A stretch of DNA of 64,000 nt from Desulfobacterales bacterium (lineage in GTDB: Bacteria > Desulfobacterota > Desulfobacteria > Desulfobacterales > JAAELO01). The notes beneath the pieces are model-generated. The model was not told the origin of the DNA and made no database searches. It saw only the letters and a list, made by a program, of their open reading frames with translations. Each line of letters begins with the position of its first letter. Positions within the stretch are counted from its first letter, which is position 1. Location: assembly GCA_024226555.1 (NCBI GenBank), contig JAAELO010000457.1, forward strand, positions 70,701-134,700. The letters are read 5' to 3'. The translations under genes were made by a program, and so were the position numbers. Positions 1-64,000 of this stretch are shown one piece after another.

Positions 1-955
1 CTTTATCCCGGTTGAGTAGTAATGCACTGAAATGAGACATTGTTTCATATTCAGGAAGAGGCCTTCCATCTTTAGCTATTTTTTTACATCTTACATGACA
101 GCCTTGACAACCTGCATGTTTAACACCGAATTCTTTCTGATATGAAAAAGCATTCATTTTTTCAGGATCTTCAAAAGATGTTTCCTTAAAATTCATGGTT
201 GGAATCATCCTTCTTGAACTTATAAGATCAAAAAGTGCTCCCGTTCCAAATTTTGAGATTCCTGCATCTCCCATCAAAACAGGTGAAGCCGAAACCAGCC
301 TTAGGATATCTTCCCTTGCTTTTTTTAACTCAGTTTTATCGGCAATACTGGTCTTTTTACTTCCTTTTACAGCCAGATATTTTAAGTTCTTAATTCCACA
401 AATAAACCCAAGTCCGTTTCTACCAGCTGCATAGTGACCATCTATCATAATGTTTGAATAGAGAACACCATTAAAAGCTGATGGACCAACAGCAGCAACG
501 GAACCTTGCCATGAGAGTTTCTTTAATACTTCAGATATTTTTAGGTCTCTGGCTTCATCACAGGCCTTGAAACTAACTTTTTCATCAATTATTTCAATTC
601 CACACAGTTCATCGCTTTTACCAGTTATAACAATTCCATCAAAACCAGTTTTTTTTAGCTCACTACCAAATTTACCCCCAACAGATGTATCTCCAATTGT
701 TCCGGTTAAAGGTGAAATTGAAGTTATATTTATTCTTCCCGGAGATGGAGATGTTGTGCCAACTAATGGACCGGTGAAAAAAAGAATAGCCATCCCATCT
801 GAATCTATCTCTTTTGTTGCACACTTTCTAAGATAATATCCAGAGAGCCCTTTTCCACCTATAAATTTATAATAAAGTTCATGATCGGGTCTTTCAATTG
901 AAGACTCTTTTTTTGTCAGATTTATATGAAGAATTTTACCATGCCAGCCGTTCAT
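1..955 (-). CDS. Aldehyde:ferredoxin oxidoreductase family protein, N-terminal part (runs off the window)
   Basis: Manual translation from ATG at 955 gives MNGWHGKILHINLT...FIGGKGL...FFTGPLVGT...SPLTGTIGDTSVGGKFGSELKKTGFDGIVITGK...AAGRNGLG...KNLK, typical AOR N-domain motifs. AAGGA RBS upstream. Confidence 0.9.
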   Translation of the reverse strand, partial: MNGWHGKILHINLTKKESSIERPDHELYYKFIGGKGLSGYYLRKCATKEIDSDGMAILFFTGPLVGTTSPSPGRINITSISPLTGTIGDTSVGGKFGSELKKTGFDGIVITGKSDELCGIEIIDEKVSFKACDEARDLKISEVLKKLSWQGSVAAVGPSAFNGVLYSNIMIDGHYAAGRNGLGFICGIKNLKYLAVKGSKKTSIADKTELKKAREDILRLVSASPVLMGDAGISKFGTGALFDLISSRRMIPTMNFKETSFEDPEKMNAFSYQKEFGVKHAGCQGCHVRCKKIAKDGRPLPEYETMSHFSALLLNRDK

Positions 956-983
956 TTGATTCCTTTATAATTAAAATATAAAA

Positions 984-998
984 GATTATCATTATCAT
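984..998. promoter_or_regulatory. Fur-like box upstream of the AOR gene
   Basis: GATTATCATTATCAT (reverse complement ATGATAATGATAATC) resembles the Fur consensus GATAATGATAATCATTATC. Confidence 0.45.
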
Positions 999-1115
999 AG
1001 AAACAACAATATTACTCTTTTTTCTTATTCTAAAATGTGATCAATTTAATTGTCACACTTTATATTATCATATAATTGTTAATTATTTAGAGGTTCCCTT
1101 AGGATATCATTTTTT

Positions 1116-1556
1116 ATGTATAAAAATTATTTTAACTCAATAAAATACAGCATCCCACTAACAATAATTCTGTTTGCAACGGTTACAATGCGAACAGAAG
1201 TTTCTTTTATAGATGGTCCATCATTTAATTATTATGGTTTTCCTTTTACCTATCTTAGGTGGTGCGGTTTCTCATCAATTGAGTACAATCTTGATATTAT
1301 AAACTTTTTCTTAAATTCTATAATTTATTTTACATTTTGTACTTTTATTGTCTCATTAAAAGCTATTTTAAATATTTTAGAACAAAAAAGAATTTTAAGC
1401 CTGATCGTTCTAATAACTTTATCTCTCTATCCTTTATTTTTTATATATGTAGAGCTGTTTTTTATGGGGGAATATTACAGAACTGTTAGTATTAATCTTG
1501 ATGGAGGAGATATAGTCGCAAGATTTTGGCATTTTGGCTTTGATCGACCATACTGA
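1116..1556 (+). CDS. Hypothetical membrane protein
   Basis: 146-aa ORF with about three hydrophobic segments and a YYGFPF motif. Confidence 0.6.
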   Translation: MYKNYFNSIKYSIPLTIILFATVTMRTEVSFIDGPSFNYYGFPFTYLRWCGFSSIEYNLDIINFFLNSIIYFTFCTFIVSLKAILNILEQKRILSLIVLITLSLYPLFFIYVELFFMGEYYRTVSINLDGGDIVARFWHFGFDRPY

Positions 1557-1591
1557 AAAAAATCTGGATTAATTATTATAATTTGATTATA

Positions 1592-1720
1592 GGGAATCTA
1601 ATAACTGACTTTTGTATTAATTACTGCGTTACAAGAAAAAAATAACTGTTGTAAAATCGGCTCGTTACATTTTTCTCAAACCTTGTAGTTAAACCAAAAT
1701 TCTAATTATTAAAGATTCCA
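1592..1720. mobile_element. ~130-bp MITE copy, TATA target duplication
   Basis: GGGAATCTAATAA...TTATTAAAGATTCCA flanked by TATA on both sides; interior matches the other copies. Confidence 0.8.
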
Positions 1721-1765
1721 TATAGGGGAATCCCTGAATATGATTCAAAAAAATGTGAGGATAAA

Positions 1766-2215
1766 ATGTTTAAATACGATAAAAATGAAGCTATTCAATC
1801 ATTAATTAAAAGTAATTTCTTTCTATTCAATGATTGTCTTGTAAAACAGGATGATAAAGAAAATGCTGTTGCACACTTTAAACTTGATGATATTGAAAAT
1901 ATTACATCCACTAAAAAAGTTTGTAGCTGGGCTATTTTCTTTTTTCTACTCTCAGCTTTATTCTCCTCATTAGCATATTTTGTTGTTCAGTCAGAGATAT
2001 GGACTATTATAAACTACGTCCTTGGAGGACTTTCATTCTCAATTTTCCTTCTGTCTTTTATTGAAAATGTATTGGTTCTTACTGTTGCCGGTGAAATCAT
2101 AAAATACGAAATCCGTGAAGATACTAGTGAATTAAAAGGTTTTGTTGTAAGCGTACGTCAGTACAAAAACTCATATAAAAAACATGAGAACAAAGTTGTG
2201 TATAGAAATTTGTAA
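1766..2215 (+). CDS. Hypothetical membrane protein (2 TM)
   Basis: 149-aa ORF, GAGG RBS, two hydrophobic helices. Confidence 0.65.
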   Translation: MFKYDKNEAIQSLIKSNFFLFNDCLVKQDDKENAVAHFKLDDIENITSTKKVCSWAIFFFLLSALFSSLAYFVVQSEIWTIINYVLGGLSFSIFLLSFIENVLVLTVAGEIIKYEIREDTSELKGFVVSVRQYKNSYKKHENKVVYRNL

Positions 2216-2231
2216 AATAACTACTATTTAA

Positions 2232-2361
2232 GGGAATCTCTAATAATTAGAATTTTTGATGAAAAACAAGGCATAATAAAAAACAACGGGTTGATTTTAC
2301 TACAGTTTTATTTTTGTTATAACGCTGTGTTTCGCAAAAAGATCAGTTATTAGAGATTCCC
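2232..2361. mobile_element. 130-bp MITE copy, TTAA target duplication
   Basis: Perfect 15-bp TIR GGGAATCTCTAATAA/TTATTAGAGATTCCC; near-identical (inverted) to 25512-25641. Confidence 0.9.
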
Positions 2362-2630
2362 TTAAGTAGGTATGAACCTTCATTTTTAATGATAAGAAAG
2401 TAAAATGCCAGGGCTTCTTCCAGCTTCTCCATTTTAATAGAGGATATTTTTCTTATCACTACGTCAAGGGATAGCAAGGGGACTTGCCTACGCTGCAAAA
2501 AGCATTTCAGCTCTCTATATTCTCATTTCTAAAAATATATGTTATTATATTTGCACACAGATATCTTTAAAGCTACTTGATAATTAGTAATATTTTTTCT
2601 TTTAATTAATCAACAGGAAAGAGGTTTTAA

Positions 2631-3038
2631 ATGGCATTTATAAACTGGAATGATAGTCTAAGTGTTGGTGTTGAAAAATTTGATAAGGAACATAAGGTTC
2701 TTGTTGGGATAATAAATGATCTTAGTGATGCCATGAAACAGGGTAAAGGGAAAGAGGTTATTGGTAAAACTTTGGATGGCTTGATTGATTATACAATGAA
2801 TCATTTCAAAAACGAAGAGATGTATTTTAAAAAATTCAATTATCCTGATAAAGCAGATCATATAAAAGAACATCTGAGCTTTGTTGAGAAAGTTTCAGAG
2901 TTCAAAGAGGGGTTTGAAACTGGAAAACTATCCCTTTCTATTGAAGTTATGAATTTTCTCAAAGATTGGTTACAAAAACATATTAATACAACAGATAAAA
3001 AATATACTGCTTTTTTCAATGAAAAGGGTTTAAATTAA
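2631..3038 (+). CDS. Bacteriohemerythrin
   Basis: W-x3-LSVG..FD.EHK, HFKNEE, HIKEH, WLQKHI...D iron-ligand motifs. Confidence 0.95.
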   Translation: MAFINWNDSLSVGVEKFDKEHKVLVGIINDLSDAMKQGKGKEVIGKTLDGLIDYTMNHFKNEEMYFKKFNYPDKADHIKEHLSFVEKVSEFKEGFETGKLSLSIEVMNFLKDWLQKHINTTDKKYTAFFNEKGLN

Positions 3039-3330
3039 GGTTAAGTTTGGAGGGTGCGTTAGATTTATCGCACCTATACAGGCATCAATCTTGTGAAAAT
3101 TATTTGGAGCAGATGTTATAACAATGCTTCCCTTTTTTGTTTCTGGTCTTAATTTAAGACTTGTTGTTGCAATAACTCTTAAAACATTTGCTGAAGCGAG
3201 ATGTTCCTGTGCAACAGATATATCGCCACGTCCCCACAGTATACCTACTTCATACATTAAAGGTTGTATTATTTCCAGATAGTATGATTCAATATCATGA
3301 CTTTCATTTATTGATTCATTTGAATTGTTA
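3030..3330 (-). pseudogene. Fragment of a cobalamin (B12)-binding domain protein
   Basis: Frame reads IESYYLEIIQPLMYEVGILWGRGDISVAQEHLAS...IVITSAPNNFH, the B12-binding_2 cap motif. No proper start and truncated C-terminus. Confidence 0.65.
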
Positions 3331-3346
3331 GAGGGTTCACTTTATA

Positions 3347-4240
3347 TTATTTTCTTTTGCTCAGGTATACAAGGTTCAGGAATTTTGCAATTTCATCAAA
3401 AACACCTTTTGCAATCTCACCATTGACAATTCCATGTTTGTAGGAATCTATATCTTTATAGAAAGATTTTTTCTTACTTATCCGGCTACATATAATTTGA
3501 GTGTTTCTTTTATGCAGTAAAGGGTCGTTTTTTGCCTGCATTATGATTGAGGGGACATTAAGATTTGGAAGGGCCTGGTAAACATTATTCATCAGCTTTT
3601 TTAACTGAACAACACTTTGAACAGGGCATTTAAAGTAATTGATATGAGGATTATCCGGTTTGTTCTTAACAAACTCTTTGCAAAATATTTGTAAACCAAT
3701 TTTGTTCATCCAAGTGTTCCAGAAGTTAACCACTTCTGCAAAGCCAAATGCGGAACTTTTAAATTGAAGTGGAGCACTGATTGATATTACAGCATCATAA
3801 GCTTCTGGTTTTTCAATTGCATTAAGAAGAGCAAGCCCAGCACCAGCTGAAAATCCTCCAATAGAGACATTTTCACAGCAACTCTTTAAAATTTCATAAC
3901 CACTATCAACTGATTTAACCCACTCGTTTAAACGTCTTTTTGAAAGGTCGTAAGGAGAGGTTCCGTGGCCTGCTAACCTTATTGCATAAACAGAATAACC
4001 TTTTGAATATAAAAAATCTGCTAATTCACGAAGCTCGTAAGGTGCTGCCATAAGCCCATGTATAAGCAAAACACCTGCAACTGATTCAGGATTATGAAGA
4101 AAGTATGGTTTACCAATGTTTTTGGGTTTTGACTCTCCCTCGATATAGTGCAAACTATATTCCTCTTCAAACAATTTAACTTCATTATTAAGAAGATTTT
4201 CACAGGAATGATCAGAATTTAATTGTGCTTCATTATTCAT
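3347..4240 (-). CDS. Alpha/beta hydrolase (carboxylesterase/lipase)
   Basis: LLIHG, LAGHG, GFSAG nucleophile elbow, C-terminal Asp and His. Confidence 0.9.
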   Translation of the reverse strand: MNNEAQLNSDHSCENLLNNEVKLFEEEYSLHYIEGESKPKNIGKPYFLHNPESVAGVLLIHGLMAAPYELRELADFLYSKGYSVYAIRLAGHGTSPYDLSKRRLNEWVKSVDSGYEILKSCCENVSIGGFSAGAGLALLNAIEKPEAYDAVISISAPLQFKSSAFGFAEVVNFWNTWMNKIGLQIFCKEFVKNKPDNPHINYFKCPVQSVVQLKKLMNNVYQALPNLNVPSIIMQAKNDPLLHKRNTQIICSRISKKKSFYKDIDSYKHGIVNGEIAKGVFDEIAKFLNLVYLSKRK

Positions 4241-4401
4241 TTTATATACTCATAATACATGTTTTTAAACGTTAAAAATATGCTAACTATTTAACACTAA
4301 ATAACTATGCAGACAAGAAAACATTGCTATTTAATTTAGAATCATACAAAATATAAAGAAATATCACCTAAATATAGATTTCCTAAACAAAGTGGGAAAA
4401 T

Positions 4402-5610
4402 ATGAAAAAAAATATACTGATTGCCTTTTTAATCTTTGTTAGTTGTAGTAACGGATCTGGAAAGAAAGAGGAAAAGAGAATAGAGTATAACGATATATCA
4501 AAAATCAGCAAAAAAGTATTATTAATAAAAAAAATTGAGAACAAGGGTGTTTTAAAACTCAATGAGCTTTCTGATGGGAAACAGGTTATAACAATAACTA
4601 ACAGTAGTAATGGAATTGTTTTAAATCAGGTATTTTCAAAAGATACAATAGTACATTCATTTAATTTTACAGGTTCATTGGATTTACTGAACTTTGAAGC
4701 TTTAGATACATTAAATCGTGTAAAATATTACTGGGATATAAGTAAAAACAAACTCTATTTCAGATCTTTAAATAACCAGAATGGTAAAGAATACAGATCT
4801 GAAAATATAGAACAAAGTCCGGCTCTAAAATCATTTATAAAGAAAGAAAATTTTAGTGTTATCAGAAAAGTTACAAATCCTCCTGAGTTGAAATATTTTC
4901 TGAAAAATGAAGAGAGTGTTTTTCAATCAAATTCTATTAAAGCATCTGTTTCTGGTACAGTTTTTGATGTACCAGGTAAAGAGAGTTGTCTGATGTTAGT
5001 TGATCAAAATGATTATGATGGTGATGGATATAAAGATGCACTCCTTGAAAACGCTGTGGCCTGTGGTGGTAATTGCTGCCCAAATAGTTTTTTTATAGTG
5101 ACTTACAAAGGTGATGGTAACTTTAAGGTTTTAGATAGTTTCAATTCTTCCTGGGAGGGTGCTGACCTTCAGAAGTGGAAAGGCAGATGGTCTATTGTTA
5201 CAAAATTTGTAAATGCAGGCAGCAACACTTCAGATTATTATGAATCAAGATCAAGGCATATGCTGATAAATGGAGAAACTGTTCTGGTGGAATTTGATGA
5301 AAAGAAGGAGATTGAAGCTCTTATGAACATCAGAGCTAAAGAGTTTGATATTAGTAAAGTAAATCAATCAAAAAATTACAGATTTGATCTTGATGGAGAT
5401 GGAGAAAAAGAGTTAATGCAGTGCAAGCTCTGGAATCGATGGGGCGTAGTCCAGTGTGAAATAAAAAGAAAAGAAAAGATAATTCTTAAAAATATTGGTG
5501 GAAAAAGGGTTGGAGTTTTAAAAAGAAAAACCAATGGTATGCATGATATAGTTAGTAATCATGAAGAAATATATAAGTGGAACGGATCAGAATACAAAAA
5601 GGAGAAGTGA
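4402..5610 (+). CDS. Hypothetical lipoprotein with DxDGDG (FG-GAP-like) motifs
   Basis: Signal peptide with FVSC lipobox; DYDGDGYKD and DLDGDGEKE motifs. Confidence 0.7.
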   Translation: MKKNILIAFLIFVSCSNGSGKKEEKRIEYNDISKISKKVLLIKKIENKGVLKLNELSDGKQVITITNSSNGIVLNQVFSKDTIVHSFNFTGSLDLLNFEALDTLNRVKYYWDISKNKLYFRSLNNQNGKEYRSENIEQSPALKSFIKKENFSVIRKVTNPPELKYFLKNEESVFQSNSIKASVSGTVFDVPGKESCLMLVDQNDYDGDGYKDALLENAVACGGNCCPNSFFIVTYKGDGNFKVLDSFNSSWEGADLQKWKGRWSIVTKFVNAGSNTSDYYESRSRHMLINGETVLVEFDEKKEIEALMNIRAKEFDISKVNQSKNYRFDLDGDGEKELMQCKLWNRWGVVQCEIKRKEKIILKNIGGKRVGVLKRKTNGMHDIVSNHEEIYKWNGSEYKKEK

Positions 5611-5919
5611 TCACTTCTCCTCTCTGGTATTTTGTTTAATCTGATAAAGATAAACCCTGTTGGGATCGTCCATATCAAGATCGTCACTGTTTTTACAACC
5701 CATTGAAACAAGTCGTTTTTTTACATCAGATAGAACCTGGGGAGTACATTGATTGCTTAATATCCAGTTCTTTGCAATCATATCAACTCTGTGAACTGTC
5801 AAGAGGTTATGCTTGGGGTCAGCTGTTAATCCAACATACCATTCTTCAAATTCTCCTTTAATGTGTCTTGTAAAATCTTCAGCACCGTCAGTAAAGTAAG
5901 GATCGATATCAATATACAT
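5611..5919 (-). CDS. Small hypothetical protein with GIY-YIG-like motif; paralog of 63071-63340
   Basis: WYVGLTADPKH..L..H.VD...WILS shared with the 63071 ORF; AGGAGG RBS. Confidence 0.7.
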   Translation of the reverse strand: MYIDIDPYFTDGAEDFTRHIKGEFEEWYVGLTADPKHNLLTVHRVDMIAKNWILSNQCTPQVLSDVKKRLVSMGCKNSDDLDMDDPNRVYLYQIKQNTREEK

Positions 5920-5950
5920 TTAATGAAACCTCCTATCCTTTTCTATTATA

Positions 5951-6109
5951 GGAATCTCTAATAACTGCCTATAAAACAAAACAACTGAGTATGTTTCGAA
6001 AAAAAAACTGTAAAATCGTCTCGTTATTTTTTTTTAAGCAGAGACTTTATAAAACTAAAAGCTTTTATAAACGCGATATTTCAATAAAAATTCTAATTAT
6101 TAGAGGTCC
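5951..6109. mobile_element. MITE copy with internal insert
   Basis: GGAATCTCTAATAACTG...TTCTAATTATTAGAGGTCC; contains extra TTTATAAAACTAAAAGCTTTTATAAA palindrome. Confidence 0.75.
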
Positions 6110-6158
6110 TAGAGGTATGGCATAATTACCATACCTTTATTATCTAAAGACCTGTTAT

Positions 6159-7805
6159 CTATTCGTTATAAGTCGACCTGATATCCTTTTTGCTGATTTT
6201 TCCAACACTTGTTTTTGGAATTTCACTGTTTAAGATTATTTTGGAAGGAATTCCATATTTTGGAATTACTCCTTTATCAACAAATCCCATGCAAAAATCC
6301 TGTATATCTTTTTCTGAAATTTTGTCCTGATATCCATCATTTAGCATGACCATTGCAAGGGGGCTTTCTCCCCATTTTTCGTCATTAACGCCTACAACTG
6401 CAACTTCATTAACAGCTTCATGCTGGCTTATTATATCTTCTAACTCAAGGGAAGATATCCATTCGCCGCCTGTTTTAATTACATCTTTTAAACGATCTGT
6501 TATTTTAAGATAACCTTCAGAATCTATAACACCAATATCGCCGGTGTGAAGCCAACCATTTTCCCAAAGTTCTTCACTTTTTTCTTCATCCTTAATATAT
6601 CCCTGGGTGAGCCATGGAGTTCTTGTCACAACTTCACCCGCTGTTTTACCATCATGTGGAAGTGGATTTCCATCCATATCCACTATTTCAAGCTGAACAT
6701 TTGGAACAGGTAGTCCTGTTTTACAACGAACTTCAACCTGGTCATCTTCATCCCAATCCAGCATATGAGGTTTCATGTTAGCTAAAGTAAGAAGGGGACA
6801 TGTTTCTGACATTCCGTATCCGGTATATAGGTTTATACCATGTTTTAAAGCTGCTTTACAAAGGCCTTTGGATAAAGCAGAACCTCCAATAATTACTTTC
6901 CAACCCTTTAGATCCAGCTGATCGATAACAGGACTTGAAACAAGCATATTTAATATTGTTGGAACACAGTGGGAATAGGTAACCTTTTCTCCAATTATTA
7001 GTTTAAGAAGCATTTCAGGCTCATATCTTCCAGGATAAACCTGTTTGGCTCCTAACATTGTCATAAGGTAGGGCATTCCCCAGGCATGTACATGGAACAT
7101 TGGAGTGATCGGCATGTAAATATCTTTGGAGGAGATCCTTGCCTGGGAATCATATGCGCAAAGTCCGGACATTGCTCCATAAGTATGAAGTACAATTTGA
7201 CGATGACTAAAGAAAACACCTTTTGGTAGTCCCGTTGTGCCTGTAGTGTAAAACGTTGTAGCCATGGTGTTTTCGTTAAAATCAGGAAAATTGTATTCCT
7301 CAGATGCGCTACCCATAAGACTTTCATATTCACCGGCGAAATCAAGTGTTGATTCCGGTTGAACCTGATTATCTGTTAATAGAACAACATTTTTAACAGT
7401 TTCAAATTTATCTTTTACTGATTCAAGAAGTGGAAGGAACTCTTCATTAACAAGAATAACATCATCTTCTGCATGGTTAATTGTGTAAATGAGCTGCTCT
7501 GAAGTTAAACGAATATTTACTGTGTGAAGTACAGCTCCCATCATTGGGATTGCAAAAAAACATTCGAGATAACGATGAGAATCCCAATCCATTACTGCGA
7601 CGGTATCTCCTGGTTTTACACCAATAGATACAAGCATGTTCGCAAGTTTTTTGACCCTTTTACCAAAATCCTTGTAGGTGTACCTTAAGCTGTCTCTGTA
7701 AACTATCTCCTGATCTGGTGAATAAATAAGAGGAGTATCAAGTAAATTTTTAATTAAGAGTGGATAGTCGTAGGCGCTTTTTGTTGGATTGATTAATTTC
7801 GTCAT
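6159..7805 (-). CDS. Fatty acid--CoA ligase (AlkK/DmdB-like)
   Basis: YTTGTTGLPKG AMP-binding motif, GYGMSET, GWLHTGD, DRLKDVIKTGGEWISS, PKTSVGK. Confidence 0.95.
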   Translation of the reverse strand: MTKLINPTKSAYDYPLLIKNLLDTPLIYSPDQEIVYRDSLRYTYKDFGKRVKKLANMLVSIGVKPGDTVAVMDWDSHRYLECFFAIPMMGAVLHTVNIRLTSEQLIYTINHAEDDVILVNEEFLPLLESVKDKFETVKNVVLLTDNQVQPESTLDFAGEYESLMGSASEEYNFPDFNENTMATTFYTTGTTGLPKGVFFSHRQIVLHTYGAMSGLCAYDSQARISSKDIYMPITPMFHVHAWGMPYLMTMLGAKQVYPGRYEPEMLLKLIIGEKVTYSHCVPTILNMLVSSPVIDQLDLKGWKVIIGGSALSKGLCKAALKHGINLYTGYGMSETCPLLTLANMKPHMLDWDEDDQVEVRCKTGLPVPNVQLEIVDMDGNPLPHDGKTAGEVVTRTPWLTQGYIKDEEKSEELWENGWLHTGDIGVIDSEGYLKITDRLKDVIKTGGEWISSLELEDIISQHEAVNEVAVVGVNDEKWGESPLAMVMLNDGYQDKISEKDIQDFCMGFVDKGVIPKYGIPSKIILNSEIPKTSVGKISKKDIRSTYNE

Positions 7806-7944
7806 TTATTATCTCCAAAATATATAGTTATTTGTAAAATCACTTTTAAAATGGATCACGAACTTTTTATATCAGGAATAAATTATTTAATAATTTAGTA
7901 TTAAATCCAAATGAATAAGTATATAAGTTTGGAAACCAAATTGT

Positions 7945-7988
7945 TGTAAGGTGAAAAACTATAGGGGTAGGTAAATTACCTATAGGGG
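7945..7988. promoter_or_regulatory. Tandem NarL/LuxR-type operator candidates
   Basis: Palindrome TAGGTAAATTACCTA plus repeated CTATAGGGG upstream of the CoA ligase, next to a NarL-family regulator gene. Confidence 0.5.
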
Positions 7989-8134
7989 TCAGGAATGATG
8001 AAAATAAAGAGGAATTAATAAATTATACGTAAAATAAAAGGGTTAATATTTCTCATTTCTGTAAAGTAATTAAAATTATGAATCTATAAAAAAAAATGAT
8101 TGAATTTATTAAACTAAAAATATAATAAGAAAAC

Positions 8135-8800
8135 TTATCCTTTTAAAACACCTGTTTCAACCCATATAACTGCATTTCTTACAAGTTCGCCACTATGTTT
8201 AAAAAACAGTTTTTCTTTAATTCTTTCACGATAGGTACCAACAGTTTTTGTGCTGATATTCAATTGATCTGCAATATCTTTTGAAAGTAAACCCTGACCT
8301 ATAAGTTGGAAAATTTCAAGTTCTCTGTCTGTAAGCCTTTTTAGAGGAGATTCATGGACGAGATCTGGTTTGCTGCGGAATTTATTTAATATGGTACTCA
8401 TAATTCTTTGGCTTACATAAATGTTACCAGCCATTATCTGACGTATAGCTTCAACAACAGATTCAGAAGCTTCCTGTTTCATTATATATCCTTTGGCACC
8501 GGCCATTATGCTTCTTTCAGCATGGAGAGACTCATCGTGCATAGATAAAACAAGTGTCGCGATATTACTTTGATTATCGTTTATCTCCTTAACGAGGTCC
8601 ATACCATTACTATCTTTTAATGAGAGATCAACAATGACAAGGTCAGGGTTGTTATTACTGATTACTTCCCTTGCTCCTGAGACATCTTCAGCATCACCAC
8701 ATACATCCATGTCTTCTTCTCTATTGATTAACTCTTTCATCCCCATACTGAAAATTGGATGATCCTCAACAATTACAATTTTAAAAATATCAGACATCAT
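8135..8800 (-). CDS. NarL/LuxR-family response regulator
   Basis: REC domain (IVEDH, VDLSL, LSMH, GYIMK) plus LTDRELEIF..IGQG HTH. Start placed at ATG 8800 after a GGGAG RBS. Confidence 0.95.
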   Translation of the reverse strand: MMSDIFKIVIVEDHPIFSMGMKELINREEDMDVCGDAEDVSGAREVISNNNPDLVIVDLSLKDSNGMDLVKEINDNQSNIATLVLSMHDESLHAERSIMAGAKGYIMKQEASESVVEAIRQIMAGNIYVSQRIMSTILNKFRSKPDLVHESPLKRLTDRELEIFQLIGQGLLSKDIADQLNISTKTVGTYRERIKEKLFFKHSGELVRNAVIWVETGVLKG

Positions 8801-8807
8801 TTCTCCC

Positions 8808-10994
8808 TTAAACTGAAAGCTCAAGCTCAACAACGGTTCCATCAGGTTCATCACTTATTATATTCAGGGATGCTCCAATTCGGGTTGCCCTGTATTGCAT
8901 TATTTTCATTCCAATACTCTTTGTCTCAATCTGACCAGTTATACCTGTTCCATCATCTTCAATTTTTAACTTTATATAACCGCTTTCTTCAAACAGAGAA
9001 ATATTAACACTTTGTGCATTAGCATGCTTTACGGAGTTATGTACAGCTTCATGGACAATATAGTAAAGATGTCCCGCTATAGAGTTATCTTCTAAATTGT
9101 GTGTAATGTTGTAACTCAATTTACATTTGATATTGAAAATATCCCTGATGTAGCCAGCAAGATCTTCAAGTGAGGTTTCAAAATCTTTTTCAGCAAGATT
9201 AATTGGGTAAAGGCCCATTGAAAGTTGTCTCGTTTTATCAATACTATCCAAAATGAGTGATCTTATTTTGTCTGCACTATCTGCTTCAGCAGATGATGTT
9301 TTATCCAGTTTCTCTTTTAATATTTTAATAAGAACTTCTATTCCTATGAGTTGGGGGCAAAGATCATCATGCAGTTCCATCGCAATTTTCTGACGTTCCT
9401 TTTCGCTTATGTTTAATATTTCCCTTTCAAGCTGTCTTGCTTCTGTCATATCTTCAATAGCTACCAGTAAACATGATTCCCCCCAGACATCTACTGATTC
9501 TGCCGATATCATACCAATCCTCTTATCACCATCAGAATTAAGAAATTTAAACTCAATTGGTTTCTGTCTTCTGCGTGAAATTTTTTTAACAATTTCGCGC
9601 CCATCCTGTAAGTGGGGAAAAAAGCGGATTGTCATGAGTTCCCTTCCGATTATATCAAACATAGACAAACCAGTTATTTTGATGAAACTATCATTAACAT
9701 TTATGATTTTTGTACCATTAACAGTTGCTATAAACATTCCGCTGGGACTACTTCTAAATGCTTTGGAAAACATCTCCTCAGATAGTTTTAAAGCTTTTTC
9801 ACTTTTCTTATGCTCCATTATTGTAAGTTCAAGATTGTGGCTATAATTTTCAAGCTTTTCCATGAAATCATTGAAATACCTTGCTAATTCACCAATTTCA
9901 TCTTTTGATCGAACTGGCATTCGTACTTTAAGATTTCCTGAAGCTCCTTCATGGAGGTTACTCATCAAAGATTTCAATGGATTTATAACTGATCTGTTTA
10001 TACCCAATGATGCAAAAGATACAAAAGCGATTATAATTAAAATAGTTGCTATAAAAATGTGACCAATTGTTACAAGAGGTTTGTAAATTTCATCATGATA
10101 TACAGCGGAAGCTATTATCCAGTCATATTCAGGGATATAGTTAAAAATAACCATCTTTTCTCGTTCTGTTTTGTCACCAGGGTTTTTCCAGGCATAGGTA
10201 AGCTTACCACTTTTTTGCCTGCATATATCCCTTACAAAATAATTCCCATTTTTATCTTTTTTATTGTAATAATTTCCTTTAAGAAAGGGATGAACAAGTA
10301 TGTTTCCTTTACTGTCTGAAATGTATGTGTAGCCGGAATCTCCATATTTCAGTCCTAAAATACTATCTTTAAAATCTGAAATATCTATCAACTCTTTAAA
10401 TTCATAACGATATGAAGTGGCTGTTATAATCCAATCCCACTCTTTAAAATAGGACATGTACATAGCTTTGGGTTTTTTGAATTTATCTTCAGGATTTTTC
10501 CATTCGTACTCAAGATACCCCTGTTTCATTCTCATCATATGTTTAACAAAATTACGATTCATGAAATTTTTGCCTGCGACACCAGAATTTGGGTGTTCTT
10601 CAGCAATACCTTTTGAATTAGCACAAAAGATATAACCTGTTTTACCTATTGTCTGACTAAAAAGTACTTTTCGTGAGAGGTTTTTTGCAACAGCTTCCGT
10701 AATTTTACCATCTTTATAATCCTTATAAAAACCTGCAACAATCTCTTTATTTTTCTCAGCAACAGCTTTTAAATGGTTTTTTATTGAAGTACTTGCAGCT
10801 GTTCTTACCATATTCAGGATTGTAGAAGTTGCATTTGTAAGTTCGCTCTCTATGTTGGTTTCGATTGTGTCCCTTACAGTGAAGTAGATAACAGAACCAC
10901 CCAAGATAGTAGCTATTACAAAAATAAAGGTATAGCCAATGAGTAACTTAAATTTGATTTTAATATTTCTAAAGTAATTAACAAAAAAATTCAT
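8808..10994 (-). CDS. Cache-HAMP-PAS sensor histidine kinase (HisKA_3)
   Basis: TM, two Cache modules (GYIF/GYTY, Y.WKNP), HAMP (DEIGELA), PAS, ERQKIAMELHD, EAVHNSVKHA, DDGTG. Confidence 0.93.
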   Translation of the reverse strand: MNFFVNYFRNIKIKFKLLIGYTFIFVIATILGGSVIYFTVRDTIETNIESELTNATSTILNMVRTAASTSIKNHLKAVAEKNKEIVAGFYKDYKDGKITEAVAKNLSRKVLFSQTIGKTGYIFCANSKGIAEEHPNSGVAGKNFMNRNFVKHMMRMKQGYLEYEWKNPEDKFKKPKAMYMSYFKEWDWIITATSYRYEFKELIDISDFKDSILGLKYGDSGYTYISDSKGNILVHPFLKGNYYNKKDKNGNYFVRDICRQKSGKLTYAWKNPGDKTEREKMVIFNYIPEYDWIIASAVYHDEIYKPLVTIGHIFIATILIIIAFVSFASLGINRSVINPLKSLMSNLHEGASGNLKVRMPVRSKDEIGELARYFNDFMEKLENYSHNLELTIMEHKKSEKALKLSEEMFSKAFRSSPSGMFIATVNGTKIINVNDSFIKITGLSMFDIIGRELMTIRFFPHLQDGREIVKKISRRRQKPIEFKFLNSDGDKRIGMISAESVDVWGESCLLVAIEDMTEARQLEREILNISEKERQKIAMELHDDLCPQLIGIEVLIKILKEKLDKTSSAEADSADKIRSLILDSIDKTRQLSMGLYPINLAEKDFETSLEDLAGYIRDIFNIKCKLSYNITHNLEDNSIAGHLYYIVHEAVHNSVKHANAQSVNISLFEESGYIKLKIEDDGTGITGQIETKSIGMKIMQYRATRIGASLNIISDEPDGTVVELELSV

Positions 10995-11496
10995 TTAAAT
11001 CCTTTGGAAAATTTCTTTTAAGATTTTAAAATCAATACTATTGGGATTGATCTATTTGTCAACGTATAAAAAAATAGAAAGGGAAAACATAATAATAAAA
11101 AATTAACAGAAATGTACATATTTTATAACCGGGTGGATATTTGCAGAACTATCGCAAAAAGATTTATGATTCATAAAGATAAAGAGGTAATTTTGTGTAT
11201 CGATTTTGATTTGTAAGAATCTTACATGATAAAAACTAACATTTTCCTGATAAATTGAAAATAATTGTATTATTTTAAAATTCTATAAATAAAGAATAAA
11301 GCTTTAAACAAGGTATTTTGTATATATTGTATTGAATTTAAAGAAAATATTTTTTAAAATCAAGATACGTTGCTATTGATTTTTATATTCTAATATGAAA
11401 ACTATAATATCAAAATTAGAATCTATATTACCAAAATCGTTTTTTCTTGCTAACTTAAAGTTGTAAAATAGGATGTCCGTTTAAAAGTATGACGCT

Positions 11497-11931
11497 ATGA
11501 ATTTGGATACAATATTTAAAAATATGGAAAATATGGCTGGTGGTGCAAAACTGACACTTCCTCCAAATAGTTTTATCGAAATGGACGGTAAAGTTATAGA
11601 TTATATTGATGGAAAATCAATAAAAGTTTCATTTCCTGTTTATGAAAAATATAATAATCCAGCCGGCATAATGCTGGGAGGCTTTTTACCTGTTTTCTTC
11701 GATCTTAGTTTCGGACCGCTTTCTTACCTTGTTGCAAAAAAACCTACATCAAGCCTTGATCTCAATACCACTTTTATAAAACCAGTAACTGCAAAAGATA
11801 AAGAGATTATAATTGATGCTAAAGTTGTTAATCATAGTAAATCCTACCTCATACTTGAAGCGGAAGCTTTTAACAATAAAGACGTGTTGGTAGGAAAATC
11901 AACATCAAGAATGTTGATCTTTAATAGTTGA
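11497..11931 (+). CDS. PaaI-family thioesterase
   Basis: NPAGIMLGG...FD hotdog-fold motif. Confidence 0.85.
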   Translation: MNLDTIFKNMENMAGGAKLTLPPNSFIEMDGKVIDYIDGKSIKVSFPVYEKYNNPAGIMLGGFLPVFFDLSFGPLSYLVAKKPTSSLDLNTTFIKPVTAKDKEIIIDAKVVNHSKSYLILEAEAFNNKDVLVGKSTSRMLIFNS

Positions 11932-11936
11932 TTAAA

Positions 11937-12075
11937 GAGAATTTTTAATAATTAGAATTTTTTATGAAATAAGGTTTATAAAAACTTTCAGTTTTGTAAA
12001 ACCTCTGTATGACAAAAAATGACAAAAAGTTTTTTTGCATATATTTGGGAAAATGATCAGTTATTAGAGATTCCC
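11937..12075. mobile_element. Degenerate MITE copy with palindromic insert
   Basis: GAGAATTTTTAATAATTAGAA...CAGTTATTAGAGATTCCC. Confidence 0.7.
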
Positions 12076-12128
12076 TTAAAATATTTAAAAAAGGTTAGTT
12101 TTATAAATTTATAAAGGGGTTTTTTTTT

Positions 12129-13856
12129 ATGAAGTTTTCTATCAATGACTCAATAATGAAAAAATTTGCGTCTCTCATCCTTATAGCTTTCATAGGTTTT
12201 GTCTTAATTAGCATTTTAAGTATTGTTGCTATTAATAAAGTTAATAAACTTGGAAAGATTGCAAGTATGGAAAGAGATGTTACTGTCAATATGTACAGAG
12301 CAGCAAAAAGTTTAGAAAAATATGCAACCACTGATGATGAACGATATTATAATAATTTTTCCCAATTAATAGGTGAAGTATTTTATGCATCAGATGCTAT
12401 TGGAAAACTCTATAATTACGTTCAGGAAGGTAAATCCGAAGATGAGATATTTCAGATTCTGGTAAAAAGAAAAGGAAGGGAATATGCTGAAGGTAGACTA
12501 GGCGCAATTAAAATGTTCTCTTCATTTAGCTCTGCAGATGAGTTGAAAGCTGTTGTCCAGGCTGCAAAAACATATTCGATTTTTGTTAATAATTACCTCG
12601 CACTTGCTAAAAAATATAAAGATTCAGGTGACGCACAAGTCAAATCATTCACATTAAGAGATATTGATAATCTGGCTGATGCAATAAATAAGGAAGGAAA
12701 GAATTATTTAAGTAAACTTCAGGGTCTTGCTGAAATGATCTCATCATTTTTTACAACCCTTCTTTTTGGATGTATTTTTATAGTTCTTGCTATAATTCTT
12801 GTTATGTCAGTTTTAATAATCAGATCTATAACCAAGCCGCTTAATGAAACGGTATCTTTTTCAAAAATTATGGCAGGTGGTGATTTTACAAACACGCTTT
12901 CGATAAAAAATAAGGATGAACTGGGACAACTTGCAACAGCTTTTAATTCAATGGTTACAAGTTTGAAAGGTATGATTTCTGATGTAACATCCGGTACTGA
13001 AACTTTAACATCCTCATCCACAAATCTTCTTGAGATATCAGATCAAATGAGTTCTGGAAGTCATAACACACTTATGAAATCAGAAAAAGTTGCTAATGCT
13101 GCTCAGGAGATGAGTTCTAACATAAATTCAGTGGCAGCAGCAATGGAACAAACTGCAACAAATATTAGTCTGGTAGCTTCAGCGGCAGAAGAGATGACAT
13201 CTACAATTACTGAAATTGGTAATAACTCAGAAAATGCAAGGGTAATTACAGGTGAAGCTGTAAAACAGGCCGGTGAAACATCCCAACGAGTCCAGAATCT
13301 TGGGATTGCTGCACAGGATATTGGAGCTGTAACACAAACAATTACCGATATATCAGAACAGACAAATCTTTTAGCATTGAATGCTACAATTGAGGCAGCA
13401 CGTGCTGGTGAATCAGGTAAAGGATTTGCAGTTGTTGCTGGTGAGATTAAAAGTCTTGCACAGCAAACAGCTGATGCTACACTTGAGATAAAAGGTAAAA
13501 TTCAGAGCATTCAGGATTCAACAAACTCCACGATAACTGATATTGATAGCATAACAAATGTTATTGGTAATATTAATGATATCGTATCAACAATAGCCTC
13601 TGCAGTTGAGGAGCAATCAATCACAACAAAAGAGATTGCAAGCAATATTTCCCAGGCAGCGACAGGTGTGGATGAAGTTAATACAAAAGTTTCATCAAGC
13701 TCTGTATTTGCAGCTGATATATCTACCGATATTCAGGATGTGAACCAGGCAACCAATGAGATGACAAGCAACAGTTCTATTGTTCAGGATAGTTCCGAAG
13801 AACTATCTGAGTTATCTGCTCAGCTAAAAGATATGATAGAAAAGTTTAAAATATAA
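12129..13856 (+). CDS. Methyl-accepting chemotaxis protein
   Basis: 2 [40 protein letters not shown]. Confidence 0.97.
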
Positions 13857-13863
13857 AAGGATG

Positions 13864-13890
13864 ACTAAGGGGCTTTTTTAGCCCCTTAGT
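13864..13890 (+). terminator. Terminator-like hairpin after the MCP gene
   Basis: ACTAAGGGGCT-TTTTT-AGCCCCTTAGT; no clear U-tract. Confidence 0.6.
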
Positions 13891-13920
13891 AATATTTAGA
13901 ATTCCTCAAAAATGAATACA

Positions 13921-14050
13921 GGGAACCTCTAAAAAATAGAAATTTTATTGAAATACAAGGATGAGAAATAAATAACGAAGCGATTTTACAACAGTTTTTT
14001 ATTTCGAATAACACAGTATTTCGGTCAAAGATCAGTTTTTAGAGGTTCTC
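13921..14050. mobile_element. 130-bp MITE copy, TACA target duplication
   Basis: GGGAACCTCTAAAAA...TTTTTAGAGGTTCTC flanked by the non-palindromic direct repeat TACA. Confidence 0.88.
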
Positions 14051-14128
14051 TACAGTTCTGAAGAAGGTTTTCAAGATTTTTTTTATTAAATCGCAGTAAC
14101 GTTAGTTTATCTTTAAATCTCTTTATTC

Positions 14129-17008
14129 TCAGGGAAGCCACTTGTTCAACATATCTATAACATTTTTCTTAATAATTGGTTTTGTGATGTAGTCATTCAT
14201 TCCAACCTCTAAACACTCATCAAGGTCTTTTTGCATAGCATTTGCTGTAACAGCAACAATTGGAATATTATGATCGAGAACATCGGAAGTTATATCACGT
14301 ATAATATTTGTAGCTTCAATACCTCCCATTACTGGCATTTGGAGATCCATAAACACAAGATCATATTTATTCTCTTTTAAAGCCTCTACGGCTTCATGAC
14401 CATTTATTGCAATATCAGCAGTAATACCAATTTTTTTAAATATTGAAAGTGCAACAGTTCTGTTTATTTTATTATCTTCAACAAGAAGTAGTTTTTTATC
14501 TGGTTTTCTGTTTTCATTGATGGAGTGTAAGGTGATGAGAGAATCGGGTTTATCTTCAATAGAGATACCCATAACATGTGCAAGGCAGTCGTACAAATCT
14601 CTTTCACGAATAGGTTTTGTTAAAAAAGCAGCGAAATCATTATCTTTACAGTTTTTAGCATCTCCACGAACACCCATTGACGTTAATAATATAAGGTGTG
14701 TATTTTTAAGATTTTCATCATTTTTAATCACTTCACCAACTTCGATTCCATTCATTCCTGGCATATACATATCTAATAAAACAATGTCAAATGGATCATT
14801 CTCTTCATAAGCCTTTTTTATTAAAATAATACCTTCACTTCCATCATGGGCAATTGAGTGATTGACTTTCCAGAATGATAGCATGGAACCAATTACTTTA
14901 CGGTTTGTTGCATTATCATCAATAAAAATAACTCTGGCCTTACTGAGATCTCCAATTTTCAGGACTGTGCTTTTTTGATTTGAATTTTTTAGTTCAATAG
15001 TAAACCAGAAAGTTGAACCTTTACCAAGCTCACTCTCAAGTCCTATAGTACCTCCCATAAGTTCCGCTAACTGTTTTGAAATTGCAAGACCAAGACCTGT
15101 ACCACCGAAAGTTCGTGTTGTTGAAGTATCTGCCTGAGTGAACTTTTCAAACATTTTTTCCTGATTCTCTTTGGATATACCAGGGCCGGTATCTCTTATA
15201 GAGAATTTTAAAATGTGATATTCGCTATTTACCTCTTCAATACTGCAGAATACTTCAATTTCACCTTTTTTAATAAACTTTATGGCATTGCCAACAAGGT
15301 TAGTAAGTATTTGTCTTAATCTTCCCGGGTCACCCTTAAAAAATTGTGGGATTTCAGGATTTACTGAGCTGATGAATTCAACATTTTTCTCATTTACTCT
15401 GAAAGCTACAGATTCAGAGAAATTATCGAGCAATCTTCTCAGGTCAAAGTCTATTTCTTCTATATCAAGCTTACCAGCTTCGATTTTTGAAAAATCAAGA
15501 ATGTCGTTAATCAGGAGAAGTAGGGCTTCTCCACTGTGTTTAACTGTATTTGCAAACTGTTTTTGTTCATTGCTTAGTTTTGATTCTAAAATAAGATCTA
15601 TCATTCCGATAACTCCATTTAGAGGAGTTCTTATTTCGTGGGACATATTAGCAAGAAATTCAGATTTTGCAATACTTGCGGCTTCAGCCCTGTCCTTTGC
15701 AGAAATCAGTTTAGTTGAGGTTATCTCAAGTTTATCTGCCATGTCATCAAAGGAGTTTGCAAGGGATGCGAACTCATCTTTTGCAGTTGTTTTAATTCTA
15801 TGTTTCAAATTTCCCTGTTTGAACAGAACTGTTCCTGAAATAACTACGGCCAGAGATTTTAAAAATGTGCTTTGAAGCGTGAAAAGTAAAGTGGAAATAA
15901 ACAATATTGTTACTGCAATAATGGTTGTTCCGGTCAAAGCTGAAAATAATGCGGATTCTGTTAAGTTACTGAAATCTTCAAGAAATTCTTTATACTCTCT
16001 ATTGATAGAGTTATTAACGTAATGAACTAATTCCTCATTTAGATATTTTTCAAGAGTAGTAGTAGTTAACCTTATTGCATTACTTTTATCCCTCTCTTCT
16101 ACACTTCGAAAAATCATGGTAGTAACTTCATCTAAACTATCAAAACTATCCCTTATTCTTATTCTTTCAGCTTTTTCTTTTACACTCTCTTTACCTATTT
16201 TTCTTTTTTGATCACGAGCCTCATCAAGGGATTTAAATTGTTCTACTACAACTGAATTGTATCTATAGAACTCTTCTCTATCTTCAAGTTCTTCTGTCAA
16301 AGTAAAGTCTACAACTTTTTTAAACATTCTTAATAGCGTAAAATGAATTTCCTGAACGGATACATATTCATTATATGTAGCATCAATTTTCTCAAATTTT
16401 ATTAAATTATCATCCCAGAAAAAAGTTCCCAGAGAAAGAGCAAGAGCTCTTAAGGAGTTAACATATCTGGTGCGTTCTCTTCTTTCTATATCATCTATGA
16501 GAAATACAAGTTTCTCATTAAAACGAAATTCCATTTTGTTTTTTATAAGATCGATCGCTGTAGTTTTTTTTCCTTTATTAATTAGTTTAATAGCTTCAAA
16601 AGACTTTTTATCGATATATTTATAATCTCTAACGGCTTGCTTGATTTTTCTATTTTCAATATTACTAATTCCTCTGGACTTTAAGATCTTATAAAGTTTA
16701 TCAGAAGCTTCATTACGCTTTGACTTATAAAATTTAAAAGATTCTAAATTCTTTTTGTTTTTTGTTAATGCATAATCACTCAGTTCCTTTAATTGACTAA
16801 TTATTGCACTTCTGATGCTGTAAGTATGTTTTAATGCTTCATAGGATCTTTTTGTGGATTCGATCTGGTCATTAACATTATATGCTGATCGGAGCATGAC
16901 AGCTACAACAACCAATAGAAAAACAATGTTAATAACTAATACTAATGTAATTCTTTTTTTTAGTGTCATTAATTTTGCCTTGTAACTTACAGAAAAATCA
17001 TAAAACAT
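14129..17008 (-). CDS. Hybrid sensor histidine kinase (HAMP, HisKA, HATPase, two REC)
   Basis: [33 protein letters not shown], two receiver domains. Confidence 0.95.
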
Positions 17009-17161
17009 TTTTTCTGTAGTATTTTCAAAAACAATAAATTATGCGGGTAAGTTCCTTAAAATTTAATGGATAAGTTATCACATTCTGATTTTTGTATTTT
17101 GTCATTAATACTTATTCGTAATAATAACAGTTCAATACTTTGTTTGTCAAAAATAATTAAA

Positions 17162-17500
17162 AAAAACGAGCCACAAACCAACTGTTATTAATGAGGGCTC
17201 CTGATAATCTGTTTATAGATTTAATTCTCCCCTCCCTTATTAAGAAAAGTACGAAGACTGTTGCCTCCGGCATATAGGACAAGGCATAAAAATTCTGTAA
17301 TAAGAATTATTGATAGCAGAATTGAAAGTTGCGGTTATTAATAAAGAAGGATCTATAAATGGTGGCAGAAGGGATATCATAAATGCCCTTTAGGATTTGC
17401 TAAGTCTGTAAGGAACCCTTGAATAAGGTATTTAAAACCTGATTCCTCGGAAATACTGTTATGGGAATCTCCATTTTGAAGAGTATAATTTTCACCCAAA
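17162..17500 (-). pseudogene. LysE/RhtB-family translocator remnant
   Basis: Frameshifted segments QGFLTDLANPKG / AFMISLLPPFIDPS / PQLSILLSIILITEFLCLVLYAGG / INRLSGAL...VGLWL. Confidence 0.75.
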
Positions 17501-17812
17501 AAATATCAAAAAGAATAATTTATGTTTGGGCTCGGTGGAAGATTAAGGAAGGAAACATATATATAAATTAAAAAAAAACTATAGTTTTGTTTTTGCTAAA
17601 AACAATTTTAGATTATGTCCTTAATTATTTATGTATCCTTTGTTTACTCCTTTCTAATTTACATATTATATTCAATAAAAAAGAGATTTTGTCATCTTAA
17701 AAAGTTATTCAGTTGTTGTATTATTACTTAATGTTCTTGCTTAATAAGTTGATAACATATAAAATATAATAATTTTTAGTCTAAAAAATAAATCCAAAAA
17801 AAAGGAGTCGTT

Positions 17813-18124
17813 ATGAATTTCTACTTAGACGCATTAAAAAAGTATGCTGTTTTTTCAGGTCGTTCAACAAGACAAGAATTCTGGATGTTTACTCTAATTA
17901 ACCTTCTTATTAGTATTGCTATAAGTGTTATAGCAACAATAATTAAAGTTCCTATTATTTCATCTCTTTATAGTTTGGCTGTTATGCTACCCGCAATTGG
18001 TATTGGTGTTAGAAGGTTGCATGATATTAACAAAAGTGGTTGGTGGTGTTTATTGCCATTTGTTAACATATATTTCTGGTGTTTACCTGCAACTGAAGGT
18101 GAAAACAAATTTGACGATAAATAG
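17813..18124 (+). CDS. DUF805 (YhaH-like) membrane protein
   Basis: KKYAVFSGRSTRQEFW...VRRLHDINKSGWW. Confidence 0.92.
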   Translation: MNFYLDALKKYAVFSGRSTRQEFWMFTLINLLISIAISVIATIIKVPIISSLYSLAVMLPAIGIGVRRLHDINKSGWWCLLPFVNIYFWCLPATEGENKFDDK

Positions 18125-18126
18125 TT

Positions 18127-18156
18127 AAAAAAAAGCGGAGCTTAAGCTCCGCTTTT
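18127..18156. terminator. Bidirectional terminator
   Basis: A-tract, GCGGAGC-TTAA-GCTCCGC, T-tract between convergent genes. Confidence 0.8.
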
Positions 18157-20077
18157 ATTCTATCCCCAAATCCTTCATTTTTCTCCAAAGTGTTGATCTG
18201 CTAATATTCAATTCTTTTGCTGTTTTTGTTTTATTAAATCGAAATTTTTCAAGTGTTTCTTTAATTATTTTAGATTCACTTTCCAATGCATTTTTCTTAA
18301 TCTTATTTTTCAAAGAACTTTCTAATATTGATTCAGGTATTTCTATTTCAACTAATTGACTATATTCGATGAGCTCCTGGTACAGATATTCCAGGCTATC
18401 ATCTTTGGAAATAAGGTTGTAGTTCAGAACAAGTTTTTCACTGAAATTCCTTAACTGTCTGACATTTCCAGGCCATTGATAATCTACTAGTTTCATAACA
18501 TATGAATCGGGAATTTTAATTAGCTTCATCTCATTTTTTTGAGAGAAGTATTTTATAAAATATCTGAGTAGATAAGGTATATCATCTTTCCTTTTTTTAA
18601 GAGCTGGGATTGAAATTCTCAAGACATTAAGTCTGAAGAAAAGATCTTCTCTAAAGGTACCGCTATGCATCGCATTTGTAAGATCTCTGCCAGCTGCAAC
18701 AATTCTTACATCCACAGGAATACTTTCTTCCCCGCCTATTCTTCTAACCTCTTTTTCCTGAATTACCCGAAGTAAAAGAACCTGAACATTTAAAGGCGTT
18801 GAGTCGATCTCATCTAAAAAGATTGTACCTTGATGGGCGATCTCAAAAAGACCAGGCTTTCCTCCTTTTCTTGATCCTGTAAATGCACCTTCCACATATC
18901 CAAACAGTTCACTTTCAAGAAGTTGATCTGGAAGAGCAGCACAATTTACAGAGACAAAAGGATGTTTCTTTCGGGGGCTCAAGTTGTGAATACTACTTGC
19001 TACAATCTCTTTACCCGTTCCTGTTTCGCCAATGATAAGAATGGATGAATCTGTTTTTGCAAACTGCTTACACATTTTTGCAACAATTTTCATGGATTCA
19101 TCTCTGTGGATCAGATCTTTTAAATTATATTTTGCTACAAATCCTTTGGAAAAAGATTTTCTTACAACTTTCTCTGACCGCATAACATTTGAAACATCCT
19201 GTATTATAGATACAGCACCAATAATATCATCGTCTAAAGTTATTGGCAGATGGCTGGACATGTAGTTTTTGTTTTGAATTTTATCAAGCTGATCCTCAAG
19301 TGGAACTTTTGTTTTTATTACGTCATTCAATGGGCTTGTTATAAATTTGTTAACAGGCATACCCACAACATCTTCTTCTATCCCAAGAATTCTTTTAGCA
19401 GCGCTGTTAAGTATAGTTATATTTTCTTTTTCATCCACAGAGATTATCCCATCATTTGAAGATTCAATAATTGATCTATATCGCTGGGTCTTGGCTTTCT
19501 CTTCTCTGTTAGAGAGGGCTACAGATTTTGCACTTTCTATTGTTGAAGCGATATCATCATTTGAGGTATCTATTCCAACAAAATTCATATCTAAATCCCT
19601 GGCAATTTTATTTGTCAGATTTCCACCTAAAACAACATCACACCCTTCTGATTTTCCTTTTTCAATAACTTTTATAAGGCTGTTGTTGTCTTTATAGATT
19701 CCCTGAGTGACCTTAATATTAAGTAGTTTTTCAAGTGTTTTAATTGCATCGATTTTTTGCCTGAAAACCGGAAACAGAATTTTAACTCCATACTCTTTTG
19801 CTTTATTTAGACTTGTCAAAACATCAAGTGAACGATGGGGAAATGATAAAACAGGTATTGTAAGGTTTTCTCTTAATATATGTGCTGTTCCACGCCTGCT
19901 GATTATAACTTCAACACCATTTTTTACCATACCTTGTGCGGTTTGGATAGACTCGCTCAAACCAATTGAACTTATATAGAGATCAAGATCTTTATTTGCA
20001 TCACTACTCGTAATTCTTTCGCTGAATGTTTCGCTTGAAGCCAAAATACCAATTTTAATTTTTTTATCTTGTATCAT
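18155..20077 (-). CDS. PrpR-like sigma-54 enhancer-binding protein (PrpR_N, PAS, AAA+, Fis HTH)
   Basis: VIISRRGTA PrpR_N-like region, GETGTGKE, ESELFGYVEGAFTG, FLDEI, WPGNVRQL, C-terminal HTH. Confidence 0.92.
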   Translation of the reverse strand: MIQDKKIKIGILASSETFSERITSSDANKDLDLYISSIGLSESIQTAQGMVKNGVEVIISRRGTAHILRENLTIPVLSFPHRSLDVLTSLNKAKEYGVKILFPVFRQKIDAIKTLEKLLNIKVTQGIYKDNNSLIKVIEKGKSEGCDVVLGGNLTNKIARDLDMNFVGIDTSNDDIASTIESAKSVALSNREEKAKTQRYRSIIESSNDGIISVDEKENITILNSAAKRILGIEEDVVGMPVNKFITSPLNDVIKTKVPLEDQLDKIQNKNYMSSHLPITLDDDIIGAVSIIQDVSNVMRSEKVVRKSFSKGFVAKYNLKDLIHRDESMKIVAKMCKQFAKTDSSILIIGETGTGKEIVASSIHNLSPRKKHPFVSVNCAALPDQLLESELFGYVEGAFTGSRKGGKPGLFEIAHQGTIFLDEIDSTPLNVQVLLLRVIQEKEVRRIGGEESIPVDVRIVAAGRDLTNAMHSGTFREDLFFRLNVLRISIPALKKRKDDIPYLLRYFIKYFSQKNEMKLIKIPDSYVMKLVDYQWPGNVRQLRNFSEKLVLNYNLISKDDSLEYLYQELIEYSQLVEIEIPESILESSLKNKIKKNALESESKIIKETLEKFRFNKTKTAKELNISRSTLWRKMKDLGIE

Positions 20078-20092
20078 TTCAGACCTATTTGC

Positions 20093-20108
20093 GTTTCATT
20101 AATGAAAC
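20093..20108. promoter_or_regulatory. Putative enhancer (UAS) for the PrpR-like activator
   Basis: Perfect palindrome GTTTCATTAATGAAAC about 165 bp upstream of the sigma-54 promoter. Confidence 0.6.
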
Positions 20109-20271
20109 ACATTGTTACATGAAAAGAACGATATGTCAAAATTATAGAACATTTTATTTTACGTTTTATTTATTTTAAATATATTATTTAATAATAAAAT
20201 ATTATATAAAATAGGTGTAATATTGATTCTTTGCTTGCTTTTAAAATATAAAACCAGTCATAATTTTCAGA

Positions 20272-20287
20272 TGGCATTCTAATTGCA
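20272..20287 (+). promoter_or_regulatory. Sigma-54 (-24/-12) promoter of acnA-icd
   Basis: TGGCATTCTAATTGCA = GG-N10-GC. Confidence 0.8.
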
Positions 20288-20349
20288 AAATATTGAAGAA
20301 ATTATAAATGTATTGAATTGTTGCATAATCTTTTATTACGGAGAATTAA

Positions 20350-25235
<4,886 letters not shown>

Positions 25236-25267
25236 TTTCTGGATATATTTTTTAAAATTATTTTTAG

Positions 25268-25293
25268 AGGGAGGGCTTGTGTCCTCCCTTTTT
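25268..25293 (+). terminator. Terminator after icd
   Basis: AGGGAGG...CCTCCCT followed by T-tract. Confidence 0.7.
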
Positions 25294-25324
25294 AAGTTTT
25301 GTCTACTTTTCTATAGATGGGTAA

Positions 25325-25818
25325 ATGAATAAAATATTAACTATCATATTATTAACAATTTTTTTAACAAGTTGCTCAACTGTTTTTTCTAAAAAAGAAG
25401 TTTTAAAACTTTAAGTGAAGCCACTTCTTTTATTCAAAAATCTCTAAAAGACCGTAATTATACAGCATTGGATAGTTCGCTTTTAGTAAAAGAGAATTCG
25501 AATTATCTTTAGGGAATCTCTAATAACTGATCTTTTTACGAAACACAGCGTTATAACAAAAATAAAACTGTAGTAAAATCAACCCGTTGTTTTTTGTTAT
25601 GCCTTGTTTTTCATCAAAAAATCTAATTATTAGAGGTTCCCTTTATATACTCTGATTTAGCTAAATATAATCTTGTTGAAATATACAAAGATGAAGTTTT
25701 CAACGAAGAATTTAAACGGCATACGTTAGGTGGACATTTGGGTAAATTAGGTTGTATTCATATTGATTTCTTAAAAAAAGAGAAGTGGCATATTGAAAAG
25801 ATTTGGAGGTGTAAATAA
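25325..25818 (+). pseudogene. Lipoprotein gene disrupted by a MITE and frameshifts
   Basis: MNKILTIILLTIFLTSC lipobox; reading continues after a frameshift up to the MITE; a 58-codon open frame after the MITE ends ...WHIEKIWRCK*. Confidence 0.6.
25512..25641. mobile_element. 130-bp MITE copy, TTTA target duplication
   Basis: GGGAATCTCTAATAA...TTATTAGAGGTTCCC flanked by the direct repeat TTTA. Confidence 0.9.
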
Positions 25819-26063
25819 ACTAATCAAATCAGACGTTCTTAATATGCTGTTTTATTCAATGTTCATTTAATCAATGTTAAGAATTTTTCATCCCATCCTT
25901 TATTCTTTATCCTGACCCTTGATCCTCAATAAAGAATATCTTCTTTTGTAAATATTAAACAATAAATAGCTTTTTATATTAATAATCTGAATTGGTTCAA
26001 AAAAAGCAGCTATTAGAAACCCATTAATACCAGTCGGTTAGTATTTTAAAACAAATTTTGATC

Positions 26064-26108
26064 TTGACAAAACTACTAAAAATGAGCTAACGTTTACGTT
26101 AACGTAAG
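26064..26108 (+). promoter_or_regulatory. icmF promoter with LiuR-type operator
   Basis: TTGACA -35; palindrome TTACGTTAACGTAA (26094-26107) next to the -10 region. Confidence 0.7.
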
Positions 26109-26161
26109 TGTGGTTTTGCCGTTTTTTCTTATCAATTTTTTGCATATTTCCAGGAGTCGAT

Positions 26162-29100
26162 ATGAGTTTTGATACAGAAGTCTACAGTCCCTCAAATAAC
26201 GTAAGAATAGTTACAGCAACAGCCCTTTTTGACGGTCATGACGCATCAATCAGCATTATGAGAAGAATGCTTATGGATACTGGCGCTGAAGTTATTCATC
26301 TTGGACATAACCGATCTGTTAAAGATGTTGTGGATGCAGCAATAGATGAAGATGCTCAGGGCATTGGTATCTCAAGTTATCAGGGTGGGCATGTTGAGTA
26401 TTTTAAATATATTATTGACTTGCTGAAAGAGAGAGATTCTTCCCATATAAAGGTTTTTGGTGGTGGTGGTGGTGTTATTGTTCAGGAAGAGATTGATGAG
26501 CTCGAAGAGTATGGGGTTACAAAGATTTATTCTCCTCAGGATGGGACTGAGATGGGATTACAGGGAATGATCAATCATATGGTTGAAAACATGGATTTTC
26601 CTGTTACAACCAGTGATGAGTTTGACTTTGATACACTTTCTCCTGAAAATCCTTCATCCATTGCAAGATTAATAACTATCACTGAACAGGTTAAAGCCGG
26701 AAAGTTTGGTGATTACAATAATCTCCTTTCAAAAATAAAAGATAAAATAGGTGAGAATAATACACCTGTTATTGGAATAACCGGAACTGGTGGTGCTGGA
26801 AAATCTTCACTTACCGATGAACTTATTTTAAGAATTATGCGTGACCTCGATGATGTGAGGGTTGGTATAATAAGTTGTGATCCATCCAGACGAAAAACAG
26901 GTGGCGCTCTTCTTGGTGACAGAATAAGAATGAATGCTATAGATAATGACAGAATCTATATGAGAAGCCTTGCAATCAGAAGGTCAAACTCTGAGGTTCC
27001 TGAAGCTCTTCCAGAAGCAATACTTGCAGCAAAATCAGCTGGTTTTGATATAATAATAGCTGAAACAGCTGGAATTGGTCAGGGAGATTCCTCGATTTTC
27101 GATATAGTTGATATTTCTATTTATGTTATGACAAGTGAATTTGGAGCAGCTTCACAACTTGAAAAGATAGATATGCTCGATCTTGCTGATCTTATAGTAA
27201 TAAATAAAATGGAAAAAAGAGGAAGTGATGACGCAATCCGTGATGTCAGAAAACAGGTTCAGCGTAACAGAAAAGCCTTTGACAAGTCCCCTGATGAGAT
27301 GCCCGTATTTGGAACAATAGCTTCCAAATTTAATGATGATGGTGTGACTGCTTTATATTATGGACTTCTGGATGTTATTAATGAAAAAAAGGGCATCTCT
27401 TTTAAATCTCAATACGAAAGACCTGATACTAAAATATCCTCTTCAAAAACTATTATTATTCCACCAGACAGAGTACGCTATCTTGCTGAAATTGCTAAAA
27501 CTGTAAGAGATTACCATAAAGAGACTGACAAGCAGTCAGATGCATTGAGAAAAAAGTGGCACCTTGAAGAGTCTTTGGATATTCTTGATTCAAATGATTT
27601 GATTGCAAAGCTTAAAGAAGAAGTAGTAAAAGCGGAAAAAGCTATAGATAACGAAACAAAGGAACTTGTTGATTCATGGATTGATATTGCAGAAAAATAT
27701 TCAAAGGATGAGTTGGTATATCAGGTGCGTGATAAAGAGATAAGAATTCCTCTTAATTCAGAATCACTATCACATACTAAAATTTCCAAGATATCACTAC
27801 CTCAATTCAAAGATCCTGGTGAGATATATAAATTCAGACGCAAAGAGAATCTACCAGGTTTTTTTCCTTTTACAGCAGGGGTTTTTCCACTTAAAAGAGT
27901 TGATGAAGATCCAACAAGGATGTTTGCGGGACAAGGAGACCCCTTCTTTACAAATAACAGATTCAAAATGTTGTCTGCAAATTTTCCATCGAAAAGACTC
28001 TCCACAGCTTTTGATGCTGTCACGCTTTTTGGGTGTGATCCTGATTTAAGACCAGACATATACGGAAAGGTTGGAACTTCAGGCGTAAGCGTTTGCACAC
28101 TGGATGATGTTAAAGTTTTATACAGTGGTTTTGATCTTTGTGTACCAACAACATCTGTATCTATGACTATAAATGGGCCTGCTCCAATGATGCTCGCTAT
28201 GTTTATCAATACAGCAATAGATCAGATGATAGAAAAATTTGAAGAAGAAAATAATCGTAAACCTACTCCTGATGAATATCTTGAACTAAGAAATTGCGCT
28301 ATGTCCAGTGTGCGTGGAACTGTTCAGGCTGACATTCTTAAGGAAGATCAGGGACAGAATTCATGCATCTTCTCGGTTGAATTTGCACTAAAAATGATGG
28401 GTGATATTCAGGAATTTTTTGTAGAGAACAATGTTAGAAATTTCTATTCAGTATCCATATCAGGTTATCATATTGCTGAAGCAGGTGCTAATCCTATATC
28501 ACAGACTGCTTTTACTCTTGCCAATGGTTTTACATATGTTGAGTACTATCTGTCGAGGGGACTTGATCTGGATAGCTTCGCACCAAATCTGTCATTCTTT
28601 TTTTCATGTGGTATGGACCCTGAATATACAGTAATAGGAAGAGTTGCCAGAAGAATATGGGCTGTTGCACTTCGAAATATGTACAAAGGATCTGAAAGAT
28701 CACAGAAGCTGAAATATCATACACAGACTTCAGGGAGGTCTCTGCATAGCCAGGAAGTTCAGTTTAATGATATCAGGACAACAATACAGGCATTGACTGC
28801 TATCTATGATAATTGCAACAGCCTACACACAAATGCTTATGATGAAGCGATTACTACTCCTAGTGAAGAGTCTGTGAGACGTGCTCTTGCAATTCAGCTT
28901 ATTATTAATAATGAAGCAGGTCTTGCCAAAAATGAGAACATGAATCAGGGTAGTTTTATTGTTGAAGAGTTAACAGATCTTGTTGAAGAAGCGATATTGA
29001 AGGAATTTGACAGTATGACCGATAGAGGTGGTGTTCTTGGTTCAATGGAGACTGGTTATCAGAGAAGTAAAATCCAGGATGAATCCATGCACTATGAGAT

Positions 29101-29419
29101 GCTTAAACACTCCGGGGAATATCCATTAATTGGAGTTAATACCTTTATTAATGAAAATCCTGATGCAGCAGAGGAGATTGCAGCACTTGAACTTGCAAGA
29201 GCCACTGAAGATGAAAAAGAGTCTCAGTTAAAAAGACTTAAAGAGTTCCATGATAAAAACAGTGATACCAGTGATGAAGCACTTAAAAAACTTCAAAAGG
29301 CTGCTTTAAATGGTGAAAATATTTTTGCAGAACTTATGGAAACTGTCAGACATTGCAGTCTTGAGCAGATTACGAATGCTCTATATGAAGTGGGGGGCAA
29401 ATTCCGCCGAACAATGTAA
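26162..29419 (+). CDS. icmF: Fused isobutyryl-CoA mutase/GTPase IcmF
   Basis: FDGHDA B12 domain, GTGGAGKSS MeaB GTPase, mutase barrel ([41 protein letters not shown]). ATG 26162 follows AGGAG. Confidence 0.95.
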
Positions 29420-29450
29420 CCAATTGTCTTTTGAGCGAAATTCTTTGTTA

Positions 29451-29546
29451 TACGATAATGATAATTACGTAAATAAAAAATGTTTTAATTTTATTTAACT
29501 GCAACGAAATATTAAAAACATATTCCTGCGAATTATCATTATCGTA
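29451..29546. repeat. 96-bp imperfect hairpin with 16-bp perfect inverted ends
   Basis: TACGATAATGATAATT ... AATTATCATTATCGTA with further inner pairing; flanked by MITE-like sequence. Confidence 0.75.
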
Positions 29547-29684
29547 ATGCAGAGTTTTTATAAAACTAAAAGCTTTTATAAACGTTGTATTTCATCTCAA
29601 AATCCTAATTGCTATATTTGTTCATATTGGATTTAAGAAAATAAATTAGAAACGATTTCTTGTGAAGAGTTCTACTCCTTTTAT

Positions 29685-29712
29685 TGGGAGGGTTTAAAAA
29701 CCCTCCCATTTT
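29685..29712. terminator. Terminator hairpin
   Basis: TGGGAGGGTTT-AA-AAACCCTCCCA followed by T-tract. Confidence 0.75.
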
Positions 29713-29715
29713 TAT

Positions 29716-29820
29716 CTATTCCCTTTTACCACGTAAAACACCTGCTTTTTTTCCATTGTGAAGAATTATTACTTCTTTTTTATTTTCTTTAAAAGAAAAT
29801 CCAATGGCTTTTGATTTCAT
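29716..29820 (-). pseudogene. Short, probably truncated ORF (34 aa)
   Basis: ATG overlaps the upstream stop codon; MKSKAIGFSFKENKKEVIILHNGKKAGVLRGKRE*. Confidence 0.35.
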
Positions 29821-30659
29821 TATACACCATGAAGTTCTTTTATTTTATTGTATTGATCAGATGTTAAAACGAAGTTTTCAATGATATCATCATCATTCTT
29901 TTCAATTTCACCCTTATCATCTTCGGTTATTTCAACAGAAGTTACAGTTAAGAAATAGCTGTCCTGGCAATCAGGACAAAACAAAAGTTTTAACTGGGTA
30001 TAAATAGATGCATCATCATCTGTCTCTTTTAATAAATTTAAAATTGTAAAATCACTACCTTCAAGTTGAGAAGTTAATATTTCTACATTCTCAATGGGTT
30101 CTAAAGGGAAAATAAACTCTTCTTTATCTATCCATTTATTGCAACGTTCACAGAAAGGTGTGGATACAATTGGTATACAGGCAAACAGCGTTGAGGCACC
30201 AATTATCATTAAGGCTTCTATTGTCCAGATTGAATAGATTGAGAATCCTTTAGGAGTCCAGCCAAAAATGCTCCATGCTCCATTATCTGCAACCATTTTT
30301 ACAACATAATACATATTGGAAGGAGATGCTACCATTGCTCCTTCTTTTCCTGAGAATGCATGAATCCAACTAACCCAACCAATGTATTGTGCGAAAATTC
30401 CAAATATTAAACCAAAAAAAACAAGAGCTTTCGTGTTTCTTACTTTGCCAAATTTTCCACTATATCCAATCAATAAACCGAGAATTCCACCAAAGCCAAG
30501 CGTGATGAAGAAGTTCAAATAGATAAAAGGAATATAGAAAATAGCATAACCATAAATTGCTCCAAGTAGTAATGAGCCAATAGCTCCTGCTAAAATAATA
30601 TAAATTAATCCCATGAGTCCAATTGTACCTGAATGTTCGTAATACTTACTTTTTTGCAT
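29820..30659 (-). CDS. Hypothetical membrane protein with C-terminal CxxC...CxxC
   Basis: 4 TM segments, PFCERC and FCPDC. Confidence 0.75.
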   Translation of the reverse strand: MQKSKYYEHSGTIGLMGLIYIILAGAIGSLLLGAIYGYAIFYIPFIYLNFFITLGFGGILGLLIGYSGKFGKVRNTKALVFFGLIFGIFAQYIGWVSWIHAFSGKEGAMVASPSNMYYVVKMVADNGAWSIFGWTPKGFSIYSIWTIEALMIIGASTLFACIPIVSTPFCERCNKWIDKEEFIFPLEPIENVEILTSQLEGSDFTILNLLKETDDDASIYTQLKLLFCPDCQDSYFLTVTSVEITEDDKGEIEKNDDDIIENFVLTSDQYNKIKELHGV

Positions 30660-30680
30660 AAAATCCCCTGTTTAATATGT

Positions 30681-31019
30681 TTACCAATCTCTTGGAGCAA
30701 TAACTTCTTCAATATCAAGATCAAATCCATAGGATTTAACAATAAAATCAAAGTCCATTCCAATACAATCCCTTGCAGCGGTTTCTATTTCACTTCCATT
30801 CTCTCCAAACTCATGGTTAAGGTCATTAAATTTTTCTGTTGCTGCATGTGTTAGCTTATAAATTAAGGCATCATCCTTAGGGTTTGTCTCTTCTATCAGT
30901 GAGCAAAGTTTCAAAAGAATCTCTTTTCCTTTATCCACAAGGAAATCCGGAAAATATGAGTCTCTATACATATCTTCAAGAAAATTATAACTTTTGATTT
31001 TACTGTTTTCTAAATCCAT
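30681..31019 (-). CDS. DUF5713-like protein
   Basis: FLEDMY.D.YFP.FLVDK.K...THAATEKFN.L..EF...SEIET.ARDCI...RDW. Confidence 0.75.
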   Translation of the reverse strand: MDLENSKIKSYNFLEDMYRDSYFPDFLVDKGKEILLKLCSLIEETNPKDDALIYKLTHAATEKFNDLNHEFGENGSEIETAARDCIGMDFDFIVKSYGFDLDIEEVIAPRDW

Positions 31020-31038
31020 TATTTATTTATATCCTAAT

Positions 31039-31521
31039 TTATATTGAATATTTATAAAACATTGAATCAACTTCCATAACCGGAAACGATTCAGGAAGAT
31101 TATTTTTATCAATATCTAAAAATCCATTTTTATCATAAAATATGTGTGCAGCATGATATTTTGAAGTAGTTCCCAAATAAATCTCTTTAACACCTTTCTT
31201 TTTACACCAGTCAAACATCTTCTCTAAAAGTTTTTTTGCCACACTCTATTCAGAGCCTCTGAACTCCTTTTTTACAAACATTTTTCTGAGAGCACACAAA
31301 CCATTTCCAATATCGATCAGAGATATTGTTCCCACAACTTCAGACCTGTATAAAGCTACCCAAAAATTACCCAGTCCTTTTTGATAAAAATCCGGAATTT
31401 CAAGAAGGTCAGGCTGGTCTTCCAAGGTTATTGAAATATTAAACTCATTTTGCTGGATAGGTAAAATGAGTTTTGGCACATCTTCTATATATTTTTTTTC
31501 ATATGGGATTACTTCTATCAT
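31039..31521 (-). pseudogene. GNAT acetyltransferase split by a single in-frame TAG
   Basis: ORFs 31246-31521 and 31039-31242 share a frame: LRKMFVKKEFRGSE-TAG-SVAKKLL...IYLGT. Confidence 0.8.
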
Positions 31522-31542
31522 GATTTATCCTATTCAAAACGA

Positions 31543-31858
31543 GGGAATCTCAAAAACTACCTTTTATCTGAATTACTTATGTTGTTAAAAACAAAACAAC
31601 AGAGTATACGAGAAAAAAATAACTGTGAACTTTATTAAGGGAATCTCTAATAACCTCTCTTTTGGCGAAAAACTATGTTATTTCCAAAAAAAACTGTAAT
31701 AAAATCGGCTCGTTAATTTTTGAAATGCCTTGTATTTCATCCAAAATTCTAATTATTAGAGATTCCCTTAAATTAAACCTTTTTTATAAACGAATCGGCT
31801 CGTTATATTTTTCTCAAGCCTTGTAATTAAACCAAAAATATTATTTTTAAAGGTTCCC
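31543..31858. mobile_element. Outer degenerate MITE containing a nested copy
   Basis: GGGAATCTCAAAAAC ... AATCGGCTCGTTA...GCCTTGT...TTTTTAAAGGTTCCC. Confidence 0.7.
31639..31767. mobile_element. Intact 129-bp MITE nested in another MITE, TTAA target duplication
   Basis: Perfect 15-bp TIRs, TTAA on both sides. Confidence 0.9.
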
Positions 31859-31910
31859 ATGAGATAATTAAGAGAATCTTGATTTAATTTATTGGCAAAT
31901 AATGAAAAAA

Positions 31911-32615
31911 TCAATCACTTAGTGAAAAGTCCACTGCTTTTGTGGCATGTATTTTTGTTGTATCATACAATGGAATGGTACTATTTTCTTTTAATAAAAT
32001 ACCGATTTCGGTACAACCAAGTATTACAGCTTCACAACCTTTAGAGGAAAGCTTACTCACAACTCTATCAAACTCATCTCTTGATGAATCTTTTACTATT
32101 CCAAGGCATAACTCTTTATAAATAAGATCATTAACAATTTTTCTATCTTTTTCATCCGGAACGATTACATTTAAACCATATTTTTCAGTTAAGCGTCCTT
32201 TGTAAAAGTCCTTTTCCATCGTATATGATGTTCCTAATAAACCAACATTTTTAATTCCATCTGTTATAAGAGCTTCACCAGTAGCGTCTGCTATATGTAT
32301 TAGTGGGATATTAACAGATTCTTCGACCTCTTCAGCAATTATATGCATGGTATTAGTACATATTAAGAGAAAATCAGCACCTGCTTTTTCGACTTTTTGA
32401 GCGGCATCTATCAAAAATGTACTGGTTCCTTCCCAGTCACCACTACACTGAAGCTTTTCGATCTCTCCAAAATTTACACTATATAAAGCTATTTTAGCTG
32501 AGTTAAATCCACCAACTCTTTTTTTCATTTCAGTATTGATTATCCGATAATAATCAGAAGTACTTTCCCAGCTCATTCCGCCTATTAAACCAATCGTTTT
32601 CATATTTTTCTCCAA
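31911..32615 (-). CDS. Aspartate/glutamate racemase family (YgeA-like)
   Basis: MKTIGLIGGMSWEST, ICTNTMH, ILGCTEI. Confidence 0.95.
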   Translation of the reverse strand: MEKNMKTIGLIGGMSWESTSDYYRIINTEMKKRVGGFNSAKIALYSVNFGEIEKLQCSGDWEGTSTFLIDAAQKVEKAGADFLLICTNTMHIIAEEVEESVNIPLIHIADATGEALITDGIKNVGLLGTSYTMEKDFYKGRLTEKYGLNVIVPDEKDRKIVNDLIYKELCLGIVKDSSRDEFDRVVSKLSSKGCEAVILGCTEIGILLKENSTIPLYDTTKIHATKAVDFSLSD

Positions 32616-33071
32616 TATTAAATATTCATTTTTTTATACTTTAGCAAACGAACTGTATATATAGACAGATACAAAGTGAATCAAAATTAACAATAACAAA
32701 TACGATGTTATAGGGGAATTATTAAAGTTCCCTTTAAAAGCTTTGCTACAATCCATTCCTTTCCTATTTTCAAAATGAAAACAACCCGCAAACTAAAAAG
32801 CATACATTACAGACACTTAGGTAATTTGATAGGAAAAAATTACGAAATTGTTTCTGATTTATTTGTTTTTTTTAATTTAAAAGGTTAAAAACATACGTTT
32901 GTATTTTATTATAGACTATTTTACATTCATTAATTTACATTTTAATAATTAAAAAAAGCAGTTTGAAATTTTAGGATAATAAATTTAATAGAAGTGATTT
33001 AGTTAATAGATATGAAAGTAATTATGTAATAAAAGCTGAGAAACAACTTAAGCTAAAAAAAATATGGGGAT

Positions 33072-34670
33072 ATGAAATTGAAAAAAACAACACAGTTAAA
33101 GAATTTAATTTGTTCTAATGGTCTTTCTTTCATAATGGAAGCTCACAATGGTTTATCAGCAAAAATTGTTGAAGAAACCGGTTTTAAAGGTATGTGGGGG
33201 AGCGGACTTTCAATTTCAGCTGCTATGGGTGTTCGTGATAATAATGAAGCTTCCTGGACTCAGGTTCTTGAGGTAATTGAGTTTATGAGTGATGCAACAA
33301 CAATACCTATGCTTTTGGACGGTGACACTGGTTATGGAAACTTCAATAATATGAGGCGTCTCGTAACAAAACTTGAGCAAAGAGAGATCGCAGGTGTTTG
33401 TATTGAAGATAAATTGTTTCCAAAAACCAATTCTTTTATAGGTGGAGAAACTCAACCTCTTGCTGATATGGATGAGTTTTGTGGAAAGATCAAAGCAGCA
33501 AAAGATACTCAAAAGGATGACGATTTTGTTGTTGTCGCAAGGATAGAGGCTTTTATTGCCGGATGGGGTTTAAGTGAAGCTCTTAGACGTGCTGAAGCAT
33601 ACAGATTGGCTGGAGCAGATGCTATTCTTGTTCATTCAAAAAAAGCAAACTCTTCAGATATTGAGGCTTTTATGGCTGAATGGGCTAACAGGCATCCGGT
33701 TGTTATAGTTCCAACAAAATATTATTCCACGCCAACTGACAAGTTCAGAGATCTTGGAATTAATACAGTTATCTGGGCAAATCACAACATGCGTGCTGCA
33801 ATTACAGCAATTCAGAATAATTGTAAGGATATATATGACAACGAAACATTGCAGAATGTTGAGGGAAAAATAGTTTCCGTTGCTGAAATCTTCAGAATTC
33901 AGGGAGCAGATGAGCTTAAAGAAGCTGAAAAGGTATATCTGCCTACCAGTGGAAAAGAGGTTAACTCAATTATTTTGGCTGCGAGCCAGGGTAGTCTGAA
34001 TGAACTAACCACTGACATTCCAAAGACACTTCTAAAAGTTGGAGAGAAATCAATCCTTCATAATCAGGTCGATACTTACAACAGACTTGGAATTAAGGAT
34101 ATTAGTGTTGTGAGAGGTTTTGCCAAAGATAAAGTTACTGGAACAAATCTTACATTTTTTGATAATGATGATCATGAAAACACGAAGGATCTCTATTCCC
34201 TCTATCTTGCAAAAGAAAAAATGAAAGAGCTTACTGTTATCAGTTACGGTGATATTGTTTTTAAAGATTACATATTAAATGAACTTTTAAATGACGAAAA
34301 TGACATCACAATCGTAGTTGATGCAGATTTTGAGCATACAGATGATACTCAGGATTTTGTTAAAACAGATAAAGGGTACTCAAAGAAAGTTTATTTTGAA
34401 GATGTTAAACTTGATGAGATCTCAAACAGCCTTTCAAAAGATATTATAACTGGTGAATTTATTGGGCTTTGGAAAGTAAGTGGAAAAGGAATTGAGGTTG
34501 TTCAAAAAATTCTGACTGACCTTTCTCAAAGAGAAGATTTTAAGAACCTTTCTGTTTCAGATCTTTTCAGTGAAGTAGTCAAAGAGCATAGAATATCAGT
34601 AAAATTTATAAAAGGTTCATGGCTTGATGTTGATACGATTGTGGATCTGGAAAAAGCGAAGGAGTTATAA
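33072..34670 (+). CDS. aepX: Phosphoenolpyruvate mutase fused to a C-terminal nucleotidyltransferase
   Basis: [15 protein letters not shown], signature [10 protein letters not shown]; C-terminal IILAA...PKTLL...YGDI domain. Confidence 0.96.
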
Positions 34671-35791
34671 TGCTTGATACAAAACTTTTCGGAAACAAAA
34701 TGAAGGAGATGGGGTTTAACTTTTATAGTGGCGTCCCATGTTCATTTCTTAAATATCTGATTAATTATGCAATTAATGACTGTGATTATGTTATGGCTGC
34801 AAACGAAGGTGATGCTGTTGCAATTAGTGCTGGAGCATACCTTGCAGGAAAAAAATCAGTTGTTCTTATGCAGAACTCAGGCTTAACAAACGCAACCTCA
34901 CCTTTGACCTCTTTAAACTACTCTTTCAAAATACCAGTTCTGGGTTTTGTTAGTTTAAGGGGAGAGCCTGGAATATCGGATGAACCACAGCATGAACTAA
35001 TGGGCCCAATAACAACAGGCATGTTAGAACTTATGGAGGTTAAGTGGGAATATCTTGCAGATAATATTGATGAGGCGCAAAAGCAGCTTGAAAGAGCAGA
35101 TAAGTTTATTGCTGAAGGTCAGACTTTCTTTTTTGTTGTTAAAAAAGGGACTTTATCTGAAGAAGTATTAAAGGAAGTACCACGAAATATAGTTGAAAAT
35201 AAAAATCTGATACAAAAATCAAATGATGATGAAATTCCCACAAGAAATAGTGCTCTTGAAAAGATAAATGAATTGAAAGAGGATGCCGTTTGTCTTGCAA
35301 CAACCGGAAAAACCGGAAGAGAGCTTTATGAAGTAGAAGATAGTGACAGCAATCTTTATATGGTCGGTTCAATGGGGACAATTAGTTCCCTTGCTCTTGG
35401 TATATCACTTTCCCATGAAAAGAAAGTGATTGCCATAGATGGTGATGGGTCATTAATGATGAGAATGGGCTCTCTTGCAACAAATGCGAGTTATAATCCA
35501 AAAAATATGCTTCATATCCTTCTTGATAATAATTGTCACGATTCAACAGGAGGTCAGTTTACATGCTCTCATAATGTTGACTTTGTGAATGTTGCAGCTT
35601 CCTGTGGTTATGTAAATGCATTTTATGCACACAGCGTTGATGAACTCGGAAAATATATGGAGCAATGGCAGAAAGAGCCAAATCTTACATTTATTCAGTT
35701 AAAGACAGCAAAGGGTTCTAAAAAAGATCTTGGTCGTCCAAAAATTAAACCCTATGAAGTTAAAGACAGATTAATGAAATTTATTAATTAA
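34670..35791 (+). CDS. aepY: Phosphonopyruvate decarboxylase
   Basis: GVPCSFL, ANEGDA, MQNSG, DEPQH, TTGKTGREL, VGSMG, IDGDG. Confidence 0.95.
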   Translation: MLDTKLFGNKMKEMGFNFYSGVPCSFLKYLINYAINDCDYVMAANEGDAVAISAGAYLAGKKSVVLMQNSGLTNATSPLTSLNYSFKIPVLGFVSLRGEPGISDEPQHELMGPITTGMLELMEVKWEYLADNIDEAQKQLERADKFIAEGQTFFFVVKKGTLSEEVLKEVPRNIVENKNLIQKSNDDEIPTRNSALEKINELKEDAVCLATTGKTGRELYEVEDSDSNLYMVGSMGTISSLALGISLSHEKKVIAIDGDGSLMMRMGSLATNASYNPKNMLHILLDNNCHDSTGGQFTCSHNVDFVNVAASCGYVNAFYAHSVDELGKYMEQWQKEPNLTFIQLKTAKGSKKDLGRPKIKPYEVKDRLMKFIN

Positions 35792-35825
35792 GATTTGATA
35801 CAAATATAGTGATTCAGGAGAAGAT

Positions 35826-37658
35826 ATGAAAACAGCAGTTATTATGGCAGCCGGGATGGGAACGAGACTTGAAGAGAGAACTAAAGATATGCCTAAAGGT
35901 TTCTTAAAGATTGGATCTGTTCCAATTATTGAGGAATCAATCATAAAGCTGCTTAATGTTGGTATAGAAAAGATATTTATTGGAACTGGTTACTTATCAG
36001 AGCATTTCGACAGGTTGAAGGATTTTTATCCTGTGGAACTTATTAAAAGTGAAAAATTTGAAACAACAAGTAGTATGTACACTCTTTATAATATGAGAGA
36101 TCGTATCAAAGATGATTTTTTACTACTTGAATCGGATTTAATGTACGACCAAAAAGGTTTGAATTATCTCCTTGAAGCGAAAGAAAATGATGTAATTCTT
36201 GCAAGTGGTAAAACCAACTCCGGTGATGAAGTATATATAGAAACGGATAGTAATGGTTTTTTGGTAAATATGTCTAAAAAATCGGATGACCTTGGATCTA
36301 TTAATGGAGAACTTGTTGGTATTACAAAAGTCTCATACAATACATTTAAAGAGATGTGTGTATATGCAGAAAAAGCTTTTGAAACCAACCCTAAAATAGA
36401 TTATGAAACAGTACTCGTTGGAATAACTGAGGAACTTCATTATAGTGTAAAAGTTGTTGAGGATTATACATGGTGCGAAATTGATGATGAAAGTCATCTT
36501 AAAAGAGCAAATGAGTTAATCTACCCTGAGATCCTGAGAAAAGAGGCCGGAAGAAAAAGTGTAAAAAGGAATATTCTTTTAAATCCAGGTCCTGCAACAA
36601 CAACAGATACTGTTAAATATGCCCAGGTTGTTCCGGATATCTGTCCCCGTGAAAAAGAGTTTGCTGATCTGGTTCGTAAAGTTCAAAAAGATATGGTCGA
36701 TATCGTCCATGGCGGTGATGAGTATGCCTCTGTTTTCTTTGCCGGATCTGGAACTGCAATAATGGATGCTGTTATCAATTCAGTTGTTCCTGGAGATGGT
36801 AAGCTTTGTATAATTGTTAATGGTGCATATGGCAGCAGGATGGTTAAAATTGCTGAAGCCTATAGTATTGATCATATGGTAATTGATTTTGGGTTCGGTG
36901 GTAAGATTGATCTTGAAAAGGTTGAAAGTGAAATAGCAAAAGACAAAGAGATCAAATGCGTTGCTGTTGTACACCACGAAACAACAACAGGTATCTTAAA
37001 TCCGGTTGATAGGATTGCAGACTTAAAAGCAAAGTATAATTTCTCATTTGTTGTTGATGGTATTTCAACCTATGCCGGACTTCCAATTAATATTAAAGAG
37101 AGCAAAATAGACTTTCTTCTTTCAACTTCAAACAAGTGTATTCAGGGCATGGCTGGTTTATCCTTTGCGATTTGCAAAATAGATGAATTGATTAAAACAA
37201 AGGATTTTCCAGTAAGATCTTTCTATCTGAATCTTTACAATCAGTACATTCACTTTGAAGAGAAAGGTCAGTGGCAATTTACCCCACCAGTACAGATTCT
37301 TTATGCCCTTGATCAAGCAGTGAAAGAGTATTATGCAGAGGGTGAAACAGCTCGTTATGAAAGATATGATGCTTGCTGGAGAAAATACAGAGAGGAACTT
37401 CCAAAACTTGGATTTAATTTCCTACATGATGCTGAAGAGGATTCTAAAGTTCTTTTAACCATTATGGAACCTGATCATCCAAATTATTCCTTTAACAGAA
37501 TGCATGATTATCTTTATGAAAGAGGATTTACAATCTACCCGGGTAAAGTTGGAAATAAAAATACTTTCAGACTCTCTAATATCGGAGATGTTCATCCGGA
37601 AGATATAGAAAATTTTATCAAAGTTTTAAAACAATATGTTGATAAAGAACTAGTTTAG
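35826..37658 (+). CDS. aepZ: Cytidylyltransferase (LicC/PntC-like) fused to 2-aminoethylphosphonate aminotransferase
   Basis: AAGMGTRL...PKG, LLESD, WCEID; then LLNPGP, HHETTTG, SNKCIQG, FTPP, FTIYPGK. Confidence 0.92.
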   Translation: MKTAVIMAAGMGTRLEERTKDMPKGFLKIGSVPIIEESIIKLLNVGIEKIFIGTGYLSEHFDRLKDFYPVELIKSEKFETTSSMYTLYNMRDRIKDDFLLLESDLMYDQKGLNYLLEAKENDVILASGKTNSGDEVYIETDSNGFLVNMSKKSDDLGSINGELVGITKVSYNTFKEMCVYAEKAFETNPKIDYETVLVGITEELHYSVKVVEDYTWCEIDDESHLKRANELIYPEILRKEAGRKSVKRNILLNPGPATTTDTVKYAQVVPDICPREKEFADLVRKVQKDMVDIVHGGDEYASVFFAGSGTAIMDAVINSVVPGDGKLCIIVNGAYGSRMVKIAEAYSIDHMVIDFGFGGKIDLEKVESEIAKDKEIKCVAVVHHETTTGILNPVDRIADLKAKYNFSFVVDGISTYAGLPINIKESKIDFLLSTSNKCIQGMAGLSFAICKIDELIKTKDFPVRSFYLNLYNQYIHFEEKGQWQFTPPVQILYALDQAVKEYYAEGETARYERYDACWRKYREELPKLGFNFLHDAEEDSKVLLTIMEPDHPNYSFNRMHDYLYERGFTIYPGKVGNKNTFRLSNIGDVHPEDIENFIKVLKQYVDKELV

Positions 37659-37678
37659 ATAAAAAGGGGAAGTTTTTA

Positions 37679-38671
37679 ATGTTTAATGAGTACAAGTACC
37701 AGTGTAAGGATGATTCTGTTTTATTAGATCCTTTCAAGAAATTTGTTGTAACACCATTGATGAAGTTTATGCCTTACCGCATTCCGGCAAATACAATTAC
37801 AATAATTTCAAACATGTTTATTTACTACGCCCTTTATCTATCATTTATCCATGATGGTGCTCCAGCTAATTATTTAATTATATCACTTCTGATATTAACA
37901 TATGTTGTTGGGGATCATTTTGATGGGATGCAGGCGAGAAGAACCGGAACCGGCTCACCCCTGGGGGAGTTTTGTGACCACTATCTTGATATTTTTAATA
38001 ACGGAATAGTACTTATAATTGTATTTAATCTGTTTGGAATTACTAATTTATATATAGTGGTATCAGCTTTTTTCATATCCTATCTTTCACATTCATCTAT
38101 AATCTATGAACAGTTTGCTACTAAATGGTTAATTTTTGACAAAATTGGTTCATTAGAGGGGCTTTTCTTAACACTGTGTTTACTGGTTGCAAGTTTTTTT
38201 AAGCCAGTACGGGAATTGCTAACAAGTAATGTTGTTTCAAATCTTACTTTAATTGAAGTTATCCTTCTTGTTACCTATATTCTTGGCATAGGAACTATGT
38301 TTACAGTTTCTAAACGTGTCGGAAGATTCTCACTTAAGTTTGTAATCTATGTGCTTTTTATGGCACTGTTATCAATATATAGTATCAAATTTCTAAGTTT
38401 CAACTACTCAGTACTTTTATTAACTCTTTATAATGCAATTTATATCGGAAATTTAATGAAAGCGCATTTAATTGACAGCAAAGAAAGATATGCTGACATT
38501 GTTGTGCCGGCTCTTATTCTGATTCACTGGGTAATTGGTGGAAATGCAGCTGAATTTTACATCTATGCTGTTTTATATATGATTCTTTATCTTGTTTTTA
38601 TAACAATAACTATATCATATCCACTTAGACAATTCTGGTTCTGGATCAATCCCTCAAAAAAAGAATCTTAA
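37679..38671 (+). CDS. CDP-alcohol phosphotransferase (CPT/EPT-like)
   Basis: DHFDGMQARRTGTGSPLGEFCDHYLD motif, PANTIT, multiple TM segments. Confidence 0.9.
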   Translation: MFNEYKYQCKDDSVLLDPFKKFVVTPLMKFMPYRIPANTITIISNMFIYYALYLSFIHDGAPANYLIISLLILTYVVGDHFDGMQARRTGTGSPLGEFCDHYLDIFNNGIVLIIVFNLFGITNLYIVVSAFFISYLSHSSIIYEQFATKWLIFDKIGSLEGLFLTLCLLVASFFKPVRELLTSNVVSNLTLIEVILLVTYILGIGTMFTVSKRVGRFSLKFVIYVLFMALLSIYSIKFLSFNYSVLLLTLYNAIYIGNLMKAHLIDSKERYADIVVPALILIHWVIGGNAAEFYIYAVLYMILYLVFITITISYPLRQFWFWINPSKKES

Positions 38672-38706
38672 AAAATATATAAAAACATTTCTTTATAGTC
38701 TTAATG

Positions 38707-38741
38707 AAAGAGCTACATTATTTATGTAGCTCTTTTTTTTA
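38707..38741 (+). terminator. Terminator of the phosphonate operon
   Basis: AAGAGCTACAT-TATTT-ATGTAGCTCTT plus long T-tract. Confidence 0.85.
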
Positions 38742-38911
38742 TAACCCTCCATAAGTTTCCTATAGTTTTAATTTCATTTTTAATTTTATCGTTTCAGGCC
38801 TTTGGCAATAAACTTTATGGTTTAGATAACGAAATTGAATAAAAATGTTGTTGATAAGCTCTATTATAGCTTGAGGTTTTGAAGATTATTAAAGATTCCA
38901 AATAAAAAAAC

Positions 38912-38978
38912 TTGACATAATGTTATACCTACACTATCTATGTGTCATAAATACACTATACTGGTGTAATTAAAAAAC
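38912..38978 (+). promoter_or_regulatory. Promoter with tandem NrtR-like operators
   Basis: TTGACA followed by ATGT-N7-ACAC, GTGT-N7-ACAC and a degenerate third copy at ~22-bp spacing. Confidence 0.6.
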
Positions 38979-39016
38979 AGTTTAACTTTTGAGATAGTTA
39001 ATGAAATGGTATTATT

Positions 39017-39490
39017 ATGAAATCGATTAAATACATAAAAGGGGATGCTACAAGTCCACAAACTAAGGGAATTAAAATAATTTGCCATATTTGTAATGAC
39101 CTTGGAGGTTGGGGAAAGGGCTTTGTGCTTGCTATCTCAAAACGCTGGGAAGAACCTGAAAAAGACTACAGAAAATGGCACAGGGAAAGATCAAAAAATG
39201 ATTTTGAATTGGGTAATGTTCGTTTAATAAAAGTAGATAAATATATTTATATTGCAAATATGATCGGACAAAGAGGTATGAAAACAGGTAGTAATGGACC
39301 TCCAATAAGATATGAAGCAGTTCAATCCTGTTTGGAATTTGTAAGTAATAAAGCAATTGAACTAAACGCATCAGTCCATATGCCAAGAATTGGTTGTGGT
39401 TTAGCTGGTGGCAAATGGAACAAAATTGAACCTGTTATTGAAGATACGTTATTAAAGAAAAATGTATCCGTGTATATTTATGATTATTAA
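39017..39490 (+). CDS. Macrodomain protein (ADP-ribose processing)
   Basis: GDAT, HICNDLGGWGKGF, HMPRIGCGLAGGKW. Confidence 0.92.
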   Translation: MKSIKYIKGDATSPQTKGIKIICHICNDLGGWGKGFVLAISKRWEEPEKDYRKWHRERSKNDFELGNVRLIKVDKYIYIANMIGQRGMKTGSNGPPIRYEAVQSCLEFVSNKAIELNASVHMPRIGCGLAGGKWNKIEPVIEDTLLKKNVSVYIYDY

Positions 39491-39510
39491 ATGATACAAA
39501 AAATTAAAAA

Positions 39511-40152
39511 TTGAAAGTTAAGAAAATGAATTTAGAAACAGAAAAATATATAAAACAGAAAACAATCTGGCCGCAGGAAGGACAATGTGTTTTAGCCCAG
39601 TATGATGAAAAAACGATAATTGTATATCAGGCTTATAGGCCATCTATTGGTAATGCAGCAGTAAAAAATCAAAGTTTTGGAGAGGGTGGATTTAGTTTCT
39701 CAAGAATGAGTTGGATTAAAACCAATTTTCTTTGGATGATGTATAGATCAGGTTGGGGGACAAAAGATGGTCAGGAAGTAATTCTTGCCATTCGTTTGAA
39801 AAGAGATTTTTTTGATGAGATTCTCTTAAATGCCTTCCCTTCATCAAATAAAAACAGGTTGGCAAAAGATGAATGGGATAAAATAATCTCAGGTTCCGAT
39901 GTAAGGCTACAATGGGACCCGGATCATGCTCCAAATGGAGACAAAGAAGAAAGAAGAGCAGTTCAGTTAGGTTTAAGAAACGGTTTTCTTAAACCCTTTG
40001 AAGGGGATGGAATTTTAGAAATAACAGATATCTCAGAATTTGTTAATGGACAGAGAAAAATTTTGGAAGAAGGGTTATTGGAAGAATTGATTACTCCGAA
40101 AGAAAGAGTTTACCCAGTAAGTACAGAACAAATGAAAGCTCTTAGAATGTAA
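39511..40152 (+). CDS. DUF4291 family protein
   Basis: AQYD...VYQAY, RMSWIKTNFLWMMYRSGWG.K.GQE, VRLQWDPDH, RAVQLGLR. Start may be ATG 39526. Confidence 0.88.
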   Translation: MKVKKMNLETEKYIKQKTIWPQEGQCVLAQYDEKTIIVYQAYRPSIGNAAVKNQSFGEGGFSFSRMSWIKTNFLWMMYRSGWGTKDGQEVILAIRLKRDFFDEILLNAFPSSNKNRLAKDEWDKIISGSDVRLQWDPDHAPNGDKEERRAVQLGLRNGFLKPFEGDGILEITDISEFVNGQRKILEEGLLEELITPKERVYPVSTEQMKALRM

Positions 40153-40174
40153 AGATAATGAGGAATAAAAAAAA

Positions 40175-40714
40175 ATGCAATCAACAAGAAAAATATCAAA
40201 ATATTTTAGCTATATACTAAGACACCATCCTGAAGCGATAGGTATAACTTTAGATGACGAAGGATGGGCACAAATTGATGAACTTATTGAAAAAACAAAA
40301 AAATTCAAACTAACTATGGAGATGATTCAAACCGTAGTTGATACGAACGATAAGAAAAGGTTTACACTAAGTTCAGATAAGAGAAGAATAAAAGCAAATC
40401 AGGGGCATTCAATTGAAGTTGACCTTGCCCTTGAACCAATAGATCCACCGGATTTTCTGCTCCATGGAACAGCTCAAAAATCTATTGAATCTATTATGGA
40501 TAAAGGAATTTTAAAAGGACAAAGACATCATGTCCATTTATCAGAAACTAAAGAAACTGCTTTTGCAGTTGGCCAAAGATATGGAAAACCTGTTCTTTTA
40601 AAAATTGATTCTAATAAAATGGCAGGTGATGGTTTTAAATTCTACAAATCTTTAAATGGAGTCTGGTTGGTAGAGGGGGTTCCACCACGCTATATTGAGA
40701 TTATAACGAACTAA
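40175..40714 (+). CDS. kptA: RNA 2'-phosphotransferase (KptA/Tpt1)
   Basis: SYILRH.P, DKKRF, IKANQGHS, LHGT, RHHVHLS, NGVWL. Confidence 0.95.
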   Translation: MQSTRKISKYFSYILRHHPEAIGITLDDEGWAQIDELIEKTKKFKLTMEMIQTVVDTNDKKRFTLSSDKRRIKANQGHSIEVDLALEPIDPPDFLLHGTAQKSIESIMDKGILKGQRHHVHLSETKETAFAVGQRYGKPVLLKIDSNKMAGDGFKFYKSLNGVWLVEGVPPRYIEIITN

Positions 40715-40727
40715 GAAGAGAACTACT

Positions 40728-40758
40728 AATCTCCTTTTCATTCATTGAAAGGGAGATT
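40728..40758. terminator. Hairpin after kptA
   Basis: AATCTCCTTTT...AAAGGGAGATT. Confidence 0.55.
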
Positions 40759-41015
40759 CATAAATACTTAACTATTAATTGATGGCCATTTTTTGTTCTT
40801 TATATAATAAATTGATTTTGAATCAAAATGAATATTATAAAGAGAAATTATGAGAACTTTTATTGTTAAACAGTTTCTATCCACAAAAAGTTTTGCGTTC
40901 AATATTACTGGGGACAATAGTCTCCTTAGTTTACAAGGTTTTTTTTCTTATGCAGATATTTTAGAAAACTGAAAACTCATGGTTTTTATTTTACTTAAAT
41001 TCAAATTGTTTGAGT

Positions 41016-41471
41016 TTACCTATTTATTTTGTGAATCATTGCTGTTTCATCGCAATCAGGAAATTTTACACAAGTTATACAATCCTGCCATATCTTCAAC
41101 GGAAGCTCTGACTTATCAACAATAGTGAAATTAAACTGCTTAAAAAAATCTGGTTGATATGTAAGAGTAAAAAGGTCTGATATATCATATTTTTTTGCTT
41201 CTTCAATTAGAGCATCTACAATGATTGAACCTATTCCCTCGTTATGAAATTTACGCAAAACTGCAAGTGATCTTATTTCAGCAAGATTCTTCCAACAAAA
41301 TTGTAGAGCGCCAAATCCTGCAACTTCTCCATCTATTTCATATATGGTAAAATCCCTGATATGATCATAAAGTTGACTTAATGGTCTTGGAACCATTAGG
41401 TCATCATTACCAAAACCTGTTAATGTTTTATGTATTATTTTTATGTCACTCATGCATGCTTTTCTTATCAT
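41016..41471 (-). CDS. GNAT N-acetyltransferase (short ArgA-type N-acetylglutamate synthase-like)
   Basis: LAEIRSLAV, LFTLTY, LPLKIWQDC..C.KFP.CDE.A. Confidence 0.88.
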   Translation of the reverse strand: MIRKACMSDIKIIHKTLTGFGNDDLMVPRPLSQLYDHIRDFTIYEIDGEVAGFGALQFCWKNLAEIRSLAVLRKFHNEGIGSIIVDALIEEAKKYDISDLFTLTYQPDFFKQFNFTIVDKSELPLKIWQDCITCVKFPDCDETAMIHKINR

Positions 41472-41502
41472 TTTTTTTACCTTTTCAAAATAATCATATT
41501 AA

Positions 41503-41556
41503 GGGAATCTCTAATAACTGTAGTTACAATCAAAATATTTGTTATTTGAGGTTCCT
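41503..41556. mobile_element. Internally deleted MITE
   Basis: GGGAATCTCTAATAAC...GTTATTTGAGGTTCCT, only ~54 bp. Confidence 0.6.
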
Positions 41557-41646
41557 TTGAATTGGTGATAATATGGATTTTTTTAATAAAATGCAACCTC
41601 TATAATATGATAGGGAATCTTTAATTCTTTTAATCGAACTACATAA

Positions 41647-41774
41647 GGGAAGCTCTAATAACCTCTCTTTTGGCGAAATACATTGTTATTTCAAAAAAAA
41701 CTGTAATAAAATCGGCTCGTTATTTTTTTAAATGCCTTGTATTTCATCTAAAATTCTAATTATTAGAGGTTACC
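41647..41774. mobile_element. MITE copy
   Basis: Near-identical to 31639-31767 and to the reverse of 63329-63457. Confidence 0.88.
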
Positions 41775-41783
41775 TATAGGTAT

Positions 41784-43724
41784 TTATAGTGATGGCTCTT
41801 TACCTTTTTTAAATAAAGCTGAAACAGATCTCTCACTTTCATCTCTTTTCCCTGTATCAGGATCAATATGAACATTTTTTGTGTTATCAGGAATATCAAA
41901 ATAGTTAATAGATTGGTTTTCAAATGTTTTGTTCATATAATCTATCCAAATTGGCAAAGCTGCTCTGGCACCTGTTTCACCTTTTCCAAGTGTAGTGTTG
42001 TTATCATTACCAACCCAGACACCAACAGTAGTTTCTGGTGAAAAACCTACAAATAATGCATCTATATAATTATCTGTGGTACCTGTTTTTCCTGCAACAG
42101 GCCTGCTTAAAAAACTGGCTTTTTTTGCTGTCCCCTCTTTAACAACCCCTTCAAGCATATTGCTTATAATTGCTGCACCAGATCTTGACATAACAATCTC
42201 TTTTATTACTCTTTTTCGGAAGATAATTTTACCGTTTTTATCAATAACCTTTTCTATAGGAAATGGGGTATTTTTCTGACCCATATTTGAAAAAACAGAA
42301 TATGTTGAAGTGAGGTTTATAAGAGTAACTTCAGATGTTCCAAGTGCAAGAGAAAGGTTTTGCCTCAATGTATTTTTAATACCAAGTTTGTTACCGAAAG
42401 CTGATACAGAATTTGTCCCCAATTTATCGATTAATCGTATAGCTGGAATATTTTTTGATAGAGCAAGCGCTTTTCTCATTGTTATTTCACCAAGAAAAGT
42501 TTTAGAAAAGTTTTCAGGCCTCCATATTTTTGATCCGGTTTTAAAAACTATTGGAGAATCAAGTAGTATATTATTTTGAGAAAATCCCTGCTCAATAGCA
42601 TAAGCATATACTATTGGTTTAAATGCTGATCCAGGTTGTCTCTTAGCTATAGTTGCTCTGTTAAAAGCACTTTTCATATAGTTTAGACCACCAATCATAG
42701 ATATAATCGCTCCATTTTTATTGTTAAGAGCTATAAGTGCACATTCAGGATCTGGCTTTGATATACCATTTCTTTTCATCCTGATTTTTAATCTCTTCAT
42801 ATGCTTTAGTGCAGAATTTTCAGCTTCCTTTTGAAAACCCATATTTATGGTTGTGTAAATGGATAAACCACCTTTGTATAGTATAGATGGACCTAATTCT
42901 TTTTCCATTTTATTTCGAATAAACTCTACAAAATGTTGAGCAATTTGCTTTTTATTAGTTTCACTTAGTTTAAGTTTAGTTTTTATAGCTTTATCATAGG
43001 TAACTCTATTAATTTTATTGGTTTTCAGTAGTACTTTTAAAACAATATTTCTTCTTTTTACAGCCAGTTTTAAATTATTTAAAGGAGAATATCTTGATGG
43101 AGATCGTGGTAGAGCTGCAAGCATTGCACTTTCAGATAGATCACAATCAGTTACAGTTTTACCAAAATATGTTTTTGATGCTGAGTCTACACCATAGGCA
43201 CCACTACCTAAATAGATCTGGTTCAGATAGAGAGCAAGAATTTCATCTTTTGTGTATCTTCTCTCAATTTGTAGAGCTACAATAGCTTCTTTTATTTTTC
43301 TAACAATTGTTTTTTTTGATGTAAAAAAAAGGGTTTTTGCAAGTTGTTGGGTTATAGTACTCGCTCCTTCAACAAATTCTCCAGCAATAATATCTTTAAC
43401 AATAGCTCTAAATATTCCTTTGATGTCCACACCGATATGACTATAGAAGTTTCTGTCTTCTGTCATTACTATTGCATTTTTAAGGTGAGCAGGTATATCT
43501 GTAATACTAACCTGTCTCCTTCTTTCAATATAAAATTCAGTTAACAATTGGTTGTCTGATGTGTAGACTTTGGTTACTTCAGAGGGTTTAAATGAATTTA
43601 ATTCTCTAATTTCAGGTAAATCACTTGTGAATGTATAAAAAAAACCAGTGAGAATGCCACTGAATGGCGCTGCCATGAAAACTATAAATATAAGTATTTT
43701 ATGATTTTTTAAAAAATTAATCAC
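41784..43724 (-). CDS. Class A penicillin-binding protein (PBP1A family)
   Basis: EDRNF..H.G, GASTITQQ, RKIKE, SAFK, SKN, KTGT. Confidence 0.95.
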   Translation of the reverse strand: MINFLKNHKILIFIVFMAAPFSGILTGFFYTFTSDLPEIRELNSFKPSEVTKVYTSDNQLLTEFYIERRRQVSITDIPAHLKNAIVMTEDRNFYSHIGVDIKGIFRAIVKDIIAGEFVEGASTITQQLAKTLFFTSKKTIVRKIKEAIVALQIERRYTKDEILALYLNQIYLGSGAYGVDSASKTYFGKTVTDCDLSESAMLAALPRSPSRYSPLNNLKLAVKRRNIVLKVLLKTNKINRVTYDKAIKTKLKLSETNKKQIAQHFVEFIRNKMEKELGPSILYKGGLSIYTTINMGFQKEAENSALKHMKRLKIRMKRNGISKPDPECALIALNNKNGAIISMIGGLNYMKSAFNRATIAKRQPGSAFKPIVYAYAIEQGFSQNNILLDSPIVFKTGSKIWRPENFSKTFLGEITMRKALALSKNIPAIRLIDKLGTNSVSAFGNKLGIKNTLRQNLSLALGTSEVTLINLTSTYSVFSNMGQKNTPFPIEKVIDKNGKIIFRKRVIKEIVMSRSGAAIISNMLEGVVKEGTAKKASFLSRPVAGKTGTTDNYIDALFVGFSPETTVGVWVGNDNNTTLGKGETGARAALPIWIDYMNKTFENQSINYFDIPDNTKNVHIDPDTGKRDESERSVSALFKKGKEPSL

Positions 43725-43934
43725 GAATCTTAAATAAAAATGCTAAGCATTTTTATACCTCTCATAATATTAAACTATTAAATCATTATTATCAGACAAC
43801 ATAAGCTTGAGTCAACTCAGGAATGTTTTAGTAATACAAAAGCAGCATAGTTGAACTTAGAATTTAAGGATCTAAAATGTTCCTTAGGTATGATATCAAG
43901 ATAAGTTTTTTGACTTGTCTGCTTTTAAGGATAG

Positions 43935-44777
43935 TTATGATTTAAGTTGATAAAAAATTGATTTTAAATATTTCTTTGGTTCAAACAGATCTGTATCATT
44001 AACAAGCGATTCTGTGGACCCAATTATAAGGTAACCATTTGGATCAAGGCATCCTGCGATTTTTTTATAGAGTTCCTTACGAAAATCAGGAGTGAAATAG
44101 ATAGCTACATTTCTGCAAAAAATAATATCAAATTTTCCAAGCCCTGAAAAAGGTTCCATAAGATTCATCTTTCGAAACATTGCCATTGACCTTATTTCAT
44201 CTTTAATACGCCAGTGGTCTCCATCAGGGTTAAAATATTTTTTTAATTTATTTTCAGGCAATCCCCGGGCAACTTCAAATTTATTGTATTTACCATAACT
44301 GGCTTGGGCTATGGCAGCATCAGAAATATCAGTTCCTAAAAGCTGTATATTATACTTTTTTGGATCAAGGAAAAGCTCCTTAAAAGTCATAGCAATGCTA
44401 TAAATTTCCTGACCTGTAGAGTTAGCAGCACTCCAATGTCTAATTCTAATAGGACTGTTAACATTTAAATTGCTGGCTTTACTTTTTTGGTCAATAATAT
44501 CAGGTATAACTTTGTGTTGTAGTAATTCAAAAGGACTTGAATCCCTAAAAAAGTAGGTTTCGTTTGTTGAAATAGCATCAACAATTCTTTTCTCAATAGA
44601 ATTATCCTTTATAGAAGCCTGTAAAAGCTCATTATAATTTTTACACTGCTTCTCTTCCATCAGTGGATTCAATCTCGTTTCAATAAGGTACTCTTTACCT
44701 TTGTCTAGAGATATCCCTGAAATCTTTAGAATATACTTAGAGAAATTTTGAAATTCTGGAGGAGTAATATTTATCAT
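43935..44777 (-). CDS. cheR: Chemotaxis methyltransferase CheR
   Basis: STNETYFFRD, WSAANSTGQEIYS, DIIFCRNV. Confidence 0.96.
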   Translation of the reverse strand: MINITPPEFQNFSKYILKISGISLDKGKEYLIETRLNPLMEEKQCKNYNELLQASIKDNSIEKRIVDAISTNETYFFRDSSPFELLQHKVIPDIIDQKSKASNLNVNSPIRIRHWSAANSTGQEIYSIAMTFKELFLDPKKYNIQLLGTDISDAAIAQASYGKYNKFEVARGLPENKLKKYFNPDGDHWRIKDEIRSMAMFRKMNLMEPFSGLGKFDIIFCRNVAIYFTPDFRKELYKKIAGCLDPNGYLIIGSTESLVNDTDLFEPKKYLKSIFYQLKS

Positions 44778-44782
44778 ACTTT

Positions 44783-45928
44783 TTACTTTTTAACAGTTTT
44801 AGTTATTTCAAATGCAATCTTATCCAGTGGGGCTACAATATCAGCAATTTTCGATTCTATAGGCTCTTTTGGCATTCCAAAAACGGTACATGTAAATTCA
44901 TCCTGGGCTATAACCACACCTCCGTTTTCTTTTATATTTGTTAAGCCTTTAGTACCATCTGAACCCATTCCAGTCATTATAACTCCAGTTGTTCTTCCAA
45001 CATAATGTGAAGCTACTGACCTGAAAAGATAATCTACTGATGGCTTACAACTGTTTTCAGGGGGATCATCTGTTATTTTTACTCTTCTTGTTAATCCATC
45101 AGAACCAGCAACAATTTTCATTTGTTTGCCACCGGGAGCTATAAGGGCGACATTCGGTTCAACAATATCACCATCTGAAGCTTCTTTAACCGAAATAGAG
45201 CACTTTGTATCTAAGCTCTTTGCCAGAGATTGAGTAAAAATTGGAGGCATGTGTTGGACTATTAAAATCGGTACACCAATATCAGCTGGAATTTCAGGCA
45301 TCATTTTGGCAAGAGCATTGGGCCCTCCTGTTGAAATTCCAATTGTTATAATTTCTGATTTTTGAGATGCAGATCTTCTACCTAACTTTTTCATCCTATT
45401 GATGATATCGTTGGTTTGTGATTTTAAAATCGAAGGTTTTTTCTTTACTAAAGGTCTTTTAGGTGCTTTTTTGCCACCTTTTAAAATGGATTGAATTTCA
45501 AACTTTCTTTTAAGAACTTTTACTATAGGAACGAGAGCTTCATGGATCTTCTCAGTGTTCTCTTTCATCGTTCCTTCAAGAGGCTTAGGGATAAAATCAA
45601 AAGCACCTAATTCAAGTGCTTTTATTGTCATCTCTCCACCTTCTCTTGTAAGAGTACTAACCATGATAGTTTTAATATCAGGATACTCAGAATTCAATCT
45701 TTCTAATACATCAAGCCCATTCATTTCGGGCATCTCAATATCAAGTGTAATAATATCAGGATTTAGGGTCTTGATTTTTGACATGGCAATTTTGCCATTG
45801 TTTGCGGTACCAACCACATCAACGCCAGGAATAGTGGATAGTACATCACCGACTATTTTCCGATACACAATAGTATCATCTACAACTAATGCTTTTAATG
45901 GTTCCAAAGCAATTCTCCGATTTATCAA
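44783..45928 (-). CDS. cheB: Chemotaxis methylesterase CheB
   Basis: REC domain plus GISTGGP, VQHMP, PSVD, MTGMGSDG. Confidence 0.96.
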   Translation of the reverse strand: MINRRIALEPLKALVVDDTIVYRKIVGDVLSTIPGVDVVGTANNGKIAMSKIKTLNPDIITLDIEMPEMNGLDVLERLNSEYPDIKTIMVSTLTREGGEMTIKALELGAFDFIPKPLEGTMKENTEKIHEALVPIVKVLKRKFEIQSILKGGKKAPKRPLVKKKPSILKSQTNDIINRMKKLGRRSASQKSEIITIGISTGGPNALAKMMPEIPADIGVPILIVQHMPPIFTQSLAKSLDTKCSISVKEASDGDIVEPNVALIAPGGKQMKIVAGSDGLTRRVKITDDPPENSCKPSVDYLFRSVASHYVGRTTGVIMTGMGSDGTKGLTNIKENGGVVIAQDEFTCTVFGMPKEPIESKIADIVAPLDKIAFEITKTVKK

Positions 45929-45992
45929 GAAGGCTATTAGTTAGAATAGACAAATTACATTTAAAACTGAAATTTGTTATAAATTTTTATCT

Positions 45993-46436
45993 TTAATCAT
46001 TTAGTACTTCATCAATATTTAAAATACCAATCAGGCTGTTATCAGTTTTATAAACACCTTTAAAAAACTTACCCTGAATGTTACCAATATTTGCCGGGGC
46101 AGGCTCAATTTGTGAAGATTTGGCAATTAACACGTCACTGATTCTATCAACCAAAAGACCAATTTGCTCATCCTTTGAATCGACAATAATATTTCTATTA
46201 TCTTTACTCATCTCAATTGAAGAAAGTCCAAGTTTTTTACCAAGGTCAACAACAGTAACAATCCTTCCTCTTAGATTGAGAACTCCTGTTACAAAATCTG
46301 ATGATTGAGGTACAACAGTAACCTCAATTTGTTTATTTATTTCCTGAATATTTAATATATCTATTCCACAAAGTGCTTCACCAACATAAAAAGTTGCAAG
46401 TTCGACATTTGTACTAACTATATTATCAGATGCCAT
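45993..46436 (-). CDS. cheW: CheW
   Basis: VPQS..FV.GVLNLRGRIVTVVDL, GLLVD. Confidence 0.95.
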   Translation of the reverse strand: MASDNIVSTNVELATFYVGEALCGIDILNIQEINKQIEVTVVPQSSDFVTGVLNLRGRIVTVVDLGKKLGLSSIEMSKDNRNIIVDSKDEQIGLLVDRISDVLIAKSSQIEPAPANIGNIQGKFFKGVYKTDNSLIGILNIDEVLND

Positions 46437-46456
46437 GTTTACTCCATTTCAGAAAA

Positions 46457-49400
46457 TTATTTTAAATTAGATGCTTTTTGCTTTATTGATTCAAGAAGTT
46501 TCTCTTTATCAAGTTTTATCAGATATTCATCAATGCCTACTGTTCTACCCTTTGCAATATCACCTTCTCCTGCAAGAGATGTAAGAGCAATAACCGGAAG
46601 ATGTGAGAATTTCTCATCCCCTCTTATTTTCGCAGTTAACTCAAAACCATCCATATTAGGCATTTCAAGATCTGTTAGCACCATCATTATATCATCAGAT
46701 ATTTCATTCAATAAATTCCATGCTTCAAGTCCATCTTCAGCAGAAACAACATCATATCCTTCCTCCTCAATAAATCCAGATACCTGGGTTCTAAAGAAAG
46801 CAGAATCTTCAGCAAAGAGTATTTTCTTCTCTGATGCAATAATCTCTTTTTTCAGACCAGTTTGTTCTTCAATAAACCAATCAGGATTAAGAACTTTCAT
46901 CATTTCAAAGATATCTATCAGCATTGTTGTTTTTTCATTAACAATTAATGACCCCATTACACCATCTTGTCTTAATGTGGAATCATCAATTTCCAGTTCA
47001 ATCTCAACTGCATCTACAGGTGGTACAACAATTAAACCAATCTCTTTATTAGCAACCTGAAAAACTATAACCTCAAGCTGATCCTTGTCTGGAATTTTTT
47101 CAACATTAGCAACCTCAGACATTTCGTATAAAGGAAGTGATCCCCCTCTGTACTGAATAACCCTTTTTCCACCAACAATTTCAATATCAGTGGACTGAAT
47201 TCTTTCTATTCTCTCAACAAGATTAAGTGGGGCAGCCAGTTGCTCATGTTCACCATTTCTAAACAATAATAGAGATGCTCTATCCTGGCCTGTGTCTTTA
47301 ACTTCTTTCTTACGTGCCGCTTCAATCTGTTGTGTATCCAGTGCCATAAGATCTGCCATTTTTGCAAGACTTGCAACATCAAGAATAAGAGCGACTTTTC
47401 CATCTCCCATTATTGTAGCACCTGCATAACCTTTACAATCATTAAGATGACGGCCAAGGGGTTTTACAACAATCTCTTCCGAATCATGAAGCTTATCAAC
47501 AATAAGTCCATATTTAAATGTTCCGGCAGAAACAACAGCTATATTTATTGCGCTTGCAGCTCTATATCTTCTATCTTCACCTTCACGCAGATTTTCGTAC
47601 TCTTCATTTTTTTCTATACTTTCTTCAGTTTCATCGCCACCAGAATCTAAAATCTTAGACCTTCTGTCAGAGATTGATCTTCTATCGATTTTCTCTTCGT
47701 TAGTAACAGGGTCGACAAATATTTTATCAATGTCAAGAACATCCGCAAGGTTAAGAAGTGGTAACAAAGCACCTCTTAATCTAACAACTTCAGCGTCTCC
47801 AACTCTTTCTATTCTTTTGTGTACCTGAGCAGCAGGAATCCTAAGCAATTCATCAAGGTTAACCTGTGGTATTGCAAATCTTTCCTTTCCTATTGAAATT
47901 AGCTGACTTGGTATAATTGCAAGTGTTAGCGGAAGTTTTATTTTTATTGTTGTTCCAACCCCTAACTTTGAGTCTATATCAACAATTCCACCTAACTTAT
48001 CTAAGTTAGTTTTTACAACGTCCATTCCAACACCACGACCAGAAACATCTGTAATCTCTTTGGCAGTAGAAAATCCTGGTAGAAAGATAAGCATAATCTT
48101 CTCTTTTCCAGAAAGACTATCTGCCTGATGCTCATCTAACAAACCTTTTTGAACTGCAGATAAAGCTAATTGATCTCCATCCAATCCTTTTCCATCATCG
48201 GAAATCTCAATATTAACCTGTCCTGCTTCATGGTAAGCTCTAAGCTTTATGCTTCCAACCGGAGGTTTGCCTGCTTTTGCTCTGATATCTGGCAACTCTA
48301 TTCCGTGATCTACAGAATTTCTAACTAAATGAGTAAGTGGATCGTTAATAGATTCAATAATTGTTTTATCTAATTCTACTTCTTTACCTTCGAGGGTCAG
48401 TTCAACCTGCTTATTAAGTATTTGAGCAAGATCCCTTACAACTCTTGTGAATTTAGTAAAAACATTGGATATGGGCTGCATCCTCGTTTTCATAATAGCT
48501 TCCTGAAGCTCAGAAGTTATCATATCTATGCGCTGACTGGAGGATTCCATGGCTCTATCATTTTTTGAACCAACACCTTGTAATAATTGATTTCTGCTGA
48601 GAACTAATTCTCCAGCAAGAGTCATCAATGTATCTAAAAGATTAACATTAACTCTCAAAGATGTTTGTGCTTTAACTTTTTCCGGACCTTTATCCTGTAT
48701 TGGAGGTAAATTTTCTTTTGAAACCTCAGCAACGGGAACCGGTTCTACAACTTTTTCAATTACAGGTTCTGCAACAGGAGTTGGTATTTGTTCAACTACT
48801 TTTACTGGCTCCGGAGTTGTTACAGGTTCAGGAGTGACTACAGGTTCAGGTTTTTTAACTTCTGTAGCAGTTGCACCCTCTAAGGCAATCATATCTTCAC
48901 TAACCATATGTATAAATTGTTCATCTATGTCAATCAAAGTTGGGGCAATATCTGGTTCAATTATTGATGCAAACAGAACAAAAAACGGAATTTTAACAGG
49001 TGTATTTTCCTCAAGAGTTCCCACAGATAAAAAGTCGATCTTTGAATCAATGATCACACCACTGCTTAGAAGTGAATTCATAACAGTTATTGGGTTTTTA
49101 TCCTGACGATGTATGTCATTAATAAGGTCAAATTCAATAATATATATAAATTTCCCTTGTTTAGCGGATTGTTCAATATCATACTGGGAAACAATAAAGT
49201 TTGTTTTTGTCGCTGGGTGTTTAATCTCAACCTCATTGCTAAGGCTCCCTTTTTCTGAATCAGGAAGAGAATCTGTTGTCACGCTAATTAGAGCTTCAAC
49301 AAATTCCTGAATATCTGCAGTGTTGCTATCTTCTATTGACTCAATTAGTTCACGCAGCTTATCAAAGGATTTTAGGAGTATGCTGATCATATCTGGTCTT

Positions 49401-49657
49401 GGAACTAATTCTTGCGTTCTGATAAGGCCTAAAACATTTTCAAGGTTATGTGAAAGGTCTTTGATCGTTGAAAGCCCCATGAATCCGGCCCCTCCCTTAA
49501 TTGAGTGGGCTGCCCGGAATACATTATTCACAAGATCTTCGTCTATATTGGCTCCGCCTTCTTCAATCTCCAACAAGTCATTTTCAATATCTGATAAATG
49601 TTCTAAAGATTCTTCAACATACATGCGCAAGGTTTCGTCATCTTCAAAAATCATCAC
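46457..49657 (-). CDS. cheA: Hybrid CheA (Hpt, HATPase, two CheW domains, REC)
   Basis: FRAAHSIKG, HLVRNSVDHG, GFSTA..SGRGVGMDVV, two CheW domains, C-terminal receiver. Confidence 0.96.
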   Translation of the reverse strand: MMIFEDDETLRMYVEESLEHLSDIENDLLEIEEGGANIDEDLVNNVFRAAHSIKGGAGFMGLSTIKDLSHNLENVLGLIRTQELVPRPDMISILLKSFDKLRELIESIEDSNTADIQEFVEALISVTTDSLPDSEKGSLSNEVEIKHPATKTNFIVSQYDIEQSAKQGKFIYIIEFDLINDIHRQDKNPITVMNSLLSSGVIIDSKIDFLSVGTLEENTPVKIPFFVLFASIIEPDIAPTLIDIDEQFIHMVSEDMIALEGATATEVKKPEPVVTPEPVTTPEPVKVVEQIPTPVAEPVIEKVVEPVPVAEVSKENLPPIQDKGPEKVKAQTSLRVNVNLLDTLMTLAGELVLSRNQLLQGVGSKNDRAMESSSQRIDMITSELQEAIMKTRMQPISNVFTKFTRVVRDLAQILNKQVELTLEGKEVELDKTIIESINDPLTHLVRNSVDHGIELPDIRAKAGKPPVGSIKLRAYHEAGQVNIEISDDGKGLDGDQLALSAVQKGLLDEHQADSLSGKEKIMLIFLPGFSTAKEITDVSGRGVGMDVVKTNLDKLGGIVDIDSKLGVGTTIKIKLPLTLAIIPSQLISIGKERFAIPQVNLDELLRIPAAQVHKRIERVGDAEVVRLRGALLPLLNLADVLDIDKIFVDPVTNEEKIDRRSISDRRSKILDSGGDETEESIEKNEEYENLREGEDRRYRAASAINIAVVSAGTFKYGLIVDKLHDSEEIVVKPLGRHLNDCKGYAGATIMGDGKVALILDVASLAKMADLMALDTQQIEAARKKEVKDTGQDRASLLLFRNGEHEQLAAPLNLVERIERIQSTDIEIVGGKRVIQYRGGSLPLYEMSEVANVEKIPDKDQLEVIVFQVANKEIGLIVVPPVDAVEIELEIDDSTLRQDGVMGSLIVNEKTTMLIDIFEMMKVLNPDWFIEEQTGLKKEIIASEKKILFAEDSAFFRTQVSGFIEEEGYDVVSAEDGLEAWNLLNEISDDIMMVLTDLEMPNMDGFELTAKIRGDEKFSHLPVIALTSLAGEGDIAKGRTVGIDEYLIKLDKEKLLESIKQKASNLK

Positions 49658-49994
49658 TATCTCCTAATGAATTTATTCGCCTATGTTAAACATATAACAT
49701 AATAGCCAATTGTAATTAAATTTATTTTGATATTTTTAACAAAATAAACTATTAAAGTCAATAAAAGCAAGTATTACAATTATATTTGGCTAATTTAGTT
49801 TTATATTTTGACACAATTAAGTTTAGTATAATAACATTCTTATAAAATATTTAAAATCAATGAATAAAAAAGTTTTATTAGATTCTCTAATTTTGATTTG
49901 GTTAAAGGAACAATTTCTATCAACTATAACTTTTTTTAAACAATATGACAACCTATTAGTAATTTATAAGCGTCTGTTACATCACTATAAAAAG

Positions 49995-51215
49995 TCATTC
50001 CGATAGAATTCTTATTAGATCATTGCTGTTATAAACACCATTTAGAGATAAATAAACCTGCATATTTGGTTGCGCTACATCAATTTCTATTCCCTTTAAG
50101 TCAGTTATTTTTTTTACAACATCATCATTGGAAGGACCTTTTTGTGATGTGAACACTTTTATTTTATCATTTTTAAAAAACCTGTTTCGAACAATAACTT
50201 TATAACCAATATCATCTGTCTCCAATATTTTACCTATTAAATTTTGAACAGCATTTGGTTTTAGATCCTCATAATTAGGAATAACTTCATCCTGATTGCC
50301 AAAATAAAATCCAGTACAATATGTTCTGTTATTTATCAGGGTTAGTTCCTTTAACCAGTGATTTTTTACTTTGTATTTTTTAGGTGATTCTGTATAGAGA
50401 TCTATTGCTTCTCTGTAAACTTTAACGACAGATGCAAGGTAATTTATCCCTTTAATACGTCCCTCAATTTTCAGTGAATCAAGGCCTGATTCTATTAATT
50501 CAGGAATATGCTCAATCAGATTAAGATCTTTTGAATTAAAAAAATATGATCCCCTTTCATCCTCAGTAACGTTGACGTATTCCCCAGGTCTTTTCTCCTC
50601 AACCAATGAATACTTCCATCTACATGGATGACTGCAAAGGCCTCTGTTTGCATCTCTGTTTATCATAAAACTGCTTAAAAGACATCTCCCTGATTGAGAG
50701 ATGCACATTGCTCCATGTACAAAGGCCTCGACCTCAAGTCCACCTTTCTGAGCAATTATCTCAATATCTTTTAATGAGAGTTCTCTTGCAGTATTAACCC
50801 GTGTAATACCAAGTTTTTTCCAAAACTTAACAGTATTATAGTTTGTAGTATTTGATTGGGTACTAAGATGAATATCTATTTCAGGTGCTATACCCTGTGC
50901 GAGCATTATTATACCAGGGTCAGAAATGATAAAAGCATCGGGTTTCATTTTTTTTATTTTTTCAAGATAATTTGCAATCTCTTCCTGTTCATTATTTCTT
51001 GAGTATATATTGCAAGCCACATAAACCTTAACATTGTTATTATGGGCAAACTCTATTCCCTTTTCTATATCTGTAAGTGAAAAATTATCGGAATAGCTTC
51101 TTAAACTAAACTCTTTTCCAGCAAGATATACAGCGTCAGCGCCGTATTTAATTGCAATTTCAAGTTTTTCATAATTACCAGCTGGAGCCAGCAGTTCCGG
51201 TTTTTTTAAAGACAT
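49995..51215 (-). CDS. U32 peptidase family (TrhP/YegQ-like tRNA hydroxylation protein)
   Basis: PELLAPAG, GADAVY, HLSTQ, HGAMCIS.SGRC, C.HPCR, SLKIEGR. Confidence 0.92.
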   Translation of the reverse strand: MSLKKPELLAPAGNYEKLEIAIKYGADAVYLAGKEFSLRSYSDNFSLTDIEKGIEFAHNNNVKVYVACNIYSRNNEQEEIANYLEKIKKMKPDAFIISDPGIIMLAQGIAPEIDIHLSTQSNTTNYNTVKFWKKLGITRVNTARELSLKDIEIIAQKGGLEVEAFVHGAMCISQSGRCLLSSFMINRDANRGLCSHPCRWKYSLVEEKRPGEYVNVTEDERGSYFFNSKDLNLIEHIPELIESGLDSLKIEGRIKGINYLASVVKVYREAIDLYTESPKKYKVKNHWLKELTLINNRTYCTGFYFGNQDEVIPNYEDLKPNAVQNLIGKILETDDIGYKVIVRNRFFKNDKIKVFTSQKGPSNDDVVKKITDLKGIEIDVAQPNMQVYLSLNGVYNSNDLIRILSE

Positions 51216-51323
51216 CTATCTTTTTCCAATCTTCCATAATTATTATATTAAAAATTCAAATCGTAAGTAGCAGTTTTTAATAAGAAATTCAAATGAATTA
51301 GTGGTGTTTTTTTGAAATGCAAC

Positions 51324-51398
51324 TGGTACCCCCGGCAAGAATCGAACTTGCGCTCAAGGATTAGGAATCCTATGCTCTATCCACTGAGCTACGGGGGC
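51324..51398 (-). tRNA. tRNA-Arg (anticodon CCT)
   Basis: Cloverleaf GCCCCCG...TAGCTCAGTGGATAGAGC...TT-CCT-AA...GTTCGATT...CGGGGGT-A-CCA. Confidence 0.95.
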
Positions 51399-51433
51399 GC
51401 ACAAATTAAATGAAAGACTTTATCTCACAAAAA

Positions 51434-53140
51434 CTACTCAATGTAAAGTCTTTGCCCGGGATATATTTTACTGTTTGATTTTAAGCTGTTTAAGCTGAGT
51501 AATCTGTGAAGTTGCATATTGTGTTTAGCTGCTATTGTGAAAGGAGAGTCCCCACTTTGAACTCTATAGAGAGCTGAGTTTGAAGAAACTCTTTTTTTAC
51601 CAGGAAGTTTAATAATCTGATTTATATTAACCTTTGATGATGTTAATTTATTTAAAGATTTAATTATAGCTGGTGTAGTATTATATTTTCTTGCAATACT
51701 CCAGAGAGAGTCCCCGCTTTTTACTTTATGTGTTTTTGCATATTTATTTCTAACTGCTTTTCTTTTTTTATATGCTAAAGTCTGAGGGATTTTAAGAATT
51801 TTACCAGCAACTATATAATTGCTTTTAGAAATCTTATTCATCCGTTTAATTGATCTGATTGAAGATCTGTATTTTCTTGCTATTCCAGAAAGCGACTCTC
51901 CCAATCTAACTCTATGAAATGTAAAAGCTCTTTGAGGCGGTCTTGAGACTTTGATTGAACCAATATTAGCCAAGAGAACTTTTGTTTTTCCAAATGGTAT
52001 CCTAAGAGAATATTTTTTATCAGGTACTATATTGTATCTAAGTTCTGGATTCAGGTTTTTTATAATCTGGCTTGAAGTATTTAGTATTCTTGCAATATCT
52101 TTTAGGTGAACCTGTTTTTCAATCTCAACATATTCATACTTGTATGGTTTCATCAATTTTACCTTATCAAAACCATATTTTTTTAAATTTTTTACAATAT
52201 GCAAAGTAGCTAAAAATCTCGGAACATAACGTGCCGTTTCTCTGGGGAGCCTGCTGTACAAATCCCAGAAATTATCTAAATAATTGATATTTTGACTTCT
52301 AATAAGTCTTAAGGTCCTTCCTGGACCGCAATTATATGCAGCAAGGACTGTTGACCAGTCACCAAACACTGAATGCATTTTTTTAAGATATGCCACAGCA
52401 GCATTAGTTGATTTAACCGGATCTATTCTTTCATCAATAAATTGATCTCTTTTTAATCCGAACATATAACCGGTTGTTGGAACAAACTGCCACAAACCTA
52501 AAGCCCTTGCTGAAGATAATGCCTTTAGTTTAAAACCACTTTCAACAAGTGGAAGCCATGACAATTCTGCCGGTAGTCCGGCCTTTTTCAGGGATTTAAG
52601 CATCATTTCCCTGTACATACCTGAACGTGCGAGCGATTGGGCAAAAAATTTCTTTTCATATGTCGTAAATCTTCTTATTTCAGCAAAAACTTGTTTATTA
52701 AGAGTTACAGGTATTTCTTTATGATCACCTTTTAACTTTATGTTTCTGGATGCATAAATTTCAAGAATTCGCTTGCTAATCATGAAGCGCAAATCTTCTT
52801 TTTGCTGAATGAGCTTGGGAACACTTAAATCGTCAACATTCAATATTAATGAATATGCCTGATCCAGACTTTGAATTGCATTTTCAATCTCACCATTCTG
52901 CCAGAATTCCTGTGATGCTCTACAGAAATCCAGTGCCTGATCAAAGCATGGTTCTATAACTGCTGATTCATCATAAAGATTTTTATTTATATCTGAGAAA
53001 CCGGAAAGGACCGGTGCAATATTTAAATTATTTTCCTGAGTTAATTTGTAATTCAAATCCTGGGTTAGAGAGAGGGCGTTGCTGGATATTAGTGTAATAA
53101 TAAAGATAAGAATTAAGTATCTTAAGTTATATATTTGCAT
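51434..53140 (-). CDS. mltD: Lytic transglycosylase with three LysM domains (MltD-like)
   Basis: LVES, ALGLWQF, AAYNCG, ETARYV, three LysM repeats. Confidence 0.9.
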   Translation of the reverse strand: MQIYNLRYLILIFIITLISSNALSLTQDLNYKLTQENNLNIAPVLSGFSDINKNLYDESAVIEPCFDQALDFCRASQEFWQNGEIENAIQSLDQAYSLILNVDDLSVPKLIQQKEDLRFMISKRILEIYASRNIKLKGDHKEIPVTLNKQVFAEIRRFTTYEKKFFAQSLARSGMYREMMLKSLKKAGLPAELSWLPLVESGFKLKALSSARALGLWQFVPTTGYMFGLKRDQFIDERIDPVKSTNAAVAYLKKMHSVFGDWSTVLAAYNCGPGRTLRLIRSQNINYLDNFWDLYSRLPRETARYVPRFLATLHIVKNLKKYGFDKVKLMKPYKYEYVEIEKQVHLKDIARILNTSSQIIKNLNPELRYNIVPDKKYSLRIPFGKTKVLLANIGSIKVSRPPQRAFTFHRVRLGESLSGIARKYRSSIRSIKRMNKISKSNYIVAGKILKIPQTLAYKKRKAVRNKYAKTHKVKSGDSLWSIARKYNTTPAIIKSLNKLTSSKVNINQIIKLPGKKRVSSNSALYRVQSGDSPFTIAAKHNMQLHRLLSLNSLKSNSKIYPGQRLYIE

Positions 53141-53493
53141 AGTTTTATAAAAACCGATCTCTTTTATATATTATAGTTTCATTTATTTTTTAAAAAAATA
53201 TAGAGTCTATAACTATTTGTCAAGAAACAATACTATATTTATAAAGTAAATAATTTTAAAAAGCAAAATAAAACACCATAATTACAAGGCTTTAATAGCA
53301 ATAAAGTGCTTCTTACGAAGTACATTTCTAATATGAAATACTTCTACCAAAAAGCTATAATCAAGCAATTACAAGGAGGTCATGATGAATTTGTCTTTAA
53401 TAAATAATTATATTATATATGAAATCTATTTATTTGTTGATAATTTTGAGATATGAATAAAAATTTATATAATTTATAAGGTTAAGCATTAAA

Positions 53494-54117
53494 ATGACAA
53501 AAGAGACACAATATCCTGACTATTTGCGTGAAAAAGCTCTTATTGAAAGGGATGGATTTAAACGAATTGTTGGAGTTGATGAAGCAGGAAGGGGGCCTGG
53601 AGCTGGACCTGTAGTCGCTTGTGCACTTTATGTGCCTCCTGATCAGGTTTCATCTCTTGCTGGAAGAGTAAAAGATTCAAAAAAGATGACAAAAAAGATG
53701 CGTGATAAGATGTATAGTTTTCTAGTGACATCTTTCGATTATGCTATTGGTATTGTTGATAATAAAGAGATTGATAGAATAAACATACTTGAAGCAACAA
53801 AAGTTGCTATGAAAAAAGCAATTAGTCAAATACCAGATGTGGATTATGCATTAATAGATGGTAACATGACGATCAATGACCTCACAGTTCCATATGATTC
53901 AATTATTAAGGGTGATAACATCAGTATCTCAATTGCTGCGGCTTCAGTTGTTGCAAAAGTTACCAGAGATCGAATGATGAAGGAGTTACATGATCAATAT
54001 CCTTTATATGGATGGAACACAAATAAGGGTTATCTTTCAAAAAAACATATTGAGGCTATAAAAACACATGGAACTACTCCATATCACAGAATGTCATTTA
54101 GAAAAGTGGGTAGATAG
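53494..54117 (+). CDS. rnhB: Ribonuclease HII
   Basis: GVDEAGRG, DSKK, LIDG, IKGD, AAASVVAKV.RD, HR.SF. Confidence 0.96.
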   Translation: MTKETQYPDYLREKALIERDGFKRIVGVDEAGRGPGAGPVVACALYVPPDQVSSLAGRVKDSKKMTKKMRDKMYSFLVTSFDYAIGIVDNKEIDRINILEATKVAMKKAISQIPDVDYALIDGNMTINDLTVPYDSIIKGDNISISIAAASVVAKVTRDRMMKELHDQYPLYGWNTNKGYLSKKHIEAIKTHGTTPYHRMSFRKVGR

Positions 54118-54320
54118 TTTCAGGAAATTGAAAAGGTGTTATTTTTATAAAGTCTATTATTGTTTGGGATAAAGGTAGGTTATGTTAATATTATGAATTT
54201 TACTATAGGGAATATATGTAATATTATTTTCCTTTAAAAAAACAGAAAATATTATAAAAACTGAGTTGTTTGATTTCATAGAAAAACAGGGAGCCATTTT
54301 TTTAGAAAAAAATATCAGCC

Positions 54321-54353
54321 TTGACTCAAGTTAACCTTTACGTTATGGTTAAC
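54321..54353 (+). promoter_or_regulatory. Promoter with LiuR-type operator upstream of the MerR regulator
   Basis: TTGACT-17 bp-TATGGT overlapped by GTTAACCTTTACGTTATGGTTAAC. Confidence 0.65.
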
Positions 54354-54426
54354 TTTAAAAAAGCAATCTAAATTATAATATGAACAATATCATACCTTTA
54401 AAATACAAAAGATTTAAATAAAATTT

Positions 54427-54813
54427 ATGGAGCAGTTAATGAAAAGATTCTCTATTTCTGATCTTGCAGAAGAATTCAATATAAGTAGTCGTTCTTTACG
54501 ATTTTATGAAGAAAAGGGCTTAATAACGCCAGAACGCTCAAAAGGAAATCAAAGGGTTTATGATGAGAGAGATTTTGAGCGAATGAAGCTAATCCTGAGA
54601 GGGAAAAGGTTAGGCTACTCTTTAAATGAAATTGGTGAGATGATTGGCTATGATAATATTGATATGGATGAAATTACTCAAATAAAAAAGGGTATTGAGT
54701 ATGGAGAAAGAAAATTGATTGAGGTCAGAAGAAAAATAGATGAATTAAAAGCACTTGAAGAGGATTTGGTTAAAGTTGACACAAAATTAAAAGGGAGACT
54801 TGGTGATATTTAA
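54427..54813 (+). CDS. MerR-family regulator (LiuR-like)
   Basis: SISDLAEEF..S.RSLRFYEEKGL...R.KLILRGKRLGYSL.EI. Confidence 0.9.
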   Translation: MEQLMKRFSISDLAEEFNISSRSLRFYEEKGLITPERSKGNQRVYDERDFERMKLILRGKRLGYSLNEIGEMIGYDNIDMDEITQIKKGIEYGERKLIEVRRKIDELKALEEDLVKVDTKLKGRLGDI

Positions 54814-54819
54814 AATAGT

Positions 54820-55935
54820 TTAAACGATATTTTTGATCTCATTAATCGAAAGGGGTCTTTCCTTTAAAGCTGACATATCTTTAATATCTTTAATAACTCT
54901 TTTCAAATCTTCTTTGTCAAAATCAATACCATTTCTTTTAAGAACCTTCTTAACAAGATTTTTCCCACATAAAACATTTACATAAAACTCTTCATCTTCT
55001 GAAAGACCAAAACTATTATCACCATGGGTTCCTGCCACATGGGTTTTTGAAGAAGAACCAAAAAAAGGTGTGTTATAATTCAGTATAGAAAAACCTGTTT
55101 TTTTAAAGCAAATTTCATTAACATATTCATAGTACTCTCTAAACAGTTCTTTATTTTCTATTGAAAGATCAATTTTAAATCCTTTTTCCTTTAAAACTTT
55201 TCCCACTGTAAACAGATCTCCAATTCCGTTTCGCTCTCCAATTCCCAAAGCAGAAACTTCAATTATACTCCCACCGTTTAAAACCCCCATAATTGTATTT
55301 GCAGAAGCAAATCCCATATCATTATGACAATGAATTCCAAGTTTAGTCTTATTTTCAACCACTTTCGCAATTGATTTTACTTTTTCTTCAATAATATCGG
55401 GTGAAAGTATTCCCGATGTATCTGGCAGGGATATTATATCAACCATAAGGTCTGATGATAAAAATTGAGCGCTATCAGAAAGAAGACACGGTTCGGTTTT
55501 TCCAATATCCAAAAGGCTTATTCCAATACAGCTTTTTTCGGTATTACTTCTTATATATTCAATTGTCTCTTTTAAAGATTTGAAAATTTCTATGGGGTCT
55601 CTTTTTTTTAGAGCATCTTCAGTTATGATTGAATGGAGATGAAAATCATGAACATTAACCTTAACCATAAATTCAACATCCTGTACAATTGATCTGCAAA
55701 GTCCTGCAACTCTAATATTATAACCTTTTCTTACTATGTGCTTTGAAAGTTCTTCTATGGCTTTTTCTTCACTTCTATGTGCAGGAGGATACCCTGCCTG
55801 GGATATGTTAACTTTTAACTTTTCCTGAAAATCCAGAATCATCTTTCTTTCAGGAATTGAGAAAACTAAACCTCTGAACTGCATGCCTTCTCTAATTGTT
55901 TGATCAACAACCGTTATCTCTCTGCTTATATTCAT
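54820..55935 (-). CDS. DRE-TIM metallolyase (isopropylmalate/homocitrate synthase-like, catalytic domain only)
   Basis: DQTIREGMQ, LPDTSG, HCHNDMG.A.AN, GIGERNG, H.AG.H. Confidence 0.85.
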   Translation of the reverse strand: MNISREITVVDQTIREGMQFRGLVFSIPERKMILDFQEKLKVNISQAGYPPAHRSEEKAIEELSKHIVRKGYNIRVAGLCRSIVQDVEFMVKVNVHDFHLHSIITEDALKKRDPIEIFKSLKETIEYIRSNTEKSCIGISLLDIGKTEPCLLSDSAQFLSSDLMVDIISLPDTSGILSPDIIEEKVKSIAKVVENKTKLGIHCHNDMGFASANTIMGVLNGGSIIEVSALGIGERNGIGDLFTVGKVLKEKGFKIDLSIENKELFREYYEYVNEICFKKTGFSILNYNTPFFGSSSKTHVAGTHGDNSFGLSEDEEFYVNVLCGKNLVKKVLKRNGIDFDKEDLKRVIKDIKDMSALKERPLSINEIKNIV

Positions 55936-56033
55936 TAAATATTCTTCTTTAAAATGGAAATATTATAAAAACAAAAGTTAAGTTGTAAAAAGGTAGCTTT
56001 ATTATACTTATTTATCAACAGATTTTTAATTAA

Positions 56034-56220
56034 ATGAATCTCTAATTAATTAGAAATTTTTGATGAAATTCAGATTATTAAAAAATTTAGTTTTATAAAA
56101 CCTCTGCATGAAAAAAGAACGAGATGGTTCGGTTATAAAACGCTTTAATTTATAAACAATATAACAGTTTTTTTAGGATATAACGAAGTATTTCGGAAAA
56201 AGAGCTGTTATTAGATTTCC
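56034..56220. mobile_element. Degenerate MITE with two palindromic inserts
   Basis: GAATCTCTAATTAATTAGAAA...CTGTTATTAGATTTCC. Confidence 0.65.
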
Positions 56221-56303
56221 TTAAGATTCTTGTAGCCCGAAAGTGTTATGATATGTTATTAACCTTTTGACAATGTTGTTAACAAAACCCTAAAGAGGTC
56301 TAT

Positions 56304-57671
56304 TTGGCTAAGAAAAAAGATAAAACAGTATTCTACTGTACAGACTGTGGTGGAGAGTTTCCTAAATGGATGGGTAAATGCCCCGGTTGTGGAAGTTGGG
56401 ATACCCTTGTTGAAGAAAAAAAACATACAACTTATACAAATCAAAATAGCTCTTTTTCTAAAGAACGATCAAAACCTGTTCAGATAAGTGAAATCAAAGT
56501 TTGCGAAAAAAACAGACTGAAAACTGATATTGTAGAATTTGACAGGGTTCTTGGTGGTGGACTTGTGGATGGGAGTCTGGTTCTTATAGGAGGGGACCCA
56601 GGTATTGGAAAGTCCACTCTTATGTTACAGGCACTCCATAAATTGTCCTCTAAAAACATTAAAGTTCTATATGTTTCAGGAGAGGAGTCACCAGTTCAGA
56701 TAAAACTCAGAAGTGAAAGACTGCCAGAGGAGTCTACAGATCTTCTTGTGGTTTCTGAGATCAATCTTGAAGCTATTTTGAATCTTGCAGAGACAGAAAA
56801 GCCTGGTGTTTTAGTTGTGGATTCTATTCAAACAGTTTTTAGCGGAGAGATTGGTTCTGCTCCAGGAAGTGTAAGTCAGGTTAGGGAAGCCACGATGCGC
56901 TTAATGGTAATGGCCAAAAAAACAGGGATTCCAACCCTTATTGTAGGTCATGTTACTAAAGATGGTGCTATCGCCGGACCAAAAATCATGGAACACATGG
57001 TTGATACAGTACTTTATTTTGAGGGCGATAGAAATCATATATTCAGAATACTCAGGGCCGTAAAAAACAGATTTGGCTCAACTAATGAAATTGGTGTTTT
57101 TGAAATGAGAGGAACAGGACTTTTTGAAATATCGAATCCTTCAGAGATTTTTCTTTCTGAACGTCCTGTCAATGTACCAGGTTCAATAGTAACAGCCTGT
57201 ATGGAGGGGACAAGGCCTATTCTTGTGGAAATCCAGGGCCTTGCAAGCAGCTCAAGCCTCGGAACTCCTAGAAGAACAGTTATTGGTGTGGATCATAACA
57301 GAGTATCTCTTCTTGTCGCCGTTTTAGAGAAAAAAGTGGGAATGAACCTTGCCGGCCTTGATATATTTATGAATGTTGCCGGAGGTGTTAAAATAAATGA
57401 GCCTGCTGCGGATTTGGGAATTATTACAGCCATAGCTTCAAGCTTTTTAAATAAATCTATTCCAGAGGGTATGGTTATAATAGGTGAAGTAGGACTTACC
57501 GGTGAAGTCAGAGCTGTGAGTCACATAGAAAAAAGAGTTCAGGAGATAGAGAAGATGGGATTTTCAAAATGTGTAATTCCAAAAGTTTCTCTAAAGAACC
57601 TGACTGGTAAATATAAACTTGAGATTCTAACAATAGATACTCTTGCAGAAGCATTGGAAATAATATTTTAG
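56304..57671 (+). CDS. radA: DNA repair protein RadA/Sms
   Basis: C4 zinc finger, GGDPGIGKST, KNRFG, GEVGLTGE. Confidence 0.97.
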   Translation: MAKKKDKTVFYCTDCGGEFPKWMGKCPGCGSWDTLVEEKKHTTYTNQNSSFSKERSKPVQISEIKVCEKNRLKTDIVEFDRVLGGGLVDGSLVLIGGDPGIGKSTLMLQALHKLSSKNIKVLYVSGEESPVQIKLRSERLPEESTDLLVVSEINLEAILNLAETEKPGVLVVDSIQTVFSGEIGSAPGSVSQVREATMRLMVMAKKTGIPTLIVGHVTKDGAIAGPKIMEHMVDTVLYFEGDRNHIFRILRAVKNRFGSTNEIGVFEMRGTGLFEISNPSEIFLSERPVNVPGSIVTACMEGTRPILVEIQGLASSSSLGTPRRTVIGVDHNRVSLLVAVLEKKVGMNLAGLDIFMNVAGGVKINEPAADLGIITAIASSFLNKSIPEGMVIIGEVGLTGEVRAVSHIEKRVQEIEKMGFSKCVIPKVSLKNLTGKYKLEILTIDTLAEALEIIF

Positions 57672-57673
57672 AT

Positions 57674-58279
57674 ATGGTTAAAAAAAAGAAAAACAAAAAA
57701 GGCAATTGGGAAGATCATTATACAAGGAAAGCTAAAAAAGATAACTTTCCGGCAAGATCTGTTTATAAGCTTCAGGAGATTCAGAAGAAATTTAAAATTA
57801 TAAAGAAAGGTTACAAGATATTAGATCTTGGTTGTTCTCCCGGATCATGGTTAAAATATGCTGCAGAGCTTACAACACTTTCCGGCCTTGCATATGGGAT
57901 AGATTTGAAAGAGGTGACAGAAAAAATGCCTGATCATGCAAAAACATTTGTATGTGATATTCTGGATTATGATAACGACCTTAATAAAAAAATAGGTACA
58001 GATTTTGATATTATATTAAGCGATATGGCTCCTTCAACAACAGGAAGAAAAGATATAGATGCCGCAAGATCCTACAATTTATGTGAAATGGCTCTAACCG
58101 TTTCAAATGAAAGATTGAAAGCGGGTGGGCATTTTGTTTGTAAAATTTTTCAGGGTCGAGAGTTCGAAGAGTTTGTAATTCTTGTGAAAAAATGCTTTAA
58201 GAGTTATAAAATTTTTAAACCTGAAAGTTGTAGAAAACAAAGTAAGGAAATTTATATAATAGGATTAGATAAGATATAA
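57674..58279 (+). CDS. rlmE: 23S rRNA methyltransferase RlmE
   Basis: ARSVYKL.EI, DLGCSPGSW, SDMAP, KP.S.RK.S.EIY. Confidence 0.95.
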   Translation: MVKKKKNKKGNWEDHYTRKAKKDNFPARSVYKLQEIQKKFKIIKKGYKILDLGCSPGSWLKYAAELTTLSGLAYGIDLKEVTEKMPDHAKTFVCDILDYDNDLNKKIGTDFDIILSDMAPSTTGRKDIDAARSYNLCEMALTVSNERLKAGGHFVCKIFQGREFEEFVILVKKCFKSYKIFKPESCRKQSKEIYIIGLDKI

Positions 58280-58291
58280 CGGAGGTAAGTA

Positions 58292-59038
58292 ATGTCAGGT
58301 CATAGTAAATGGTCCTCTATAAAGCATAAGAAGGGTGCGGCTGACGTAAAGCGCGGTAAGATTTTTACAAAGCTTATTAAAGAAGTTACTATTGCAGCAA
58401 GAATGGGTGGTGGAGACCCTGATGCAAATCCAAGATTGAGAACTGCCATAGCTGCGGCAAAGGCTGAAAATATGCCAAAGGATAACGTTACCCGCGCTAT
58501 AAAAAAAGGAACCGGAGAACTTGAAGGTGTAGATTACGAGGAAATTACATATGAAGGATATGGTCCTGGTGGAGCTGCAGTAATCGTTCAATCATTAACA
58601 GACAACAAAAACAGAGCTGTTGCAGATATCAGATACCTTTTTAGTAAAGCTAATGGTAACCTTGGAGCAAATGGTTGCGTTGCCTGGATGTTTGATAAAA
58701 AAGGAATTTTTATTGTCGATAAAGAATCTATTGATGAAGATTCCCTTATGGAAGTAGCCATTGATGCTGGTGCTGAAGATGTTAAAGATGAAGGGGATAC
58801 CTTTGAAGTTTTAACAGAACCTGAAGATTTCGAACCAGTTCGTGAAGCCCTTGAAAAGGCAGAAATTAAATTCCACGATGCTGAAGTTACTTTGATTCCT
58901 CAAAACCCTGTTAGTCTTAAAGGAAAAGAAGCTGAAGGTATGTTTAAGTTTATGATTGCACTTGATGATTGTGATGATGTTCAAAATTTCTATACAAATG
59001 CAGATATACCAGAAGAAATTATGAACGATTTAGCTTAA
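58292..59038 (+). CDS. yebC: YebC/PmpR family protein
   Basis: [26 protein letters not shown]. Confidence 0.96.
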
Positions 59039-59063
59039 AATTTGATGGTTTTGTTCAAATATA

Positions 59064-59108
59064 AAAAACTCCTGTAAAAAATAAATTACAGGAGTTTTTC
59101 TTTTTTTT
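59064..59108. terminator. Bidirectional terminator
   Basis: AAAAACTCCTGTAA...TTACAGGAGTTTTT between convergent genes. Confidence 0.8.
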
Positions 59109-61549
59109 TATACTGTGGTTCTTCTTGTGGACCCTCTTTTTTCATCTGTCATATAAATATTCTTTGCACGTCTTTCTTTTCCATTTCTTTTTTCAAGGGC
59201 AAGTTTCAAAACGTCACTCATTCTTTCTACGAAATGAATATTCAGTGCTTTTAAAACTTTTTTAGGAATTTCATCCAGATCATTCTGGTTTGTTTTCGGC
59301 ATTATTATAACTTTAATACCACTTCTATGGGCTGCGAGAATCTTTTCCTTAACTCCTCCTACCGGAAGAACCTGCCCCCTTAAAGTTATTTCACCAGTCA
59401 TTGCAAGTTTTTTAATAACTTTTCTGTTAGTAATTAAGGATGTTAGTGCTGTTAACATTGTAACCCCAGCTGATGGTCCATCTTTTGGTATTGCCCCCTG
59501 GGGTACATGAACATGAATATCATGTTTTTTGAAATAGTCTTCAGGAATATCAAGTTCTATTGCGTGGGTTCGGATAAAAGAAAGAGCTGTTTGAACAGAT
59601 TCTTTCATCACACTTCCAAGTTGCCCGGTTAATAATAACCCCTGATTACCAGCCATAGCTGTCGCTTCAATAAAAAGAAGATCTCCTCCTGCAGGGGTCC
59701 AGGCAAGACCCATTACAACGCCAGGTATCACTATACGTTCACTCATTTCAGGTATTGCTTTAACAGGTCCAAGAAATTTTGCCACATTCATAACCTTAAT
59801 TGAGACTGATTCTTTAAGACCTTCAGCTATTTTACTGGCAACTCCTCTGCAAATAGCTGCTATTTCACGTTCAAGATTTCTCAGGCCTGCCTCTCGTGTA
59901 TATCCTGATATAATATGTTTAATAGCACCTGTTGTTATGGCAATCTGATTAGCCATTAATCCATGCGCCCTTCTCTGTCTTGGGATAAGATATTTTTTTG
60001 TTATTTTGACCTTTTCATCCTCTGTGTATCCAAGAAGTTCAATAACCTCCATTCTGTCTCTAAGAGCTGAGGGAATAGTATGTAGAACGTTTGCAGTAGT
60101 CAGAAACATTACCTCAGACAGATCAAAGGGAACGTCAAGATAATGATCAGAAAAAGAAAAATTTTGTTCAGGATCAAGGACTTCAAGAAGAGCTGACGAT
60201 GGGTCTCCCTGATATGAGTTACCAACTTTATCTATCTCATCTAAAACAAAAACAGGGTTTTTTGTTTCAGCTCTCCGTATGCCCTGAATTATTCTTCCAG
60301 GAAGAGCTCCAACATATGTTCTTCTGTGGCCTCTTATCTCTGCTTCATCCCGAACACCACCTAATGCGAGTCTTACATATTCTCTGCCGAGTGATTTTGC
60401 AATCGATTTTCCAAGTGATGTTTTTCCTGTTCCAGGAGGACCTGAAAAACAGAGTATCGGACCTTTTGAGTCTGGTTTAAGTTTTCTAACAGCAAGATAC
60501 TCAATAATTCGTTTCTTCGCCTTATCCAGACCAAAATGGTCATCATCCAGTATTTTTTTCGCATCCTTGATATTGTGTTTATCCAGGGTTTTTTTATCCC
60601 ATGGAAGAGTTGTAATCCAGTCAAGATATGTTGATGCAACTGTATATTCAGAAGATGAAGAAGGCATTCTTGATAATCTCTTAAGCTCTCTTTCAGCTTC
60701 TTTTTCAGCCTCTTTAGGAAGTTTCATCTTTGCAAGACGTTCTCTGTATTCATCAACATCGGATTCGGCATCTTCTGCTTCACCAAGTTCTTCACGAATA
60801 GCTTTAAGCTGTTCTCTAAGATAGTACTCTCTTTGTTTATTTCCAATGTCTTCCTGAACCTGACTTTGTATTTTTGTACCCATCTCAAGAACTTCAAGTT
60901 GATAATTAATCAATTTTGTAACTTTCTTTAGTCTTTTTTTTGGGTTGAAAGTTTGCAGAATTTCCTGTTTTTCCTCACAGGAACAATTAATGGTAGATGC
61001 TATCATATCTGCCAAAATCCCAGGTTCTTCAATAGTATTTGCCATTCCAGCAATTTCATCAGGAAGGGTTGGGGATAATGTTACAAGTTTGTCATATAAT
61101 TTTAATATGTTAGACATTAAAGCTTTTGTTTCTTTATCTGTCTTCACAGAGTCTTCAACCATAGTCATTTCTGTACTAAAGTAATGACTATCTGCTACAT
61201 AGTTTTCAATTTTAAAACGACTAATACCCTGAAGCATTATTTGAGTCTCTCCAGTATCAGCAGTTTCCACCTTAATGATAATAGCAACAGTCCCCACATC
61301 GTAAAGGTCTTTTACAGTATATGTATCTACAAGTTCGGATTCTTTGGCAACAAGAACGCCAAGGATACCATCTGCGTCTAAAACTTCCTTTATAAGTGCC
61401 TTTGATTCTTCTTTAACAACAAGAAGTGGCAAAACCATTTTAGGAAATAAAACCACATCGTAGAGGGGTAATATAGGGATTTTTGAAGGTACTCTTTTAG
61501 GATCAACATCAATAAACTGGTGGGTTTTCATATCACCAAATTTTGTCAT
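59108..61549 (-). CDS. lon: ATP-dependent protease La
   Basis: GPPGTGKTS, GHRRTYVGA, LDEIDK, PKDGPSAG, GGVKEK. Confidence 0.97.
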   Translation of the reverse strand: MTKFGDMKTHQFIDVDPKRVPSKIPILPLYDVVLFPKMVLPLLVVKEESKALIKEVLDADGILGVLVAKESELVDTYTVKDLYDVGTVAIIIKVETADTGETQIMLQGISRFKIENYVADSHYFSTEMTMVEDSVKTDKETKALMSNILKLYDKLVTLSPTLPDEIAGMANTIEEPGILADMIASTINCSCEEKQEILQTFNPKKRLKKVTKLINYQLEVLEMGTKIQSQVQEDIGNKQREYYLREQLKAIREELGEAEDAESDVDEYRERLAKMKLPKEAEKEAERELKRLSRMPSSSSEYTVASTYLDWITTLPWDKKTLDKHNIKDAKKILDDDHFGLDKAKKRIIEYLAVRKLKPDSKGPILCFSGPPGTGKTSLGKSIAKSLGREYVRLALGGVRDEAEIRGHRRTYVGALPGRIIQGIRRAETKNPVFVLDEIDKVGNSYQGDPSSALLEVLDPEQNFSFSDHYLDVPFDLSEVMFLTTANVLHTIPSALRDRMEVIELLGYTEDEKVKITKKYLIPRQRRAHGLMANQIAITTGAIKHIISGYTREAGLRNLEREIAAICRGVASKIAEGLKESVSIKVMNVAKFLGPVKAIPEMSERIVIPGVVMGLAWTPAGGDLLFIEATAMAGNQGLLLTGQLGSVMKESVQTALSFIRTHAIELDIPEDYFKKHDIHVHVPQGAIPKDGPSAGVTMLTALTSLITNRKVIKKLAMTGEITLRGQVLPVGGVKEKILAAHRSGIKVIIMPKTNQNDLDEIPKKVLKALNIHFVERMSDVLKLALEKRNGKERRAKNIYMTDEKRGSTRRTTV

Positions 61550-61798
61550 TGGATTAACCTCCGCTTTTCAAGGAATTCGCTAAATTATATGAACCTTAAC
61601 TTTTTTAGGTATAAATTGTAAACTGATCAGCAAAAATAATGTAAAATTTAATCAATCTTAAATAACATCTAAATTTGATTCTTCCGTGAGGAATAGAAAC
61701 AATTTGACTTTAGTAGGAAGAAATTACTGATTTGGAATGAAATAATCAGTTTTTATAAATTAACATTTTGTATTTATTTTGTAAAGAAAAGATAATAT

Positions 61799-61855
61799 GG
61801 AACTTCTAATAATTAGAATTTTGATTGGAATATAAGGATGAGAAAAAATAACGAA
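61799..61855. mobile_element. Truncated MITE (one end)
   Basis: GGAACTTCTAATAATTAGAATTTTG...AAGGATGAGAAAAAATAACGA matches the start of the 13921 copy. Confidence 0.65.
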
Positions 61856-62512
61856 CCCTTCTGGTAAATTCCTTACTATCTGTCATAAGCGTTTTCAGTT
61901 CGCTTCTTCAATGTAATCAGTTTTGTATGTCCGGTAGAGCGAAGCGAAAGCAGTTTTGATTCGACCTTGTTCAAATGTAATCGAATATTCCGATCAGGGA
62001 TCTCATTAAATATCAAAAACATGACAAAAGAAAAAAAACTATTGTAAACTAATCTATAACTCCTCTGTTGGATTCACCACTGATTGTCATTTCTGAGATG
62101 ATTTGGATTATTTTTATTTCCAAATTTGAGTCAGGAATCCATTAAGGCTTTACAATTAATGAAATGCTATCATCAAATCGGAAACTTACCTTCAAAAAAT
62201 CTTAGCAAACAAAAGGAGAGACCCTCTGCGAGAGATAAATCTAAAATAAAAATGTTTATATTTTTATGCGCCTTTTTTGAAAAATTTGATAAACAGATTA
62301 TTAAAAAATGATTGTTAATGAAAAGCAAATTTTCAAAAAAAACCATATCCAAATGAATATGTTAAAAATAAATTAATTTTTCTCTTGATATTTGTTTAAT
62401 GTTGCGGTTATTGTTTTACTGGTTGTATTAATTGTATTCGGCGAGCCAAAATGGAAGCGGTCACTTCCAAATTGACTCTGAACAGAAATCTTCTCGAACA
62501 AGGAGAAAACTA

Positions 62513-62704
62513 ATGCCTGTAATCTTTTTTACAGAAACCTATCCATTCCGTCAACGCCTCTTTCACACGCCGGGGCAGTTTTTTCACTCAAACACTATTA
62601 AATCAAGACAAAAAACACACTTGGAAACTGTTACAAATGCACCTCTGGTTTGTAAATCTGCCCTTTTTTCTGGTCTGTTTCTACTTGATTGTTGGGTGAA
62701 TTGA
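62513..62704 (+). CDS. Putative 63-aa leader ORF within the structured region
   Basis: AGGAG RBS at 62501-62505 and ATG at 62513; no recognisable domain. Confidence 0.35.
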   Translation: MPVIFFTETYPFRQRLFHTPGQFFHSNTIKSRQKTHLETVTNAPLVCKSALFSGLFLLDCWVN

Positions 62705-62916
62705 ACTGGTTCTACATGAATCTGCTTTAGTTTTTTTGCTATGGGGAAACTTAAGCTTTTTATGTCTACACAAAACAGTCATTTTTTTTGTGTAAATAAA
62801 AATTATTTCCAGGATTTTCTAAGAAATAAATAGTAACAGAAGATTTTCTTCAGTTCAGAACCAGTTTTGCGCGTGAAAGAGAGTACACTTAAACTACATA
62901 TGAAAGAGGCGTTGAC
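62550..62916 (+). ncRNA. Candidate large structured RNA (Y-shaped, two long arms)
   Basis: 16-bp perfect inverted repeat 62550-62565/62901-62916 enclosing nested inverted repeats in two arms; strand inferred from the flanking promoter and terminator. Confidence 0.5.
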
Positions 62917-62955
62917 AGGTATGGGAGAAATTGCCCCCTCCCATACCTTTTTTTT
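62917..62955 (+). terminator. Rho-independent terminator
   Basis: AGGTATGGGAG...CTCCCATACCT followed by T-tract. Confidence 0.85.
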
Positions 62956-63070
62956 CTAATAATTGTTTCTTTGTAGGAGTTTAACTACTTACCGCTTTAT
63001 TTTAAATTAATGATACTTGTAGGCTACTTGCCTGCTCCCGTTATTTGCTAAGAATAGGAGACAACTTGAA

Positions 63071-63340
63071 ATGTATGTTTATACAAAACCTGACCTGACT
63101 GCCAATATAAGTTCATTCATAAGCTGTATGAGAGTATTCGGAGGAAGTAATTACCAGTGGTATGTTGGCCTTACAAATGACCCTAAACACAGCTTTCTGA
63201 ATATACACAATGTGGATATTCAGGAAATTGGATGGATTCTTAGCGAAAGATCGAAAGTCCACCAACTTAACTTTATTAAAAGCTACCTCACTCAAATCGA
63301 CTGCCAAAACAATCCTGAACTGGATATAGGGAACCTCTAA
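63071..63340 (+). pseudogene. Paralog of 5611-5919, truncated at the C-terminus by a MITE
   Basis: WYVGLTNDPKH...WILS; the last residues GNL* are read from the MITE TIR. Confidence 0.7.
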
Positions 63341-63457
63341 TAATTAAAATTTTGGATAAAATACAAGGCATTTCAAAAAATAACGAGCCGATTTTATTAC
63401 AGATCTTTTTGGAAATAACAATGTATTTCGCCAAAAGAGAGGTTATTAGAGATTCCC
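63329..63457. mobile_element. MITE copy with non-matching flanks
   Basis: GGGAACCTCTAATAA...TTATTAGAGATTCCC; left flank TATA, right flank ACTA. Confidence 0.9.
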
Positions 63458-63601
63458 ACTAGTGTTACTGAAAAAAATAGAGCTATTTTTTATTGTCCTG
63501 GTTGTGGAAAACCACTAAATAAAGAACTAAATTGTATTAATTGTAATAAATCTATAAGTGATTTAGAGTATCAACTAATTGAATTTCATCCTCATTCTTA
63601 A
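63458..63601 (+). pseudogene. 3' fragment of a zinc-ribbon protein gene
   Basis: TSVTEKNRAIFYCPGCGKPLNKELNCINCNKSISDLEYQLIEFHPHS*, no start codon. Confidence 0.55.
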
Positions 63602-63622
63602 TAAATTGAGGAAAACAAAAAA

Positions 63623-63684
63623 AGATAACGAATAAGGATAGATCGTGTGAGTAAGCGAACCACGATCTTATCTGGTAGTTGGAC
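63623..63684 (-). other. attC-like recombination site
   Basis: Minus strand: GTCCAAC-5 bp-GATAAGAT-stem/loop-ATCTATC-7 bp-GTTATCT (R''/L''/L'/R' layout with an extra base in L''). Confidence 0.6.
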
Positions 63685-63867
63685 AAGCCATCTTTATATA
63701 GGAAAATATATTTTTGAGATCAGGGGTGGCAAGTAAGACTTTTTAAGTTTATCTTTTGTTTAAACGCAGTATTCCATCAACTTTTTTACAGGTTCAAATT
63801 ACTCATATTTTTTCATAAAGATAAATCCTCCTAAATATAATTATACAAGCTATTGCCAGTGAGTTTA

Positions 63868-64000
63868 TTAACCGGATTTACATCTGTTCAAAAGTACTCC
63901 AACTATGATCATATCAGCATTACAATTACTACATTTGAACACAGGTCTTGGACGTTTTATTTCTATAATGTGAACATGAAGTATTAACTGAACAAGGTAT
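63868..64000 (-). mobile_element. C-terminus of a probable IS91-family transposase (runs off the window)
   Basis: YLVQLILHVHIIEIKRPRPVFKCSNCNADMIIVG...* with a C-terminal CxxC..M; TTTCCTATA oriIS-like motif downstream at 63697-63705. Confidence 0.55.

Follow-up and report, generated by a model that had tools for sequence, protein, structure and literature searches.

A short palindromic repeat recurs throughout a 64,000-nucleotide stretch of a Desulfobacterales genome, referred to here as the window, and raises the question of what kind of element it is, what moved it, and how its copies came to differ in length. Our answer, held with a probability of about 0.8, is that it is an IS5-mobilised MITE of 129-130 bp with 15-bp terminal inverted repeats (TIRs) and 4-bp duplications, present at ~1,290 loci, whose IS5 element was not found in the assembly and whose copies later gained hairpins at fixed positions. 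It is a known kind of element; its load and layered architecture are unusual. The fixed-site inserts, which are its less ordinary feature, the copy number and the assembly-wide absence of the transposase are not visible from the window, on which the original prediction was based.

Copies in the window and in the genome

The MITE core is non-coding and contains no ORF. A core HMM matched 1,226 merged loci genome-wide and 0 in the reversed genome; together with a long-form HMM it gave 1,286 loci totalling 173,629 bp, or 2.3% of the 7.7-Mb genome, a count far above the number first reported. The TIR, GGGAA(T/C)CTCTAATAA, was found with up to 2 mismatches 21 times in the window and 2,581 times genome-wide, and exact matches numbered 1,233 genome-wide; the same pattern read backwards gave 3 matches vs 2,007. 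Convergent TIR pairs number 893, of which 419 form a peak at 128-131 bp. Copies occupy 16-29% of intergenic spacers, and only 27 of 1,177 loci lie mostly within ORFs. The assembly consists of 905 contigs and is 97.95% complete by marker genes; 161 of its 1,810 contig ends fall inside the MITE, and public contigs also break at copies. As in bacterial type II MITEs, the element is short, non-coding, bounded by TIRs, multicopy, mainly intergenic and folded into a stable hairpin, and its duplication is confirmed at empty sites. In the window, Rfam 15 at gathering score returned tRNA only and no RNA family match for the MITE, and a plasmid blastn gave short chance matches only. Nothing relevant was found in the literature on this MITE or on MITEs in Desulfobacter-type genomes, ISfinder being outside the scope of that search; the multicopy sequences of Geobacter may include related GC-rich elements.

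At all 13 positions where the original prediction had placed its at least 12 copies, a full, partial or decayed copy was present. The young core copies are those at 2232..2361 (+ strand, subfamily 1, duplication TTAA, nearest-neighbour distance 0), which folds as a single long hairpin (z -6.9) and showed no promoter-like or terminator-like site in a scan of its interior; at 25512..25641 (- strand, subfamily 1, non-palindromic duplication TTTA); at 31639..31767 (- strand, subfamily 0, duplication TTAA); and at 63329..63457 (+ strand, subfamily 0, flanks TATA/ACTA without an exact duplication). A middle-age core copy with the non-palindromic duplication TACA lies at 13921..14050 (+), an older one with the duplication TATA at 1592..1720 (-; nhmmer E 3e-24, flanks inspected), and a further core copy with flanks ATAA/TATA and no exact duplication at 41647..41774 (-). 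The near-identical subfamilies noticed at the outset were recovered (2232 vs 25512, 96%; 31639 vs 63329, 93%; 41647 vs 63329, 91-96%, over aligned parts); the recent spread and the MITE identity that had been proposed are both supported.

Longer copies carry one or more hairpin modules, labelled M1 to M4. Those with M1 are an older copy at 5951..6109 (-; M1 at about 6040-6073, family D15, long-form HMM E 5e-26) with a decayed end and no intact duplication, an older copy with an internal deletion and flanks TAAA/TTAA at 11937..12075 (+), and a decayed copy at 29422..29614 (-; long-form HMM E 3e-16). Both M1 (about 56073-56105) and M2 (about 56130-56158) are present in an older copy at 56034..56222 (+; long-form HMM E 1e-32), which has TTAA on both sides if a shortened right end is accepted. 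The sequence at 31543 had been taken for a separate partial copy; it is instead the left part of an older long copy at 31543..31858 (-) with M3a (about 31577-31604) and M2, split by the young copy of 31639 nested in its M2 hairpin. Its joined flanks match 113 uninterrupted copies, the best at 89% without gaps. The copy listed at 41503 exists as a 54-bp mini-copy, a short spacer between two terminal repeats (41503..41556, no strand assigned), and at 61799..61860 (+) only the left half of the element is present (E 4e-9 over core HMM positions 2-64). The decayed copy at 29422..29614 and a weak decayed remnant at 40941..41017 (-; long-form HMM E 4e-4) had been overlooked. Lone terminal-repeat remnants, each a 15-mer with 2 mismatches, lie at 1084..1098 (-; no core HMM match) and 38886..38900 (-).

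Target duplication, transposase and survival of copies

The five exact duplications claimed in the window (TATA at 1592, TTAA at 2232, TACA at 13921, TTTA at 25512 and TTAA at 31639) were all found. Genome-wide, the duplication is a true one: among core copies of 124-134 bp, 288 of 457 carry an exact 4-bp repeat, compared with a mean of 31 and a maximum of 46 after shuffling. Other direct-repeat lengths from 1 to 9 showed no enrichment, including no 2-bp excess, and 261 of 384 duplications are non-palindromic. The proposed T-N-N-A target is preferred without being obligatory: among copies whose ends are perfect, 77% have T at -4 and 77% have A at -1. A paralogous empty site was found for 42 of 366 copies; at 16 of 20 hand-picked sites a 4-bp duplication is the best fit, and the 4-mer is single there. 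Run X3 comes from another sample with a diverged strain; a contig there lacks 133 bp, equal to a 129-bp copy plus 4 bp, the shorter side of the alignment being 244 bases. This is the one clearly orthologous empty site; a further skip, of 134 bp, may lie at a paralog. The single 4-mer expected at empty sites is thus seen at paralogous sites and at one site of a related strain, and the MITE is still polymorphic between strains. Among the joints listed for reads mapped to positions 24000-43000 of the window, there was no empty-site joint. Among copies that have an identical partner, 78 of 94 retain the duplication, vs 21 of 92 of the most diverged; it is absent from 169 of 457 core copies, including 16 of the 94 youngest, and such copies may reflect recombination or mis-assembly.

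No transposase was found in the window, in line with the original prediction: no transposase family matched any of the 36 proteins scanned, out of 51 ORFs of at least 100 aa. An autonomous IS sharing the TIR exists in other genomes. In a delta proteobacterium, two copies of a 1,279-bp element agree at 1,278 of 1,279 bases, have the ends GGGAACCTCTAATAA/GGGTTCCTCTAAAAA and are flanked by the duplications TTAA and TTTA; their transposase scores 290 bits against NF033581 (cut-off 140), whose elements we take to be an IS5 subgroup by ISfinder criteria. Homologs of this type occur in 6 of 401 genomes of the class, with a like end at 9 of 9 loci and exact 4-bp duplications around 4 of 6 complete elements. 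Overall, the autonomous IS5 elements of other genomes are 1.27-1.29 kb long, with the same TIR and 4-bp duplications, and one IS end matches the MITE at 22 of 24 bases. Because ends and duplication length are shared with these elements, the likely mobiliser of the MITE is an IS5-family transposase that acted in trans on GGGAAYCTCTAATAA ends, an assignment made from sequence comparison. The same IS5 end bounds unrelated interiors in many phyla, which connects a large number of unnamed palindromic repeats with a single transposase clade.

In this assembly, the cognate IS5 was sought by tblastn (best E 0.002, to other families), by a family search (none over the cut-off) and with a clade HMM on six frames, and it was not found. 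With its 905 contigs, the assembly may have dropped it. The ends of 38 transposase loci in this genome include none with the MITE TIR. Three IS1182 loci of the genome (DUF772/DDE_Tnp_1_6; C234, C75 and C394) have other ends or none, and a weak match on C578 proved not to be a transposase relic. TIR pairs 450-3,600 bp apart, inspected by eye as candidate autonomous elements, enclose ordinary genes between two separate copies. Five same-phylum genomes that have the TIR were examined for DUF772 genes; a broken one lay beside a TIR-like match, and there was no complete element.

Surviving copies are oriented as well as intergenic. In tandem spacers the orientation ratio is 369:207, and the bias by transcript strand rises with age from 21:15 (58%) in the youngest copies to 81:35 (70%) in the oldest. 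The hairpin is stable (z -5.4 to -6.9 in 5 folds). Its inner stem is 87.5% paired, with 228 double changes vs at most 144 in shuffled data, in counts that ignore relatedness, and G.U cells number 539 vs 62 for C.A. The stable fold was thus confirmed, but covariation is less certain, as sliding the partner by one column still gave 216 double changes. The pair counts rest on the consensus fold because an alignment-based fold, from a pairwise-stacked alignment, gave the TIR stem only. From these patterns we infer selection for intergenic, oriented copies. On the 50 contigs with callable skew, no replication-strand bias was found for the MITE, M1 (29:33), M3, M4 or E (5:7), E being the insert described below; M2 gave 20:37 (p 0.03, uncorrected).

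Hairpin modules and the insert E

The modules are hairpins of 29-50 bp that sit in the loops at four fixed places and are combined in many ways. They are carried by 221 of 738 copies (~30% of full-length copies) in 26 states, and carriers rise from 4 of the 102 youngest copies to 56 of the 92 oldest. On a core tree of fewer than 100 columns and poor resolution, M1 requires 80 changes for 108 carriers and M2 78 for 87, a scattered distribution; M3b, M4 and E, with few carriers, cluster no more than shuffled labels. Young subfamilies hold several sequence variants of M2 and M1, and M1 occurs at a second site 8 times. Within 10 bases of the junction, the flanks are host-type in 49 of 57 informative cells for M1 and 33 of 49 for M2. 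Module motif matches away from HMM matches still lie within decayed copies in the samples inspected. This pattern is observed directly; its direction is less certain, and the modules were likely gained after their host copies had inserted.

Insert E is a near-identical 75-bp element of two hairpins that occupies one TIR position, GGGAAYCT^CTAATAA, at either MITE end and at more than 50 loci (52 canonical copies and about 7 diverged relatives). In the 42 fully read copies the host flanks are of 11 kinds on the outer side and of 20 kinds on the inner side, and CTT is present once, twice or three times in 33, 8 and 1 cases. E is nearly invariant even in decayed hosts, and it looks to have been gained after insertion of the host copy. 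Its second hairpin has a TTAG foot, with CT at both junctions, a pattern kept in the diverged relatives. A blastn of E matched only MITE ends. The genome has 21 Y1 matches; among the flanks listed for this genome, neither an E-like hairpin at Y1 genes nor E-like ends beside Y1, IS110 or IS91 genes were seen. A 14-base E pattern had E context at 0 of 80 loci in metagenome contigs, the filled-site pattern occurred at 9 places outside this genome among 401 genomes of the class, none of them followed by E, and none of 5 loose matches to an excision footprint (TIR plus CTT without E) was convincing.

We propose the following scheme. The MITE inserts at 4-mers that are AT-rich and in most cases fit T-N-N-A, and the target is duplicated, as its flanks record. 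An NF033581-type IS5 transposase of ~335-340 aa would bind the GGGAAYCTCT(A/G)A(T/A)AA ends, as the shared ends and duplication length suggest. Copies persist mainly between genes and, as they age, more and more in the orientation that gives the transcript strand the better hairpin, rich in G.U pairs; the pattern is seen, and selection is its presumed cause. M1, M2, M3a/M3b and M4 would then enter at four sites left unpaired in the core hairpin, each taking the place of 0-4 bases, if the direction of change has been read correctly, and E would enter either TIR at the single position where it is found. A tentative reading, somewhat short of even odds, is that the MITE serves as a self-made landing platform for a second, non-coding tier of mobile DNA, and that a separate enzyme precisely inserts hairpin elements of 30-75 bp into the loops and TIR of resident copies. 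With clear reserve, our best guess for this enzyme is a host-encoded single-strand HUH (Y1/RAYT) protein cutting C|T, which would add both modules and E; an HUH mechanism on the lagging strand is not supported by the lack of strand bias in E and M1.

It is doubtful, although conceivable, that the modules spread with no dedicated enzyme, by homologous recombination or by short-patch gene conversion, with over 1,000 homologous templates to draw on. Fixed junctions, confinement of the modules to the MITE and replaced bases that depart from clean insertion are all consistent with such exchange, as are the positive association of module states (M1-M2 odds ratio 4.4), a subfamily-0 copy with M1 plus adjoining subfamily-1-type bases, and the 14 of 49 M2 flank cells that are carrier-type. 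However, most polymorphisms 4-8 bases from a junction stay host-type, and the flank common to E hosts can be as short as 2-4 bases on the left and 7 on the right; shared flanks this short are insufficient for RecA-type exchange. Quite unlikely is an ancestral, module-rich long form from which the 129-bp core arose by repeated precise hairpin loss and was then amplified. Hairpins are deletion-prone, and the abundance of carriers among old copies would follow; yet clean loss of M1 would leave AAGC where the core has AAGGC, a motif also present in same-end elements of other genomes (both motifs in 3 of 68 end-reads). Moreover, within young subfamilies the module variants differ more than the cores do, M1 sits at two sites, and the near-invariance of E in decayed hosts is left unexplained.

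For E, an unlikely source is a non-autonomous derivative of an IS110 system with a CT core that targets the MITE TIR, as IS4321 and IS5075, reportedly described by Partridge and Hall, target the repeats of Tn21. The single insertion position, the CT on both sides and the seven IS110 genes of the genome point that way, but these seven loci showed neither E-like ends nor a convincing guide-match pair, and to our knowledge IS110 elements do not have CTT runs of variable length at one end. That the mosaic patterns are short-read assembly artefacts through a high-copy repeat is highly improbable: contigs do end in the MITE, but bases specific to the host copy occur less than a k-mer away from the junctions, module carriers of young subfamilies keep the duplication in 6 of 7 and 13 of 15 scored cases, and module frequency follows age. 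An ERIC-like or IS1182-mobilised repeat in place of an IS5 MITE has been largely refuted. Length, hairpin shape and the AAGGC/AACGC motifs recall ERIC, and the genome does encode IS1182 transposases, but no match exists in 5,426 E. coli genomes, the duplication is of 4 bp and not TA, and these ends occur at 0 of 38 genomic transposase loci and on IS5 elements elsewhere. The likeness to ERIC suggested by the original prediction is therefore superficial, and of its IS5/IS1182-type DDE transposase acting in trans, the IS5 half (NF033581 clade) is supported while the IS1182 half is not, since the IS1182-type elements of the genome lack these ends.

Given 2.3% coverage, the occupation of 16-29% of spacers and strain polymorphism, the MITE is likely a main driver of genome change in this lineage. 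Its ~1,290 dated copies form a natural experiment in duplication decay, rising orientation bias and module accumulation. If the landing-platform reading is true, E and the modules would rank with the smallest known mobile elements that are site-specific, parasites of a parasite, and there would be an explanation for the inserts long noted at fixed sites in ERIC and similar repeats. If enzyme-driven, they would offer a testable system for how bacterial repeats come to carry inserts at fixed sites and, possibly, a small insertion chemistry that is both site-specific and new.

Comparison with known systems

The MITE resembles the ERIC/IRU repeats of Enterobacteriaceae in being ~127-130 bp long, folded into a long hairpin and intergenic, and De Gregorio (in 2005) and Sharp (in 1997) are said to have described fixed-site inserts that occur only inside ERICs. 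Its sequence is unrelated, and its duplication is 4 bp vs TA; Table 1 of PMC2229807 places TA at the ERIC ends. Parts of PMC10969869 and PMC3049150 report orientation effects of ERIC on transcripts, and the highest ERIC count quoted in a review passage is 711 (Photorhabdus), vs ~1,290 here. With IS5-family IS and type II MITEs, as defined in a section of PMC10969869, the element shares ends of 15-17 bp, an AT-rich 4-bp duplication and homology limited to the ends. It differs from them in having no ORF, in its ~1,290 copies, in a cognate transposase not found in the assembly and in its fixed-site inserts.

The second hairpin of E, with its TTAG foot and CT junctions, resembles the hairpins of REP/TnpA-REP (RAYT) and IS200/IS605 HUH systems, which according to parts of PMC8266576 are short, have a 5' tetranucleotide and are cleaved at C|T on either side. 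Unlike those, E and the modules occur only inside the MITE, with no linked Y1 gene and no strand bias found. Portions of PMC12288879 describe IS110-linked MITEs and repeat-targeting IS110 elements; IS4321/IS5075 and MITEPpu9 resemble E in site-specific insertion into another element's inverted repeat and in forming non-autonomous passenger elements. E differs from them in its 75-bp length, in having no sub-terminal inverted repeats, and in that a partner gene was not found among the 7 IS110 loci of this genome. Finally, the passages on Correia/NEMIS elements (107 vs 155 bp), pneumococcal BOX modules and Geobacter Chunjie (178-235 bp) in PMC2229807, PMC3049150 and PMC10969869 describe systems that, like the MITE, show length classes from optional internal segments and repeats nested in repeats. 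In contrast to these, the MITE combines four independent sites, free combinations of modules, evidence of gain into resident copies and an insert in the TIR itself.

Copy number, target duplication and empty sites

The window (G000:C457:70701-134700) belongs to a 7.69-Mb assembly, G000, of 34% GC and 905 contigs that is 97.95% complete and is the sole member of its family among the genomes compared. It contains housekeeping, chemotaxis and phosphonate-synthesis genes; as had been stated, no transposase was found among the 36 window proteins scanned. The phosphonate biosynthesis cluster (33072-38671) encodes a PEP mutase fused to a nucleotidyltransferase-like domain, a phosphonopyruvate decarboxylase, an aminoethylphosphonate transaminase fusion and a CDP-alcohol phosphatidyltransferase-like protein, and likely makes a phosphonolipid or phosphonoglycan. 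A tRNA gene lies at 51327-51398 on the minus strand.

A copy or remnant of the MITE was present at every position originally listed. Across G000, the 15-bp MITE end gave 2,581 matches with at most two mismatches, and the 893 convergent end pairs had their main peak at 128-131 bp (419 pairs) and additional ones close to 160 and 190 bp. A core profile built from 150 core copies detected 1,226 merged loci, and no match in the reversed assembly. The genome-wide count proposed for the family, made with core and long-form profiles, reached 1,286 loci, which occupy 173,629 bp or 2.26% of the assembly. End-pattern matches numbered 1,415-2,007 in G000 versus eight at most in any of 40 order-level and 400 phylum-level genomes.

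The five 4-bp duplications reported in the window were as stated. Genome-wide, exact 4-bp direct flanks were found at 288 of the 457 copies that are 124-134 bp long (against 31 on average and 46 at most after shuffling) and at 58/138, 16/57 and 15/41 copies of the longer length classes; 261 of the 384 MITE duplications are non-palindromic. For 42 of 366 copies, a sequence elsewhere in G000 matches across the junction once the copy and one 4-mer are removed. At 20 of these paralogous empty sites, hand-picked for clarity, the best-scoring duplication length was 4 bases in 16 cases and 0, 3, 5 and 6 bases once each. In X3, a public sequencing run of a diverged strain from another sample, a contig bridges locus L258 of G000:C380 from 4655 to 4789, skipping 133 bases, the sum of TTAA and the 129-bp copy at 4661-4789. 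Another X3 skip on this stretch (134 bases, at a 130-bp copy) may derive from a paralog. No empty-site joint was seen for the other two copies there among the X3 joints listed, or for window 24000-43000 among the public-read joints listed, a minority of all joints. The duplication statistics, the paralogous empty sites and the 133-base skip thus agree with the original prediction, under which an empty site should hold a single 4-mer.

The probable mobilizing enzyme

MITE ends were sought at 38 transposase loci of G000, and none has them. The IS content of its small contigs is very diverse (37 DDE_Tnp_1, 21 Y1, 7 IS110 and 7 IS91-type matches), and several of the IS91-type genes have an integrase-like gene just before them. 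The autonomous IS with the same TIR, a search target named at the outset, was found in another genome as a 1,279-bp element at two loci, with a 338-codon frame and the duplications TTAA and TTTA. Its transposase is IS5 (290 bits versus a cut-off of 140), and its best plasmid relatives, at 55-56%, are annotated IS5. Homologs at 60-70% identity occurred in 6 of 401 genomes of the class; a like end was present at 9/9 homolog loci, and four of the six elements with both ends had exact 4-bp duplications (TAAA, TTAT, TTCA, TTAA). This clade was not found in G000 by tblastn, family and six-frame clade-profile searches. Given ends and 4-bp duplications common to autonomous IS5 elements elsewhere, the MITE is, judged by sequence, a type II IS5 MITE, whose cognate enzyme has either been lost recently or is not in the assembly. 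The earlier proposal of a MITE with target duplication, mobilized in trans by a DDE enzyme, is supported, and the enzyme would be of the IS5 family.

A public-genome scan for the MITE end with its preferred flank yielded at least 76 loci. Among those listed, 34 are short elements of 93-177 bp that show a 4-bp direct repeat and whose interiors have no relation to the G000 MITE. This number is not an unbiased rate, since three letters of the flank were set by the search pattern and the ranking favored matches. The hosts of the 34 elements are deltaproteobacteria, methanotrophs, Planctomycetes, Nitrospirae and Firmicutes. Across phyla, this IS5 end flanks many palindromic interiors that are unrelated to one another (L042-L117, L018-L037), among them REP-like GTCA(C/T)TCCCGC hairpins and hairpins with CCCCTCTCCC; many repeats still without a name may be MITEs belonging to this single IS5 clade. 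Two end-bounded units with TTAA duplications enclose genes, possibly as cargo or nested insertions: a REP-associated tyrosine transposase gene with a DnaA-like tail (L060:2504-3991), and, in a 636-bp unit running on the minus strand from the match in L067, a short ORF that presumably resembles DUF559 endonucleases.

Age, fold and hairpin modules

Of the 654 aligned copies, 102 have a partner identical to them on scored columns, and the biggest set of copies identical throughout numbers 13. With rising divergence from the nearest copy, the 4-bp duplication was kept in 78/94, 139/188, 93/160, 40/111 and 21/92 copies. On contigs over 5 kb, 27 of 1,177 MITE loci lie mostly inside ORFs; copies are held by 16% of tandem, 29% of divergent and 24% of convergent spacers, raw shares uncorrected for spacer length. 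Orientation in tandem spacers is 369:207, moving from 21:15 for the youngest copies to 81:35 for the oldest, and MITE orientation showed no bias with replication direction. The strand in the preferred orientation folds better (-40.6 versus -33.5 kcal/mol for the 2232 copy). In the fold and covariation analysis suggested earlier, the inner stem of 194 non-redundant copies was 87.5% paired with 228 double changes, versus shuffled maxima of 84.3% and 144, all counts ignoring kinship; slid partners were 50-59% paired, yet gave up to 216 double changes. G.U exceeded C.A pairs in this stem (539 versus 62). The orientation bias rising with age, the better fold of that strand and the inner-stem pairing suggest a reading in which selection would act on a structure formed by a single strand, probably of RNA, once a copy has inserted.

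Stop codons often lie at or inside the MITE edge genome-wide (38 cases at -1 to +1, 24 at -12 to -19), so that copies supply or abut gene ends; the window ORF at 63071-63340 ends within the 63329 copy. Directly after the 61799 half-copy, about 1.2 kb without a long ORF (61860-63070) contains a GTAGAGCGAAGCGAAA motif resembling the REP that accompanies the RAYT genes of C303 and C527.

The longer length classes are due to hairpin modules at four fixed positions, all unpaired in the core fold: M1 after core base 38 (net +33), M2 after base 65 (+29), M3a or M3b, never together, after base 91 (+35 to about +50), and M4 after base 108 (about +29). At least one module is present in 221 of 738 full-length copies, in 26 states; the window has module-bearing forms at 5951, 11937, 29422, 31543 and 56034, and the young 31639 copy is inserted in the M2 hairpin of the copy at 31543-31858. 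Fixed-site inserts inside ERICs are reportedly a precedent. Module motifs away from profile matches (M1 13/187, M2 3/117, M3a 0/30, M3b 1/25, M4 11/67) lay in decayed MITE copies in nearly all contexts listed.

Module carriers rise from 4/102 in the youngest class to 56/92 in the oldest. A tree was built from module-free columns of 654 copies, the other 84 of the 738 being left out for length. On it the 108 M1 carriers require 80 changes, against 103 with shuffled labels, and the 87 M2 carriers 78, against 83. Within young subfamilies, M2 is present in some copies of a given sub-variant and missing from others, and the modules come as several sequence variants; in eight cases M1 lies at a second site seven bases away. 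Among carriers with a near core neighbor (M1 23/108, M2 22/87), polymorphic bases within 10 of the junction were host-type in 49/57 cells for M1 and 33/49 for M2. The simplest reading, with a probability of about 0.75, is that modules were gained repeatedly and precisely into resident copies from diverse donors; the route may be a dedicated enzyme or tight gene conversion.

Insert E and comparison with known elements

E is a near-identical 75-bp two-hairpin element outside the window (for example, G000:C822:4601-4675) that splits the terminal repeat at one or the other end of the MITE, at GGGAAYCT^CTAATAA. Canonical copies number 52, and about 7 diverged relatives retain both hairpins and the junctions. 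The 42 fully read copies have few variable sites in E itself, one, two or three CTT units at its left end (33, 8 and 1 copies), and differing host flanks: 20 different 12-mers on the inner side and 11 different 8-mers on the outer side, some of the latter heavily decayed. With so little flanking sequence in common, a site-specific mode of insertion is favored for E. The CT at both junctions and the TTAG-footed hairpin fit REP-type HUH chemistry as outlined in passages of PMC8266576; a CT core within another element's inverted repeat fits IS110, as outlined in passages of PMC12288879. Candidate enzyme genes in G000 comprise 21 Y1, 7 IS110 and 7 IS91 matches, with no E-like ends among the flanks listed, and E has no strand bias supporting HUH (5:7). 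Pattern searches of metagenome contigs and of the 401 genomes of the class found no E outside G000. Y1 genes on C385, C616, C813 and C395 have GGGGTCA or GTCCCC inverted ends (TIRYT-like, PMC6006769) that bear short tandem duplications.

No prior description of the MITE was found in the literature searched, with ISfinder and subscription papers beyond its scope, and no known element matched it in Rfam, plasmids or E. coli genomes. The highest bacterial example quoted, in a passage of PMC10969869, is 711 ERIC copies. A passage of PMC3184786 gives several thousand MITEs over 17 cyanobacterial genomes, and no record copy number is therefore claimed here. The MITE itself belongs to a known kind of element; it is set apart by its load, by the probable gain of modules at four sites and by an insert that targets the TIR.

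Follow-up and report, generated by a model that had tools for sequence, protein, structure and literature searches.

The segment at positions 62385-62955 of the window (the whole stretch of 64,000 nucleotides from a Desulfobacterales bacterium that was analysed) most probably encodes the mRNA of a small gene family specific to its lineage rather than a free-standing non-coding RNA. It is one of about 50 dispersed paralogs in the host genome, which share a common layout consisting of a sigma-70-type promoter, a 5′ hairpin, a Shine-Dalgarno sequence, a small ORF, a structured 3′-UTR and an intrinsic terminator (Table 1), and we put the probability that this unit is the structured mRNA of a real small ORF at roughly 0.8. 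A first-pass annotation had described the same segment as a candidate Y-shaped structured RNA, either a non-coding RNA of about 500 nt or an element folding as ssDNA. The conserved plus-strand RNA structure on which that description was based holds up, whereas the 5′ third of the segment turned out to be a small ORF with a Shine-Dalgarno sequence; since the left arm of the proposed closing stem and all of arm 1 lie inside this ORF, the segment is not simply an unannotated non-coding RNA, and it proves to be a member of a family, not a single locus, once the genome is searched with nhmmer.

Table 1. Features of the unit and of the gene downstream of it (positions are those of the window)
Feature	Position	Strand	Basis
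Candidate sense promoter, TTGATA-18-TATTGT	62385-62414	+	consensus scan
5′ hairpin, best read on the minus strand; candidate antisense-RNA stem-loop	62443-62478	-	energy, G.U pairs, covariation
Small hairpin UUCUC/GAGAA holding the Shine-Dalgarno sequence GGAG (62502-62505)	62491-62507	+	MFE fold
Conserved small ORF, 63 codons plus stop, MPVIFFTETYPFRQRLFHTPGQFF...	62513-62704	+	open frame, indels, pN/pS
Promoter-like motif TTGACG-17 nt-TAAAAA within codons 5-14	62526-62554	-	conserved boxes
Core: near-invariant ORF segment, codons 12-22, predicted to pair with the 3′-UTR	62546-62578	+	conservation
Arm 1, within the ORF: helix UUCACUCAA/UUGGGUGAA on the outside, hairpin UUACAAA/UUUGUAA on the inside	62583-62700	+	covariation
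Arm 2, length variable between copies	62704-62866	+	conserved hairpin at about 62837-62853
P1: family-wide 3′ partner of the core, GUUUUGCGCGUGAAAGAG	62864-62881	+	pairing, covariation
P2: 16-nt arm of the closing stem of the first-pass annotation	62901-62916	+	perfect complement of 62550-62565
Intrinsic terminator: 11-bp stem 62917-62927/62938-62948 and U8	62917-62956	+	
Gene of the ~100-aa protein family, here shortened to 89 aa	63071-63340	+	tblastn

In 44 of 45 copies the ORF frame stays open for 43 codons or more, compared to 4 of 45 in each of the other frames, and this also applies to the variable codons 28-43 (44 of 45 copies versus 6 and 7 of 45). In 19 of 20 copies a landmark is spaced 96, 108 or 117 nt from the ATG, i.e. 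indels are kept in frame, and the frame is still open in two copies that carry a frame-shifting deletion of 1 nt. All 48 copies have a Shine-Dalgarno sequence and an ATG, and GGAG is located 7 nt upstream of the ATG in the window copy. Based on 29 non-independent pairs of copies, pN/pS is 0.59 in the ORF frame versus 1.03 and 0.81 in the other two, a value that corresponds to only a mild constraint on the peptide. In the family core, no synonymous change was observed across 48 copies, so that conservation at the nucleotide level exceeds what the peptide would need.

The ORFs are 43-71 codons long (median 56 in 45 copies; 63 aa in the window), and the peptides have a conserved N-terminus, a variable C-terminus and a median of two Cys residues, with a recurrent CC motif in the second subfamily. 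They are basic (median pI 9.7, median net charge +5, mean GRAVY -0.15 in 45 copies) and a hydrophobic window of 19 residues (Kyte-Doolittle mean ≥ 1.6) occurs in only three of the 45; judged by its composition, the predicted peptide is a basic one and is not a hydrophobic membrane toxin. No match to Pfam or NCBIfam, including any RiPP precursor or leader family, was found at E ≤ 10, the AlphaFold model has no confident fold (pLDDT 57), and a protein language model barely recognises the peptide (best Atlas score 0.76). Only 8-9 relatives, one of which is labelled Deltaproteobacteria, are present among billions of predicted proteins, which indicates that the ORF is mostly overlooked by gene callers.

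The promoter, the terminator, the 5′ hairpin and all the stems named in the first-pass annotation were found where it had placed them, including a 16-nt perfect inverted repeat (62550-62565/62901-62916) and the pair AACTGGTTCT/AGAACCAGTT at 62704/62857. In 46 of 48 copies the 5′ hairpin is preceded, at much the same spacing, by the motif TTGNNN-16..19-TANNNT, compared to 11.3 expected from shuffles. The plus-strand fold of 62421-62956 has an energy of -147.7 kcal/mol versus -113.2 ± 5.6 kcal/mol for 100 shuffled sequences (z = -6.17), none of which was as good. When 62540-62925 was folded, z was low on both strands (-5.6 on the plus and -7.25 on the minus strand), and energy alone thus cannot name the strand. 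In an alignment of 13 paralogs (A2) whose consensus was computed by RNAalifold, 94.3% of the cells are paired, compared to 29-50% when the partners are slid against each other, and eight pairs have changed on both sides, a number reached by none of 500 shuffles. The earlier remark that no known family was recognised in the structure also agrees with an Rfam cmscan of 55000-64000 on both strands (E ≤ 1), which took in 13 antitoxin RNA families, OLE, GOLLD, ROOL, HEARO and group I/II introns and returned three chance matches, none of them in 62385-62955.

The helix between the core and P1 comprises 17 pairs (96.4% paired in A2), and compensatory changes were observed at 131/479 (AU 10, GC 2, CG 1) and 124/486, with additional cases in copies C433 and C77. 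Four consecutive pairs are G.U on the plus strand and would be A.C on the opposite strand. Read depth reaches 350-510 in the core and 7-14 in its flanks. In addition, the terminator, 10 of whose 11 stem pairs show two-sided changes in A2, has the loop UUGCCCC, which complements GGGGCAG of the core (GGGCAG being invariant). Of 42 copies, 29 have a YTGYCC motif within the loop of a hairpin, after which a T run comes in most cases; where the terminator loop has C-to-U variants, the pairing with the core is kept as G.U. Taken together, the core-P1 helix and the terminator-loop complement suggest that the early codons of the finished mRNA can be clamped to its 3′ end. A weaker control comes from RNAduplex energies, which discriminate poorly between true and shuffled cores: the 27-nt core beat all of 100 shuffled cores in no more than 13 of the 42 copies, with a mean z of -2.5.

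The window has the 16-bp closing stem of the first-pass annotation, formed by part of the core and P2, and in the MFE structure this stem is stacked upon the core-P1 helix, but it is not a family-wide feature: 69.7% of its cells are paired in A2 with no two-sided change, and individual pairs are retained in 3 to 12 of the 13 aligned copies. P2 arises from an insertion of about 30 nt that repeats TGAAAGAG, and, as far as the alignment indicates, the closing stem is a subgroup-specific extension of the older helix. An antiterminator reading of this extended stem was considered and dropped, since it came from a fold that omitted the 3′ half of the terminator; the terminator forms when the whole transcript is folded, and the clamp is seen to overlap the terminator stem only in that partial fold and in no copy outside the window's subgroup. 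In arm 1, pairing amounts to 96.6% for helix 3 and 91.3% for helix 4, both with G.U variants compatible with the plus strand alone, and AATCAAG/CTTGATT is 69% paired with three pairs changed on both sides. Arm 2 is mostly missing in 8 of the 13 aligned copies; the first seven pairs of its closure (AACUGG/CCAGUU) are 88.8% paired and the remainder 39%, and its conserved hairpin (helix 5) is 93.3% paired. With both ends predicted, the mRNA would measure about 535 nt for the window copy and about 650-700 nt for members of the second subfamily.

An nhmmer search of the host genome with a model of the 5′ part gave 54 matches, of which 48 are complete 5′ modules. The flanks of the copies are unrelated except in a few pairs, only five pairs of copies are at least 88% alike, and the flanks of these five share just short or low-identity matches, so the copies are not assembly duplicates and assembly redundancy was ruled out as their origin. 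Identity among copies ranges from 67 to 96%, as in an old and divergent family that has retained its ORFs. The genome itself is rich in repeats, a 130-bp MITE being present in 572 copies. Outside this genome, searches for the DNA pattern detected four stretches in genome contigs (one true member, L009, and three chance matches), five in metagenome contigs (all chance) and none in viral contigs; the genome of L009 has a single copy in 2.5 Mb. A DNA search of 60 genomes of the same order yielded no real match (one 29-nt match, E 9.5e-4), as did a peptide-profile search of 400 genomes of the class (one match within a frame of 1440 aa), and a text search of one collection of papers for the 18-nt core, its complement and the peptide motif found no occurrence. 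To judge from these searches, the family appears to be almost confined to this lineage. Readings as integron attC sites, retrons or introns were dropped, considering that the copies are dispersed, that no integrase or reverse transcriptase is located nearby and that no Rfam intron model matches.

Several signals lie on the minus strand. The 5′ hairpin was correctly located by the first-pass annotation but belongs to the opposite strand: it is more stable there in 47 of 48 copies (mean -19.95 versus -13.19 kcal/mol on the plus strand), which points to an antisense RNA, and G.U pairs number 88 on the minus and 7 on the plus strand. Its stem pairs covary (helix 1 in A2), its complement lies within the 5′-UTR of the mRNA, and on the minus strand no U run comes after the hairpin to make it a U-tract terminator. 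Within the ORF, all 48 copies have TTGACG and a spacer of 17 nt on the minus strand, and 46 of them also TAAAAN, the spacer being constant in length and variable in sequence. However, a final T, found in every sense -10 box, is missing from this -10 box in all copies, no canonical TTGNNN-16..19-TANNNT is located at a conserved minus-strand position across copies, and the invariance of TTGACG may be caused by the peptide (R13-Q14) or by RNA pairing rather than by a promoter. On the plus strand, the Shine-Dalgarno sequence sits in a local hairpin of 5 bp in the MFE structure (CUCUU/AAGAG takes the place of UUCUC/GAGAA in other subfamilies), and the long-distance helix covers codons 12-22 and not the Shine-Dalgarno sequence.

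The explanation that we favour for these features, tentatively and at somewhat less than even odds, is a control of the mRNA by an antisense RNA plus a clamp, by analogy with type I toxin-antitoxin systems. A short cis-antisense RNA would be produced from the minus strand, might begin at TTGACG-17-TAAAAN within codons 5-14, and would cross the start codon and the Shine-Dalgarno sequence before terminating in the strong minus-strand hairpin. This RNA and the 5′-3′ clamp would block synthesis of the small basic peptide except under special conditions, and the clamp of about 27 bp would be a plausible substrate of RNase III. Type I loci are described as having a small ORF of about 20-60 aa (PMC8594479), an overlapping antisense RNA of 60-200 nt, long-distance 5′-3′ pairing and stem-loops at both ends (PMC8594479, PMC5416894), and their mRNAs are typically 150-400 nt long. 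The family fits in ORF size, with its median of 56 aa and range of 43-71. The predicted mRNA, at about 535 nt or, for the second subfamily, 650-700 nt, exceeds the typical length and counts against the type I reading, as do the basic, non-hydrophobic peptide (type I toxins are usually, though not universally, hydrophobic and membrane-active), the position of the clamp on codons 12-22 rather than on the Shine-Dalgarno sequence, and the weak fold and language-model recognition of the peptide along with its mild pN/pS. The atypical minus-strand -10 box and the lack of a canonical minus-strand promoter and of a U run count against the antisense RNA itself. In addition, about 50 copies of a toxin gene would be unusual, and the occurrence of the same ~100-aa gene after 14 of 48 units hints at an association for which a simple type I module offers no explanation.

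In hok/Sok, which is found on plasmid R1 and enterobacterial chromosomes, the 5′-3′ pairing within the mRNA is that of tac and fbi. This system resembles the family in having an mRNA whose small ORF is accompanied by a long 3′ portion, a 5′ region that pairs with the 3′ end of its own mRNA and several chromosomal copies (PMC8594479). The family differs in that it has no sequence or Rfam likeness to hok/Sok, no overlapping leader ORF such as mok, a clamp on codons 12-22 instead of the extreme 5′ end, a basic peptide, a longer predicted mRNA and about 50 copies. aapA1/IsoA1 of Helicobacter pylori is described as having a full-length mRNA that is inactive through its own fold, stem-loops that kiss an antisense RNA transcribed in the reverse direction across the start of the ORF, the action of RNase III on the duplex and multiple copies per genome (PMC5416894); the self-folded mRNA, the candidate antisense stem-loop and the many copies of the present family may be analogous. 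However, AapA1 is a toxic peptide of 30 aa, whereas the present family has predicted ORFs of 43-71 codons; in aapA1 the long-distance pairing hides the Shine-Dalgarno sequence, which the family holds in a local hairpin with the long-range helix downstream of it. The predicted pairing between the terminator loop and the coding region is likewise a feature of the family that does not appear in the aapA1 model as described there (PMC5416894).

The first-pass annotation had also proposed that the RNA is paired with a downstream GIY-YIG-like protein. The link to the gene stands; the label is unsupported. The gene has 27 tblastn matches in the host genome, 17 of which come after a co-oriented unit at a distance of 0.1-1.0 kb, and the second genome, that of L009, keeps the order of unit, terminator and gene. 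Full-length relatives of the protein are 99-116 aa long; homology of the window's gene to copy C184 ends at 63327, where a repeat starts. None of 22 members matched PF01541 or a related Pfam profile at E ≤ 1 (only sub-threshold noise was seen), a genome-wide PF01541 scan found five other loci, none of this family, and hhalign against the genome's own GIY-YIG proteins gave a probability of 1.3% over 12 columns. A sequence-profile search of the PDB returned nothing at E ≤ 10, PADLOC no match and PHROGs one match with E 0.35. The structural model (pLDDT 77.6) had no Foldseek match at E ≤ 0.001, and the best Z in VIA-align was 4.1, with no GIY-YIG chain among the best 50 matches listed. With an ESM Atlas feature score of 0.96, the protein comes close to a cluster that has PF01541 in 30% of its members, and in other clusters that the language model likens to it 14-23% carry T5orf172/MUG113; this predicted likeness to GIY-YIG clusters is a lead only.

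One may ask whether the unit is instead the leader or the RNA partner of the ~100-aa protein, acting either as a translation-sensing attenuator that sets terminator read-through into the gene or as a type III-like neutralising RNA, which we regard as unlikely. The co-oriented downstream position of 17 gene copies and its repetition in L009 speak for such a role, and ribosomes on codons 12-22 would, according to the predicted fold, free the 3′ partner beside the terminator. Type III loci (toxIN, cptIN, tenpIN) are described as having a promoter, a structured RNA, a terminator limiting read-through and a small protein gene (PMC3401426), an order that recurs in the window, for 17 of the 27 gene copies and in 14 of 48 units, including a terminator between RNA and gene as in that account. 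Yet the other 34 units have no recurrent co-oriented downstream gene, which does not fit a ribosome-mediated attenuator, the second subfamily stands alone with its ORF, clamp and terminator and without the gene, and seven copies of the gene have no upstream unit. The overlap of clamp and terminator stem was not seen outside the window's subgroup, Tandem Repeats Finder reported no repeat array in 62300-63100 (minimum score 30), the RNA of the family carries a conserved ORF, and the protein matches no known toxin family. It is quite unlikely that, as first suggested, the unit is a large structured RNA acting as RNA, whether non-coding or dual-function, with an ORF that is regulatory or secondary. 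Dual-function sRNAs that encode a small protein, such as RNAIII/hld, SgrS/SgrT and SR1/SR1P, are single-copy, trans-acting and have known targets. The family is similar to them in combining a small ORF with conserved structured regions larger than the ORF on one transcript, although no target or trans pairing was found beyond its own core. A structured 3′ part that is longer than the ORF and conserved with covariation, the core without synonymous change, the two copies with a frame-shifting deletion and the poor recognition of the peptide as a protein are what this reading would predict, whereas the open frame in 44 of 45 copies with the variable part included, the in-frame indels, the lowest pN/pS in the ORF frame, the invariable presence of Shine-Dalgarno sequence and ATG and the largely dispensable arm 2 favour a coding role.

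Two further readings seem improbable. Multicopy lanthipeptide precursors are served by one maturation locus for all copies, and the units might similarly encode RiPP- or bacteriocin-like precursor peptides with a conserved leader of about 25 residues, a variable Cys-containing core and one distant maturation locus. The gradient of conservation from the N- to the C-terminus, the median of two Cys, the CC motif of the second subfamily and the numerous dispersed copies agree with this possibility, but neither a leader nor a precursor family matched the peptide, and within 3-4 kb around the 48 units no recurrent modifying enzyme, transporter or transposase was found, although a maturase may lie farther away in an assembly of 905 contigs; moreover, the leader is conserved as nucleotides, which points to RNA or DNA constraints, and neither the clamp, nor the minus-strand hairpin, nor the extended and conserved 3′-UTR would be given a role. 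A selfish mobile cassette, spread by transposition or homing and perhaps by means of the ~100-aa protein if this is a nuclease, would be compatible with the other readings and is just as doubtful on its own. It would account for some 50 copies with unrelated flanks, many of them at contig ends in a genome as repeat-rich as this one, and the language-model likeness of the protein to the clusters mentioned above would suit it. However, the unit ends lack terminal inverted repeats (the 16-bp repeat is internal and restricted to one subgroup), a Y1-transposase-like ORF adjoins only two units and no transposase recurs beside the units, the copies are old and divergent with their ORFs retained, and the identity of the protein as a nuclease is unsupported by Pfam, hhalign or fold search.

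If the preferred reading of an antisense- and clamp-controlled mRNA holds, the family would represent a small-protein module under RNA control of the type I kind, from an uncultured lineage that has been little studied, with the unusual traits of a basic non-membrane peptide and a clamp that combines a terminator loop with a 3′-UTR helix, and its roughly fifty diverged copies would amount to a natural mutagenesis series for the gating of translation by mRNA folding. There is also an outside chance, of the order of one in five, that the units form an undescribed class of amplified self-clamping mRNA elements with a terminator-loop pseudoknot and a cis-antisense RNA, not homologous to known toxin-antitoxin families, i.e. 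a new RNA-regulated module of the selfish or defence type with about 50 copies in one uncultured lineage, a third of them coupled to a novel ~100-aa protein. The case also illustrates that a candidate for a large structured non-coding RNA can conceal a conserved small ORF that gene callers mostly overlook. Even if its function should differ, the family accounts for part of the genome's repeat content and of the breaks in its assembly, which comprises 905 contigs and carries many of the unit copies at contig ends.

The candidate at ~62385-62956 (+) is a promoter-to-terminator unit that combines a small ORF under selection, a covarying long-range helix and, opposite its 5′ UTR, a minus-strand-specific hairpin. 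It is a family rather than a single locus: many matches to this stretch occur in its own genome (7.69 Mb, 905 contigs), and a profile of the unit's 5′ 160 nt located 54 places there, comprising 48 complete copies and six further sites. Identity between copies is 67-96% and reaches at least 88% in five pairs only, and common matches in the flanks are short or of low identity, indicating that the copies are true dispersed paralogs. Read depth in the DNA run containing the window is 350-510 over the nearly invariant core of the ORF, compared to 7-14 in the flanks. Judged by database searches, the family appears to be nearly absent beyond its own genome: no real match was found in 60 same-order genomes (DNA search), 400 genomes of the class (profile search) or metagenome and viral contigs (pattern search). 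One member (L009) lies in an unclassified MAG, and billions of proteins yielded 8-9 predicted peptides of the family, one of which carries the label 'Deltaproteobacteria bacterium'; three of the eight matches of one protein search, being long proteins with repeated short matches, were taken as spurious.

Features of the unit and of the neighbouring repeats (window coordinates)
Feature	Position	Strand	Remarks
Predicted sigma-70-type promoter		+	TTGATA-18-TATTGT in window; TTGNNN-16..19-TANNNT at consistent position
GC-rich 5′ hairpin	62443-62478		bordered by GCGAG and CUCUGAACA; common to copies
Small hairpin			contains Shine-Dalgarno; common to copies
Small ORF	62513-62704	+	ATG common to copies
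Core	62546-62578	+	nearly invariant 33 nt, 12 codons on from ATG; common to copies
Middle section			variable between copies
Arm 2 closure	62704-62713 / 62857-62866		
Conserved 3′ module			hairpin CUGAAGA/UCUUCAG, then ACACCAGUUUUGCGYGUGAAAGAGGCG
16-nt perfect inverted repeat	62550-62565 / 62901-62916		
Intrinsic terminator	62917-62927 / 62938-62948		then eight U; YUGYCC in loop; common to copies
~100-aa protein gene	63071-63340	+	89 aa
MITE-like repeat	63325-63457		
Other MITE copies	1638-1724, 2231-2361, 13917-14048, 25512-25645, 31639-31768, 41647-41778		partial copy 61795-61857

The promoter proposed in the first-pass annotation is upheld by its two-box motif, kept in 46 of 48 copies (11.3 expected from shuffles). 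Most subfamilies also have a conserved A/T-rich motif (TTTTCAAAAAATGAAT-like; window ~62318-62345) ahead of the -35 box, at a distance of about 50-60 nt; it may be a regulator site or UP-like element.

That the element is nothing but an ncRNA is argued against by its 5′ third, which on sequence criteria appears to be a gene whose small ORF is kept open by selection. Read from the conserved ATG, 44 of 45 copies run for 43 codons or more without a stop (4/45 for each other frame), the sole exception, on contig C575, having a stop after 36 codons; across the variable codons 28-43 the ORF frame is again open in 44/45, compared to 6/45 and 7/45. Of 20 second-subfamily copies, 19 have a landmark of the variable part placed 96, 108 or 117 nt from the ATG, so that indels there are multiples of three, and an in-frame 3-nt gap (PGQ vs GQ) sets the subfamilies apart. 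The pN/pS ratio is 0.59 in the ORF frame and 1.03 and 0.81 in the others, from 29 non-independent pairs. Strong protein constraint is argued against by a 1-nt shift after codon 28 in three copies (C154, C386, C47), whose frame is nevertheless open, by a poor structure model (pLDDT 57) and by low 'recognition' by a protein language model. Nor did any family in Pfam, NCBIfam, PADLOC or PHROGs match the peptide. With a median pI of 9.7 and a net charge of +5 it is basic; it is not hydrophobic, and a membrane-like stretch occurs in 3/45 copies.

All stems previously listed are present where they had been placed, and for the predicted transcript (62421-62956) the folding energy is -147.7 kcal/mol, compared to -113.2 ± 5.6 for shuffles (z -6.17). 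Energy is no guide to strand, since the central part folds as well on the minus strand (z -7.25) as on the plus strand (z -5.6). Rfam contained nothing alike, with three chance matches elsewhere (E 0.5-0.75). In an RNAalifold consensus of 13 aligned paralogs, the core (CCUCUUUCAC-AC-GCCGGGGC) joins the 3′ module (GUUUUG-CG-C-GUGAAAGAGG) in a 17-pair helix in which 96.4% of cells are paired. Column 131/479 holds AU in 10 paralogs, GC in two and CG in one, column 124/486 holds CG in 12 and AU in one, and the helix has four G.U pairs in a row, which on the opposite strand would become A.C; compensatory cases from other subfamilies are CUCAUUCAC with GUGAAUGAG (C433) and CUCAAUUGC with GUGAUUGAG (C77). 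The whole consensus has eight pairs with both sides changed, a number reached by 0 of 500 shuffles, although this overstates significance because the paralogs are related; controls with slid partners pair at 29-50%. The 16-bp closing stem of the first-pass annotation exists but is confined to the window's subgroup, and it is this older family helix that closes the unit; the 3′ strand of that stem (62901-62916) results from a ~30-nt insertion repeating UGAAAGAG, and in the MFE structure it stacks on the older helix with the insertion as an internal loop. Arm 1 shows conservation, its G.U variants being compatible with the plus strand; most of arm 2 is absent from 8 of 13 copies.

The terminator loop is complementary to the invariant GGGCAG at the core's 3′ end, with the motif in the hairpin loop of 29 of 42 copies and in a weaker hairpin of five more, and C-to-U variants still pair as G.U. 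This predicted, pseudoknot-like contact rests on conservation rather than covariation, as both partners are almost invariant. Four second-subfamily units (L049, L057, L052 and L035, on C58, C631, C702 and C904) are ~650-700 nt long and have, past the CUGCCC-loop hairpin, a further core complement (GGCGUGAAAAAGGCGUU) and a second terminator-like hairpin, making two tandem 3′ modules.

The 5′ hairpin lies where it was described but belongs to the minus strand: in isolation it is more stable there in 47/48 copies (-19.95 vs -13.19 kcal/mol), G.U pairs number 88 on minus and 7 on plus, and the C.A mismatches that recur on the plus strand give way to U-A in turn, an exchange neutral for the minus strand only. 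The minus strand also carries TTGACG (48/48), a 17-nt spacing of variable sequence (48/48) and TAAAAN (46/48), from which an RNA of ~80-100 nt would be predicted. Against a promoter, the -10 box is without its final T in every copy; against a promoter-only cause, the bases of the boxes double as codons for invariant residues and take part in the closing helix. Neither a canonical minus-strand promoter at a conserved position nor a U run after the minus-strand hairpin was found.

The proposed link with the downstream protein gene is borne out, since 17 of the 27 tblastn matches to the ~100-aa family in its own genome closely follow a co-oriented unit, an order repeated in L009. A full 5′ module stands within 1.4 kb in 14 of these; C184 and C254 have only the unit's 3′ part ahead of the gene before the contig ends, and the remaining one is C380. 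Seven matches are without an upstream unit and three are too near contig ends to judge. Of the 48 full units, 14 carry the gene, the second subfamily never. The family (25 proteins; full-length members 99-116 aa) is as lineage-restricted as the peptide. Its 'GIY-YIG-like' label is unsupported: PF01541 matched 0 of 22 members, and an hhalign comparison with GIY-YIG proteins of the same genome gave 1.3%. The structure model is fair (pLDDT 77.6) but brought no fold match: a Foldseek search was empty at E <= 0.001, and VIA-align peaked at Z 4.1, on two-layer alpha/beta folds of a generic kind. ESM Atlas places the protein beside a cluster with GIY-YIG in 30% of members (0.96) and clusters with T5orf172/MUG113 in 14-23% (0.95), a modelled likeness that may serve as a lead only. 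A conserved hairpin (GUAGGGGAGC..GCUCCC; window ~63010-63050; C592, C438, C47, C380) lies between terminator and gene, with stem changes such as GGGAAGC/GCUUCC and, as read from the alignment, a degenerate window copy. For a full-length 102-aa member at 5614-5919 (-), 36% identical to the 63071 copy, the 1.5 kb upstream contain no small-ORF unit. In one subgroup, three units (C407, C756 at 72947, C904) have, ~0.2-0.4 kb downstream, another small ORF of 110-120 aa (MDIKSQIPILSININ...) in place of the gene.

The long-range helix and the complementary terminator loop could hold codons 12-22. In the reading we prefer, at a probability of roughly 0.4, a cis-antisense RNA would start at the minus-strand boxes and pass over the start codon and then the Shine-Dalgarno to finish in the 5′ hairpin, and together with the clamp would limit peptide synthesis, by analogy with hok/Sok and aapA1/IsoA1. 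For these systems, published accounts describe an inert full-length mRNA, stem-loops that kiss with the antisense RNA and clearance of the duplex by RNase III (PMC8594479; PMC5416894). Two traits usual in type I loci are missing here, since the peptide is not hydrophobic and the mRNA is not short, and the defining ones, antisense transcription and toxicity, are hypothetical; the unit would therefore work like a type I module but is not filed as a member.

It is unlikely that the unit instead serves the ~100-aa protein as its leader or as a type III-like RNA partner: its position ahead of 17 gene copies would suit this, but no repeat array was found and the gene is missing after most units. That the element is RNA-centred or has a dual function is rather more doubtful. 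A precursor-peptide family seems improbable, and we give equally little weight to a mobile cassette, a view that agrees with the dispersed copies and could be combined with any other reading. In design the unit is a variation on known modules in which RNA gates a small ORF, distinguished by the terminator-loop contact, basic peptide, copy number and coupling to an uncharacterised protein; no database family matched the unit, no paper was found with the core or peptide motif, and there are almost no relatives.

Downstream of two of 48 units (C58 and C431), an opposite-strand ORF 0.5-1.4 kb from the unit start ends at the unit's terminator; we presume from its motifs that it resembles a REP-associated/IS200-type Y1 transposase. 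The MITE-like repeat of ~130 bp, with ~15-bp terminal inverted repeats (GGGAAYCTCTAATAA), is present 572 times at a length of 110 nt or more, spread over 165 contigs (median identity 81%), and has a read depth of ~15,800, compared to 7-14 nearby; the copy that begins at 63325 interrupts the ~100-aa gene there and removes its 3′ end.
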